Shown: positions 1 through 64,000, counted from the first letter of the stretch. The stretch is 64,000 nt of DNA from Paraspadella gotoi (GCA_051294375.1 CM119267.1:22073486-22137485), one strand, 5' to 3'. The notes: generated by a model from the letters alone, not told the origin. Made by a program: numbers and translations.

Positions 1-204
1 CTGTTGTACCAACAATAACTGACGAAGCACTTGGGCGCGACCTCCGCCGCTCCACCTGACCCTTCCGCTCCTTTAGTCTTCAGCGTCAGCTGCTCCTTTA
101 AATCGATCAATTTTTCGTCGTAGAGATTTTCGTTTCTATGAAATAATAAATTTTATAATAAATAATTTTCAGATTAAGAAGATTTTAATCATCACCAACT
201 CTCT

Positions 205-256
<52 letters not shown>

Positions 257-486
257 TCTCTCTCTCTCACACACCTCTTAACTTTTTTTTTACATTGCCG
301 CTGAAGAAGAAACAATAACCAGTTTTAAACATTTGGAAAATTCAGTAAATGTTATTATCATTATAAAATAGGAAATAGTTGTAATATAAAAAGCATCATG
401 AACCCAATCCCAACCTCATATCGACGTAGATCTCGGAGGCTCCTACGACGAAGCCCATGTCCTCCTGACGCCATCGCGCGATGTCC
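1..486 (-). other. Inverted duplicate of ~1680-2174 next to N gaps (probable assembly/haplotype artefact)
   Basis: 1-486 is the near-exact reverse complement of ~1680-2174. 761-983 repeats ~2474-2696 and 1163-1423 repeats ~2813-3071. All abut N runs. Confidence 0.85.
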
Positions 487-1572
487 NNNNNNNNNNNNNN
501 NNNNNNNNNNNNNNNNNNNNNNNNNNNNNNNNNNNNNNNNNNNNNNNNNNNNNNNNNNNNNNNNNNNNNNNNNNNNNNNNNNNNNNNNNNNNNNNNNNNN
601 NNNNNNNNNNNNNNNNNNNNNNNNNNNNNNNNNNNNNNNNNNNNNNNNNNNNNNNNNNNNNNNNNNNNNNNNNNNNNNNNNNNNNNNNNNNNNNNNNNNN
701 NNNNNNNNNNNNNNNNNNNNNNNNNNNNNNNNNNNNNNNNNNNNNNNNNNNNNNNNNNNNCAGAGGGAAGTCGTTAGGACTGTGAATGGAACACAACGCC
801 AATGGTATGGCTTAACGATGGTGGATGTTAGGCGGTGAGAATATACCCCCACAAGGGTTAGATATTAAGGTTGTAATAAGTTCAAGAATTAAAGAACAGA
901 AATAGGGAGTTTCCGGAAAAATGCCTTTTTTTTTAATTTTCCTGACGTCAACATCGTCGGCTAATCCCCATCCTTAGCTTATGNNNNNNNNNNNNNNNNN
1001 NNNNNNNNNNNNNNNNNNNNNNNNNNNNNNNNNNNNNNNNNNNNNNNNNNNNNNNNNNNNNNNNNNNNNNNNNNNNNNNNNNNNNNNNNNNNNNNNNNNN
1101 NNNNNNNNNNNNNNNNNNNNNNNNNNNNNNNNNNNNNNNNNNNNNNNNNNNNNNNNNNNNNNGGCGTGCCGTGTTGGCTAGACGTCGAGAGGGTCGGCCA
1201 GTACGGCCTCTTCAAGGACATCGCCGACGGTCTCAAATCCTGCAGGGCTGCGGTCGTCTGCGTCTCTGCAGAGTACGCCGACAGCGTTAATTGCATGATG
1301 GAGTTGAGGTGAGAAGGAAAATAATAATTTGTGCCATTTAGCTTTTTAATCTCATTTGCATATAGTAGGATTTCGAGTGGGTTATAGATAAATGTAGTGT
1401 TCAACAGTTTATGTTCGTTGTTTNNNNNNNNNNNNNNNNNNNNNNNNNAGCGGTGGGACGTGAGGCGGTGTGAACTATTACCGCCACACTATATCATTTA
1501 TCATTTAACTATTCATCAATCTATCTATAAATCATTTTATCTATCTATATATCAATAACCTATCTATCCTCA

Positions 1573-1890
1573 GGTCTTCCTATCCTCGCCTCCGACTCTT
1601 ACGCCGCCGAGGATCGATGCCTCAAACTCTTCACTTTCGCAGAAGTTTCTCTCGAAGCGCTGATGGTCGTGTTGGCGGGACAGTCGACGCGATGGCGTCA
1701 GGAGGACATGGGCTTCGTCGTAGGAGCCTCCGAGATCTACGTCGATATGAGGTTGGGATTGGGTTCATGATGCTTTTTATATTACTACTATTTCCTATTT
1801 TATAATGATAATAACATTTACTGAATTTTCCAAATGTTTAAAACTGGTTATTGTTTCTTCTTCAGCGGCAATGTAAAAAAAAAGTTAAGA

Positions 1891-1978
<88 letters not shown>

Positions 1979-3900
1979 GTGATGATTAAAATCCTTCTTA
2001 ATCTGAAAATTATTATTATAAAAATTTATTATTTCATAGAAACGAAAATCTCTACGACGAAAATTGATCGAATTAAAGGAGCAGCTGACGCTGAAGACTT
2101 AAAGGAGGCGGAAGGTCAGGTGGAGCGGCGGAGGTCGCGCCCAAGTGCTTCGTCAGTTATTGTTGGTACAACAGCGCCGACGCCGTCGCAAAGGTTTTTT
2201 GGGCGATATTTTTTCAAAAGCACCCTATTTGCCGTTCTAACTTTATACCTAGTTAAGAATTAGGTTTACTTATTAGGATTAATTATAAGGATTTGGTTTA
2301 GTGATTAGGTTAAGGATGTGAAAAAAGATTAAGATTAGTGTATGGCAACAGCCGGGTTGCCTGTGATGCCCGTTGGGATGGGCATCTCATTGTTAGCTTT
2401 GGGGGCTTCCGACCCTCAATGACGTCTCCAGTCACTGGCGCGGTTATCCTAGGACGGTCTCGCTTTGCCAACGCAGAGGGAAGTCGTTAGGACTGTGAAT
2501 GGAACACAACGCCAATGGTATGGCTTAACGATGGTGGATGTTAGGCGGTGAGAATATACCCCCACAAGGGTTAGATATTAAGGTTGTAATAAGTTCAAGA
2601 ATTAAAGAACAGAAATAGGGAGTTTCCGGAAAAATGCCTTTTTTTTTAATTTTCTGACGTCAACATCGTCGGCTAATCCCCATCCTTAGCTTATGCTGCT
2701 CAATTGCTCATTCTACTTGATCCTTCTATCAGGGCACTCCCACCAAAGCCGGGGCCGTAGCCTCAGAGCCCCTAGCCGATCCGCGCGCCATCAAGTCGCT
2801 CCTCGAAGCCGCGGGCGTGCCGTGTTGGCTAGACGTCGAGAGGGTCGGCAGTACGGCCTCTTCAAGGACATCGCCGACGGTCTCAAATCCTGCAGGGCTG
2901 CGGTCGTCTGCGTCTCTGCAGAGTACGCCGACAGCGTTAATTGCATGATGGAGTTGAGGTGAGAGGAAAATAATAATTTGTGCCATTTAGCTTTTTAATC
3001 TCATTTGCATATAGTAGGATTTCGAGTGGTTATAGATAAATGTAGTGTTCAACAGTTTATGTTCGTTGTTTACAAATTGGACTGTAATCTTTTGTCACAT
3101 TATAGTTTGTTGAATCATTCAGGGCATTTGCTCTCTGCATTAAAGCATAAGTTTGTATAGTAATTTACAGGGAAAACCAAAGCCAGATATGTTCGTTTCA
3201 CTATTATAAAAATCATTTTATTCGATGATTAGTCAAATTGAACCGTAGGATTAACCACCATTGATTTTAATAATAATAAAAAAAAATTAACCACTGTTAG
3301 AGGCTGCATGTGTAAGCATTGTGGGCATTGGCGGCGGGCGCCGACCAGGCTTGAGTAACACATTACTTACGAGGCTTAAAAGGGAATACAATTTCATTAA
3401 TCAAATAAACAAAAAGTAAATATTGTGCGTCGGATCTTCTTCACCGAATTGTCTCCATCGCTAGCTACCCCCCCACTCCCCCCCTTTTCCTCTTCAGATT
3501 CGCGGTCGTCAATCTCCGTTCTCCCATCGTCGCCGTCGTCGTCGGACCTCGGCCGATTGGGAGACGTCGGAGGCGGGCATGTTGCTCGTCAATCGGGCGT
3601 CGGCCAACAAGTTCGACTTCCGGCGTCGGGCGGACGAAGAAGCGAAGGAGGCGTTCGTGGCGGCGGTGAAGGAGGCGGTGGAGGAAGGGGAAAAGAGGGC
3701 GGCGGCGAAGGCGGCGGCGGAAAAAGCGCCGAAGGTTTTTTATTTGTTGTTGTTGTTGTCGTCTTTGAATTAAAACTCCTTTTTTTTTCTTTATATACTT
3801 TCATATGTTTTTTTTTTTTTTTTTTTTCCATATTTGTTGGTTTTTTTTCTCTCTCTCTCTTCATCTTACTCACTCTCCCTCCCCCGTCTCATTCTCTGGC

Positions 3901-3977
<77 letters not shown>

Positions 3978-5829
3978 GTCTCAATCTCAACCTCTTTTCC
4001 CAGTCGACGCCCAAAACAACGACAACAACAACAACGCCTTCCTCCAAAGACGAGCTCACCTCCTCCGTCCGCGAGGTTAACGAACTCTCCCAACGTCGAT
4101 TTCTCCGTCAAGCGACGAACTTTGTCCTTGGCGATGACGACGACGACTTTTCGCCATTGCTCGTGACGATCGATTGTCTGGAGACGGACAGGACCGCGCA
4201 TCCCGATATCCTTCTGGTCAGGCCAACGGCGTTTAGTAGATTGACTGACTGACTTTGGATAAAACTATTTTCGTTATTAGATTAATGAAGTTGAAACTTT
4301 TAAGATTAACAACTTTGATTTCATTTACATGTTATGGTAGTTCTTTGAACGTTCACAATTTTAATTCATTTTTGTCCAAAAAAATATAAATGTATAAAAT
4401 TTTGACGAGAGTTTAGAATTTTTTCTTTTTAGGATTGGTTCATTTTTCATTTTTAGTATCTTTTCACGACAAAATTCGGCATTGAGTATTAAGTATAATC
4501 ATAGAGTTTACATAATAAAACTAGAGCTGGTTGAAAAGAAATATAAAATGGTTCTTTCATTGCATTCTCATGTGGAATGATACCAAAGAATTTATTTTTG
4601 ATATATTATTTATTTGAAACAGTTCATATACTGTTTTGTATGATATAATATTTATCTTATTTCGCTGTGTCTGTAAAATTTTAGCTTTGTAATATAATTT
4701 AATCAAGCTTTTACAACTTAACTTAACTTTAGCAATGCTATGACGAGTCTTCATAATGAAAAAAAATGTTTTACATAATTTGTTATGAAAAAAAATGTGT
4801 AACTGAGAAATATAACATGTATATATAACTTGTTTTTAGATAGATTCTATTTCCTAATCTATCATCATCATCATCATCATCCACATCATCATCATCATCG
4901 TGAAATTTCTTTTATAAATTATCTTCATGTAAAATCAAAACCCCCGCAGGTGCTGGCCAGCGTAACTTGGTCCATTCGCCGTTACTGCGAGCACGAGTCG
5001 GGCTGGCACGAGGCCGACGAACCACCCCAGCCCTTCGTCGAATCCTTCCAAGGGAAAACGGCCTTCGTGCAGGATGCGGCACCTTACCTTTTCAGACTCT
5101 GGACGCTGCTGTACTCTGGAGGCGTGCCGCTTAATCTCTTTAAAGTATTCGACGCTAAGGTAAGGATGATTGAATTTGAACTTCGTGATGATCATAATTT
5201 TGACGTAACAATAATCGTTGAGATTATGTTATAAACAATTTGTATATTTCTCGCCCCAGGAACTCCTCGGCTCCGTCCACCGCCTCATCAACGACGTCGC
5301 CCAAGGAATCGACGCTCGCGAGGCGGAGCTGCGGCGCGCTGCGTCGCTGCGGCGGGCCTATCAATTCTGCCGCTCTTACGCGGCGGAGAGAAGCGAAGGA
5401 CGCGCGGGACTACGCCGGTGTCTGCTGCCCTCCGGCAAGGCGCTCTGGCTCTGCGAACGGCACAGGGCCGATCCCCACGTGACGACGTTGACGGAGGCGA
5501 CTGCGTCGACGCATCACGCCAAGTCTGTCCTCAACGAACACGACGTCAATTTGAAGGAAGAGTTGGCGAGAATCGCCGAAGCTGGGGAGGCGTGGCTGGA
5601 GGAGGAGCGGGAAAAAGAGGACGTGGACGAAGCGGCGCCGGTCGACGCCGAAAAGGAGATTCCATCCGGCGTCGTGGAATCCAAGGAAGAGGAGACTCGT
5701 GCGAACGGCTCCGGTAGCACGATGATAACGACAACGACGACGACAAAAACGACGATGAATTTTCAAAAAGACAAAGTGAAGTTTGACGGAGATAAAAAGA
5801 TAAAATCAAAGTTGTGCATTGTCTCCTGA
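1573..5829 (+). CDS. 3' part of a multi-TIR (TIR_2-like) protein, possibly Roco/COR-associated, ending in CaaX (CIVS*); 5'-partial with apparent single-base frameshifts
   Basis: GT-AG exons ~1574-1751, 2040-2193, 2733-2958, 3498-3734, 4004-4216, 4950-5159, 5260-5829. Motifs GVPCWLDVERVGQYGLFKDIADGLKSCRAAVVCVSAEYADSVNCMMELRFA (TIR_2-like), a second TIR half (SDSYAAEDRCLKLFTFA...WRQEDMG), CEHESGWH and GLRRCLLPSGKALWLCERH. The frameshift at ~2849 is corrected in the duplicate copy at ~1199. Confidence 0.65.
2341..2566 (-). mobile_element. Solo-LTR-like dispersed repeat, copy 1 (intronic, internally deleted)
   Basis: Reverse complement of the element at 25340 and 57548. Flanks AGTG/AGGG are a near-perfect 4-bp TSD. 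Confidence 0.75.
3905..3975. repeat. (CT)n/(AG)n microsatellite; similar tracts at ~198-268, 1897-1975, 13417-13467, 24423-24505 and a (GAAGA)n tract at ~36210-36270
   Basis: Directly visible simple repeats in introns and intergenic DNA. Confidence 0.95.
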
Positions 5830-6466
5830 ATATATTTTTTTTTTCCATAAATACTTATACAGTACTCATTTCTTGACCAAAAACCACATATATCACATTG
5901 TACAATTTACATTTGTATTTTGCAGTAGTCAATCCATATACTCAAGTGTTGTGCCCTTTTTTTACTCTTTTAGTTTTTAATTAAATTTTGTATGTATCCT
6001 TTATTTATCAACGTATTTATTAATGGTTAGATCTGAAAATTTATTTCATTGCAACTGTTTTCATTTAATAACTTTCAATTTAGTTTTGAATTTTTAAAAA
6101 ATGAGCTAAAATAAAATCTTTTTAATCAGATGTTTTCTTTTTGCTTTGTTTACGCTTACAGATTGGAAGTCGACGTAGCGAATGTGGTTGGTCTCAGCTA
6201 CAGGAAACGTTTTAATATGAAACGCATATGAAACAAAAATTTAGTAAAGCACCCCTGTCATATAATCGCCAGTAAAACTCAACCGTTCAAAATTCAAATA
6301 ACATGAAAGAATGTAGTAATAGTAATACTGTGCCGTAGGAATGAAAATAAGTAACAATTTGTGCCAAAAACTAGTTCAATTTATCCATTAACACGTGCTG
6401 AGAATCCCTGAAATTGTAGTTTTAAACTAAAAAATCTCTCTCTCTCTCTCTCTCTCTCCCTCTCCC

Positions 6467-9400
6467 TCAACTCGTCCCCCTTCCCTCCCCACCCTTCAAC
6501 TTCTCCTTCCAAAATGGAATCCTCTTCAACCCGCTCCCCTTGTTCGGAGCGTCCACCGTCTCGATCCCCAAGAAGCGCATGTGCTTGGCGGCGTCGTGAT
6601 CCTCGGCGTCGAAATGCGGCGGCGGCGTCGCCATCCGCTCCAGAGCGACGCTCCTCAAGTTGGTCTTCAAGTAAGTCCGCACCGCCACGTCCTGAGCCGA
6701 GGGTACGACGTCCTCGTCGTCCCTGCCGCGACCACCGCGGACGGGCAGCTTGTTGGGAGTCTCTTTGACGGCGAAACCCTCGACGATGTCGACGACGAGA
6801 TTGTCGTCGGGGCCACACTTGAGGCAGACGACGCCGACGACGAGGCCGCGGGATTCGCAGTTTGTCCTTTCCTAGGGTTGGAAGAGGGGGGAGCAGTTTG
6901 GTTTGTTGACGAATCGATCTGTTTGTTTTTATTTTGTTTTGCGTTGTATTTTAATTTCGTTTTGTTTCGTTTTTTGGGTTTCGTTTTTTATATCGTTTTG
7001 TATTTTGATTTGGTTTTGTTTTATGTTGTAGAAGCACGTATTTGTTTTTTGACAATAATTATAAAACAGACGCGAGAAAAGACATGTTGTCAAATATAGA
7101 GAACGAGAGAGACTGAAGAATCTTCAGTGAAGAGAGAAAGCGCGGGACTGGCCAAGACAGAGCTCTCGCGATAGAGAGAGAGAAAGAGAGAGAGTAAGGG
7201 AGAAAGAGAGAGAGAGAGAGTTATTAACCGGCTTCTCTTGTAACCGCTAAACACAATGACCAATGTTGTTTTTTTATTTTATTATTGTTCTTTTGTTTTG
7301 TTTTAAGCGTTGATTTTTGTTTATTTGTACCTGAACGAAGAAAACCCTCTCGTCTATTCCCACGAACCGAAACCGGTCCGCCTCTCGAACAAAAGGACAT
7401 GCGGCGCAGTTCCTCCGACAGGGTCCGCTCTCTGCTCTGTCCCCGCGTCGTCCCTCCTCCCTCGCCGTCGTCAACTCCTTCGTCAGCCGCTCGATCGTGT
7501 TGTCCATCTGCGCCAACTTTCCGCGGACGTCGAGGTTTTCTAGCCCGAGATCCTCCAGCGTCTGCATCTTGACGAGCTTGTGGACGGATGCTTTGATCTC
7601 GGCGATGTTGAAGGCGCTGTCGGTGCGTCCCTCGGCGAGGCGAGACTCTTGCACGGAGTTGGTCATCATCTTCTCCCATCTTTCGATTCGTTTGAGGAGC
7701 TTCTTGCCGTCCGCGGCGCCTTTGATGTTTTCCACGGCGGAGACGCAAAGCATTCGACACACGAAGACCTTTGGGGAAGGAGATAATTGCTTGCTTCATT
7801 GATTGCTTGCTTCTTTTTCTTTTCTTTTTTTATGAAACTCTTAACTCTTAACCCCAACCATTTTCTCTTCTTTTCTTTTCTTTTCTTTAATTTTCTTTTC
7901 TCTTTTATTCTTGTTTCTTTTCTTTCCTTTTCTTTCTTTTCTATTATCTTGTTTCTTGTTATTCTTTTCTTTCCCTTTCTCAAGTTATTTGCATCCTTTT
8001 CCTTTTTTCCTTTTTTTCTTTTTCCTTTTATCCTTTATTTTTCTTTTTCTTAAGTATTTAAACGAATCAAACATGTTATGTTTCCCTCGATCTGTTCACC
8101 CTTCTGCACACACCATTCACCTTCGGAGGCACGTCGCAGCAATAAATCCTCTCCGACGCAAACTTTTTTCGGATCCAAATGAATAAGTCTCTCACGTTGA
8201 CGACGAGCGAAAATGGTTGCGGCAACGTGGGTCTGTTGTAGTTCTCGAAGATGACCTCCTTGCGATGGATGAACCACAGCTTGACCTCCTTCTCCTGCAG
8301 CTTGGTGATGTTGTAGGTGAATGTGGCGATGAGCAAATTGATGAGCAGCACCACAGTCACGAACATGTAGATCCCTTGCATCAGCGGAATGATGATTCTG
8401 ATCACCATCTCTGGATAAGTCGGCAAACCGCTCTTGGACGTCCCGTTGGCGCTTTTGATGGACTCGTAGAGTTCTTGGTACTCTTCCTGAAAAGTCTCGC
8501 CGAAAAGATTCCAGAATCCCCTCCGCCAGAGTTCGGCGACCAGGTCCAGGTCTAGCACCGTCCGTTGCCCCGGGTTCAGCGCGTCCAACATGGTGTGGCT
8601 CACCATGCTGAAAGAGAAGAGAAAGACGACGAGGAAGAGCAAGAAGTAGCTCAGGTCCCGGATCATTTGATTAATCATGAGCAGTTTGGGTCCGAGGTGG
8701 ATGTTGACTAGAAAGAATTGCAGCAGCCGCAAGAAGAAGAGAGCGAAGACGACGCTGTAGGACAGCATGAGATACTGCTCCGTCGCTCTGCTGTGCCAAG
8801 CGGAGAGATTGTAGACGGAGATCCTGAACCCAAGCAGCGTTGCCGAGGAAAGGAGGATGACTAGATCGAAGACGTTCCACGAGTTGCTTAAGTACATCTT
8901 GAGGCAGCTCAGCAGGTGGTCGCCCCACGTTTGAAACGGATTGTCCAGGTCGATGGGGACGGCGAGGTCGTTCTTGGACATTTGCCTGTAAAGAAGAGGC
9001 TTTAAGAATAATAATGTCAAAATAATGATTTTCTTGCTAACCGAGTTAAAAAAACTCGAGAAACGATCTAACGGCTACAATATGCAAATGAGATTTAGGA
9101 ACTATAAAATTATGTTTTACTTGATCTCTTGCGCCATGTACGAGGCCCAATAAAGGTAGACGATCCACTCTGCGCAGGACGGCACCGCCATCACTAGATT
9201 CGCGTGAGCGTCGAAGATGAGAAAATAGGCGTAGACCGCAAGATAGACCGAGTAGGACATGCTGTGAAGGTAGAACTTGATCACCGGTGATCTAAAGAAA
9301 TCCAGGGCGTCGCGGAGACAATCGGCCCGTCGGCCGTTGGTCTTGGTCCATCCACAGTTAATGCCGATCGAGTAGAGCCTGTCGTTGGTGCGCTTGTGAT

Positions 9401-12400
9401 TCTGCAATTCCTTGAAGTCCTTCAACGGCTTTTGACGCTTTCTCATGGTCTTCATCCCTCTGACGGCAAGGACGACGATGATCAGAAGGTTGAGCGCCAT
9501 GGCGCCGCTCAAAACGACGCCGGCCAGGGTCGGGCTTGTAAATGCCTCGGTAGCCATGTCGTAATTGTTTACACAGAGGACGACTTGAATGTAAAAGATG
9601 AGAGCGAAGAAGGTCACTGAAAAGTAGGTGCACTTGTTCTTTTTGTGACACCTGCGCCAGATGTCGGTGAGGTGCGACTGGCAGGCGGGATGACAGATGA
9701 ACTCCAGGCAGTTTTGATCACGAGCCGCTAATTCCATGCAAGAGGTTCCGTCGAAAATGTCCAATCCTTGAACCAAGACGAACTTAGTTTTGATTGGATC
9801 GACGTCGTTGCAGCGACACATCACGTCCATCGCATATTGTTCGAATTCGACAGCTTGAGATTCGAGAAGCTGCTTTTCTGTTTCGGAATCGGTGACCTGA
9901 GCGGAGATTTAAATTTGGGTTGACTACTAAATTACAAAGTTATGTTCAATAGCGTTTTTTATTATTTATCATGATTTTTTATTTATTATTTGTTCATTTA
10001 TTATTGGGATAATTAGTAGGAGATTAACCTTTCTATCAAAATCAAACAAGAAAGGAGCATTTTTGTTTTTTATCTACATTCTTTTAATCAAACTATTTTA
10101 GTTATTGAATATATACTATACTATTTAATATTTATGAAATAATAAATATACGTATCAAATTAAAGATGAAATTATATTATAATATAATTATTTTTATTTT
10201 AAAATTTTGAAAATTAATATAATTATCCAATTAAACATAAAACTAATTTATAAAATAATTTATTAAAAAAATAGACTTTTATCCTTTGAATGACTTATTC
10301 CCCGCAATTTAAATCCACAACTCTCACCTTGATCATCCCGCGCAAGATGTTCGCCGCCACGAGCCCATGAGCGGTCGCGTGTCGATTGATCTCTATAAAA
10401 AGTTTGGCCAACTCGAAGTGTCCGGCCAAGACGCTCCACACGAAGAGATCGGCGCAGGTTTGAGTGAAGCTCCTCTTCTTGAACTCCTCGCTCTTCTCCG
10501 CCTTCAACGAGAGGCTGGAGAATGTCACGTTCTTCCCGATGAATTGATTCTCGATGTCTCTCTTTCCCGCGAGGGCGACCTCAGCCCGATAAGATTCTTC
10601 GTAATAGGACAGCAACGTCATCAAGTAGCTCTCGTAGCCGCTGATCCCGACGGCGGATTCCGCGGCCAGGAATCGCACGATCTGCTCTTTCTTCGATTTG
10701 GCCACGTACTTGGTGTAGAGATCCTTGAGTTGGAGCTTGGTCAGAAAGTTGCCCTTTTCGCAGGCGTAGACGAGAAAGAGTCTGACGAATTCCACGTTGC
10801 CCTCGGCCAAGGCTTTGATGACCCATTTTTCGCTCTTGACGTCCTTTTCGTTGCAGATCATCTCTCTCCAGACTTCCTCGGCCACGTCCATCCGGTTCCA
10901 GAGGTATGCCACGAAGAGTTTGTCCTCGTTGGAGCCTCGCCCGTGCTGTCGGAATGCCTTCAGCACTTCCACGTTGACCGACTCGTCTTCGTGTGGATCG
11001 AAGACGTAGATGAGCTCGTGATTCTCCAGACATTTCTTCAAACGCGCCTTCAAGGGTTTGATGCCCTTGCCGAGCTCGTTACCGAACTCCTCCACCGCGT
11101 TGACGATCGTCCGTGACGCCAGCAGCTCTCCGACAAACTGATCGAAGTTTTGGTTCTTCCGTCGCAACTTGAGCTGCTGCATGGCAAGGGCAACAAGGTC
11201 GGCCGCCTTGCCCGACCCTTTGATCACGATGCAGGGAGTTCGGTAATCGCGCTCGTCCTCGGACTGACTTCGTCCGTAGGAGGAGACTGACTTGACGGCC
11301 CGCTGCTTCTTCGTCAAACTGCAGATAACTTCGTCGAGAGAGTTGAGGTCTCCACCGAAGAGGAGGTTGGCGCAGGGACAAGAGGAGATCTCCATGATCT
11401 TGTCCTTGAAGGCGGCTTCGGAGGCGAAGCGGCCGACTGTCCCGTCGTCGACGAGGAGGAAGTGAGTGTGGTTTGGATCGAGGTACTCGCCTTTGCCGCC
11501 GCCGTTCTCGGAGATGGAATACGCCACCTTGCGACCTCTTCCCTCCAACCCTGGAAGATTGACAAGCCGTTCCGAATTGCGGACGGAGCTCCACGAGGTG
11601 ACCCCGATGCAGGTGATGGAGACGTTCTCGATTCGCTCCTCCACTTGATTCTTGGACATGTTAATTTCCCGAACCACCTCGCCCACGTATTTGGAGATGC
11701 CCGAATGGACGCCGTTGGTGATCACCCACGAGTTGGGGGTGTCGCGGAAGACCTGGTTATATATATTTAAAAATGTTTCATTCTTTTTTTCTCTCGCCGA
11801 AACTTAAATGTATTTAAAAAAAAAAAGATAACCCGCCGAAATTAGGCCATTAAGTTAATTTTATATTCTGTTTGTCGGACTCGGGGATTGAACCTGTGAT
11901 CTACAGCTCAAAAAAGGGGAACAAAGTCGTTGCCGATTCAATTCTAGCATTAATTGTCGAACCGGCAAAATATAATTGAAAAACAAAAACTGGCGGGAAA
12001 AGTCAGGAATGTAAGAGTACCCGGGGACAAATAGTTAAAAGAAATGTGGCCATTATTGCCATTACGAATAAAACGAACGGGCGGTTCTGCTATCAATAAC
12101 TTTAAAAAGTTTTAATCATTTTTTTGGGATTTAGTCACCTTGAACAGACAATCCCGAAACGCTCTCCTGACGTTCATGCTTCCGTCGCCACCGTCCTGTC
12201 CTGGACGTAACTCTTTTCCAACCCCAACCCCTCTTTCTTCTCCTCCTCCCACATCCCCAATCACATTAACTATCAGGCCCGGTTCCCCCAGATTCCATTC
12301 TCTCTCGTCGACCAAGAGCCGTTCGAAGAGATCCCTCGCCGGCGTCTCTCGATCCAACCGGATGTATCGCTTCGTCGCCTCCGCGAACCAATAGTCGTGA

Positions 12401-12888
12401 TCGAGGACTCCGTCGACTGCGAAGGAGATCGAACCGAAGGCGTCAGTCTTCTCTGCGACGGTGCACTTGGCGAAGTATTGCTCCCAGGAGGAGAGGCCGA
12501 TGATCGGTGGCGGAAGGGGAGTGGTGGGGGTTATGGGCGGAGAGGGCGTGGCGTCGCCGCTTCCGTCGACTAGATCGACGCCCGATTTCGGTCTCTCTTT
12601 CTCCTTCTTCTTCTCATCCTGGTGTTCCTCCATTTTTCGCCCGCACCAACAAACGGCCCCGGCCTTTTTCGGCGCGAATCGAACGCAGCGTCTCTTCTTG
12701 AAGACGGTCGAAGCCCTCGTCGACTCCACGCGATTTTCCGTCCGCGCGACGATCAGCTGCTCGGCTTCGACGTCGTCGTCGGTGATGCTGATGGACGGGC
12801 TGCGGCTGCGGCGCCAGTTGTGACGCGAGTTCTGCAAGCGCATCATGTTCTGAGTCAAGAGACGCATGCGGAACGATTCGCGCGACAT
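6467..12888 (-). CDS. TRPM-family cation channel (~1550 aa, 6 exons)
   Basis: Exons 12888-12139, 11752-10328, 9896-9121, 8985-8121, 7768-7331, 6871-6467 join in frame via GT-AG. CWCGR and TDAFGSISF N-terminal motifs; SLOG/MHR domain (WVITNGVHSGISKYVG, LDPNHTHFLLVDDGT); FICHPACQSHLTDIW; LGPKLLMINQMIRDL; LLINLLIATF; TRP box region WFIHR...RPTLPQPF; C-terminal coiled coil. Confidence 0.93.
11872..11910 (-). repeat. tRNA-derived (B-box) SINE remnant in a TRPM intron
   Basis: Minus strand reads ...GATCACAGGTTCAATCCCCGAGTCCGAC, resembling a T-arm/B-box. No full cloverleaf. Confidence 0.3.
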
Positions 12889-13412
12889 CTTTCGGTTTGT
12901 TTGTTTGTTTTTTTAGACTAGTTTGTTTTTGTTGTTTTGGTAAAACTCGGAAAAAATGAGGACGACGTGGAAGAGGTAAGAAAAACAAAATTAATTTCTC
13001 AATGTTTGTGTAAAAAATATTTATTTCTTACTTTGTTTTTGTAAATTGCAAAGTGTTTCGTTTCTTAATTAACTTTTTTTTATTCTTATTTCTTTGATTT
13101 CGATTCGTCACGAAAGTTTTTACGTCATTCTACTTCTATTCTACGAATAGTGATGAAATTTTTTTTTTTAACAGTTTTTGATGATCAAAAACAACTCCAT
13201 TTACATTTTGAGTTAACGAAATAATCAAATTACATTTTATCGCTCTCGCTCTCTCTCCATCTCCGAAATTAAATTTTCGAGCTACGATTATTCAAACAAA
13301 AGTTTTCTAGGCCGGAGCGATCGCCGCCCTGCTAAACGAACCTGTTTTAAAGAGAGAGACTAATACTAGCTCTCTTTCTTTCTGACTCTCTATCTCTGGT
13401 TTGCGTGACGCA

Positions 13413-13469
<57 letters not shown>

Positions 13470-13656
13470 CAAATCAAGCAGATAAGCGTCCGAGTTGCGT
13501 TCGTTAAACTTAAAGGTAGGTAAACTATATGACTCATTCCTTGATAAACTTATTTATAGCAAATGATCGATTTTTATTTCTGATTAATGATTCATTTTAT
13601 TTCGTGCAAAAGATTCGTTTCCTCTTGATGACTCTTCCATCGGTAATCTGTAATCG

Positions 13657-15734
13657 TCATCGACAATCGCCATCCAAGTTTTTTCTTCGTAGTTGTTGTC
13701 GTTGTTGTTTTTTGGCCGAGAGTTTTCGAGAATAAAAAAGAGATCGAAATAAAGGGCCGACGACGACGACGATAACATCGATGACGAATATCGACTTGAC
13801 GCCTTTCGTCTTCGTGCTCGATGCAGAGTTGCAGAGATTATCAGTGTCGCATCTGAGATAAGAATATCGCTTAGCATTCCTCGTCGGTCAGTCCCTTTAG
13901 TACGTCGTTTTAAATGCTCGTTAACTTGTAATACTACTACATATTATTAATGTTTGGTAGGATGATATACCACAATGTGCATAAAACATGTGTTATAAAC
14001 CTGCCCAACTACGCGATCAGCTGAAAATCAAAATTTATGATCCAACTTGCCGGTTCTCGTTTTAATTTTGAATATCGATAATCTTATCTGGATTTATTTA
14101 TATGAAATTGATACAACCAATATGAAAAGTATCCATTCTTTTAATAAATAAGTTTCCATGTCTTTGGACAGGCTTTGGCGATTGAAGGCCTCCAACCTTC
14201 TTTGGTGGTTTCAGGCCTCCATCCCTCTTTCAATACGTATGAATCTTAGTCGTCGATCGATTTAATTAACAGAAAAAACTCATTCGGGAATCATCAGGGG
14301 GAGACCGTCGTAAATGCCCTGGAGTGGTTTTTATTTCATATCAAGAATGATAATGAATGATAATGTCATAATTTCATTTTCTATCAAGAGTCTATCACAA
14401 TCTAGTTTATTATTATTTTTAATTAATCCAGTGTAGGTTTTTAGGTTTTCCTTCTCTTCCCCCTCCCCCTCCTCCTCCTCCTCCCTTTCCACCTGCAATT
14501 GACAATCTCGACGACGTCGACCCTCAAAAGAGGCGTTCCGTCCGATTGCGTCGCCGACAACGTGAAGCAGTCGTCATTGAAGTTTTCGCCGAAGTCGCTC
14601 GTCTCTCCGCAGGACAGATAAACTTCCGTTGAACCGGCTGACGAAAGGTTTGAGAATAATAGGTCGGTCGGTCGGTCGTAGCGACAAATGAGCATAGGAA
14701 ACTTGGCAACCGATTAACCCGAACAAAGGTGTTTTCCTTTTAGTAGTGTATGTGGGTAAATGGGTATGTGTGACAGTTTTTGACTGTGTGTGTGCTCTCT
14801 CCCTTTTTTTTCCACCTTCATTTACCTTTATTTCTCTCTCTCTTTCATTCCCTTTTCGTACAGTATTAAATTAAATTTATTAAATTCAAGATTTAAAGAA
14901 ACTATTTTTGAAAGTACATGGTGACCAATTGAAACCCGCCGCTAGTTTCTGCATCTGACACGTCCTCAGTCGTCCTAACCCTAAATCACCTTTTGTCTTC
15001 AAACGTTTTCTGGCGCAAGTCGTGACGCCGAGGTCGCAACCGACGGAAGAGCAAACGGACCTGGCCCGGCTCGAGTTGGACGAATCCAGGAAGCAATAGT
15101 TCAACTTGAATCAGTTGAAATTAATAACTTTATTTAAAACTCGACAATCGATCAAATTTAATTAAAGTAACCAAAGTTTTCAACATAGCGCTAAGATAAT
15201 TTTTTGTGACTTTCTATAAGATTCTTTCTATTCTTAACCCTATTTCTCTTCTTGTGGGCGGTTGACACTAATAGAGACAGTACCTTAGGTCTGCTAATGT
15301 AAGAGATGATTATTTAATATGATCTTAAATGAGATTGATTGATTCAATCTCATTTGCATATTGCAGTATTGAATCTAAATGTGTCCAAGTCAAGTCAACA
15401 TATCATCAAGTAAGATATTAATGAACACTGAACCTTTGGTATCTAGTAATATGCCTATCTTATCACAGGCAAACATACCCTCATATATCTGGCAACTAAG
15501 CCTCCCCTTATACTAATACTATATAACTATAGCTGAGAAATAAATTATCAAATATAGCGACGAGTAAAATAATAGGGTGAAAACGAAATTAAGCGTGATC
15601 CATCAAATCAATAACAGCAGGAATTAAATCAAAGCACTTACGCCTTTCGTAGCTCCGTAGCATTCAATTCCCGATGAGCATTGACAAAAAAGACTAAAAA
15701 CCAGATAGCTAAAGATAAAACTTAAAAAACTCAT
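13657..15734 (-). CDS. Ly6/uPAR (three-finger, quiver/sleepless-like) cell-surface protein, 4 exons
   Basis: Exons 15734-15642, 15104-14990, 14637-14493, 13852-13657 splice in frame (phases 0,1,2). Signal peptide MSFLSFIFSYLVFSLFCQCSSG, then IECY..., 10 Cys in the mature domain, terminal NCRCDTDNLCNSA, then hydrophobic SIFVIDVIVVVVGPLF. Confidence 0.78.
15299..15510 (+). repeat. Dispersed AT-rich repeat; a longer copy lies at 47387-48062
   Basis: Nearly identical to 47387-47473 joined to 47936-48062; this copy lacks the ~460-bp middle. Confidence 0.8.
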
Positions 15735-16733
15735 TATTTTTTGCTTAGTTGGTGAAAATACGAGTATATTTTAAGAAAAAGATTACCGTTCTTATTTAAC
15801 TGTAAAAATTTCGCGCAAAAATTATGTTTCAAATTGAAGAAAAAACTTTACCAAATAAACGGGGGAGAAAAAAAAAACCCATTACAAATTATTTTTGAAC
15901 AATAATACGAAAAAACAAAAACAACTTAGTTCGCTCCGTCTCTCTTACCAATTTAACGATCTGTTGCCCCGCCCCCCCTATTCTATTTAATATATATATA
16001 TATATATTTAATACTTAAGGGAGTGGTCTTTTCATACAATTGAAGGTTCCGCTTACAAACGTCGCATTTAGCGAAAAAACAACTCTTTCCTATATTGTTC
16101 AGTCGTTACTTACAATATTAATTTAATTTGTACCATAATACAAATTGGGCCGAACTAGGGATTGGTTAAAATCATATCCATCCGATTCTAATTATAAAAA
16201 AGTACATTTTTTGCAATATTTAAGAAAAAAAATCATGTCCATTTTTGTCCATTTTCACTTTCGCCCTCTGATTTGAATGCCAAGGAAAGTTGAGAAAAAT
16301 TTTTTACTTTGGAAATCCGTTCTTCCTTATCTTATTCATCTCTGGGTAAATTTATTTGCTTAAATCATTTGTAGTTTGCCTATGAATTAATTTTAAAATT
16401 GACAAGTCAAAAAGTTTCATTTTTAGTTTTTATCATAATTTGTTAAACAAAAATTGTTCAAATTAGTTTAAATTTACAGAAAATATAGCCTATTGAATAA
16501 GCTTTTAAAACCTATAAAATAATAAAAAAAACCTGCTTTGTTTAGCCACAAATAATTTTTAAAGACGGCAATTAATTTGTGACTTTTTGTGACTTGCATT
16601 TATTTTTAATAAAAAGAATATTTTCAACTCATTTACTAGTTTTAAAAGATAATATACATACTGACATTGATTAATCAAAAAAAACCGCATCCTTTTAATC
16701 CAATGGAAAGCGTCAGGACTTGTTTTTTCTCAG

Positions 16734-16779
16734 AATCGACAGATTTTGCGGAAAATATTTTCCGCAAAATCTGTCGATT
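16734..16779. repeat. Perfect 46-bp palindrome
   Basis: AATCGACAGATTTTGCGGAAAAT|ATTTTCCGCAAAATCTGTCGATT equals its own reverse complement. Confidence 0.95.
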
Positions 16780-18751
16780 TACTAAATCTGCTAGGCAACC
16801 AAACTTTGAATAAAATCTTGCGCTACCCAAAATTTTTTTACTACGTTACATTTTAAACATTTTCATATATTTAACATAATGTAAACGCAGATATAATAAG
16901 TGAACGGGGAGAAAAAGAGAAGAGGAGGGAAAGACAATGTGTGTGAAAAAAGGAAGCTGATAGAGGGGGAGGGAGCGGATTGGAAAGTATAAAAAATGAG
17001 TAAGAGGAGATTGAGAACAAGAGAAGGAGAGAAAAGAAGAGATAGTAGGAAAAGAGAGACAGAATCGGAGAAAGAAGACGAAAAGCTGAGATAAAGAAAG
17101 AAATAGTAAAGGAAAAGAGACAAAAGAGAGGAAGAGAGAGGAAAAGGAAGAGAGGAGGATTAAAGGAAAGAAAGAGTGACAGAAAAGAAGGAAGAAAGAA
17201 GGAAAAAGAAAAAGAGAGTGTAAGAAACAAAAAGATTATGTGTCATCTTTTTCCTGTAGAGTCCTGTGAACCTAAATGACGTTAAAATTCTTATGAGCTA
17301 CTTCATCGTTAAAAGTTGTTCTTACCATGAAAAATCGCCTGTACTTTTTCTTAAATTAAGCAGATAACGAGATTTGATTGTTTGTCGCGAAAGAAATCAT
17401 GTCTTACCGTATTTTGAAGGCATAGAAATTTACCTAGTGTGCTCTACCTTACCAGTAACTTTTTTTTAACTGAAGAATGTCCTATATTTATCAGCGAGAT
17501 GAAAATAAATGACAATTATTCCAATTTCAAAATCATTGTCTAAAATACCCGAAGCGGGAGTAGAGCCTGAAATATTCTTTGAGATATTTTCCACTTCATT
17601 GATAGGGAAGCCAGGTACTCTGGGAGTGAATGGGCGGGACTGTGAGAGAGTCTTGATTGAAAGCTTGCAGGGACCTGCTATGTAATTATCTTGTAAGAGT
17701 GATGAAGGCCTTAAACCACCAAAGCCTGTCCAAAGTCAGGGGCAAGATAGCTTATTTATTAAATGAATGGATAATTTTTATATTGGTTGTACCAATTTCA
17801 TAAAATTCGTAAGACCCTCACTCTCCCGAGCCTCCGTAGCCTCCGTAGCCACCGAAGCCTCCGTAGCCTCCGTAGCCATCATAGTTTCCGTAGCCTTCGT
17901 TGCTCCCGTATCCTTCATGGGCTCGGGAAACGCCTCCCGAGGGGGCGCCCATCCGCGGCCCGAATGCGCACCCCTTCCCCCCTTATGCTCCTGCGCCTTC
18001 TCTTCAGCCTTTTTCATCTCCACCGTTCTCCCACGGATCTCGTATTTCTTAACGCAGCAGATCTCGTCGGCCATGTCTTCGGTTTCGACGGTGATAAAAC
18101 CGAAGCCTCGATTCCCTGAGGACAAAACATTTTGTAATTCCACATTTGAATTATTTGACTTTCTTATTCAAGCATCTTAGGCATACCAATACTTCTTGGA
18201 ACCAACCTCCTGACTGCTTATGGATAATGTCAATGCTTGTGATATTGATACGCCCTTCATAAGAGACCGCGTCCCTTATTTCTTGTTCGGTCACTCCTTC
18301 CGGCAGCCCGCCCATAAAGAGCTTCTTCACTTTTAGGTGCGCAGTATCATCGGAATCATCCGTTCGGCTGAGGGCGACTGGAAAGCAAAGAGATCAATAT
18401 GACGATTCTGTATCATCATGGTCAATTTCGCTATATATTGAATCCAAAATCCTGTATGCACGACAATGAACCATGAAGGTGATAGATAATACATCAATCA
18501 TATTACTCACGCTTCGCTTCGACCTCCTTTCCATCGATCCGTATTGGGCCAATTCTCTTTTTGTAATCCATGATTTTATGGACGTGGTGGACGGAAGTAA
18601 AACCCACAAACGCGAACCAGCGGGAGTCTCCGCTCCCGGCATCCCTTACGATCTGCAATCGAAGGGAACCGGATTGCAACAATATTCAAATAAGTCTGTA
18701 GTCGGGCATTGCCTAGGTTCACCCCGCCTATATGCATGACACCTTCAGTCC

Positions 18752-18960
18752 TGACCCGGTGGCTCATTGAGTAAAGCCATCAGCTCATGACCACTAGGTA
18801 CCGGGTTCAATCCCAGCCAGGTACCTACCCTGTGGGAAGCGTGAGGACGGCCGTAAGCCGCCTTGGGGGCGTGGCAACCCCTCAAGCCTGGTTCCAAGCC
18901 CAGGACCCGTTCCATGGCTACTAAAGGGGGTTATAGAAGTTACGGATAGTCATCTTCAGC
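18752..18960 (+). mobile_element. tRNA-derived SINE-like element
   Basis: A-box-like GGTGGCTCATTGAG and B-box GGTTCAATCCC at tRNA-like spacing, followed by a GC-rich body; intronic. Confidence 0.55.
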
Positions 18961-19134
18961 CCACTTAGCGCCTTATCCACAAGTCTTATTTCAGAACAGA
19001 AACAAATATAATTAAAAGGCATGTCATCAAATCGTTTCCGGCTTTCCAACTCATTTTGTTGGCGATTCGAAATATAATAAAGAGAGTGAGGTAAAGATAA
19101 TCGTTATACCGTGCCGTTCTTCCTTGCGCAAGTA

Positions 19135-21460
19135 TGTCATCCTTCAGAATCGCTTCCCCCGGGGGCGGTGCTGGGACGGCCCGCGGGGTGGCTCCGCGGG
19201 GCGGCCCCGAGGGGCAGGCAAATTTTTACCGCCTAGGGGCGGCCCCCTGTAGCCTCTTTTTTGGAGCCCCAAGGGCTACTCCAGGGGGAATCCCCTGGGG
19301 CTAGAAAAACCTTTCCCCCTGGGGCTACCCCCAGGGGGGTGGATTTTCCTGCCCCCTGGAACGGCTCTCTCTTCCTCCTATCTCTCTCTCCTTCTACTCT
19401 CTCTTTCTCTCTCCCTCTCTCTCTCTCTCTTCTCTATCTATTTTCTATTTTCATCTTTCATTACAATAAAATATAAAAATAAAAATAATATTTTCACTTC
19501 AATTTATCAATCAATGAACTAATAGCTGTACTAATACCAATTTGGTCACCTTGCATAATTTAATCAAATAGAATAATTTGGTCAACTGACATAAATCAGT
19601 CAACTGATATAATTTAATCAACTTTTAAAATTTGGTAAACTTTTATAATTTGGTAAACTTTCATAATTTGGTAATTTTTTTTATAATTTAGTTAACTTGC
19701 TTAATTTGGTTAACCTTCATATTTTGCTAAACTTTTATAATTTGGTAAACTTTAATAATTTGGTAAACTTCCATAATTTGTAAACTTTCATATTTGGTAA
19801 ACTTTCATAATTTAATCAATTTGCATAATTCAATCAACTCGCATAATTTGGTCAACTCGCATAATTTGGTCAACTTGCATAATTTGGTCAATTGCATAGA
19901 TTTGTCAACTGGCATAAATTGGTCAACTGGTATAAATTGGTTAATTTTCTTAATTTAGTCAAGTCATAATTTGGTCAACTTAGATAATTTGGACAATTTG
20001 GATAATTTGGTCAAATTAATTAATTTGGTCAACAAGCCACTTAACAATTAGCTAATTAATAATTTTATCTGATAAAAATAAGAAAGAGAGAAAAAGAGTG
20101 CAAAATTTTTGTTAATAATGTTCAAGTAAAAGTAACTTTTGTTTTTCCATTAAAACTCATTTCACTTGCACACTTTTTTACCCATACACAAAATTTTATC
20201 TTAATTCATCTATAAAATTTTAAATAATAGAATAAAGAGTAGGATGGTTTTAATGTTTAATTCACTTATAAAAAATAATTAATTAAAAAATATTTAATTG
20301 ATTAATTAATTAATATCAGTCTTTAAGTCCATCCTATATTAGCATTAAACTCCAATTATTCGTGATTAAATAGATGGATTGGAATAAAATTTTGTGTGTG
20401 GGTAGAAAAAGGATGTGATTGAGCTAGAATTAAAGTTTTGCTCACTCTCTCTCTCAAATCTCAGCTCTACTTAACAACGTTAGTTCATCTTAAGCAATCT
20501 ACAAACTTACGATTATTAATTACAAATCTTAAATAAAAAAGTTTTATTTTATGATGTAGAACTCGTTTAATGTTGATGAATAGTTTTTATTGTTTTTTGA
20601 GGGGGACTCCATAATTCACTAAGTAGGTCTGTCAGTCACTGCCCATTATTCGTTTGGTGATTTATTTAATTTCTTTTTAAACATCAAATTATGAATATAA
20701 TTTTTAAAAAAATTATGTCTCTCTCTATCAGTCTATCAGTATGTCCATCCAACAAAAAGAAAAAAAAAAGAAAAAAAAAGAAAAAAAAAAAAGAAAAAAA
20801 AGAAGATAAATGACTGATTAGCTTTTTACCACTAAATTTTTGTGGCTACGTTCCTACATTGTTTGCTAAAACTTGTTCTATATCTTTTAACTGAAATAAA
20901 ATAATTGGGTTAAAAAATACAAATATTTTAATTTTTAGATTAAATATGTAATAAATGAGTTAACTATTATTTGAAAAAAAATGTATATTTAATTCAGTTA
21001 CATAAAACAAGTCTTGAAAGAGAAGGAGAAAAAAAAAGAGAGAAAAAAAATAAAGAGAATGAGAAAAAGAGAGAATGAAAAAAAAAAGAGAGAAAAAGAA
21101 AAAGGGAAGAGAGAAAGAGAGTAACAGACAGGGAGAAATATTCTCAGATATAATAACATAGTCAAAAAGTATATTTTCTCATCTAAACTTTGCTCTCTCT
21201 TTAACTCGCCCCTGGGGGAGCAGTTTTTTGCTCCCCAAGGGTTACCCCCAGGGGCAGACTTTTGGGCCCCAGGGGGCTAAGCATTAAGGGCGCCCCTAAT
21301 AGACTCAAAATGTTGGCCCAGGGGAACCCCCTGGGGCGCCCCCTGAGGCAATCCAGAGGGGGCGCCCCCTCAATAACCATTTTGCTGCTCCCCTGGAATA
21401 GTCTGCCCCCTGGGGCCGCCCCTAGAGCCGCCCGCGGGGCGGAGGATTTGGGAGATGACA
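19135..21460. mobile_element. Non-autonomous terminal-inverted-repeat element (MITE/foldback-like) in hnRNP intron 1
   Basis: TA|TGTCATC...GATGACA|TA ends. GC-rich imperfect inverted arms of ~200-250 bp built of CCCC(A/T)GGGG motifs. AT-rich interior with no transposase ORF. Confidence 0.7.
19540..20035. repeat. 18-bp minisatellite (consensus ~GCATAATTTGGTCAACTT), roughly 25-27 degenerate copies
   Basis: Tandem units are directly visible, e.g. 19839-19895. Confidence 0.9.
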
Positions 21461-22664
21461 TATCTCTCCTTGCGTAACACTTACCCACAAAAACCTTGCG
21501 GAGATTTATGTTTTCTGCCATCGCCGAAAATTTATTTTCAATGAAGAATGAAGTATATTCTAAATTTTTAAAAAAATAAAAAAAACTAATAATAATTTTT
21601 CGATAATTTTGTTGAAAATAAGTCAGAGAAGACGCCTTCTACAAGTCCTACATTACTGTCATTAGGACATACATTTACGAATATTAGTAAAACTTCCCCC
21701 CCCGTTTTCTGAACAAAGTAAAAAGTGAAAAAAAATTTTGTCAAAGTTTTTTTCAAAATGAGAGACCAGTTTTCTTGTTACAAACTTGTTTTTAAGACGT
21801 TCCTGTATTCTATTCGTCCACCAGAGCAGAGGAACTGACTCGCAGGTCGGCACCAAACGTGGTTAAAAAGTTAATCTCAATAGGAATTTTTAATTTAGTT
21901 AAAATATACTTAACCGAAACCCTTTGGTTGCACTTGAGTGCTTCCTCTTTATAGTGATATAAATTATACTGAATCTGAAAGAGTGATACTGTTTTTTTCC
22001 TTTCTTGGAAATGATTTATATTGATTTAAAATGGAATTTAATAAATTAAGTAAATCTAAATCGTTTTGCTTATCTATAATTAAAACTCGATCTGGCTTGC
22101 GACTAATAACTGACTCTTCGGTAACACGGCCTAAAAGGCGTCTCAGTGACAGTGTAAAACTAAAAAAAAATGTCAAAAAAATTGTATTTCCATCCCAAGA
22201 AAAAAACATTCGTAGGAAGAACATTTCAAAAAACGCACCAGCATCAACAATGAAAACTACAAATGAAGGAAGTATGTATGTATTTCAAACACAGTTATGT
22301 TAAACAAACAAACAAACAACTATTCCCGAGACAATATGAATAAACTCGTGGAACAAAATAATATTTCTCTCTGGCGAAAATTATTTTTGACTGGCCCATC
22401 TGATGACAATTACCGGTTTGACTTGAACGAGGAAACGCTTCAATAACAATATTCGACTGAAAACGAGTACTAAATATGTTTCATACTGATGTCATTAAAA
22501 AACTATTATTATTATCATTGACAAAAACATCAATGTCATTACTAATAATGTTATCACTATTATCTTAGCGCAATCGCTAAATGAAAATAATTAATCTTAA
22601 AATTTTAACATATATGATTCGCAAACCTTAATAAAAACAAAACAACAACGAAAACAAAAGGCCT

Positions 22665-24418
22665 TCAAAAGTGTTCCTTGTTGAAGTAAAGCCTCGTTCC
22701 CGTATCGACGGACTCGTTGACTTCGCGGCACGCCCTCTTCAACTCCTCCGCCAAGGGTTTCGGTCCGCAGAGGAACACGCCGATCCTGGCGCCGTCCTCC
22801 CGCGGGGCCACGATGCGGCGCAACTCGACGGGCCAATTGGGGCGGCCAAACTCGGTTCGGTGGTGGAGTTGGCTGAACTCGTCGTACGTGGAGTCTCTGC
22901 GGAGAATACGGATGGGGGGGAGAAGGGGGGGGGGGGTAGTTTTGACTTAATTTACTTTTGACATCTTTTTTACTCATAAGATACAATCTAAATTAAGAGA
23001 CAATAAGTTTTCAAGCAAGTCTAATAGATAAAGAGGATAAAGGATTAAGAGACTCGTCGTCGTTGTTGTGCATCGAAACTAATGAAATTTCGAAAGACTC
23101 ACTTGTCCCGACGCGCGATGGACATGGCTCGCTTTGGATCCCATCCGCGAGTCAGGAAAATATGGTAGGAGAGAAGTCCGCCAACCACAGCTCCTCCTCC
23201 TCCTCTTCCTTCACGATCTTCAACTTCCAAAGAATGAAGCAAATCTCTGGGGGAAAAAAAAGAATTTTTTAATTATTATTTTTGTTTAATTAGCGAATCG
23301 TTAAAATTATACTTTTATTTTTACCATGTGTTTCAGTCGCTTTTATTTTATTTTTTTTATTCACTTTTCCTTTCCACTTTTATTCCAAAAAACCTCCACA
23401 AAAAAAAAAAAAAAACCACAGGAAGATCGACAGATCCCCCCCCTCTTTACCGAAACCACTCGAAGGCTTTAACGTCGGGCGCGATCCAGAAAAAGTGGAC
23501 GGCCTTGACGAAGAGCATCTGACGTTGCCTCCGCTTGTTGTAGAGATGCTTGAGGACCGAAGCGAAGGGCGTGACGCCGATCCCGGCGCCGACGAAGACT
23601 GACGACTCGTAAGAGAACCACTCTTCGCTCGCGGCCCCGAACGGTCCGTCGAGGTAAAAGATGGGCGCCCGATCGAGAGCCACGGGCTGTCGGGCGCCCT
23701 CTTCCTCTTTCTCGCATTTTCGCGCCACCGCGCGAGTCCAATCGCCGACGGCGCGGACGTGAACGCCGACGAACTCGTCGTCGGGCGCCGACGTTACAGT
23801 GAAGGGATGCCACTCGAACCGGGAGACGGTCGGGCATTGCAGAGCCACGTATTGACCGGGACTGACGCGCGGGCGTTGTCCGACGGCGGGAACGAGGCGG
23901 AGTTCGGTGACATCGGACGGGTGGAGGACGACGGCGGCGAGGCGGTAGGGATGGCGCGTGCGTACGAGTTTGACGACGCGTTCCACGAGGTAGAGAGCGA
24001 TGGGACCGACGATCCACATCCAGGCCGTCGGAGGCGAAGGGGCGAAAGTGGGGAACGGGCAGTCGGGCAAATTTCCCCACGAAGAGATGCGTGGGAGACA
24101 ATGGGAGGGGGAGTGGGCGGCCACGTTGGTTTGGGAGCGGACGAAACCGCCGAGACCGTGTGTGCCTGGATTTGGGGAAAGAATGCAGGGCTTTTCTCTC
24201 ATCGACTTGAATGAGATTTTTAAATTCTATTCCTTAACTTTGTCTATTTCTCTTATCATTTTCTTCCCTCGTCTCAGCATCCTTTTCCGCTTTCCTGTTA
24301 TTCTTTTTCACTCTCAATTGTTACAACTATTTTTGCTCTTTCCGATTTTTTTTAATTTTTAACTCGAACCCTTTAATCCACTAATTTCTTTTTTTCACTT
24401 TCCTATTTTTTTTGTTTC

Positions 24419-24459
<41 letters not shown>

Positions 24460-26932
24460 TCTCTCTCTCTCTCTCTGCTCTCTCCTTCCTCTCTCTCTCT
24501 CTCTCACCGAGCCCGATGTAATAAACGACGAACAAGTGATGCGTGACCCAAAAGGCTTCGAACGCGTAGATCCTCACGATTCTAAAAGCCGACGTCCAAA
24601 TCAGCAGCAACGCTATCGTCGTCAAAACGCCGGTGGCGCCGGTGACCGTGCCTAACAGCGCCGCGAACGGCGGCGTCGTCTTTCTGTTCGGTTGGGAATT
24701 GGGCGTGATGGTGGACGCTTTAAAAGTTCAAGGCGTTGTTTTTTTATTTGCTTTTGTGTTACTGTAGTAAGTAGTATACATAATAAAATGCTATTTTGTT
24801 TTTTTGACCTTACTTTATAGCTCGTTTCGTCGATAGAAAGAAACGATTGTTTATTTTCCTTTTTTTGGAGTTAAGACTTAAGATCACTTTATCCGACATT
24901 TCGATTCTTAACTTTTCTTCACCCGCCACTTAACTTACCTTACCCTACCCTCCTCCCGCGCTCCCCAATCACCTGATCGGATTGACGAAATGTTCGACCG
25001 GGGCATCGGGGAAATTGTCCGGGAATCGGCTCAGCGCCATCAGCGTCCCGTTGGCGGAGTCGAAGGCGGCGCAGAGACGCTCCACGTTGAAGACGTGGGC
25101 GCCGACGTGGATGATGGTGAAAAGGACGAGAGACCGAGCCACCCACTTGTGGTGAATCACGTGACTGTCGAGGAGGCGTCTGAGGGGGGGACGTGATGTG
25201 GTGGTGGGTTTGGATGACGGATACGTTATAAGAAACAATAAATACAGAAAAACGAGATCTTTGTCTCTAAATTCGATTTGCATATTTCGGTGAAAACGTT
25301 TCGATGTTAGGTTTAATCACTATGACAAAATGTAGCTAGTGTGGCGGTATATTCACACCGCCTCACGTCCACCATCCTTCAGCCAAATCCATTGGCTCAG
25401 AGGGGGAACACACCATCCCAAGTGTAGTGTTCCATCCACAGTCCTAACGACTTCCCTCTGCGTTGGCAAAGCGAGACCGTCCTAGGGTAACCGCGCCAGT
25501 GACTGGAGGCGTCACTGAGGGTCGGAAGCCCCCAAAGCCAACAGTGAGATGCTCCATCCCAATGGGGCATCACAGGCAACCCGGCTGTTGCCATACTAGT
25601 CTAATTAAAGAAGTGAAGGCGAAAGGCGTTGATGCATTTAAAGAACAAGTGTTCAATTTTGTAAGAATACCAGGGAAAATTAAAAAAAAAAGTTTGAGCA
25701 AACAATATCGGATCTGCCTACGAAAATTAATTAATTAATCGATTAATTAATTTTAATATTTAATAATTAATTATAAATTTATATACAGCTTATCATCATC
25801 GATGTCCTTAAAGTAAATGTGACTTATATTTTTTCCATTTAAACTCATTTCCACTGGCACAATTCCGTCAAAACTTTATATCTAGCTTCTTCACAAACTT
25901 TCCTTCCCGCTCACAAAATTTCATCTCAATCTATTATGGGTTAAAATAAGTAAAAAGAGTCAAGTAAACGTGACTCATATTTTTTTCATTTAAACTCATT
26001 TCCACTCGTACCGAAATTTTATATCAAGCTTCGTCACACATTTTCCTACCCACACACAAAATTTGAACTCAATCTATCCATCCAATTATGATTAATTAGA
26101 GTATTTATTGGTTAAAATAAGTAAAAAGATTTTAGTAAATGCGACTTATGTTTGCATTGGACAAAAAAGAGAAAAATTCTACGACATATTCAAAATACGA
26201 AGCTTTTAGGTAAATATCTGTTGGTTGATCACGTGAATACACAAGCGTGAAACGTGCATAAAAAGCGTCTTAGGTTTGGTTATTTTTTTTTATATATAAG
26301 AGTAAATTGTAAAACTTTCGAAGAACATTATTAAAACAGCATTTCTCCACCTGGTGGAACGTCCCGCTGGCTCTGGGCAGTTGACGAAAATCGATCGAAG
26401 CAACAAAAGTAAATTGCGGCAGACCTTGATGAAAATGAAAGGCGAGGGAAAAAGAAACATTTTTATGGCCAATTTAATATTCATTGTTTATGATTGGCAG
26501 AGATATTTAGTCGATTGCTCGTCACTAGCAAATCTCGTCGGCAATAAAAATACCAATCAAACAAACAACCAACCGAACAACAAAACTACGAACTACCGAG
26601 CAATTTAAACAAACAACTCAACCAATCAATCTCTCTAACTAGCCAAACCAATCAATCAACCAACCCCTTTCCCACGGAATCTGCTGCCTTACAAATTAAC
26701 GACTATCGCTCACCGGAACCAGGACCAGCGCTGAGTTGAGCTTAAGGCACAAAGCCGTGGCTCGGGCCAAAGGCAGCCCGTGCCCGACGAAGGCCCGGAG
26801 GTAGAAGAACTCGTCGTACTCGAGGTATTTCCGATAGTCGGCGACGAAGAGGGCGACGTTGACGACGACCCAAGCGATGAGAAGGACGAGGTTGGGCGCT
26901 TCGGAACGGAGGGCGCGGAGAAAGGCGAACAT
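22665..26932 (-). CDS. NADPH oxidase, NOX1-4/gp91phox-type (no EF-hands), 7 exons
   Basis: Exons ~26932-26714, 26422-26351, 25179-24973, 24683-24508, 24166-23451, 23247-23103, 22896-22665. Motifs LVLVPVCRNLL, HVIHHK, IHVGAHVFN, FEAFWVTHHLF (heme His), EWHPFTVTSAP, VGDWT, DGPFG, GAGIGVTPFAS, FGRPNW, VFLCGPK, C-terminal FNKEHF*. Confidence 0.93.
25340..25595 (+). mobile_element. Solo-LTR-like repeat, copy 2 (256 bp, perfect CTAG TSD)
   Basis: CTAG|TGTGGC...GCCATA|CTAG, inside a NOX intron. Confidence 0.85.
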
Positions 26933-27878
26933 GGTGGGCGCGGTTGGTAAGGGTGGTGGAGTTAGAGCGGTTCGAGCGGAGGTGTTCAATTAGCATTAAA
27001 GTTAAGACATGCGGAGAGGTTTCGATGGAAAGAGGAAGACAATGAAATTAAGTTTCTTGGTGGAGAAACCCCGACTGGTAGGAGAAAACTTCGGACAGTT
27101 GCGGCCGCGTAGAAAGGCGTCATGTTTCGTGCGATAAAGAAAATTAAACATGTCAAGCTCGCCTCGGTACAAAATAAGGACGTTTTTTCGCAGTAATCTT
27201 TTGTTTTTGTGAGTTTCGGCTACCGAGAAAAAAATCGATGGCCGATAGGGGATATTGCCGTTTACACAGAACCCGCTTAGAGACTACAAATATCCGATAA
27301 TCCAGAGAGCTTTTAGCGAGCCGGGGATTCGATATATTCTCCGGGTACTGGGTACAGTCGGCGATAATTCTCTCTAACAATAAAGAGGAGGAATGACTCA
27401 GTTCCACAGAAGACGAGAATTAGGTTCTACTTGTCAGGCAACCTAGGAACAGATCTTTTGTTTTGATTAGTTATTTCGAACGGCGCTGATATTTCGGGTC
27501 GACAGATACTAAATGTTAGTCTTAGTTCTTTATTAGGTCTTTATTATAAAGTCATTTTTTACTTTTTACGAATTACATTTAAACAAAATCCAGTCTAACT
27601 AAAGATTCTTTCACATTTCGTACATATTTCTATTTTAAGCAGGGATGAGGCTATAAAAAAAAAGAAGGGATTTAATTTTTTTTTTTTAATTTCATTTCCT
27701 TAAAAAATAATTAAGCCGAAACCGCGACAAAAACGTTGCGTGTAAAAACAATTACTCGTAACTAACAAGAAAACAAAAAAATTTTCGCCTACAATGAATT
27801 CAGATCAATAATAAAACTAGTGATTTCCATTGTCGACACCGCATCACGCCAAAGTCACTCAATCAGCTTCTTCGATCT

Positions 27879-30800
27879 TCACTCGACGACGTAGACTATT
27901 TGTTTTCCCAAGTCCATCTTGGTTCCGTTTCCGGCGATGTTGACAGAGACCGTCTTTGTTTCCACGTCGATCGAGAGAGAATCTTTGAGATCCAAAAGGT
28001 TCAATGGCCTGGAGAATGAAAATTAAACTTTATATTTTTTTTATCCACTAATCAATATGTAGCATCAGACAATTACCCTAGCATGTCAGCGGGGTTGGGC
28101 ATGATTCTGGGGCCGAGTTTGGGATCCTTGTATCGATAGAACTTGAGTCTCTTTGGATCTTTGATCCCGCGTTCGATCCTCGCCATCCGTTTGGCGAGGG
28201 AGGCGGAAGAGTCGCCCTCCAGGACGGGAACGTCGAGGCCAAAGAGGCTGAGGACGGGGAAGGGGGCATAAGTACATCACAGTTGATTTCTTAATTTCAT
28301 TTTCTCATTCGCACTGTCGCTCTTATACTAATAAAAAAATATAAATAAAATAAACATCTCATTATTGATTAAATCTTGCTATATCGTACAAAGAGAGCAG
28401 TCGGGTTGAAAATGTAATATCATATCAATAAGTTAAGATCAGATGCGCCGACGTTTCCACATTACTGACCCCGATTTTGGTTGAATGTTGACGGCCCTGA
28501 GAATGACGGATGGTTCTGTCCTGAAGGCTATCAAAGGTTCCCCTGGACAACACTCTTCGCGGGTTTTGGCATCGGGCGCGGAGTCGCTGTAGGCGATCGT
28601 CACGCCCTCTAGCTCGAGGGTGGACGTCAAGTAAGAGATCATCTATCAAAGAAAAAGGGATGTTGCCTTAGTTATAAAAAGGATGAAGCTATAATACGAC
28701 TTTTTTTCGACTGACCTCTTCGAACAAAGTCTTCTCGTCAAAATCGAGAGTGACGTTCATGGCCTTCGGTCCCTCGGCGACGACCCGCTCTTTGACCCGG
28801 GTCACGAACGGCATCACTTTCTTCATCGCCTTCGCCAACTCGGCTTCGCCCTTCAGCTCAGTGAGGATGGCTTTATTGTCGGGCAAGGTCCCGTTGCCCG
28901 TCGCGTAGAGGGCGCTGAAAAAAAGGAAAAAATAGAAATTTACATAGATTTAAAACTTGGACGGTGACCTCAATCCCTAGATAGCAGCTTGTCCGAAGTT
29001 ATTGTTTGTTGAATGAACATGAAAACAAGGGCATGCCACCTCACTGGTGGCGCCGTTAATTCTGGAACGTAAGCCCTAGAGCTAGACCGAATTAACACCT
29101 TAATTGTCCCCCCGTTGGATCGACTACTTAGGCCTTATTACGTCTACAGTAGGAGCGCTACAGGAAAGACAGATTTATACCCAGGGACCGCGCGCGCACG
29201 TTAAGGGGCACGCGAATTTAGACTGCCGGGGTGCCTTTGAGAGAGGTTTGCTCGGAACCGAGCGCGGAAGCATCGGTGAGCAGGATGGCAGTTGGCTTTA
29301 CGTGGACAGCTACCCACTAATATCACGCAAGCCTTGCCTGGCCGGCCTCCCCGCACAGATCGGCCGAGATGGTACATGGCGATCGATGTTGACCCGAAAG
29401 AAGGGCCGTGGGGAGTGGAGACAGGGCTTGCTGCTTTAGCGGAGTTACGTTCCAAATACAAAGAGAGACCTTTTTCGATTATAAGGGATAGTCGATCAGA
29501 AAACAGGACAAAGTTGCTTGAAAAGGAAAAACGGAAAATGCCAAGTTTGAGGACGAGAAAAAGATTTGGAGAAGCAAGTTCCTATAATACGACGACAACT
29601 TGTTGCCAAATATGGTAATGTTGATGAATCAATGGTCGATTCAATGACGAGGACATAATATGTATTTTAAATCCCAATTATGCAAATTTTTCGAAAAATA
29701 TGCAAATGAGATCATTTGTCTTCTTTCGAACTAAAGTCTCGATCACAGCGCCCTCCATGGCTGATCTTTTGTTCGAAAATATAAGCCTCGAAAATGTTTT
29801 TGTTAAACTGTTGAAAGCACTAAAACTTATAGAAAATATTTATAATTCAATTGAAAAAAAAATTACCTCAGCTTTTGAAGAACGCAGGTCTGCCACGGAG
29901 GAAATGATTTCGCGACGTAAATGATTGCGTGAGTCGGTTTGGGAGGCGGTTCTCTTTTTCCCTTGGGAGGATTCTTGAGAGGTGAAAGGAGAGCGCATTT
30001 TATAAGGCTCGTTTATTTTTAATCGATGGTCCATACTTGACAATCATTCAAACGCTTTCAATTGACCTGCATCTTCTTCATTCGTATCCTGAAGTCGTGC
30101 GAGGTGTCGACGAGATGTTGCGAGGATCGGAGGATGATGTCGTCCACGACTCCAGCCTCTGGCCACGACGCCCCCATAATGCTAAAAATACAATCTCTCG
30201 TTTTAAAACTTAACAGCTTTTTAAAGAGCGCTAATAACTACAACCAACTTGCCTGTTCGCCAGCCCTTCCGATCCCGGCGTGCCCGGCAACAGATTCCGC
30301 CAGACGTGGTCGGAGAGATGCGGGCAAACGGGCGAAAGTAGAAGCAACTGCGTGCGGACGAATTGGAAGACGAGGTCCTCCCTCATGAACGAGTCCGTCG
30401 CTTGGCACATCTCCCGATATTTGTCGCGGGAGAGTTGGAGCTCGTAAAACCCAGTTCTGAGAGAGATATATATATATATATATATAAAATGCTTAAAATG
30501 AAATCGTTTAAAGATCTTTTCGTTTCGCATCGCCGCCAGCTTACCTGAGACCCTCCTTAAAGCACATCCCCTCAAAGGCGGCTTCCGTGTCAACGATGCT
30601 TCGGTTCATTTCGCTCTCGAAAACTTTGTCGTTGTAAGTCGACTCACCGCCTGGAGGCCAAAATAGGAAATAAAATTTGCGGGTCCCTTTCTGTAAAAAT
30701 CAACCCCGCCCTTCCAACCTTTCCTCAGCGTTCCTTCCTCCCACGCGGTCCTCATCTCCTTGACCCACTCAAGAAAGTTGTAGAGTCTCAAGATCCCCGC

Positions 30801-33800
30801 GTCGGCGACGATCTCCACAAAGTTGGCGTCCTCCACGGTGTCACCGGCGTCGGCGAGGGCGAGGCGCATCCCGTCGGCGGAGAACTTGGAGGCGGCGTCG
30901 CGGAGAGTCAAGAAGTTGCCCGTCGACTTGGACATCTTCTCCGAGTTGAGAAGAAGATGGCCGTTAGCGAAGACGCCCTTGGGCCACTTGTTGGCGGGGT
31001 CCTGGAGGAGTTCAAGGATGAAAGGACGGACAAATGTATGGAAAACGTAATAATTTCATCGGGAGCCAAAGGAGAACCACCCACTTCGGGCCACATCGCG
31101 ACGTGGTTGTAGAGAAAGTAAGTCAAATGATTTGGCACCAAATCCTTTCCCGATACCCGAAGATCCAACGGGTACCAAAAGGCGAACTCTCTTCGCAACG
31201 CTTCCAAAGCTGAATGCGGGATCTGAAAAAAGTTATTTAGTTTGATTTTATTATTATAACTCTTTATGTAATCTTTTATTTTCCATAATTTTGATTTTCA
31301 CCTCCGTCTTTGGCATCTTCGCCTCCTCGAAAAAAACAAAGTCCCAGACTTCGGGAGTCATTTGTTCTGGTCGGATCCCTAGTGGGCTCTGACCTTCGCC
31401 CTTGAGGTTGCCGTTGTCCAAAAGGTGAGCAACTGAAAATGAGAAATGATTTGGATTCATTTAAATTCGACCATTACCGCCACCTGTGTAATAATTTCCC
31501 TCACCGGTGTAATAGGCCATGTAAATGGTGGAATCGGACAAGGCCTCGATGACGTACTGCGGATCCCATGGCAGACGCGTTCCGAGTCCGAAGGACCTGG
31601 AGCAGGCGTGCTCGTGGAGCCACTCCAGCGTCGCCTCGAAGTTACGCCGAGTCTCATCGTGAAAAGTCCGCATTCCGTCGAGGTTCTTTTTGGCAGTCGA
31701 ACGCCATTCCGGCTCGCCGTAGTTCAAGTACCTGGAAACGGGCAAAGGCGAAGTAGGAGCTTGTTAATTTATTAAATTAATCACAAGGCCTGTATAGTGC
31801 TAAAAATATAAATATACCCACCACTGATCGCAAAGAGCGACGATGCACTCGTCGCCGGATCGAGACACGATTCTCTTTTCTGGTTCCATGTAGACGACGG
31901 CGTCGCCGGCTCCGATTAACGACGCCTTTAGCGCCGCCTTCACATCCTGGACCTTTTTGCCTGAGAAGGTAAACAGGGATGAACGGATATTAATAGAAAA
32001 AAGTGTGAAGATACTAACTTCATATCTTGTTATGCAGCAAACAAACTGATTTACGGATTTTGACTCATGCAAATTCATTCTCAAAATAAAAAGCCCGAAA
32101 AATACTTTAAATACAATTTGTTAAAATATTTGAATAAATAAAGTAAAATAAACATTACGGTGAGGTCGCACATGTTAGAAAAAAATCTGAACACAGGGCG
32201 AAAACCGTTCTTTAATTTTTTTTTCTTCAACCTCAATCCCTCATCAATTCCCTGTTTTAATTTCATTAACTAACTTTTGAATTATCTGTCTTTTTCGCGA
32301 ATTCAAGCAAAACTTTTATTTTTACCCTCGTATCCTTTAACCAGCATGACGCCTTCGTAGAATCCCAAGAGGTAAACTCGCTTCTTGGCCTCTTCCAGCT
32401 TCTCCTTGTCGTTCTGGCTGTTTATCTTCAACTAGTGGGCGGGTGAGCGTGAGGTGAAGTGGAGAAAGGGGCGGAGTGAAAAGCGAAATTAGATTCCTAA
32501 AACCACTGGCCCTCCTGGGTGGCTCTCAAAGAGATAGCTACTTCTGATCGCACCGCAAAGATTTCAACCGAATGACCAGTAAAATCTTTTAAAACTTAGC
32601 ATCGTAAACACATTAGCTGCGGTATTTTTTTTCTCCCTAGGTCCCTATCTCTTTAACCCGTAGAAAAAAAAACCTTTAACGCGTCGTCCGTTATCGCTCA
32701 ATGATAAGCACCCATACCACGCCAAAGATTTTTCGTTCCTTCCCTCTTCCAACCCTCGCCACTCCCCCCTCCCCCCCCCCCCGACTTGTTTAAATCTCAC
32801 ATCCAAGGATTCGAATTAAAAAAACATCCACTTGGTTTTACTGCGGGAGACGGAATTAATTTTCTTGATTCCTACCATCTTTTATCGCGATTAGAATCAA
32901 AAGGATTTTTTTTTCCAAATCTCATTCACGAAGGAAGGGGTGAAAGTGGTTGGGAAGGGGAGTAGCGAAAAACTTGGATCCCAATCACGAGCCAAAACGC
33001 GATTAGGAAAAAAAAATGAAAAAAAATGGGGGGGAAGAAACGTGAAACAAATAGGAAAAGGGAAAGAAAGGGAGGAGTTTTTTCCCCTTAATCCCAACCT
33101 CCGATAATTTTTTTTTATTCTTCGTAAATAAAAAAAAAATAAAATAGAACAAAAAATAGAACAAAATATACACACACAAAAAAAAAAAACCAAATCCACC
33201 AGCGGCCTGGAAAGCGTCGGATTTCGATATCATTTTCATGTTCTTTCGTTTAAAAACCATCGACGCAACGATTAACTTCCAACAGTTGACCAATATTTTT
33301 TGAATTGGCGCGCGATTTCTATCTCCTGCAAACCGCTAATCTAAATTATTCGACTTCATCACCAACAACCACGGAAGTCCCCACTATTTCGGCCGTGGAC
33401 TCTCACGGCCCGGCTCCAATCGCCAGAATCGCTGCCGCAGCCGCCTCCGCCGCCAGCGCCATCTCTACCGTCGCCATGGTGTTTCTGCAACTACTTATTC
33501 TTTTTTCGATTTTCACGGAGAAACCCAGTGAGCGATCGAAAACGACGACGGCGACAACGACTACGACTTTTCGTCAAAGACCTAAACTGCTGCACGCGCC
33601 TGACCCCGCCTTTGCGGTCGAGCGCGAGGAGGCCACGATAAAGGTGGGTCGCCCAATACGGTTAATTACAGTTATTCACGGTTAATTACGGTTATTCACG
33701 CAATTCCATAATAGTGTGAGCCTAATTATTAGTTGTAAGTTGCAAATAGTTGAAAAACGGTGACAACAAAATAAGGCCAGCAATTCGAATATCTTTGTGA

Positions 33801-36800
33801 TAATTCACGCCTCTGGTTTCAACTTGTATGTATTTTTATTGTTTGTATGTATTTACAGTTTGTATACTATGAATTACAACTGCCCTCTCGCAGTGCAGAG
33901 CGGAAGGAGTGGAGCGCTACTTCTGGAAAAAGGTCTCGCGCGTCAATCTAAAGGACGAGCCATTCGGGCGCACAAAAGGGCGCGTTCTGGTCGGTCCGCG
34001 ATTCTCGGTGCCGGGTAACGAAGAGGCGCCGCCAAGGACCAACGGTGACCTCGTCATCAACGACGTGAGACGCGACGACGCCGGATTCTACACTTGCTTC
34101 CCTACCAATCACTGGGGAAGCATCGCCGGTGAGTCGCGATTTACGAGTCTTAATTTCTTTCTCTTTCACGTTTCTCACGTTTAAAATCCTCCCACCTTTC
34201 TTTCTTATCCCTCTTAAGCCTCCACCAGATTAAAGGTCCGCCCAGCGTCTTCTCCTGACATAAAATGGCGACCGGACACGATGCTGACGGTGAAGGAGGG
34301 AGATTCGGCGCTGGTCAAGTGTCGAGTGCTGGGGTGGCCGAGACCCAAAATCAAGTGGCTCTATAGGTTAACTAATATCACGAGTCCAATATATCTCCCA
34401 CTTTTAACGCCACTTCAACCATATCTAAGATCGACGCCTTCCGACGCGGACCAGCTGGTTCAAGGGAGTGGCTACCGCGTCCTCTACGACGGACACCTGC
34501 GCATCGAATCGGCGCGACGCCACGACGCCGGCCTCTACAAGTGCGTCGCCATTAACAAGTACGGATCTGTGCTGGCCGAGGGGGCGTTGCGGGTCGTCAA
34601 CGGAGGAGGCGCGGTGGGCACGGGGACGAAAGCGATCGCGAGTCTAATTTGCTTCGCGCTTTTGTTAATATTGTGATCTCCGATTTTGTAAAATGATCGT
34701 TGACGTCAAATACACACTACGCAATAAACTTGGATGTTAATATTTGACCATGTCTTTTTACCAGCTCACCTGTTCGCAAACAGTGGGCGCGGCCAAATTC
34801 CCGAATCCGGGAACGTCGATGATGGGGACGGGCTCGAAGGGCAGCACCATCTCGTCTTTAATACTGAAGAGATTAGAGGAATAGGGAATTTAAATATTAC
34901 TTTCTGGCTTTTAAGGAGTATTTTATTACCATTGTCTCACCCACCTCCGTCTGCCCCTAACACCCGCCCGCTCACCCGTATTTCTCCCTAAAGGCGGCCT
35001 TGTTCTTAAGATCCCTCAGCGCCGCGAAATCGTCGGGCGAATCCGAGGGAACGGAGGTGACGACGCCGGTGCCTTTGTCCTCGCGGATGCTGAGCATCGG
35101 GAGAGTGAAGATGCGGGAGTAGTCGGTGAAGGGGGCGGAGATGGCCACGCCCAAAAGCGAAGAGCCTTAGGGGAAGAGAAATCGAGAAAGTGACTAAAAC
35201 AGATTTAGCAGAATAACTTGCGGTTAATTTCAAATGAGATTGAGTTCTTCAATCTCATTTGCATATTGTAGTAATTTAGATCATTTCTCGTATCTTTTGA
35301 TACGGTTTTCACCTTTACTATTTTATCAATACTTTTAATAAGGAAAGAGATAAAATGCGAAGAAATAAAATGCAGATCACGACACCTTTGATCTCGTCGA
35401 CGACGGGAATTTCTCCGTTGACGGGCGTGAAGCCTTGATAAGCCATATTTAGCGCGGCGCGTCGGGTGGCAATGAAAACCTCATTCTTTCGCGGTCCGAG
35501 ACAAGTTCGAAAAACGAGGTAAGTTATGTCCGGGTGGAGCCAGCAATTGGTCTGGCCGAACATCGTCTCGGGTCGGAGTGTCGCCGCCACCATGTAAAGG
35601 GACTCGTCTCCGACTTATGAGAAGAGAAGTTTAATTATCGTGGTGATTAATAACATTTTTTTTTAAATTTAATTACTACTTACTCTTCCCCTCCAACCCG
35701 GCCGGGTAAGGTCGATGGACTTTCATCTTAATGAGGGTGTACTCCTGCGGACCGACTCCCTCGCCCGAGGATCTATCGTGATCCATGCATGGCTGTTTGT
35801 CCAAAGGACTGAAGATGGTGTAGCGTTTTCCAAAGTCGATTTTTCCGCGCTCCCTCAACCTGATGAAAACGGGTAAGTTAATACGCCGATAATCTAACTC
35901 AGCCCGTTTTAAACCTCCCGCGGAAAGGCAGACACCTGTAAAACTGCCACCTCACGAAGGAATCGTAAAACTTGTTGACGTCGGTGGTGATGAAGGATCG
36001 ACGCCAATCGACTTTGACGCCCATCGATCGCAGATCCGTTTTGGCTTCCGGTGGGAAGAATCCTAACCAGTGGAGAGGTTCGGAGAAGGCGGGGATCTCG
36101 GAGGCTGAGAAGCCCATCTTCTCCATAATCTGCCATTGATATCGGGCTGTGCCTGGTTATAAGAGATTAAAAGGGTGAGGTTGAATCGAGAGAAGAAAAG
36201 TAGGAAGAGAAAAGAAGAGAAGAGAAGAGAAGAGAAGAGAAGAGAAGAGAAGAGAAGAGACGAGAAGAGAAAAGAAAAATGAGACTCATAACTTAACTAA
36301 TAATAATAATGACATTATTATTATGTTTATTATTATTATTATTAGTTAAGTTATGGGTCTCATTTTTCTTTTCTCTTAATAATGACCCCCACAGTCTCAC
36401 CGGATTTGGCGGCAGCTTTGCTCTTTTTTCCTTTCGCCTTATTTTCGATCTTGATCTCTTTTACTTCCTCTTCCTTAGTCTCCTCTTCCTCCTCCGCGGG
36501 AAAGACGGGAGGATTTCCAAACTCTTCCATCTCTCGCTTCAACTTGTCCGCGCAGGCCTGAGATGACCAAAAGAAATCCCATTCTCATTCTTTAATTTTA
36601 AATAAACAAACCAATTCCGTCCTCTATTAGATTTTTATGCTTTGCCTTTGTAGCCTTCAGCATTTTGTTTTACGTTAGCCAGCTTTTTGACACAAATTAG
36701 GATAAAGCGCGACTCTAATAAACAAAAGACGTTTTACCAGATCGTAGCCGCACCTTGATGGGCATTCCAGTGCAATGGAACCCGAAAGGCCAGAGACAGG

Positions 36801-37164
36801 TTTTTCCTTTGAGCCTTTGATAGCCCATAGCGAACTCGCATTTGGAGAGTGTGAACGTGTGACCCAAATGGAGCTGTCCGTTCATGTACGGGTAAGGAAA
36901 GCAGGTGAAGAACTTGTCTGTACGACACGGGAAAAGAGGAAACAAGAAACAAGTTACCGACTTGAAATGGATTTTTATCCGTCAAAGCTATCGATTCGTC
37001 ACGTCTCCACAAAAAAGCCAAGACCCACCCTTTTTGTCGATCTTCGTGCCGTCCTTGGGGGCGTTGGCCTCGAAGAGTCTCTCCTCTTCCCAAAGTCTCT
37101 GCATTCGCTTCTCGATGTCGACCAACGCCGTCACCTTCGCCGTTCCCTTTCGCTCCAACGCCAT
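27879..37164 (-). CDS. LARS1: Cytoplasmic leucyl-tRNA synthetase
   Basis: [10 protein letters not shown] start; [14 protein letters not shown] (HIGH); [10 protein letters not shown]; [11 protein letters not shown]; [17 protein letters not shown]; [14 protein letters not shown]; [16 protein letters not shown]; LCDQW; [10 protein letters not shown]; KMSKSTGNF (KMSKS). About 20 exons, ending QIVYVVE*. Confidence 0.97.
29035..29465 (+). mobile_element. Possible degenerate retroelement fragment in a LARS1 intron
   Basis: GC-rich island of ~430 bp in an AT-rich intron, matching no LARS1 exon. Broken ORFs; no diagnostic motif. Confidence 0.25.
33476..34676 (+). CDS. Two-Ig-domain cell-surface protein (signal peptide plus probable GPI signal), nested antisense in a LARS1 intron
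   Basis: Exons 33476-33643, 33894-34128, 34219-34366, 34430-34676 are in frame. C..W..DAGFYTC and [25 protein letters not shown]-set motifs; hydrophobic C-terminus [14 protein letters not shown]; AATAAA at 34723. Confidence 0.88.
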
Positions 37165-37793
37165 TTCTCTCCTCGGTCAAAGAGTGTATCACAGTTTCGA
37201 GAGGTAGTTAAATTAACTAATAACTATTATAATTTTTATATAGCTCATTGTAAACTTGATAGCTCGTTAACAAAACGTACGTGTAATTTTTAACAAATCG
37301 CGATGTTCGACAATGCGTTTTACTAGAACGGGCGCGACGAGTATAAAACACCAGGTAATCGAAAAAAAAAGTGGGGATTGCGCAATGCGCATTTAAAAAA
37401 AAACACGTATGTAAAAAAAAAAGGACAAATCTTTTTATTCCGGAAAAGAAAGCATTCGAATTCAATACAATAACCATCGTGGGAACCCAAACCGTATAGG
37501 TCAACGTAAAAGCCAAAAGAGCAACGAGTGATCAGTGAGAAAAAAAAAGTTCTGAAGAAAATTTTCGAGCAGATTGCGTCATCCTAGGGTGGCGGAGAAG
37601 GGACCGGTGCATCAAGGGCTGACGTCATTCTACGAAAACCTTTTTCATTACACAACGTTTTTTTTCTCTTTTGATCATTCTTTTTTAAGGGCGAAGGAAT
37701 AGTGATCGAAAACCACTCGAATAAATACAATCAATTCATCGTAAGTACGACGGAAATTAGACAGTGACAACGAGAAAAAAACAAGCAAGTCTC

Positions 37794-38859
37794 TTAGCAA
37801 CAATTGTTGTCGACTTTGGACGCTTGGCGGAGATCAGCGTCGCGCAAAGTCAAGGAGGTCGTCGTCGGGGACCGCTTGACTAGACGGGCGTCGTGGAGGG
37901 AAGCGGCGACGCTGGCGAACATCTGCGAGACGCCCTGACCGGTTTTAGAGGAAGTGAAGAAAGTCTCTTCGATGCCGGGTTCGTTGCCCACCTTTTTTTC
38001 GAAAGGAGAAAACAAAGAAAATTCTCGAGTCTCTCGATATTTGTTTTTTATTGATAAAACCGAGGTCCAGCGGCGAAGCGCATGTGTCTCTCACTTGAAG
38101 ACAAAACTCGCGGAGGTCGTCTTTCGAAATCTCGTCCTCGGGACCGTCGTTGGACTGAAAAGCAAATTAGTAGGTTTCACATTTAAGAAATAAGGTGGTG
38201 ATTAAGATAACAAGTTCCGATCCCGATTCGCTCCCACCTTCAAATCATCCTTGGTGAGGCAAAGGAAGATCTTGACACCCGGCGGCGCGTGGACGACGAC
38301 CTCGAGGAGATGGTGGGGAAGGGAGGACAGGGTGGAGCGGTTGACCTTGTCGCAGACGAGGATCGCCGCCGCCGTGTGTTTGTAATAATTGGATGTGATG
38401 GTGGCCACGCGTTCCATACCTTTTAGATGTCAGGAAATATAGGGAACGAGGGGGGGTGAGTTTTCTCTGCTCAATCTGGACGGTCATCGAGAAAAAGTGA
38501 GTTAGCCTAACCTCCGGTGTCCCACAAATCCAAGGCGACGGAATCTCCCGGAGGAAATTCGTATTTTTTTGAAAAGTGATCGAGGCCGATCGTAGAGGAC
38601 GGACCCGTCTGTTAAATAGACCGGGAGAAAAGGGGTGCAAGGGAGTAAATGAGAAAAGGGCATGAAAAGGAACACAAAGAGGAAAAAAAAAGGAGAAAAA
38701 TTAGTAGTTGTCCGAACAAAAAATTAAATTAGTTAAAAAACCCCAAAGAAAACTCGCCTTGGTTGTGAAAGAGTCGGTGGAAAATCGTCGAAAAAGTGAA
38801 CTCTTTCCGGCTCCATATTCGCCGCACAGAATAACTTTGGCCGAGTAGGGGACTTGCAT
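37794..38859 (-). CDS. Rab-family small GTPase, RabX6-like
   Basis: KVILCGEYGAGKSSL (G1), STIGLDHF (G2), LWDTGGMERVA (G3 variant recalled from insect RabX6), LTKDD (G4), TSSK (G5), C-terminal CC*. Five exons. Confidence 0.85.
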
Positions 38860-39386
38860 GTCGAAAGGGGGGAAGGAAGAGGAATCACAGATGTGGCCAA
38901 GAAAGAAAAATCACAGACGGGATGGGGCGATATCACTGACTGAGAAATCACAGTTTATTAATCTAAAAAGGCGAAAGGCGTTTTTCGCGCTCGACATTTC
39001 GGTTTGATTCGACGAGAATGAGCTGTGACGAGTTCTGGCATCAAAAATTGTCATCGTCGAATCCTAAACGCATTAGAGAATAAACGGAATGAAACGGGGA
39101 AAACAATTTTTGGGGGGAAACGGACACCATGGCAAAAAAAAAACAAAAAAAAAAAAAACAAGCAAAAAACACAGAATAATAAATACAAAACGCATAATGA
39201 ATTTATAAATACGTAGACGGATGTTTTTTTACTGAAAGATTATCGATCTGGACCAGGTGCATCAATGCGGTAAAAAATTCAATGATTTTTAACGCCATAT
39301 ATAAACTTTCATGACGCAACAAACGATAACGTTGGTGCCATTTAATAAACATGAATACAACTAGGAATGAGAAGTTAATTATTCTC

Positions 39387-40806
39387 TCAAAATGAGATCA
39401 AGTCGTCGACAAAAACGGTGTCGCCGACCTGGACGGAGGCGACGTCTCTAGATCGATCGTACGCCTCTCTGATTTGTCGACCCAACGAGTCATGAAGCTC
39501 CCGGAAACGAGGGACGCGAAATCGTCGGACGTCGGCGACTTGTTTCCGGTCGCTGGAAAAGGATTCGTCGACGGTGTCAAAGTTGAAAGTCGAGGAAGGT
39601 TGTTTTTCGGCGGCATCGATGGTCGAAAGGGATTCGGCGCCATCGTAAAACCTAGAGCTCCCTCTATCTTTTTTAGCCGGCAACTCTGGAATGGAGCACG
39701 CGCCACCTTCGCCGAAAACAGGCATGCCGAAAACATCCAACGCGGCTCCGCCGTCGACGGCCAGGGTCACCGAGGTTGCCATGGAAACGGAATACACGTC
39801 GCGAAAATCGTAGAGGTTTTGGGTGAGGAAATGTCTCAGCGGTTGAGGGCACGGAGGGACGAGGTTCAGGACCACAGACCTAAAAATACTTTCCAGTTTA
39901 CTTACGTACGCGAGTGTCAAAGCTAAAACCCGCATCGTAAAATCCGCGGCAAAAGTGTTTTCTTTGACTATCTCTGCGTTAATCTGACTCTGTTTGAGTT
40001 GATCTCTCACCGCAAATACTCCTGCAATTCGTTCCGACGACGAAGAATGAAAGCTGGGTCGTGGTTGTGAAAAAGTCGCTTCGGGGGAAGTTGTAGAAGA
40101 CCCGAGTCACCGATCGAAAACATGGACTGCAATCTACGATGATGACGGAGCGACACAAAGCGTAAGATGTTAATAAGTGAAAAGTTTGTATGTATTATAT
40201 TTGAGGTTCAGCTCACCCAGAGAAACTATTTAATTTTAATCAAATTGAGATTTACATCATTAGCTCGAGTAGAGGGCGGGAAAGGGTGGACGAGAGCGGG
40301 CAATGGCCGGAACGGGCAAGCGATGACGGTTAATTTCATTATCCAACATTTAGAGGCAAAATGGTTTTATTATTATTTATTAATTATCCAACATTAAAAT
40401 TGGTGTATACAATAAATAATAATCAATAAATAAGCGAACCATTTAAGAATAATAAATAAATGAGCAAACGCTTAATATAATGTTTTATTTGTATACAAAT
40501 TAACACTCAAAACGAATAAGAGTCCGATGACAAATCTCCACGAAAATTTTTTTCATATATGGAAATTCACGATCTACTTTTCAGTCCCCAATCTACCCTC
40601 CAACTTTCACACTCCCTGTCCCAAATCCACTACCTCGCTCACCTGTCGTGGAGATCTTTGAAGTCGTTGTACCTCCGTGCCACCCGCCATGTTTGTCCCC
40701 CAGGCAGCGCCACCTCGATAACGTAAAAGGTGACGTCCCGGCGAGAATTGGCGTCCACGATAGAGACGGCGCGCTCGTTCAAGTTTTTCAGCGAAACCTC
40801 GTTCAT
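39387..40806 (-). CDS. PX-domain protein resembling the nischarin N-terminus (no LRRs)
   Basis: Exons ~40806-40643, 40132-40011, 39878-39387: TFYVIEV...WRVARRYNDFKDLHDRL...LPPKRLFHNHDPAFILRRRNELQEYL...PQPLRHFL. Confidence 0.7.
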
Positions 40807-41214
40807 CCTCGTCGAGATTCGTGGAACGAATTCGAATGAAACTCCGAGTCATTGGCGTCCCAGGAATGAAAACGTAAGCCCCGATTCGTCGCTTTTCTTG
40901 TCGTCGTTATCGTCTTCATCTTAAGACATTGAATTACAAAAAAATGATTTGTTTCCACGAAGGGTGGAATGACGAGTAAAGCGAAAATCAACAAGCAAAA
41001 TAAAAACTTTTACTCAATTTTAAAAACTTAAATAATCAAATAATGTCTCCGCTGGTCTGGACTTAGTTTGCATTTGGTTTCAGTGGTAAGGGTTGGTTGC
41101 AAAATCACATCTAAGACGAATTGAATTTGACAAACTTCTGGTTATGTAAGAGAGGCAATTTCGAGGGTCAGCCTAGGCGCTAACGCAGCGTTTGGCCTGG
41201 GTCATGGTCTCCCC

Positions 41215-44198
41215 TTAACAGTACTTTGACATGAATCCTTTCGAGGCGTCAGCGATCCTCTGCCATCTTCCCCTCGGTTCCAAGAGTCTCGCTGCAGCGA
41301 CGCGAATCTTGTCCCTGTTCTTCCTCAGATACAACTCGCCGTCATTGATGAGCTGATCGAGCTTCTCCGGCCTGGACTCGTCCAGCAAAGTGTCCTCGGA
41401 CATGTAAGGATTGAAGCGAAAATAGGCGCCTTTGGGTAGAAAATCCTGCAGCATGGTGTGGACGCACTCCGTGTCGGTGGCGCCGTCGATCAACTTGACG
41501 ATTTTTTCCTTGAGGGAAGAAGTGTCGAGCTCCGGCCGATCTCCGGCGTAGTAGCGTCCCGTGCCGAGTGAAACGACGCATTGGATCGGCTCGTCGGGCC
41601 AGAGGAGGCGCGCCTCGTGCACCGCCAGCGCCGCCGGGTTGTTGACCATGAGGCCACCGTCCTGGTGCAGCACTCCGCGGACGCGGAATTCTTCGAAGAT
41701 GCCGGGCGCGGCGGAGGAGGCTCGGAGTGCCTGCCACACCATAGCGTCGGCGGTGCCGGGAAATTTAGAAGGAGAGTTGGGTGGGTGGTTGTAATTGCGG
41801 AAAATGTAAGGGGTCAGGCGAGGTAGGTTAACGGCGGAGGAAACTATGGCCATCTTGGGGATTGTGGAACATCTCGCCGTCTCACTCAGCTCCAGCGCGC
41901 CGCAGTCTCGCTGTAGAAGCTGGTTCCAATAGTTGGAATCGTAGTAAGCGTGGTTGGTGACCAACTTAGATGCTCCCTTCAAGATGTTGCGCTTAAAGAC
42001 TTCGACGGACATAATTCGGTAGAGCTTGAGACAATCATCAATGGGGCAATCGTAGATGGCAGACATCGTGGCCAGAATGGAACCCGTGGAAACTCCGGCG
42101 ACGTAGTCGAAGAGTTGCTGCAGCGGCACTCCACCGCACTCTTCCTGCAAACGCTTCAGCATCAGAACCGACATGAGGGCGCGAATTCCGCCTCCGTCGA
42201 TCGCCAGGATGCGAACGCCGCGTCGTGGCAGCGGCAGAGAGTGTCCGCACATTGTCAGGGTCTCTCGCAGCACGGCCCGCTTCGGACCGGGCGGAGCAGC
42301 ATCCAAACGACGAAGAAGGAACGCCTCAAAGTTCTCCTCCCTGACGATGGTCCGTAGCGAAGGATTCGCGCGCAAGATCCGCGTCAGCTCCAGCAGACGC
42401 TCCATCGTGGAAGCCTCGTCGCGAGATTGACGTAGGTCGTACAACAACAACTTCAGCGAGCCCTCCAGCATCGCCTTGGTCGCTGGTTTCTCGGAAATCT
42501 CGTCACGTTTCAGCTGCATTCCCGTCCAGTTGCCTTCGAACGACGGGACGGGGTCTTGAACGTCTTCGTCGTCCTCATCGACATCCTCGAATTTCCCTGT
42601 CCACGGTAACGACCGCGTGACCTCATCGGCGTGGTCGGCCTCTAACTCGGTCGACAGACCAGATATTGTCAAATTCCTGGATTTGTAAGGCGACGCGGGA
42701 CCCGCGTAGAGTTTAGCGAAGCACTTTTCGCGGAGGTAGACCTGGTGGGACTAATGTTTATCACGGTCCCGACGTATACAAGGCCTGGCCGATCTAACTG
42801 GGACTAAAACTTTGTCAATTTTTTTCTTGATGAATTCTCTCACCGACTTTTACTAACAGTTTTATCACTTCTTTCATAATATTTCTTTTTAAATCACAAA
42901 TTTGGTCCCAATCAATCAACCGAACTTTGTATAAGTAACTTCGCATTGAAAATTTTTTTTAAAGACCAACATTTTTCATCCAAAGCGAATACACATTCCT
43001 CATTTCACATTCCCCAATCCCCGATAAACACCTTTCGTCGGTCGAATTTTTCTCGGTTGACGCGCGCCTCTTCATTTTCCAGGTCTCGCAAGAGTCGTTT
43101 GAGGTTTTGCACGGAGGCGATCTCGGCGATGGAGTTGGCCTCAATCGTCGCCTTCATCAATAAAAAGACGAAAGTAGAACTATCACTTCACGAATTACCC
43201 GCGATAATAACAAAAATAATAAATTAATAAGTTGCGTCAAAATAAAAAGTTGTTCGCATTTGTAGCCTAAATTGTTCCAGAAAAAACCTTCACAATTACA
43301 GGCTCACCTTGATCGCCTGGAATCGCTGCATCAACGTTGGCGGGACTCGATCGACCTTGTCGTATTTCTCCACCTGCTTCTCGAGATTGAAGAAGGACTT
43401 GAGAACGGACGACTGGAGGTTGAGCATTCGCTTGAGGGTGCTGTACTGAGCGGAGGCGTCGGCCGAGGAGTCCCGCTCCCTCGGTTTGTTGGCGAAGGAC
43501 GTCCAGAGTTCCTTCACGGATCCGCCGAGGAGACTTTGGAGGCGGAGATACTCGGACAGAAGCGAGTCGAGTTTGCTCTCCGCGGATTTAGAGTCTTTTG
43601 ATTCGGTTCGAAGGCCGGCAGAGGGCGTCGTCGTCATCGCCGTTACGACGCTCGATTCGGCCGTGGGAAGAGAGGAAGAGGCGGAATTGTTTCCAGCTTT
43701 CGAATTATTGTCCCCCTTCTTCCCGCTTCGCGTCTTAGAAGCCCATGAGATTGGCGCATGACCCAACGTCAACCTTTCAACCCCCGCACCCGGGGGAACT
43801 TGACTATCGAGGCTCCCCCCCTCTGAATTACCGATCAGAGCCTGCCACTTTTGACCAAAATTAGTTATAAACTGTTCGTACTCCGAATCGTACTTGATTT
43901 TCAACTGACCCGACGCGGACTTGACTTTCGTCTGAAGGTTTCTCAACGAGGTCGGAAAGGAATCGGCGCCCTCGGCGTTTGAAGGCGCCTGGTCGTCGAG
44001 CGCCTCTCGTGAGGGCGCCGCGTCGTCGTTCGTTTTTTCGTGATTGGCCGAAGACGAAAGACTTCGCCGTTGATCGGACAAGACGCCGGCACCCGCGAGG
44101 TAGGCGCCGTTGAGACGGCCCTCCCGACGCCGGCATCGGCAGGACAAGCTCGCCAACGTCCTCGGAACGGAGGAGTCGACCCTACGCCACGACCTCAT
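41215..44198 (-). CDS. PNPLA8: Calcium-independent phospholipase A2-gamma (patatin-like)
   Basis: ILAIDGGGIR, AGVSTG (GxSxG), ASSAAPG, HQDGG, VSLGTG; Arg-rich mitochondrial-type N-terminus; exons ~44198-43308, 43151-43032, 42741-41215. Confidence 0.9.
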
Positions 44199-44745
44199 TG
44201 TTCAAAAGGAGTCTAAAAACGTCCGCGTCATCTCCCGCAAGTACAACGACCGTCTTAATAAAAACTACAGAAAAACAAAATAACGGTTGGACATTTTTCA
44301 CAGCAGATAAGAAAAAAAAACCAAATTTGAGTTGTAATATGCATATATAACTGAAGTTTTGAAAATGATTTTTTATTCACGAGACGAATTAGGAGGCACG
44401 TTTCATTAAAAGAAATTAAAACCTACTCGCTATCTCAAGGGGCGGGAAGGTATCCCTCAATTTTTAAAAGTCAAAAGCTTTTTTGTTGAATCACAAAATT
44501 TTGAAAACTGAAAAAAATAACAAGAATCGATCTAATAAGACCGCGGAAACGTTAATAGCGAGCTTGATAATAAATAATATCAACAGCGCCGTTGTATCCA
44601 AAGAAATAAAAAAAAGGGTACCTCTGCGAAAGGTAAGAGACGACCTAGACCTCATAAAGGGGGGAAAAGACGAGGAGTAAATTGAACTGGAAGAGTGACT
44701 CCCTTCGTAAGAGAAAGGAGCCTCGCCCGCGCCACGTAAAGACCA

Positions 44746-45415
44746 TCAGACCGGCTTTATTCCCAACCGCCCGAGATTCTGATTATAGTGATCGTCCCGA
44801 CGATGTTGACGTTTGGCGACTGAGTCTTCAAGTGCCGCACGCGCCGCCGCTGTGGCTGCCGCCGCCGACGCGCCCTTCTCCTCGGACGCCTTTCCCACAG
44901 CCTTCACGTCGTGGAAATAGTGGGATCCCCAGAGGGCGCACTCGACGCAAACGTCGATCTTGCAGCCGATGCAGAAGAGGCTGGCTACTTTGTGCGGATG
45001 ATCTGCGCACCAAACCGTCGATGACTCAGGCAGCATCGGCTGCAGCAGCCGCGCTAAAGCGTCGATCCAAGGTACGCGGACGAAACGATCCAGACCCACG
45101 AAGCCGCGACAAATGGGACAGCCCTTGGCCGAGTCGGAAAATTGGGTAATCTAGGGCGAGGAAAAGAGACGGGAAGTTGAGTAAGTACTCAGCAAATAAA
45201 TTTAAAAACTCGCTCACCAAACCCACACCTATTCCGTCTTAATTTACCCTCACCCGCAAGTTCGGGCGTCGATTAGAGTACCAAGTCTGTATGCAGCCGA
45301 GACAGGCGACGCCGGCGCAAACTGGACAGACGTGAGCGTCGCGCGGGACGCAGAGGCAGATGGAGCAGCAGACGGTATCGAGGGCGTAACGTAATTCCTC
45401 TCCTCCGAAACTCAT
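44746..45415 (-). CDS. RING + B-box protein, TRIM37-like N-terminus only (~190 aa)
   Basis: Two exons: CSICLCVPRDAHVCPVCAGVACLGCIQTW...CPICR...VRVPWIDAL; B-box CADH...FCIGCKIDVCVECALWGSHYFH (CALWG as in TRIM37). Confidence 0.7.
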
Positions 45416-45675
45416 CGCTTCTTTCCTCTTTTTTTTTAGGCGAGTTTAAGAAAAAACTAGTCTGATTCTAAAGCGAGGGCATTTTTGATAACGAATTGCC
45501 ACGCCCAATTGACACTTCTGATTTCAACTGTGACTGAAAAAATAACGAAATCAACATTGATAAACGGCCGCCAGGGAATAGCAAAAAAGCAATGCTCCAG
45601 TTTCACCCAGCTCAACATTTTTCATAATTATATCGGGAGTTCATTTCGTATACATCCACCGGCCGAATTCTTATA

Positions 45676-46404
45676 TCAATGCGGCTCGGGCACGTGACCG
45701 TCAACGTAAAAGTTTCTCGTGGCCATGGGCAGCTTGAGAGTCATGCCTTCCAACTCTTTGGTCAGGATGATCTGACAACTGAGTCTAGAGTTCTCCTGGA
45801 GATGAGGAGCGAGATCGAGCATGTCCTCCTCCTCGTCTTTGGCGAGGGGGAGTTTATCGAAGAAGGCCTGATCGACATACACGTGACAGGTGCAGCAGGC
45901 GAGCGAGGCTTCGCAGGCGCCTGAGGAGGGGGGGGGGAGATCGTGCGTTCGGGGAATATTAACTTTACTATTTACATCAATAAACAAAACGAGATCCTTT
46001 GACTCGTAATTAAATGTTCCTTTCTCCCTTTCTTTCTTGCATAAACACGACCACCTGCCTTCGATCTCGATCTTATGTCGATGTGCGAGGTACATCACGT
46101 TGTCGCCTACTTTCCCCCTGATTTTTATCGAGTTATTTTGTTTGTCCACGTAAACGAGATTGACGGCTTGGGATTCGTCCTCGGGGTCTCGCCACTCGTA
46201 CTCTCCGTGGCGCAAGGGACCGGATGTTCCGAAGCTCCGCGTCCACGCCGCCAGCGAGGGGGCATGGCGATGAGACGAAGGCAACGGGGAAGTTTCTCTT
46301 GCGTCTATGACGGATTTACTTAACTCGGTCGCCCGGAATCTGGCGCGCCAAGCGTTTCTACACTGTCTGACTCGTAAACGAGAAGTAAAGTTTCGAAGAA
46401 ACAT
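45676..46404 (-). CDS. FDX2: Mitochondrial ferredoxin-2 (adrenodoxin-like)
   Basis: EGACEASLACCTCHVYV, EEDMLDLA, SRLSCQI, TRNFYVDGHVPEPH*; one intron 46058-45922. Confidence 0.93.
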   Translation of the reverse strand: MFLRNFTSRLRVRQCRNAWRARFRATELSKSVIDARETSPLPSSHRHAPSLAAWTRSFGTSGPLRHGEYEWRDPEDESQAVNLVYVDKQNNSIKIRGKVGDNVMYLAHRHKIEIEGRWSCLCKKEREKGTFNYESKDLVLFIDVNSKVNIPRTHDLPPPSSGACEASLACCTCHVYVDQAFFDKLPLAKDEEEDMLDLAPHLQENSRLSCQIILTKELEGMTLKLPMATRNFYVDGHVPEPH

Positions 46405-46993
46405 GTTTTTTTTTTTTTTTTTTAATCACGTGTATCGGGTTTGTTTTTTTCAAGTCAACATATTACTTCTACAAAATACTTAGGAGTAAGGCACGTCGAA
46501 TAAAAAACATAAAAAAAAAAAAAATAACGCTTCCAAAGCGAAAGTAAACCGGCAGAATGGAGAGGGGATTTCAAAACAAAAGGACTGAAAAAATCAATAA
46601 TCACAACAATTGGGAAAGGAATGAACATAAATAAGGGGAAATGAGGGTCAAAACAATCGACTACGTACATAGTGCAAACTATAAATGAAAAACTCAATAA
46701 CTATAAAAAGTTCAAACAATCTTGTTAGTAGTCCTGACAAGCGCGACTGGTTTAACAATAACATTATAACAGCAACTTTCGGCAAACCGTCTTTCTGAAC
46801 AAGCGAACTACAAGCTAAAAAAATATCACCCCATAACTAAAAAAAAATAAAACCATGTATGAACGAGGGGATATAATCTTTTGAGCCAGAAAGAAAAGAA
46901 GATCTTGAGCTTTTTTGTGACTGTTGTTCATGTAATTTTTTTTCTCTCTCCCTCTGCAATTTGGGTAGTCGAGTGACTCTTTGCCCTTCCACC

Positions 46994-49900
46994 TCACGTG
47001 TCCACATCTCCGAGCGCCTCGGCGAATTTCGGCGGCGGCCATCGCCACGAGGTTCGCCGAGGTTTCGGTCGCTCCTTGGCTTTCCCAGCGCCGCTCTCCT
47101 CCCCGCCTCCGGCCGCCGAATCCAGGACGAGCAGCGGCCGCCAAATTTTGGTGGAGGGTGTACGAAGCGCCAACGTCTCCGGCGAGAGGCGATGGAAGAG
47201 AACGAGGCTTTTGATGTCGAGAATGATGAGAGCCATGATATCTGTAAAAGAAAAAACTTTTTGAGTCTCAAATTTATCACATTTGTTACTTGCGCTCAGA
47301 AAATCGTACTAAAATAAAATATATCATCAGTTAACTTGAATAAAAATAAAAGGAAAAAATGACCAAATTAGTATTTAAGAGCAAGTGTAAGAGATGATTA
47401 TTTAATATGATCTTAAATGAGATTGATTGATTCAATCTCATTTGCATATTGCAGTATTGAATCTAAATGTGTCTAATTTCATTTTGGATTTTGGTATTAG
47501 TTCTGTTTCATGGTTTTCTAGTAGCTAAATATAGTCTTTAGCAATGTTAATGATTAACATGAGTCATAGTAATATTTTAACTAATTAATTAATAATAATA
47601 CTTTAACATTTTATTACTTAAAGATTTGACTTGCTCATATTTAGTGATTCCTTTATTTGTTCAGAAGTTAAACCATTATTCAGCTTTGGTTTTGGGGACG
47701 CACTCTCTTGTTAGAGTCCATTTCTCCTTATCAGAGCTCAATCAGCATAAGATTAACATCTTAACAGTTAATCACTAATAGTGCTAAATTGTGTTCAATA
47801 AGGTCTAAGCACAATATAATAGAGATAAATAAATAGTGTATAATTGTGTTTCCATTTCTCTACTTCAGGCAAAGCTAACTAGCTGTACACATTAAAGACA
47901 GTTTACATGGTGAGCGAGCATTCTTCACCGATGCCAAGTCAAGTCAAGATACCATCAAGTAAGATATTAATGAACACTGAACCTTTAGTATCTAGTAATA
48001 TGCCTACCTTATCACAGGCAAACATACCCTCATATATCTGGTACATAAACCTCCCCTTATACAAGCTTTGTTAACTAAAATTGCCAATTTGCAATTGTAA
48101 GATAATTAAAGATTTTCGTACTCACCCTGAGAAAATAAGACGAGATGGGCGTCCACAAATTGGGGCGAGTGATGACCCCACTCGGCCACCTGGCACGCCG
48201 TCTTGATCCGAGCCCGACACTTGTCGGGCAGAGCGTAGTCGGTCCGCATGAAGCAGTCGGACGGAGTGCGGTAAGGCTGCGGCACAGTGTAGACGGAAGG
48301 ATCGTTGTGTCGCTGCGGCGCCACGGGTTTGAGTCGATCAATGGCAAGTTGATCCTCTTCCGAGGGAAAGAGAAAATCTCGCAGGTCTCCGCTGAAGGTG
48401 ATTTGGCCGAACGGCACGTTGGGGTCGCCTGGAGAGGAACGGGTGGGATGGAAGGTAAATAAAAAGAATAATAAATAAATAAACAATAAATAAACCTGCT
48501 AAATGTTACTTATTCTCTTTACCCGAAAGTTTGACGGCTTCAAACTCAAAGGGACTTTTCTTCTCGACGGCCACAAACTCGATTCCGTGTCCACCGTAGG
48601 TTCCCTTGAAGACTCCAGGTCGAAGAGGAAAATAGCCCGGAGATCCTTCCGAAGCCGCGGAAGTATTGGGAGTGGGATCTGGTTTGTTACTGTTTGCTGT
48701 CGGGCCGTCGAACGCAAAGTCGCACGAGAGATTGTAGCGTTGGAAGGCGAATTTGCCTGAGTGCAACCTGATCGTGTCGTACTTGGTGAGAGAGAGATAG
48801 CGAAAGGTGTTGTCCTCTTGACGGAAATCGTCAAAGTCGCGTTTGTGTGTCTGCATGTCGAGAAAAAAGGAAAAACCAATGAAAACGCAAATCTAGAAAT
48901 GGATCGGTACATATACCGCAGGGTCTTCTTTAATTTCAAATCACTTATTTTCTTGGGCATCTCCCCGCTCACCTGAGGACAGAGGCATTCGAGGCTGAAC
49001 GAAGGCTTCAAATCCTTCTTTCGACTAACGACGTCGTCGAGGCGTTTGAGGATGGCGCCGTGAGGCTTCGGCGCCTTCTTCTCCTCTTCCTTTCTTCTCT
49101 TCTCGTCCCCGTCATCTTCCTCATTTTTCTTCTCGTCTCCCTCCCACTCCATCCCATCGCTGTTGATTCTCCCAAACAAATCCCAATCTTCGACGGTGGT
49201 ATTTTCCTCTTCCTTGTTTTCGTCGCGTTCGTCGTCGTCTTCGTCGTCGACGTCTTCGCTGCTCGCTTGACCCGAAATAAAAATAACTGGTCAAACGCAT
49301 CGGCCTTTATTAATATCTTTTCTTATGCACTCACTATCGCCCCTCGAGGCGGAGAAGACGCGACGTCGTCGTCGGACGGCCGATTCCGCCTGGACGAATT
49401 GCTGGTTGAGACATACCTCCCGCGGACAGTCTCTGGAGTCCAGCTTCACACCGAACACGTCTTTGAAGGTCACCTTTAAAAGCAATGCATTTATCCAAAA
49501 ATTTAAAATAAAATTAAAATTTAATTTAGAATTTAATTTAAAATTTAAACTTAAACCATACCTCCTGGTCAAAATGTGGGTTCTCAGGCGGAATGATCTC
49601 TTTGCCGACGAGCATGCCCTTCTGCACGACGACTTTTAGTAAGCCTCCGTAAAAATTCACTTGGCGAACCCAGCATCCCAAAGCCCACCCGTATTTGTAG
49701 AGAATGTTGATGTAAAATTTACGAGGGCTCATATCGGCCGTTCTGAGAAGAGTGAGGGAGAGGAAGAATGAGTTAGTAATTACAGGGTTGTGATATGACG
49801 AGAGTTTATGTCCAACAGTTGAACGACAAAAGCGTTAAAAAGCTGCACAACCTGTAGCACTCGGGTGCGAGACCAAACTCTCGCTCGATCTTCTCTGTCC

Positions 49901-50216
49901 AGATGCACTCGCTGAGTGACGCTTCCCGCAGATATTTGCAAGTGGCCGCGACGGCGACCACGTCACGACTGGAGAGAAACTTGAAGACGTGTTCGATGAC
50001 CTCGGGCGGGAGGGCGTGGAGGGTGATCTTGGAGGGACGGTCGTCGACGATCCGCTGGAGCCGACCGTTAATGACCACGTGGCCGGGAGGGACGGTCGAT
50101 CGAGAAGAGGTGGTAGCGGTAGCGACCGGTGGTTTCGAGGAAGCGCCTCGGGTTCGTGGAGGGGGAGTGGAAGGAGGAGTGGCATCCCGGATATTGTCGA
50201 ACAAATCCCAATCCAT
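46994..50216 (-). CDS. FBXO31: F-box only protein 31-like
   Basis: F-box LHALPPEVIEHVFKFL; YGGLLKVVV; PPENPH; LRPGVFKGTYGGHGIEFV; KLSGDPNVPFGQITF; about 7 exons. Confidence 0.85.
47387..48062 (+). repeat. Dispersed repeat, long copy, in an FBXO31 intron
   Basis: Both ends match 15299-15510. Confidence 0.75.
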
Positions 50217-50505
50217 TTTTTTTTTGGTTTTTGTTTTTATTTTGAACCCGACAAAGAGTTACACAATCGATTCGTAATTAAGTGTTCTTTTTGTCATCTC
50301 CGAAGTAATTGGACTATTTCCCAACGAGAGGGAAAAAAATCCACTACCTGCGGGGAAGGCTAATCGAAAAACACTTAAAATTTCTTTTTTTAACGCGATT
50401 AAAAGCGAAGTACAACGTTAACAAAGTAGCTTCCCCTCCCTAAATTAAAACCGTTAACCCTCAATTCGAAAAAGAAATCGTCAAGATTTGTGGTTCTCTC
50501 CCAGT

Positions 50506-51510
50506 CTAGAAATTCATCTTGTGCGGGAACATGCCCTTGCGGATGCAAAAGGACGAAGCCAAGTATTGGCACATCAGCTTCTTCTCCGGATGACCCCTGA
50601 TCGCGGTGAGGATCTGACGATCCACTTCCACCTGGAAAAAAGTAGCAGAAGAAATACTAATCCAATTTTAATTTGAGAAAAAAAGGAGGGGAAAAAGTCT
50701 GGGGTATTATTTTCCCCAGCTCGAACCTGATCCTTTTTCCTCTGTTGGGTGACGACGTAAGTCTCCTTTTTCTGCTCAAAGATCTCGCCCTCGCCGTGGC
50801 GGACCTTCTTCGTCTTCTTTCTGCGGAAGTAGTCGTCGTTGAGCGTATCCGAGAGGTTGACCTTGGAAATGTCGACCTGGAGAGGAGGGGGAGAGGAAAG
50901 ATAATATTTTCCTAATTCGTTTGTAACTCTCCCGATCCTCTAAAATTGTAACTAGCCTTTGTCTTGGTGGCGATGACGTAGATCTGATTGATCCTTCTCA
51001 AGGGGCAACGATTGATCCTAAAAGGTCCCGTGACCAACAGGAGTCCCGAGGCCAATTGCTTGAGAAACACGACGCGCTTGCCCTTGTGGGCGCCGGCGAC
51101 GAGGATGAGCACGGTGCCCGGCGTGATGGAGGATCGCAGCTTGTGGCGGTGCTCGCTAAATGGCTTCTTGTTGCTGGCCTTGCGTCGCGGACGGCTCTGG
51201 GTCGGCAGAGAACGCGGCGCCTTGTTCAGCTGAACCACACGCTTCTCGCCGTTCTTCTCACCGCCGATCTCCTTGGTGATGGTCGTTGACTGGAAGAGCG
51301 AGACGCATAACGAATAAGTGAAGAATCGAAATGATAACAAGAGAAACTACAATATTGTAATATATAATATTGACTAACCTTCTTGGCGGCCACCTTCTTC
51401 TCAGCCTTCTTGTTCTTAACGAAAGCCGCCTTCTTGTGGTACATGCGTGAACGGGAGAACCGCATGATACCTCCGTTAATCTTGACGTTTCTTGCCGAGT
51501 GAGGAGCCAT
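50506..51510 (-). CDS. RPL6: 60S ribosomal protein L6 (eL6)
   Basis: [11 protein letters not shown]; [40 protein letters not shown]; [12 protein letters not shown]; FPHKMNF*; four exons. Confidence 0.97.
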
Positions 51511-51901
51511 TTTCTCTTTGCAAATAAAAATCCCACTTCGTATTTAAGGCCCTAAAATATTAATTATTTCTGAAAAAGAAAGAAAAATTCTTGAATAAAT
51601 AAATTAAAAAATGACAGCGTTGGTTTTTTTTCCTCTTTTTTTTTTAAAGCCGCGTGAGCTCAGTATAAGTTTTTATTGTCACGAACAAAAAAAAGCATAG
51701 CCGCGAATTTTTTCCCCCGTTGTTAGACTAGTCAAGAAATGAACAACATTTAGTGAAAAGGAAGAGTAAAATCGGGACAAGGGACAACAAATTCGGAAAC
51801 GGAGCCACTTCGCGGAACGACAAGCAATATTTAAAAAAAAAAAAAAAAAACTGGGTGAAGAACGATCCGTATTTAGGAGCGGTGCGCGGAAGCCACAACG
51901 A

Positions 51902-52574
51902 CTACTTGGCACCCTCGACGGTCCGTTGTTGCTCTTGCATCTTTTGGATTTTAAGCTGGAGAGTTTCGTCGACCTTTTGCTTGGCCAACACCTTCTGTTT
52001 GAGGTAGCCCTGGATCGTCTCCATCTGTTTCCCGATAAAGTCGATCTTTCTCTGGAAATACTCGGCAGCCTCCTTTCGATCTTTCTGCACGAAGTAGCCG
52101 GTTCCAATGTCGAGGAGGAGGCAATCGGGGTCCTTGAGTTTGCCGGGAACGTAGAGGGAGCTGGTCATGGGTACCATGATTTCGTGGCCTGGAATTAAAA
52201 AAAGAAGCGTTTGGTTATCTCCACAAAAATATCTCGTTTCATTCGGTGTAGTTTATTTATCAAGCGACTTGCCGTCGTCGATGTTGTCGCTCAACTTGGC
52301 CACACTCTGGAGGGATTCCTGAAATTTGACGGTAGCGATTCTCAGCTGCTGCATAGACGTCGTGAAAAGTTCAAGTTCTCCCTGCAGCTGATCCTTCAAT
52401 TGCGACAACTGCATGACGTTTAACGACGCTATCTCAATCATTTGTTGACCCGCCTGAGGGGAAAATGAGCGGGGAGAATCAGTAGATTTAAAATTTAGTA
52501 ATATAAATGATTGAATAAGTTTAAAAGCATGTTATAATTTCGCAATTCACCTCGTTTTTTTTAATTTCCGCCAT
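51902..52574 (-). CDS. PFDN5: Prefoldin subunit 5
   Basis: LNVMQLSQLKDQL; IMVPMTSSLYVPGKL; LLDIGTGYFVQK; three exons. Confidence 0.95.
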
Positions 52575-52747
52575 TGTTCGAACGACCAACGTTTCACAAT
52601 ATCTGAGAGACTATTTATGCAAGAAAAAAACGCATAAAAATAAAAAGGATAAAAATGATTAGAATCGAAGGGAATGGGCCGATGAATGGAGTATGCAAGT
52701 ATGATGGAATTAAAACAGAACGGGAACGAGAGACAAAGTGAAATAAA

Positions 52748-54077
52748 TCACATTTTTTCGTAGGTGAGAACGTGGTGACAAGTTTTGCAAGTCTTCCTAT
52801 ACTCGTCGGCGTCCTCGTCGTACTCTTCTTCGCCGTACTCGTGCTGATGAGGACCCAAGTCTTTAGTGAAGAGAGAGGACCTCACCTTCCTCCTCAGTTC
52901 CTTCACTTTTTTGTCGAATTTCTTTTGTCGAGTCTTTTGTCTCGCTTCGTCGCGTTGGTCGTGTTTCGACTCCAGCGCCTCTTCAGAGCCGTGAACCTCC
53001 ATCGCGCGGTCATAGACCTTCATTACATTGTAATTGAGCGCAATAACTAATCAATCAAATTAAAATTAAAACGCACATCAGTGCTCCCTAACCTGCGAAT
53101 GAAGAAAAAGCTTCATATCGCCCCATCTGGAGTTGTGAGGATTCTTCCGCAAGATGAACCGAAGCGGCGGCTCGCGGACGTCGAAGTCTTCGTCCTTAAG
53201 AAGGTATTCGTTTTTGGAGTCGGTCTTCGTGATCAGACGGTGAGCGTCTTCGTTGTCTAAGAACATTCAATTTTAAAATATTATAATATTTAAGTATAAA
53301 AAAACTTTAGCAGTATTCAAAATTAACTAGTAACCTCGGCACGCATCGCACACGTGGCAGTCGAAATGCTCGAGCAGAAAGGAGTCTACGAATGGTTTGC
53401 CGCATTCGCTGCAGCGGATCTTGTCGTCGGTCGGCAAATGATCTTGCAAGATGGCCCCGGGTTTTTTCTTCAATTCTTGGCTCGACTAAAATAAAATTCA
53501 ATACTACTGAGTTTTACACTCATTCACTCAGACATTGACATTGAAATATGATAGGATTTTCCCCCCTCACCTCATCCTCTTCCTCCCCTCCCTCTTCCTC
53601 CTCGATCAAAAACCCGCCTCCGCTGTCGACGATCCGGCTGATCTTCTCGGCGATTTTGGCGCCGGAGAAACCAGACTCGGCGCTTCCATTCGGCAACGTC
53701 GGCATCTTAGCTAGGCGCGCCTGCTTGAGCAGAAGCGCTCTCTGCCTATTCCGCTCGATCTTTGCGCGTTGAGCGTCGGAGAGTCGCGGCTGCGCGGGTT
53801 CCGGCTTTATCTCGATCACATTGTCAGCACCGGACGACGTTGCCGCAACTTCGGCGGCGCTCCCAACCCCCTCGTCGTCGTCCGATTTGGGTTCGACTTT
53901 GGCATCGATCAGTGGCGCCGCGTCGCCAGAGAATCTGGACAAAGATCCTCGTTTAGAGCGGAACTTGTCCAACAGAGTCGATTTGATCTGAGAAGGTTTC
54001 GAAGATTTCGGCGGGGAGACGTCCGAGTCGTCATCGTCCACTTCTTCATTCAGACGGCGTCGAGATGTTTTATTCAT
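52748..54077 (-). CDS. XPA: DNA repair protein XPA
   Basis: [11 protein letters not shown]; [12 protein letters not shown]; CSEC...CDAC zinc finger; [15 protein letters not shown]; [14 protein letters not shown]; CKTC...YEKM*; four exons. Confidence 0.96.
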
Positions 54078-54219
54078 AATTCATCGCTATTTAAGCTACG
54101 ATAAAACGGATAAAAAATAAACAATGTATTGGCGTAAAACCCGCTATATAAACCAACGTTATGTTGAAGAAAAAACAATCACATTGCTATCACAGTGCAC
54201 GAAATTGTATCGATCTTTT

Positions 54220-56597
54220 TCACCAACGAACATTCTTCTCCAACATGCCAGCGAGGGTTGTCGACAACACGTAGGGAATCAAGCACATGAGGAACCCGTC
54301 CAAGGGGCGCAAAATGCTTCGGATGGCCTTCACGGCGGCTTGGAGCCCATACCGGTCAGGCACGCGACCCGACGGCCCGTTAATGATCCCGGTCTTGGCG
54401 AGGAACTGAAGCAACCCCGGGTCTTTCGCGTCAACGATGGGATAATAAGGAGAATCGGGGAAGCGCTCCCAGTATCGCCCCTCGTGATGAGAAGAGTTGG
54501 TGAAGCGGAAGCGATGAAGAGTGGCGCGGAGGTAGCGAGGGGGTTTGTCGAGAAAAGGGTAAGAGTCGCGGTCCAGGAGATCTAACACTTCCGGTTGGTT
54601 GATGAGGATGCGATACATCAGGTTGCGGAACCACTGGTTGTGTTGATAGGAACTAGCGGATTTTTAAAACGGGAGGATAAACGAGGAAGATATACAAAGC
54701 AGAGAATAAAATATACAAGATTTTCAGTAGACTACGATCTGGTTAAACCCACTTACCCTAGAGCGGCGAACCACATCTGCCAATCCAGCCTAGGTTGATG
54801 GGGCGCCACCCAAGGCGGCCTTCGCATGGCATTTCCCGGTTTGTAAGGGAATTCGATTTCGCGCCATCGCGTTTTCTCAGAAACGCGCTCTTCGTTTGTT
54901 CCCTCTATCACGACTTCCGGCCGGCCCTCCACGCCCGTCATGCGCCTGAAGAGGCCGTAGGAAGAAGCGAGATGGAAGGGCGCCGTGCGCGAGTGAAGGC
55001 GACGAAGGGCCGACGGGACGACGTGGTTAGCGCGGTCGTCGACGACCGCATGGGGAACGAGGGAGACGCTGAAGAGGGTGGCGGCCAAGAAGCAGTGACA
55101 GAGAATCTTAAAACGAGGAAAAGGGAGGGGGGGGAGAGAATTGGAAAAAGAGAATTTCTTACGATCGTCAATGACGATCAGGCAGCAGCAAAAATCTTAC
55201 CGTAATAATGGAGAAGACCCGTGTCGATTTCCTCAACATTCCTCGAGAAACAGATACATCGGTTCCCTGTCTCCTCGCCGCTCTCCGGCGACCGTCGACG
55301 CCTCCATCTCTGCCACTCCTTTCTATTTCCTCGCTACCTTTCCCAGACGCCACTCCGCGAGTCGCCTTATAAATCTCAGTCGCCAACGAGGCCACGCCCA
55401 TCAAGACGGAGAAGGGAATCGCCGACCTGAGCGTCGCTAAGAAATCGGGTTGTCCGAAGTTGATTTGGGAATCGACGATCGGAAAGATCGAGTCGGGCGA
55501 AGGAAACTTCAAGCGCAGACGGAAGAACTTGATGGTGTAGGCGAGAAGGAGAGAGTAGACGGCGACAGAGGCGTATGGGTGGAAGATGGGACGGAGGGTG
55601 GCAGACATGCGGGTGAAGAAGCCAGGCGTATTCTCGACCTTTTTCTTTTTTCCCTTGCCGAAAAACTCGTCGTCGAGCAGCGACAGGCAGAGGGTCATCG
55701 TCAGCAGGTTAAAAAAGTTATAGTTGCCCGTGAGGAAGATGGCGACTTGAAGAAACATCTGACACCAAAAGGCGAAGAGGCGAAGGTTGCGTACGGGGAG
55801 AAAGAAGAGAAAAGGAACTGCGATCTCGATAAAGTAGGTGATTACGACGCTGAGACGCTGAAACCACTCCGGGAGTTGATGGGACCACCAAGCCAAAGGC
55901 GTAGGGATACACTGGGTTTCATAGTGGTAGTTGAGGGCAGTCAGGGACCACCAGGTCGGGCAGAGACTCGTCAGCTTGACGACGCCGGAAGCGAACATGA
56001 GGCGGAAAAGAAGCCAGCGTAAGAGCCAAAAGAAAACGGGAGATTCGGCCGGAATGTGAGTGGGCGCAGGGGCGCGAAAAACGAAGTAGTGAGGAGCGGC
56101 GAACATGGTTAAAAAGCCGGCCTCGAGCAACAGGATGTCCCATTGGAACCAGAGGAAGACTTGGCCAGCTTGGAAGACGGAAAAGTAAAGGATCCAGAGT
56201 GAGAGGTAGCTGGCTTTTGACCGTCGGATAGGCGGTATCACTATGTTCATGACGGCCAAGACTATGCCCACGAGACAGAGCAGCTCGAGGCAGGTCGAGG
56301 GGTCGAGGCCAACTTGGGTCAAGGCGGCCACCATGGCGGGGTAGGCGCTGCGTCGGAAATAAAGACAGAATGAGAATGAATAGACAAATGGAAAAAGTCA
56401 TTTCCGCTCGTAACTTACTCGTCTTGACCGGAAGCTTTGGCGCGAATACCTTGCACCCTCATGAACAAATGCGCCGGCAGGACGCCATTGGGTCCGTAAA
56501 GCCCGGGGATTTGATGATAGAGGGAGGCGAAAGCGAACAAATAAATGATCGATATGCAATAAAGGTAGAAGTCCAGGACGTAAGCGATGGAGCCCAT
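54220..56597 (-). CDS. LMF2: Lipase maturation factor 2
   Basis: [14 protein letters not shown]; [16 protein letters not shown]; [16 protein letters not shown]; [10 protein letters not shown]; [11 protein letters not shown]; [17 protein letters not shown]. Confidence 0.93.
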
Positions 56598-56840
56598 TCT
56601 TTATCCTTTCGGAATATTACGACAGCTACGAATTGCCAAATAAAAAAAAGTGGCGGATTGAGTTGTTTTGAGATCCTTTTTATTCAGGACGAAAAAGGTT
56701 CGCATTCAGTCCTTTTTTTTATAGAGCATAAAAACTTTGAACAATCGTAGTTTTCCGTTGTTTTAATTGTTTTTTTTTTTTAACGAGTTAATAAATAAAT
56801 AGTAACAAAAAAATCCCTAACAATTAACGAGATGTTCGAG

Positions 56841-59800
56841 TCAAGAGGCGGTAAGTTCGACGGGAAAATCGTCCAGGTAATGTCGACTTCCGACGATGGA
56901 AGTGGAGACGAGCGGAATTCCGAAGAGAGTCTGAGAGGTGGCGTCGGCGACGTCGACGACGACGTAGGATCCAGGCTGAGGGACGGATTCCACTTCGCCC
57001 GCCTCGTCGGGAATCGGAACCTGGGGTGGCGGGGAAATGAAAATAAAATTAAATTAATTATATGATTTTTTAAAAATATTATTGACTTAAAAACATTTAT
57101 AAATGATATGCATATCGTGATATGTTATGATAATCTCATTTGAGCTTCCTAAACGTCTAAAGACCGAATTACAACTTACCCGCGGAAAAACGACTTTAGT
57201 AAATCCGTCGTTTCGCCCGACGAGGGCGTCGGCGGAACGCTTGCTTCTTCCTTCGACGAGAACCAAATGCTTCTCTCCGATTTGTCCGCGATTGATCTGA
57301 GGTGAAAATCCAAATTACTTTACACATAAGACACATGAAATTGGTACAACAAATATGTATTGAGTGTTAATTAATAATTATGTAAGAAATGACAAAGTCG
57401 CTAACCTTAAGACTCTCTTCGCGATATGCGGCCGTAAGTTCAAGATGACGTCTTTTCTTAACTTCTTCCGACACATCGTCGTTGAGCCTATTTAAAATAG
57501 GAAATGTTTTACTATCAACCATAATACGTAGCTAATAAACATTAGAGTGTGGCGGTATATTCACACCGCCTCATGTCCACCATCCTTCAGCCAAATCCAT
57601 TGGCTCAGAGGGGGAACACACCATCCCAGGCGTAGTGTTCCATCCACAGTCCTAACGACTTCCCTCTGCGTTGGCAAAACGAGACCGTCCTAGGGTAACC
57701 GCGCCAGTCACTGAGGGTCGGAAGCCCCCAAAGCCAACAGTGAGATGCCCCATCCCAATGGGCATCACAGGCAACCCGGCTGTTGCCATAAGAGAATAAT
57801 AAAAAAATTTTCTGCCTGGACTAGGACCTGCGATGCGCTCCGGTCTTCTCCCGCATCGAATAGGGAAACGTAAAGCAAAACGAATAACCGACTCGTTTTA
57901 TGAGATCGACCGTTTCGAGGTGCGCGGCTTCCGTCTCGCCGCAAAAACCGGCGATGAAGTCAGACGAGAGACTTTGGGGAAGAAAGAAAAAGAATTTACC
58001 GTTACTTTCTTAAAGTCCGAATCATTATCTTTTTCCTAAAAAGCACTCGATACACACACACCTGACGTCCGGAATCTTCCGTCGAATATCCTCCACCAGC
58101 CGCAGATACGCGTCCCTGGTGTAGCCGCGTCGCATGTTCTCCAAGACCTTGTCGTTGCCACTTTGCGCAGGAAGGTGGATGTAATTGCAGACGTTGTCCC
58201 GCTCCTGGATGATGTCGAGGAGTTCTGCCGGAAAATCCTTGGGGTGAGGGGATGTGAAGCGGACGCGCATCTCGGGGTCGACGGCGGAGACTTGATCGAG
58301 AAGATCGGCGAAGCGGAGTCCGCCTCGTTTCGGTTTGTAGACTGGATAAAGGTAAAACTGTTTACTATTACGTAATGCTGTAATGCATTACACACAATTT
58401 CACTTAACATGAAGCGAAATTAAAAGTCGTGCTACCAGTGTCCAGATCAAAAATGGTGAATATTTTAAAATAAAATTAAACTGAAAATCAATGACTACAT
58501 TCTCCTCTCACCGGTCCGGAACCCGTCGTTACTGAGCCTCGTCAAATCTGTCGTCGGCCCCGACGTTTCCCCAACGTCTCGATAGCTGTTGACGTTCTGA
58601 CCAAGGAGAGTGACCTCTTTGACGCCGCGGTCGCGCAGCGCCTTCACCTCCTCGACGATGGAGGCGATGGGCCTGCTACGCTCGCGACCCCTCGTAAAGG
58701 GCACGATGCAGTAGGAGCACATGTTGTCGCAACCGCGCATGATGGAGACAAAGGCTGAGATGCCGGTCTCGTCGAGTCGGACAGGCATCACGTCCGCATA
58801 AGTCTCGTCGAGGGAGAGGAGTACGTTGATGCCCGCGTGGCCGGAAGGGATTGAGGCCAGCATGCGGGGCAGGTCGCGGTAGGCGTCGGGGCCGCAGACC
58901 TGAGATAGACAAAAAAAAAGATATATTTGGGTGATAAGTTTATAAATAAAATTAGAAATGTATATGTTACATAACTATTAAATAGTGATTTTTTTGCTTA
59001 ATTTTGCTCCGATTAATTACAGTAAAAGTTTATTATTAAAGCTCGTATAATTTTTTTTAAAGACAAATTGTCGGGAAGAAACTTTCGTGAAGATTCATCA
59101 TCGGACTTTTATTCATTTGAATATTAATTCATTGACATTTCACCACGTGTCTATTCATTTATTATTCATTGATTGATATTTATTATTCAATGTCTTTCCT
59201 TTCCTTTCACAAGAATAATTAAAGTAATAAACTAGCAATTATGACAATTAAATCATTAATTATGTAGCTATTAATTGAACCACAAATAAACATGATAATT
59301 TACTAATGTAAAATATTAGTGATAATCCTTTCGTTTGTTGTTTGAAATAGACTAAAGGAAAAACGAAATAATAATATTAAACTTTTAAGGTAATAGAATA
59401 AAAATTTATCAAAGCTTAATCAGAATACGACAATATGCAAATGAGATTGAGGAACTCAATCTCATTTCAGACAATTCACAAATTAATCTGCTACATCATG
59501 AGTTATTAATGATTATAGGAGAGGTGTTGGGTTACTGATAGGTTATGTGGTTCATGATCATTGTGTTTCTCTTCTGATCTATTACAGTGTAGATTCCAGG
59601 ATGCACTGTCAATGCACGGCCGCCCGTGATCAATCATTCCCTGGTTGGAACGAGACATTCTGCCACGCCTTGACTTTTAGTGACACTCCTTTGGTCACTC
59701 CACACTCATCATTACCCGTTAGGGGGTACGCAGGATTCGCCCCCTAACAAAATGAACTCCCACTCCCTTACCACGTCAACGATTTTGGTCTCCTCCACAA

Positions 59801-60468
59801 GTCGAGTCTTGAGACGCTCGGCCATGCAGCCGAGCACGCCGAGCTGAAGGTCAGGCCTACTGCGCTTGAGTTTCTCCAGCGCCGACAAGCGCTTCCAGAT
59901 TTTTTGCTCGGCGCCTTCGCGGATGGCGCAGGTGACCACGAATATAACGTCCGCCGACGACGCCGAGTCTGTTTTGACGTAACCGTTGTCTCTGAGAATG
60001 GACCTGGACATGAGATATTAAATTCCGTTTATTTTTAAAATTCGCGCAGATTTAAATTTAAAGACAAATTTGGACTCTGATAATCTTTTAACTTTAAAAA
60101 AAAAAAAGTTATAAAGCATCATACTCGTTTTTCACTCACCAAACTATCTCCGTGTCGCTGACGTTCATCTGACATCCGTAAGTCTCGAGGTAAACTCTGC
60201 GTCCGTTGCCATGGTAGCTAGAGCGATCAAGGTAAGGAACAGCGGTGGAGGATATAGACAATGAGTCAGTTTCGAGAGAAGTAGATGGAGATTTGTTCGC
60301 GAGGAAATACTCGAGCGAAGGTCCGTCCTTAACTTTCGAAAAGTCGATGATCCTCTTCGCAGATTCGACACTCGTCTCGCTACGCCACCTTTTTCTCCAG
60401 GTCGTCCAAGCGCCATAGTTGCCGCTTCGGAGAAAGTTTCGGCCGAGTCTTGACAATGTTCGAGACAT
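56841..60468 (-). CDS. CDK5RAP1: Mitochondrial tRNA methylthiotransferase (MiaB family)
   Basis: [13 protein letters not shown]; TCAIRE; LGCMAERL; radical-SAM CDNMCSYC; LLGQNVNSY; RFTSPHPKD; HLPAQSG; C-terminal TRAM domain. Confidence 0.95.
57548..57790 (+). mobile_element. Solo-LTR-like repeat, copy 3 (243 bp, perfect AGAG TSD)
   Basis: AGAG|TGTGGC...GCCATA|AGAG; nearly identical to 25340-25595 apart from a short internal deletion. Confidence 0.85.
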
Positions 60469-60567
60469 CTCGCGGCTAACTCAGTTACTGCGTTTAGTAT
60501 TCTTAGTTACTAGTTAGTAAAACAACCGCAAAGAATAAATAAACGCGAATCGAATAAATAAACGTCG

Positions 60568-61234
60568 CTAACGGGTCAAAATTTCAAGAACCTCCGTCAC
60601 CAAGTTGTCCCTGTTTCCGGTGGTGACATCGAAGAGGACCACGTCCTTTCTTCTCCTCACCGCCTCCACGAATGGAATCGGCTTTCGACTCTGAATCGGT
60701 AGAGTAGCGACGACGACCGTGTTCGAAGAGTCCAACAGTCTCCTCACGGCGCCTTCAAAATTTCGGGAAAACAATTCCATTTTGCCGATTTCGTCGACGA
60801 TGACGATGCCGTCTGACGTTGCGGCGCCGCTCGAAGCGAGACGCGGTAGAGCGGCGCTTTCGAAGGACGCCACGTCGACGACGTAACGTCCGACGCGCGG
60901 TCGACGATCGGACGGGGAATCGTCTCCGAGGCGGGCGAGGGGAGAGGGAAGACCTCGATGCCAAAAACGGGGCAAAATTTGGGTCGAAACATTTTAGCGC
61001 GCGCATAAATTAATTTCGCTCTCTAACAAAACCTGATGGTAATGGGACAACGTCGAATCCGATTCGCTTACCGCCCCCCTCTCGCTCTCTCCTCTCGATG
61101 GTGTAAAAGCCTGACAAGTTAATCGACTTTTCTTTTAAACGATCGCAGATTTTGCGAACGAGAGTCGTTTTTCCTATTCCGGGAGGACCAGTTAATGCCA
61201 CGTGCCTTTTGGCGTGGACGGTCGAGGCGGCCAT
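60568..61234 (-). CDS. NTPCR: Cancer-related nucleoside triphosphatase (THEP1 family)
   Basis: LTGPPGIGKTTL; GFYT; RIGFDVV; VGRYVVD; VDEIGKMELFS; two exons. Confidence 0.93.
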
Positions 61235-61321
61235 CTTTGCTTTAGAATAATCGAAAGCTCATAAGAACGGCGAATAAAATTAACAGTTTGATGCACGAGG
61301 TAAAATTAAATTATCTGAATA

Positions 61322-62368
61322 TCATCCGGTGTCCGCAAATTTCACTTCCTCCTCCTCCTCCTCCTTAACTTCCTTCTCCCTACTCTTCTCTCGCCTCTCG
61401 ATCTCCGCGTCCACCTTCACCAAATACTCGAGCATCTTTTCCTCGTAGACTTCCGGGCAAGTGACGGCGTGCTTGGCGTGTGGACTGTCAAGAAATTGGA
61501 CACTCTCCACATCCATGCCCATGTCGTTCTTCCAATAAGTCGCGATTCGAGCGAAACGATCCGCGTCGATGAATTCGTCCGCGTCGGAGAAAAAGTTGAG
61601 CGTCGGGACTCGCGCCGGACGATGGATGAAGGCGTCGATGTAGGAGTCCATAAATTCGAGGAAAGTCGGCGACATCGAATAGTATCCGTTGATGACGGCC
61701 GACAGGGGTGAACGAAAGACGGGCGAGACGGTCGACTTGAGGAGGGCCTCCACCATGATCGGCAGGCCTTCCTTGGCCGAGCCAACGTAGATTGGACTGT
61801 CGAAGACTTGGCCGACAATTAGATCTTTGTAAAAGGGCAAGTGGGTATGCCTGGGAAAAAATATAAATGAAATTAACGATGTATGCACTATACAGGTAAT
61901 CGTGAAATTGTGAAATCAAAATACTTGTAGACAATAACAACTGCAATCTTTCTAATTTCAGCCGAATATAAATATTATACGTAATTACATGGGATTTTCG
62001 CTCGGTTCGTCCTTCTTGAGTTGAATAGCGTGGAGGAAACATCCGATGGAAATTCCATGGATGAGAAGATGATCTTTAGCAGGATCGAGGGCTTCTCGAA
62101 GCATCATCCGACTTCCCGAGACCGTGTATATACCCTTGACGGCTGAGGCAAAGTCGAGAGGCCTTCCCCGCAGCAGCACCACGTTGAGGGGTCGCTCCGT
62201 CCTACGATAATGCTGCTCGTAAAAACGCAAATATTTTTCGTCGTGCTTCGGTTGGCATCCCACAAAAGGGAGAAAAAAGAGAGTCACTGGACGCGATAGT
62301 TGGGGAACGGGCCAAGTAGAAGACAAAAGGTCTAGGCGTCGCGAGAGTTTAGCGAGTTGAAACGACAT
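61322..62368 (-). CDS. TMEM53/DUF829-like alpha/beta-fold protein
   Basis: FVGCQPKHDEKY; LLIHGISIG; IVGQVFDSP; PTLNFFSDAD; FLDSPHAKH; two exons. Confidence 0.7.
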
Positions 62369-62689
62369 TCCCGCTAAGTGAGCTCGTTAAGCCTGAACGG
62401 TGAATCAAATAACAGTAATAAATTCATTGATTTATTTAAAAAGAATTTTTCGTCCCGCGAACGTCGACACGATTACGAAGATGAAATTTAACGAATGTAA
62501 ATTGTAGAAAAAATTAACGAATTACCAAAAACCTGGTAAAAATATAGAAAAAATTTGGCGGAAAAAACACGAATTAAAAAATTCGAAGAGAACTCAAAGA
62601 AACACAGGACACTCGCCTGTGAGAAATAAACTAATCTACGCCCACGTAACAATAACAATAAATAAATAAATTATCGCGCAACGATCGTA

Positions 62690-64000
62690 TCACAGGTAAA
62701 ACAACTTGTGCGCCAACTCCAATGACGGATCCTTATGAATGGATTGCCCGACCAAAAAGGCCAGCTTGTGGGCATATTGGCAAGGGGCGGGAACGCGAAC
62801 TGTCCCCGGCCAATTATAGTAGAGGTGGGTAAGCTTGAAAGTGAGACGTTGGATGTGGTCCGGCTTGAGGCCAGTGTTGTCCCAAATGACGTTGTAGGAG
62901 GTGGGAGTGACGGTCCCCTGGCGGACGGCTTGGGAAACGACGAAGAAGTCGTACCACTCGGGCTTAGTAACGGCCGAGTCAATGATGGTGCCCGGCGGCG
63001 GATTAGATAATTTGCCTCCGGCATCTCGAGAGATGAAACGCTGGTTGATCCTCTTCTTGACGACGATGCAGGCCCACTTGGGATTGTAATCAGCGGAAAA
63101 GGCTTTGAAGGAGCTCATGACCTGGGCGACTTCGTAACGGGAGACGGTTTCCAGCTGTCCGTCGGAAACGCCGTCGCGGTAAAAGATGATTCTCTCGGGC
63201 AACTCCCCTTCGTTCATCTCTTTCCACTCCTTAAGCGCGGCCATCATGCAGGTCTTCAAACCGTCGGCCAGCTCCATGTGCGTGTGCTGGCGAGTGGGGC
63301 GCGAGTAGTAGCGCGTGAGAGTGCGATTCATGGAGGCGACGAAGCCACCGATTGACTGACCCTTGGCGCTACTGTCGTGATGGCTGTCGAATCCGACGAC
63401 CATGACGCGTTTAAGAGGCATGTCCAGCGCCCAAATGTCGCCGCCCATTTTGGCGTTCATCTGCACGGCGATCTTGGTGGAGACCGACATCAGCATTTGC
63501 TGCTTGGAAAGCGTGCGGGCAACCACGCACTGCGACGGAACGGGCACGTCCACGCAGCAGAGCTTCTTTATAGCGTCGTAGCGATCCTTGCGATTGTTAG
63601 GCAAAACCGCGACGACGATGCTCACTTGTTCGCGACACGCTTCACGAATTGCGGAGCAATACGTCTCCGTTCGGTCGTCGTTGAGTTCGACGGCTTTGGC
63701 CGCCGAAAACTCCATCCCCATTGGCGGGGCTACACGGGCCAATGTAGACATGAAATTATGGGCGACGGCAGAATCGCGCTTCGTAAACACCATCGTCCAC
63801 GAGCGCAGAGGCATCGGCGTGAGCAGCTTCACTCCGCGCATCTCTTTCGCCCATTCCGCGTCCTGCGGTTTGTGCGCCGCGAGCTCCCTCTGTTGGTAAA
63901 TCTTTTCCCCGGGCAACTGGCGACCTTGAATCTCAAGAAGGCTTTTGTCGAAATTGATGCCCCACCTGTTGAGCTGCGATTTGGCAGAGTCGTTGCCGCC
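62690..64000 (-). CDS. PIWI-clade Argonaute (MID + PIWI domains; 5' end outside the window)
   Basis: RYDAIKKLCC; PSQCV; KIAVQMNAKMGG; VVGFD (catalytic D); YRDGV (D); KKRINQRF; VSQAVRQGTVTPT; HLYYNWPGTVRVPAPCQYAHKLA (H); LFYL* end. Confidence 0.96.
   Translation of the reverse strand, partial: GGNDSAKSQLNRWGINFDKSLLEIQGRQLPGEKIYQQRELAAHKPQDAEWAKEMRGVKLLTPMPLRSWTMVFTKRDSAVAHNFMSTLARVAPPMGMEFSAAKAVELNDDRTETYCSAIREACREQVSIVVAVLPNNRKDRYDAIKKLCCVDVPVPSQCVVARTLSKQQMLMSVSTKIAVQMNAKMGGDIWALDMPLKRVMVVGFDSHHDSSAKGQSIGGFVASMNRTLTRYYSRPTRQHTHMELADGLKTCMMAALKEWKEMNEGELPERIIFYRDGVSDGQLETVSRYEVAQVMSSFKAFSADYNPKWACIVVKKRINQRFISRDAGGKLSNPPPGTIIDSAVTKPEWYDFFVVSQAVRQGTVTPTSYNVIWDNTGLKPDHIQRLTFKLTHLYYNWPGTVRVPAPCQYAHKLAFLVGQSIHKDPSLELAHKLFYL

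Follow-up and report, generated by a model that had tools for sequence, protein, structure and literature searches.

A head-to-tail array of fifteen genes in a likely chaetognath sequence and its probable transcription as one or a few spliced-leader-resolved operons

The window analysed here, a stretch of DNA of 64,000 nucleotides, carries between positions 27879 and 64000 fifteen genes (PIWI to LARS1) that lie head-to-tail on the minus strand, and we put at roughly three in four the probability that they form one to a few chaetognath operons resolved by spliced-leader (SL) trans-splicing, the core being seven genes or more. The best-supported block is PIWI-TMEM53-NTPCR-CDK5RAP1-LMF2-XPA-PFDN5. 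The original prediction for this DNA had interpreted the array as an operon, and SL-resolved transcription of the operon type is now supported by the likely placement of the window in a phylum with SLs and operons, by spliced RNA across the majority of the spacers and by the SL found on RPL6 of relatives. The locus is made less surprising by the report that operons hold 18% of the genes in a chaetognath, Paraspadella gotoi, in which they are defined by gaps of <250 bp and reach a stated maximum of nine genes (PMC12460157).

The array and its spacers

Exon models free of internal stop codons were obtained for TMEM53 through LARS1 (14 genes and 57 introns in total), all of these genes lying on the minus strand, and PIWI is represented by an open frame of 436 codons that continues past the window end; the 15 co-directional minus-strand genes that had been predicted are thus borne out. 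The genes, and one that lies within the array without belonging to it, are as follows.

62690..64000, minus strand: PIWI-like 1, C-terminal 436 codons, gene start upstream of the window (Pfam Piwi; PIWIL1 homologs)
61322..62368, minus strand: TMEM53-like (DUF829) protein, 302 aa, 2 exons, which we take to be TMEM53 (Pfam DUF829; exon model)
60568..61234, minus strand: NTPCR-like NTPase, 195 aa, 2 exons (Pfam NTPase_1; exon model)
56841..60468, minus strand: CDK5RAP1-like radical-SAM protein, 583 aa, 8 exons, presumably CDK5RAP1 (UPF0004 and Radical_SAM; exon model)
54220..56597, minus strand: LMF2, 702 aa, 4 exons (Pfam; named LMF2 homologs; exon model)
52748..54077, minus strand: XPA, 363 aa, 4 exons (Pfam XPA_C, 3e-24; exon model)
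51902..52574, minus strand: prefoldin subunit, 163 aa, 3 exons, assumed here to be PFDN5 (Pfam; exon model)
50506..51510, minus strand: RPL6, 246 aa, 4 exons, used here as taxonomic marker (Pfam; homologs; exon model)
46994..50216, minus strand: FBXO31-like F-box protein, 618 aa, 7 exons, presumably FBXO31 (F-box and Cyclin_D1_bind; exon model)
45676..46404, minus strand: 2Fe-2S ferredoxin, FDX2-like, 196 aa, 2 exons, which we take to be FDX2 (Fer2, E 0.002, under the Pfam cut-off; exon model)
44746..45415, minus strand: RING/B-box protein, 188 aa, 2 exons (zf-B_box; weak RING; exon model)
41215..44198, minus strand: patatin phospholipase, PNPLA8-like, 845 aa, 3 exons, presumably PNPLA8 (Pfam; exon model)
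39387..40806, minus strand: PX-domain (sorting-nexin-like, SNX) protein, 259 aa, 3 exons (PX, E 0.004, under the cut-off; exon model)
37794..38859, minus strand: Rab-like small GTPase, 212 aa, 5 exons (Pfam; exon model; RNA contig joints)
27879..37164, minus strand: class I tRNA synthetase, 1196 aa, 22 exons, assumed to be the leucyl enzyme LARS1 (Pfam; exon model)
33476..34676, plus strand: Ig-domain gene in antisense orientation within an intron of LARS1, outside the array (Pfam; frame)

Pfam matches or homologs back the PIWI, DUF829, NTPase_1, radical SAM, LMF2, XPA, prefoldin and RPL6 identities as well as those of the F-box, B-box, patatin, Ras-family and class I synthetase proteins, and the ferredoxin and PX matches are the two that fall under the Pfam cut-offs. 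Coding sequence makes up 54% of 27879-64000. The window as a whole is intron-bearing animal sequence, and 29 of its 32 bins have a CpG observed/expected ratio above 1.

Recomputed from the exon models, the stop-to-ATG spacers measure, in order from PIWI to LARS1, 321, 87, 99, 243, 142, 173, 391, 289, 589, 260, 547, 408, 527 and 629 nt (a range of 87-629 nt), and all 14 match the lengths given previously. Measured from stop to ATG, five of the 14 satisfy the published <250 bp criterion and tie together six consecutive genes, TMEM53 to PFDN5; the other nine are at least 250 nt long by this measure, and the outcome of the rule there depends on where the UTRs end.

LARS1 is likely to be the last gene of the array, and a record of the RNA run described below ends at 27722. 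Farther downstream follow NOX, a gene for an RRM protein and TRPM, which bring the wider run to 18 identifiable genes. A separate gene at 6467 had also been proposed; the frame at 6467-6871 lacks an ATG ahead of its acceptor and continues, in frame, the TRPM exon that ends at 7331, as the last exon of TRPM, and the same-strand run, though long and real, is therefore counted at 18 genes rather than the 19 originally given. Two further frames near 14.4-15.1 kb, for which no Pfam match was found, leave room for a nineteenth. The suggestion that four downstream genes extend the array fared less well: there are only three, the spacers in front of them are longer (946 nt between LARS1 and the next gene, and at least ~1 kb following NOX and following the RRM gene), and nothing supports their membership.

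The strand run by itself is weak evidence once the whole genome is counted. The figure of 4e-6 that had been attached to it is appropriate for a single window, but a coin-flip genome with 21,072 genes is expected to contain 0.64 runs of at least 15 genes, 0.08 of at least 18 and 0.04 of at least 19. Given the genome-wide expectation of 0.64 for 15 genes or more, the weight of the argument rests on how short the spacers are and on the RNA that bridges them. That same expectation fits an alternative in which the genes are independent and merely sit in a compact region, with promoters of their own that often lie in the last exon or 3'UTR of the upstream gene, and in which the assembler merges overlapping transcript ends; each gene may then be trans-spliced from its own outron. 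We regard this alternative as improbable. The spacers of 87 and 99 nt would have to hold, or the neighbouring genes to share, both UTRs.

Spliced RNA across the spacers

The RNA evidence comes from the assembled contigs of one public run (X1; 67% of sampled words), which we treat as spliced RNA because the contig joints sit at predicted GT-AG and GC-AG introns. Spliced contigs of this run span eight of the 14 spacers, six of them consecutive. These six lie in a single record.

51685..64000, minus strand: spliced RNA contig (X1 record 3), 11,605 nt, with seven genes and six whole spacers; low end computed

The record carries PIWI to PFDN5 with the introns out and the spacers retained, and extends 2,070 nt beyond the window end at position 64000. 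Its listed pieces run unbroken over PIWI-TMEM53, TMEM53-NTPCR and LMF2-XPA. From 64000 to 53571, splicing out the introns and keeping the five spacers from PIWI to XPA predicts a length of 8068 nt, and the record has 8068 nt. The bin that holds the XPA-PFDN5 spacer has a depth of 194.4, compared with predictions of 193.3 with the spacer and 123.0 without it. For RPL6-FBXO31, in record 2, the bin depth is 942, compared with 942.1 and 693.4, respectively, and PNPLA8-SNX is bridged by one contig piece, 40643-42743. Under record 3 the comparison of depths covers 15 of 19 bins (three repeat bins and one partly covered bin were omitted), and three bins that contain introns agree with the intron-free prediction to within 0.1; DNA therefore does not explain the bridging.

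No bridging piece is among those listed (16 of 952 and 8 of 98) for PFDN5-RPL6, FBXO31-FDX2, FDX2-RING, RING-PNPLA8, SNX-Rab or Rab-LARS1. At RING-PNPLA8 two contig records leave 44265-44311 between them, and at Rab-LARS1 a record stops at 37243. The six junctions are possible breaks that bear on the number of units; as few pieces are listed, holes prove nothing, and the unbridged spacers are not evidence that breaks exist. The earlier expectation of one or a few unusually long units gains from the eight bridged spacers, without extending to a single 15-gene transcript in the listed pieces. Such a transcript, in which the full set of 15, perhaps with further genes upstream of PIWI, would form one SL-resolved unit of >36 kb whose cis-spliced, not-yet-trans-spliced RNAs accumulate, seems to us a doubtful though serious proposal; within the main reading we give the single 15-gene unit roughly one third of the weight.

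A contig does not stand for one molecule: an assembler merges overlapping transcripts, overlapping UTRs would look no different, and rare paths are lost. Independent genes with overlapping ends and one continuous molecule cannot be separated by contigs, and this much speaks for independence. Overlapping ends would nevertheless be required at eight of the 14 junctions, six of them in succession.

The depth of the contigs varies along the array, with 1771 at an RPL6 joint against 267 in the upstream block, and 23 in the bin after LARS1; these differences carry no weight, since contig depth cannot rank genes. A second run, X2 (share 0.12), gave short pieces only, at a depth of 2-6, and was not counted as support.

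In de Bruijn assembly, rare intron-retaining paths are removed and rare unbranched links are kept. This behaviour matters for a second alternative, namely that the PIWI-PFDN5 block is a largely stable, fully cis-spliced polycistronic mRNA, resolved slowly or in some cells. One contig of 11.6 kb that retains six whole spacers, with no intron contig in three bins, is what such an mRNA would leave behind, and Ciona is known to have unresolved dicistronic cDNAs (PMC1488885); yet the habits of assemblers could by themselves produce the pattern. The contigs of relatives also point away from a stable polycistron: those for RPL6 have the size of a single-gene mRNA (909-1328 nt where a length is stated, with 1040 and 1015 nt for the two described below), and the PIWI contig of a relative measures 3329 nt. 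Moreover, ATGs precede the start codon within 13 of the 14 spacers. Weak acceptors, and the lack of AATAAA in most of the shortest spacers, would suit a stable polycistron, which we nonetheless hold to be very improbable.

Probable affiliation with the chaetognaths

The window is likely to be chaetognath, a placement drawn from RPL6 as a single marker. The full-length RPL6 of the window shares 81% identity with that of Spadella cephaloptera, whereas the 14 named animals compared from other phyla reach 51-61%, and a FastTree analysis of 35 RPL6 rows gave a support of 99 to the branch that separates the window and Spadella from the other phyla. For RPL6 exon 2 there are 17 matches at 83-90%, one of them named (again Spadella cephaloptera), and named animals of other phyla reach at most 74%. 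Two Glycine rows, at 81% over 56% of the RPL6 query, were put aside. The best named matches of PIWI have 59-60% identity, and a quick tree that combined the query with 80 of 120 PIWI matches (81 rows) did not place the organism; a homolog search with LMF2 gave no close relative, the best matches being at 45-63%.

Chaetognaths are well suited to the operon reading. Nearly half of the genes of P. gotoi (10,197 of 21,072) are reported to be trans-spliced (PMC12460157), and 36-nt leaders have been published for both main orders of the phylum (PMC2481426). The published excess of trans-spliced over operonic genes (10,197 against 18% of 21,072) means that many trans-spliced chaetognath genes are non-operonic (PMC12460157), as independent genes would be. 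In the RPS14-PCNA operon of Spadella cephaloptera the poly(A) site and the acceptor are 3 nt apart, a gap that according to its authors rules out re-initiation (PMC2481426), and the existence of such an operon in the phylum tells against independence here.

Leaders in relatives and candidate signals in the spacers

No SL was seen on the contigs of this locus among the loose ends listed (12 of 265 and 6 of 24), contigs being prone to drop short tips. The search was more productive in relatives. Among 53 loci retrieved with a chaetognath-type RPL6 as query, two contigs are themselves of the chaetognath type, 89-91% identical to that query (L001, 1040 nt; L002, 1015 nt). The L002 contig opens on the final 26 nt of SL2.0 and continues with a UTR of 58 nt, and that of L001 opens on the final 11 nt. 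A translated N-terminus resembling the SL was present in 3 of 240 proteins scanned, all three chaetognath-type RPL6 (two close, one loose). These contig sequences show that the RPL6 gene family is trans-spliced. Because ribosomal-protein mRNAs of Spadella are trans-spliced as a class (PMC2481426), an SL on the RPL6 of relatives does not establish that the window copy belongs to an operon, and the SL-bearing copies, which are 83-85% identical to the window RPL6, may represent another paralog.

A 20-nt piece of SL2 had no match in the window at up to three mismatches, and Rfam returned eight weak matches to the window, all under the gathering score and none to an SL RNA family. The SL genes of chaetognaths are reported to sit in the 5S cluster (PMC2566580).

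Candidate acceptors in the spacers were scored with a matrix built from the cis-introns of the window, and the rules of trans-splicing may differ. Before RPL6, the unpaired acceptor with the best score is the following.

51569..51589, minus strand: candidate trans-splice site before RPL6, score 11.3 (predicted only)

Use of this site would leave a 5'UTR of 59 nt, and L002 has 58 nt after the SL. With this cis-intron matrix, six of the 14 spacers score at least 8, the five shortest score 1.1-2.6 and real introns have a median of 7.4; the pooled score of the 14 spacers was reached by 17 of 300 shuffles, under a matrix that may not fit trans-splice sites. The weakness of cis-type acceptors in the short spacers is a further point that independent genes would accommodate. 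AATAAA is absent from seven of the 14 spacers, including four of the five shortest. The motif TATTTATT, which was picked by eye, occurs ten times in the spacers, as compared with 0.7 expected (0 of 500 shuffles), and TTTATT is enriched in introns too.

Under the operon reading that we prefer, Pol II would start at or upstream of PIWI, possibly at a single promoter, and read through the block, and the cis-introns would be removed from the read-through transcript. A separate SL RNA would donate its 36-nt leader, which would be joined to an AG shortly before each downstream ATG and bring with it the cap for each downstream mRNA, and the upstream 3' ends would probably form at or near the acceptor. 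Leftover RNAs, cis-spliced yet unresolved, would let contigs cross the spacers.

Comparison with known operons

The closest counterparts are the chaetognath operons of P. gotoi (PMC12460157) and the RPS14-PCNA operon of Spadella (PMC2481426), with which the array shares its phylum, as judged by RPL6, and co-directional housekeeping genes that include a ribosomal protein. Long same-strand runs are likewise seen in a Spadella BAC, where 18 of the 22 rows listed are on the plus strand, three minus rows are transposon proteins and one has no strand (PMC2481426). The array differs from the published chaetognath operons in its run of 15 genes and in having no proteasome subunit. The locus may already be included, as one or more operons, in the operon table of P. 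gotoi (PMC12460157).

Operons of Ciona and Oikopleura resemble the array in that AATAAA is often missing (upstream in 16 of 18 Ciona operons, compared with 7 of 14 spacers here; PMC1488885, PMC4122922), and unresolved dicistronic RNA can be detected in Ciona (PMC1488885); they differ in having mostly two genes, with up to eleven in tunicates, and a single SL (PMC1488885, PMC4122922). The Ciona operons in question lack intercistronic DNA (PMC1488885), a type in which the poly(A) site of the upstream gene falls on the acceptor AG of the next. Macrostomum lignano, too, has clusters of conserved genes, there resolved by an SL, with a reported maximum of nine (PMC8629364).

The SL2-type operons of C. 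elegans share with the array short spacers, co-directional genes and, on the reading favoured here, resolution by trans-splicing. In that type a canonical poly(A) signal typically precedes every intercistronic region, in contrast to the array, where AATAAA is absent from half of the spacers. They also have a dedicated leader, SL2, and intercistronic regions of ~100 nt, whereas for chaetognaths an operon-specific leader is reported not to have been found (PMC12460157, PMC2481426).

Implications

As an instance of a chaetognath operon the locus is expected, and the seven-gene core would fall inside known operon sizes, the maxima that we found published being nine genes in P. gotoi and in Macrostomum, seven in Ciona as determined by SLOPPR (PMC7986045) and eleven in tunicates (PMC4122922). 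Our literature searches, which reached few subscription journals, found no animal operon of more than eleven genes.

The value of the array is that of a test locus, with seven genes in one spliced contig, for the question of whether trans-splicing forms the upstream 3' end, a point left open by the work on Ciona (PMC1488885). The spacers of the seven-gene contig, of 87-321 nt, mostly lack AATAAA, and a direct test is possible. Only the reading of the array as a single unit would make it a record. If all 15 genes do form one unit, it would, at >36 kb, be longer than the animal operons met in our searches (up to eleven genes in tunicates, and nine each in a chaetognath and a flatworm), the upper size recorded for operons in animals would rise, and the 250-bp rule would seem to undercount operons.

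Introns and spacers of the array

GC-AG introns usually account for ~1% of introns in animals. Among the 57 introns modelled in the 15-gene array that runs from PIWI to LARS1 (27879-64000, minus strand), five are of this type, in PFDN5, RPL6, FDX2, Rab and LARS1, and two of these five are represented by GC-ended joints among the RNA joints listed. The GC-AG share in the array, as taken from our exon models, is thus well above the usual animal level.

The motif TATTTATT, which was chosen by eye, occurs 10 times in the 14 stop-to-ATG spacers of the array, versus 0.7 occurrences expected. Two possible identities for it are an AU-rich element of the 3'UTR and a signal for processing. The spacer between PNPLA8 and SNX also contains a short open frame, the end of which is the SNX start codon:

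40803-40919, minus strand: 38-codon open frame

Nested and downstream genes

One gene lies antisense to LARS1, inside a 2.3-kb intron, and the other two entries concern genes downstream of LARS1:

33476-34676, plus strand: Ig-domain gene with a hydrophobic N-terminus
17800-18000, minus strand: Gly/Tyr-rich tail of the RRM gene, in a different frame from the preceding RRM
6467-7795, minus strand: 3' end of the TRPM channel gene

Possible causes of the frame break in the RRM gene are a frameshift, a faulty assembly and an intron that was overlooked. The TRPM channel appears to terminate in a stretch resembling a coiled coil, after which comes a cysteine cluster that is divided by the last intron; a Pfam search with the last exon returned no match.

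Repeated and divergent sequences

57546-57820, 25338-25600 and 2382-2513: interspersed repeat, copies 94-98% identical to one another
1-3100: TIR-gene pieces in near-identical direct and inverted copies, surrounding three N gaps

Copies of the interspersed repeat reside within introns of CDK5RAP1 and NOX. Across the 20 of 22 direct-repeat families listed, interspersed copies are intronic or lie outside the array, and none is in an array spacer. In X1, the public run of spliced contigs, depth reaches 19,405 in this repeat's bin, a measure unsuited to ranking genes. The TIR-gene copies probably arose through misassembly of this region or through a recent duplication. At 50510-51130, in the RPL6 gene, a second RPL6 sequence was matched, divergent and spliced and present in both X1 and the second run, X2, which may derive from a paralog or from another organism.

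Upstream end of the array

The X1 contig that spans PIWI to PFDN5 extends 2,070 nt past position 64000. Judged by a relative's 863-aa PIWI, ~1,280 nt of this extension would be needed for the rest of PIWI, and what is left could accommodate a long UTR or a portion of a further gene.
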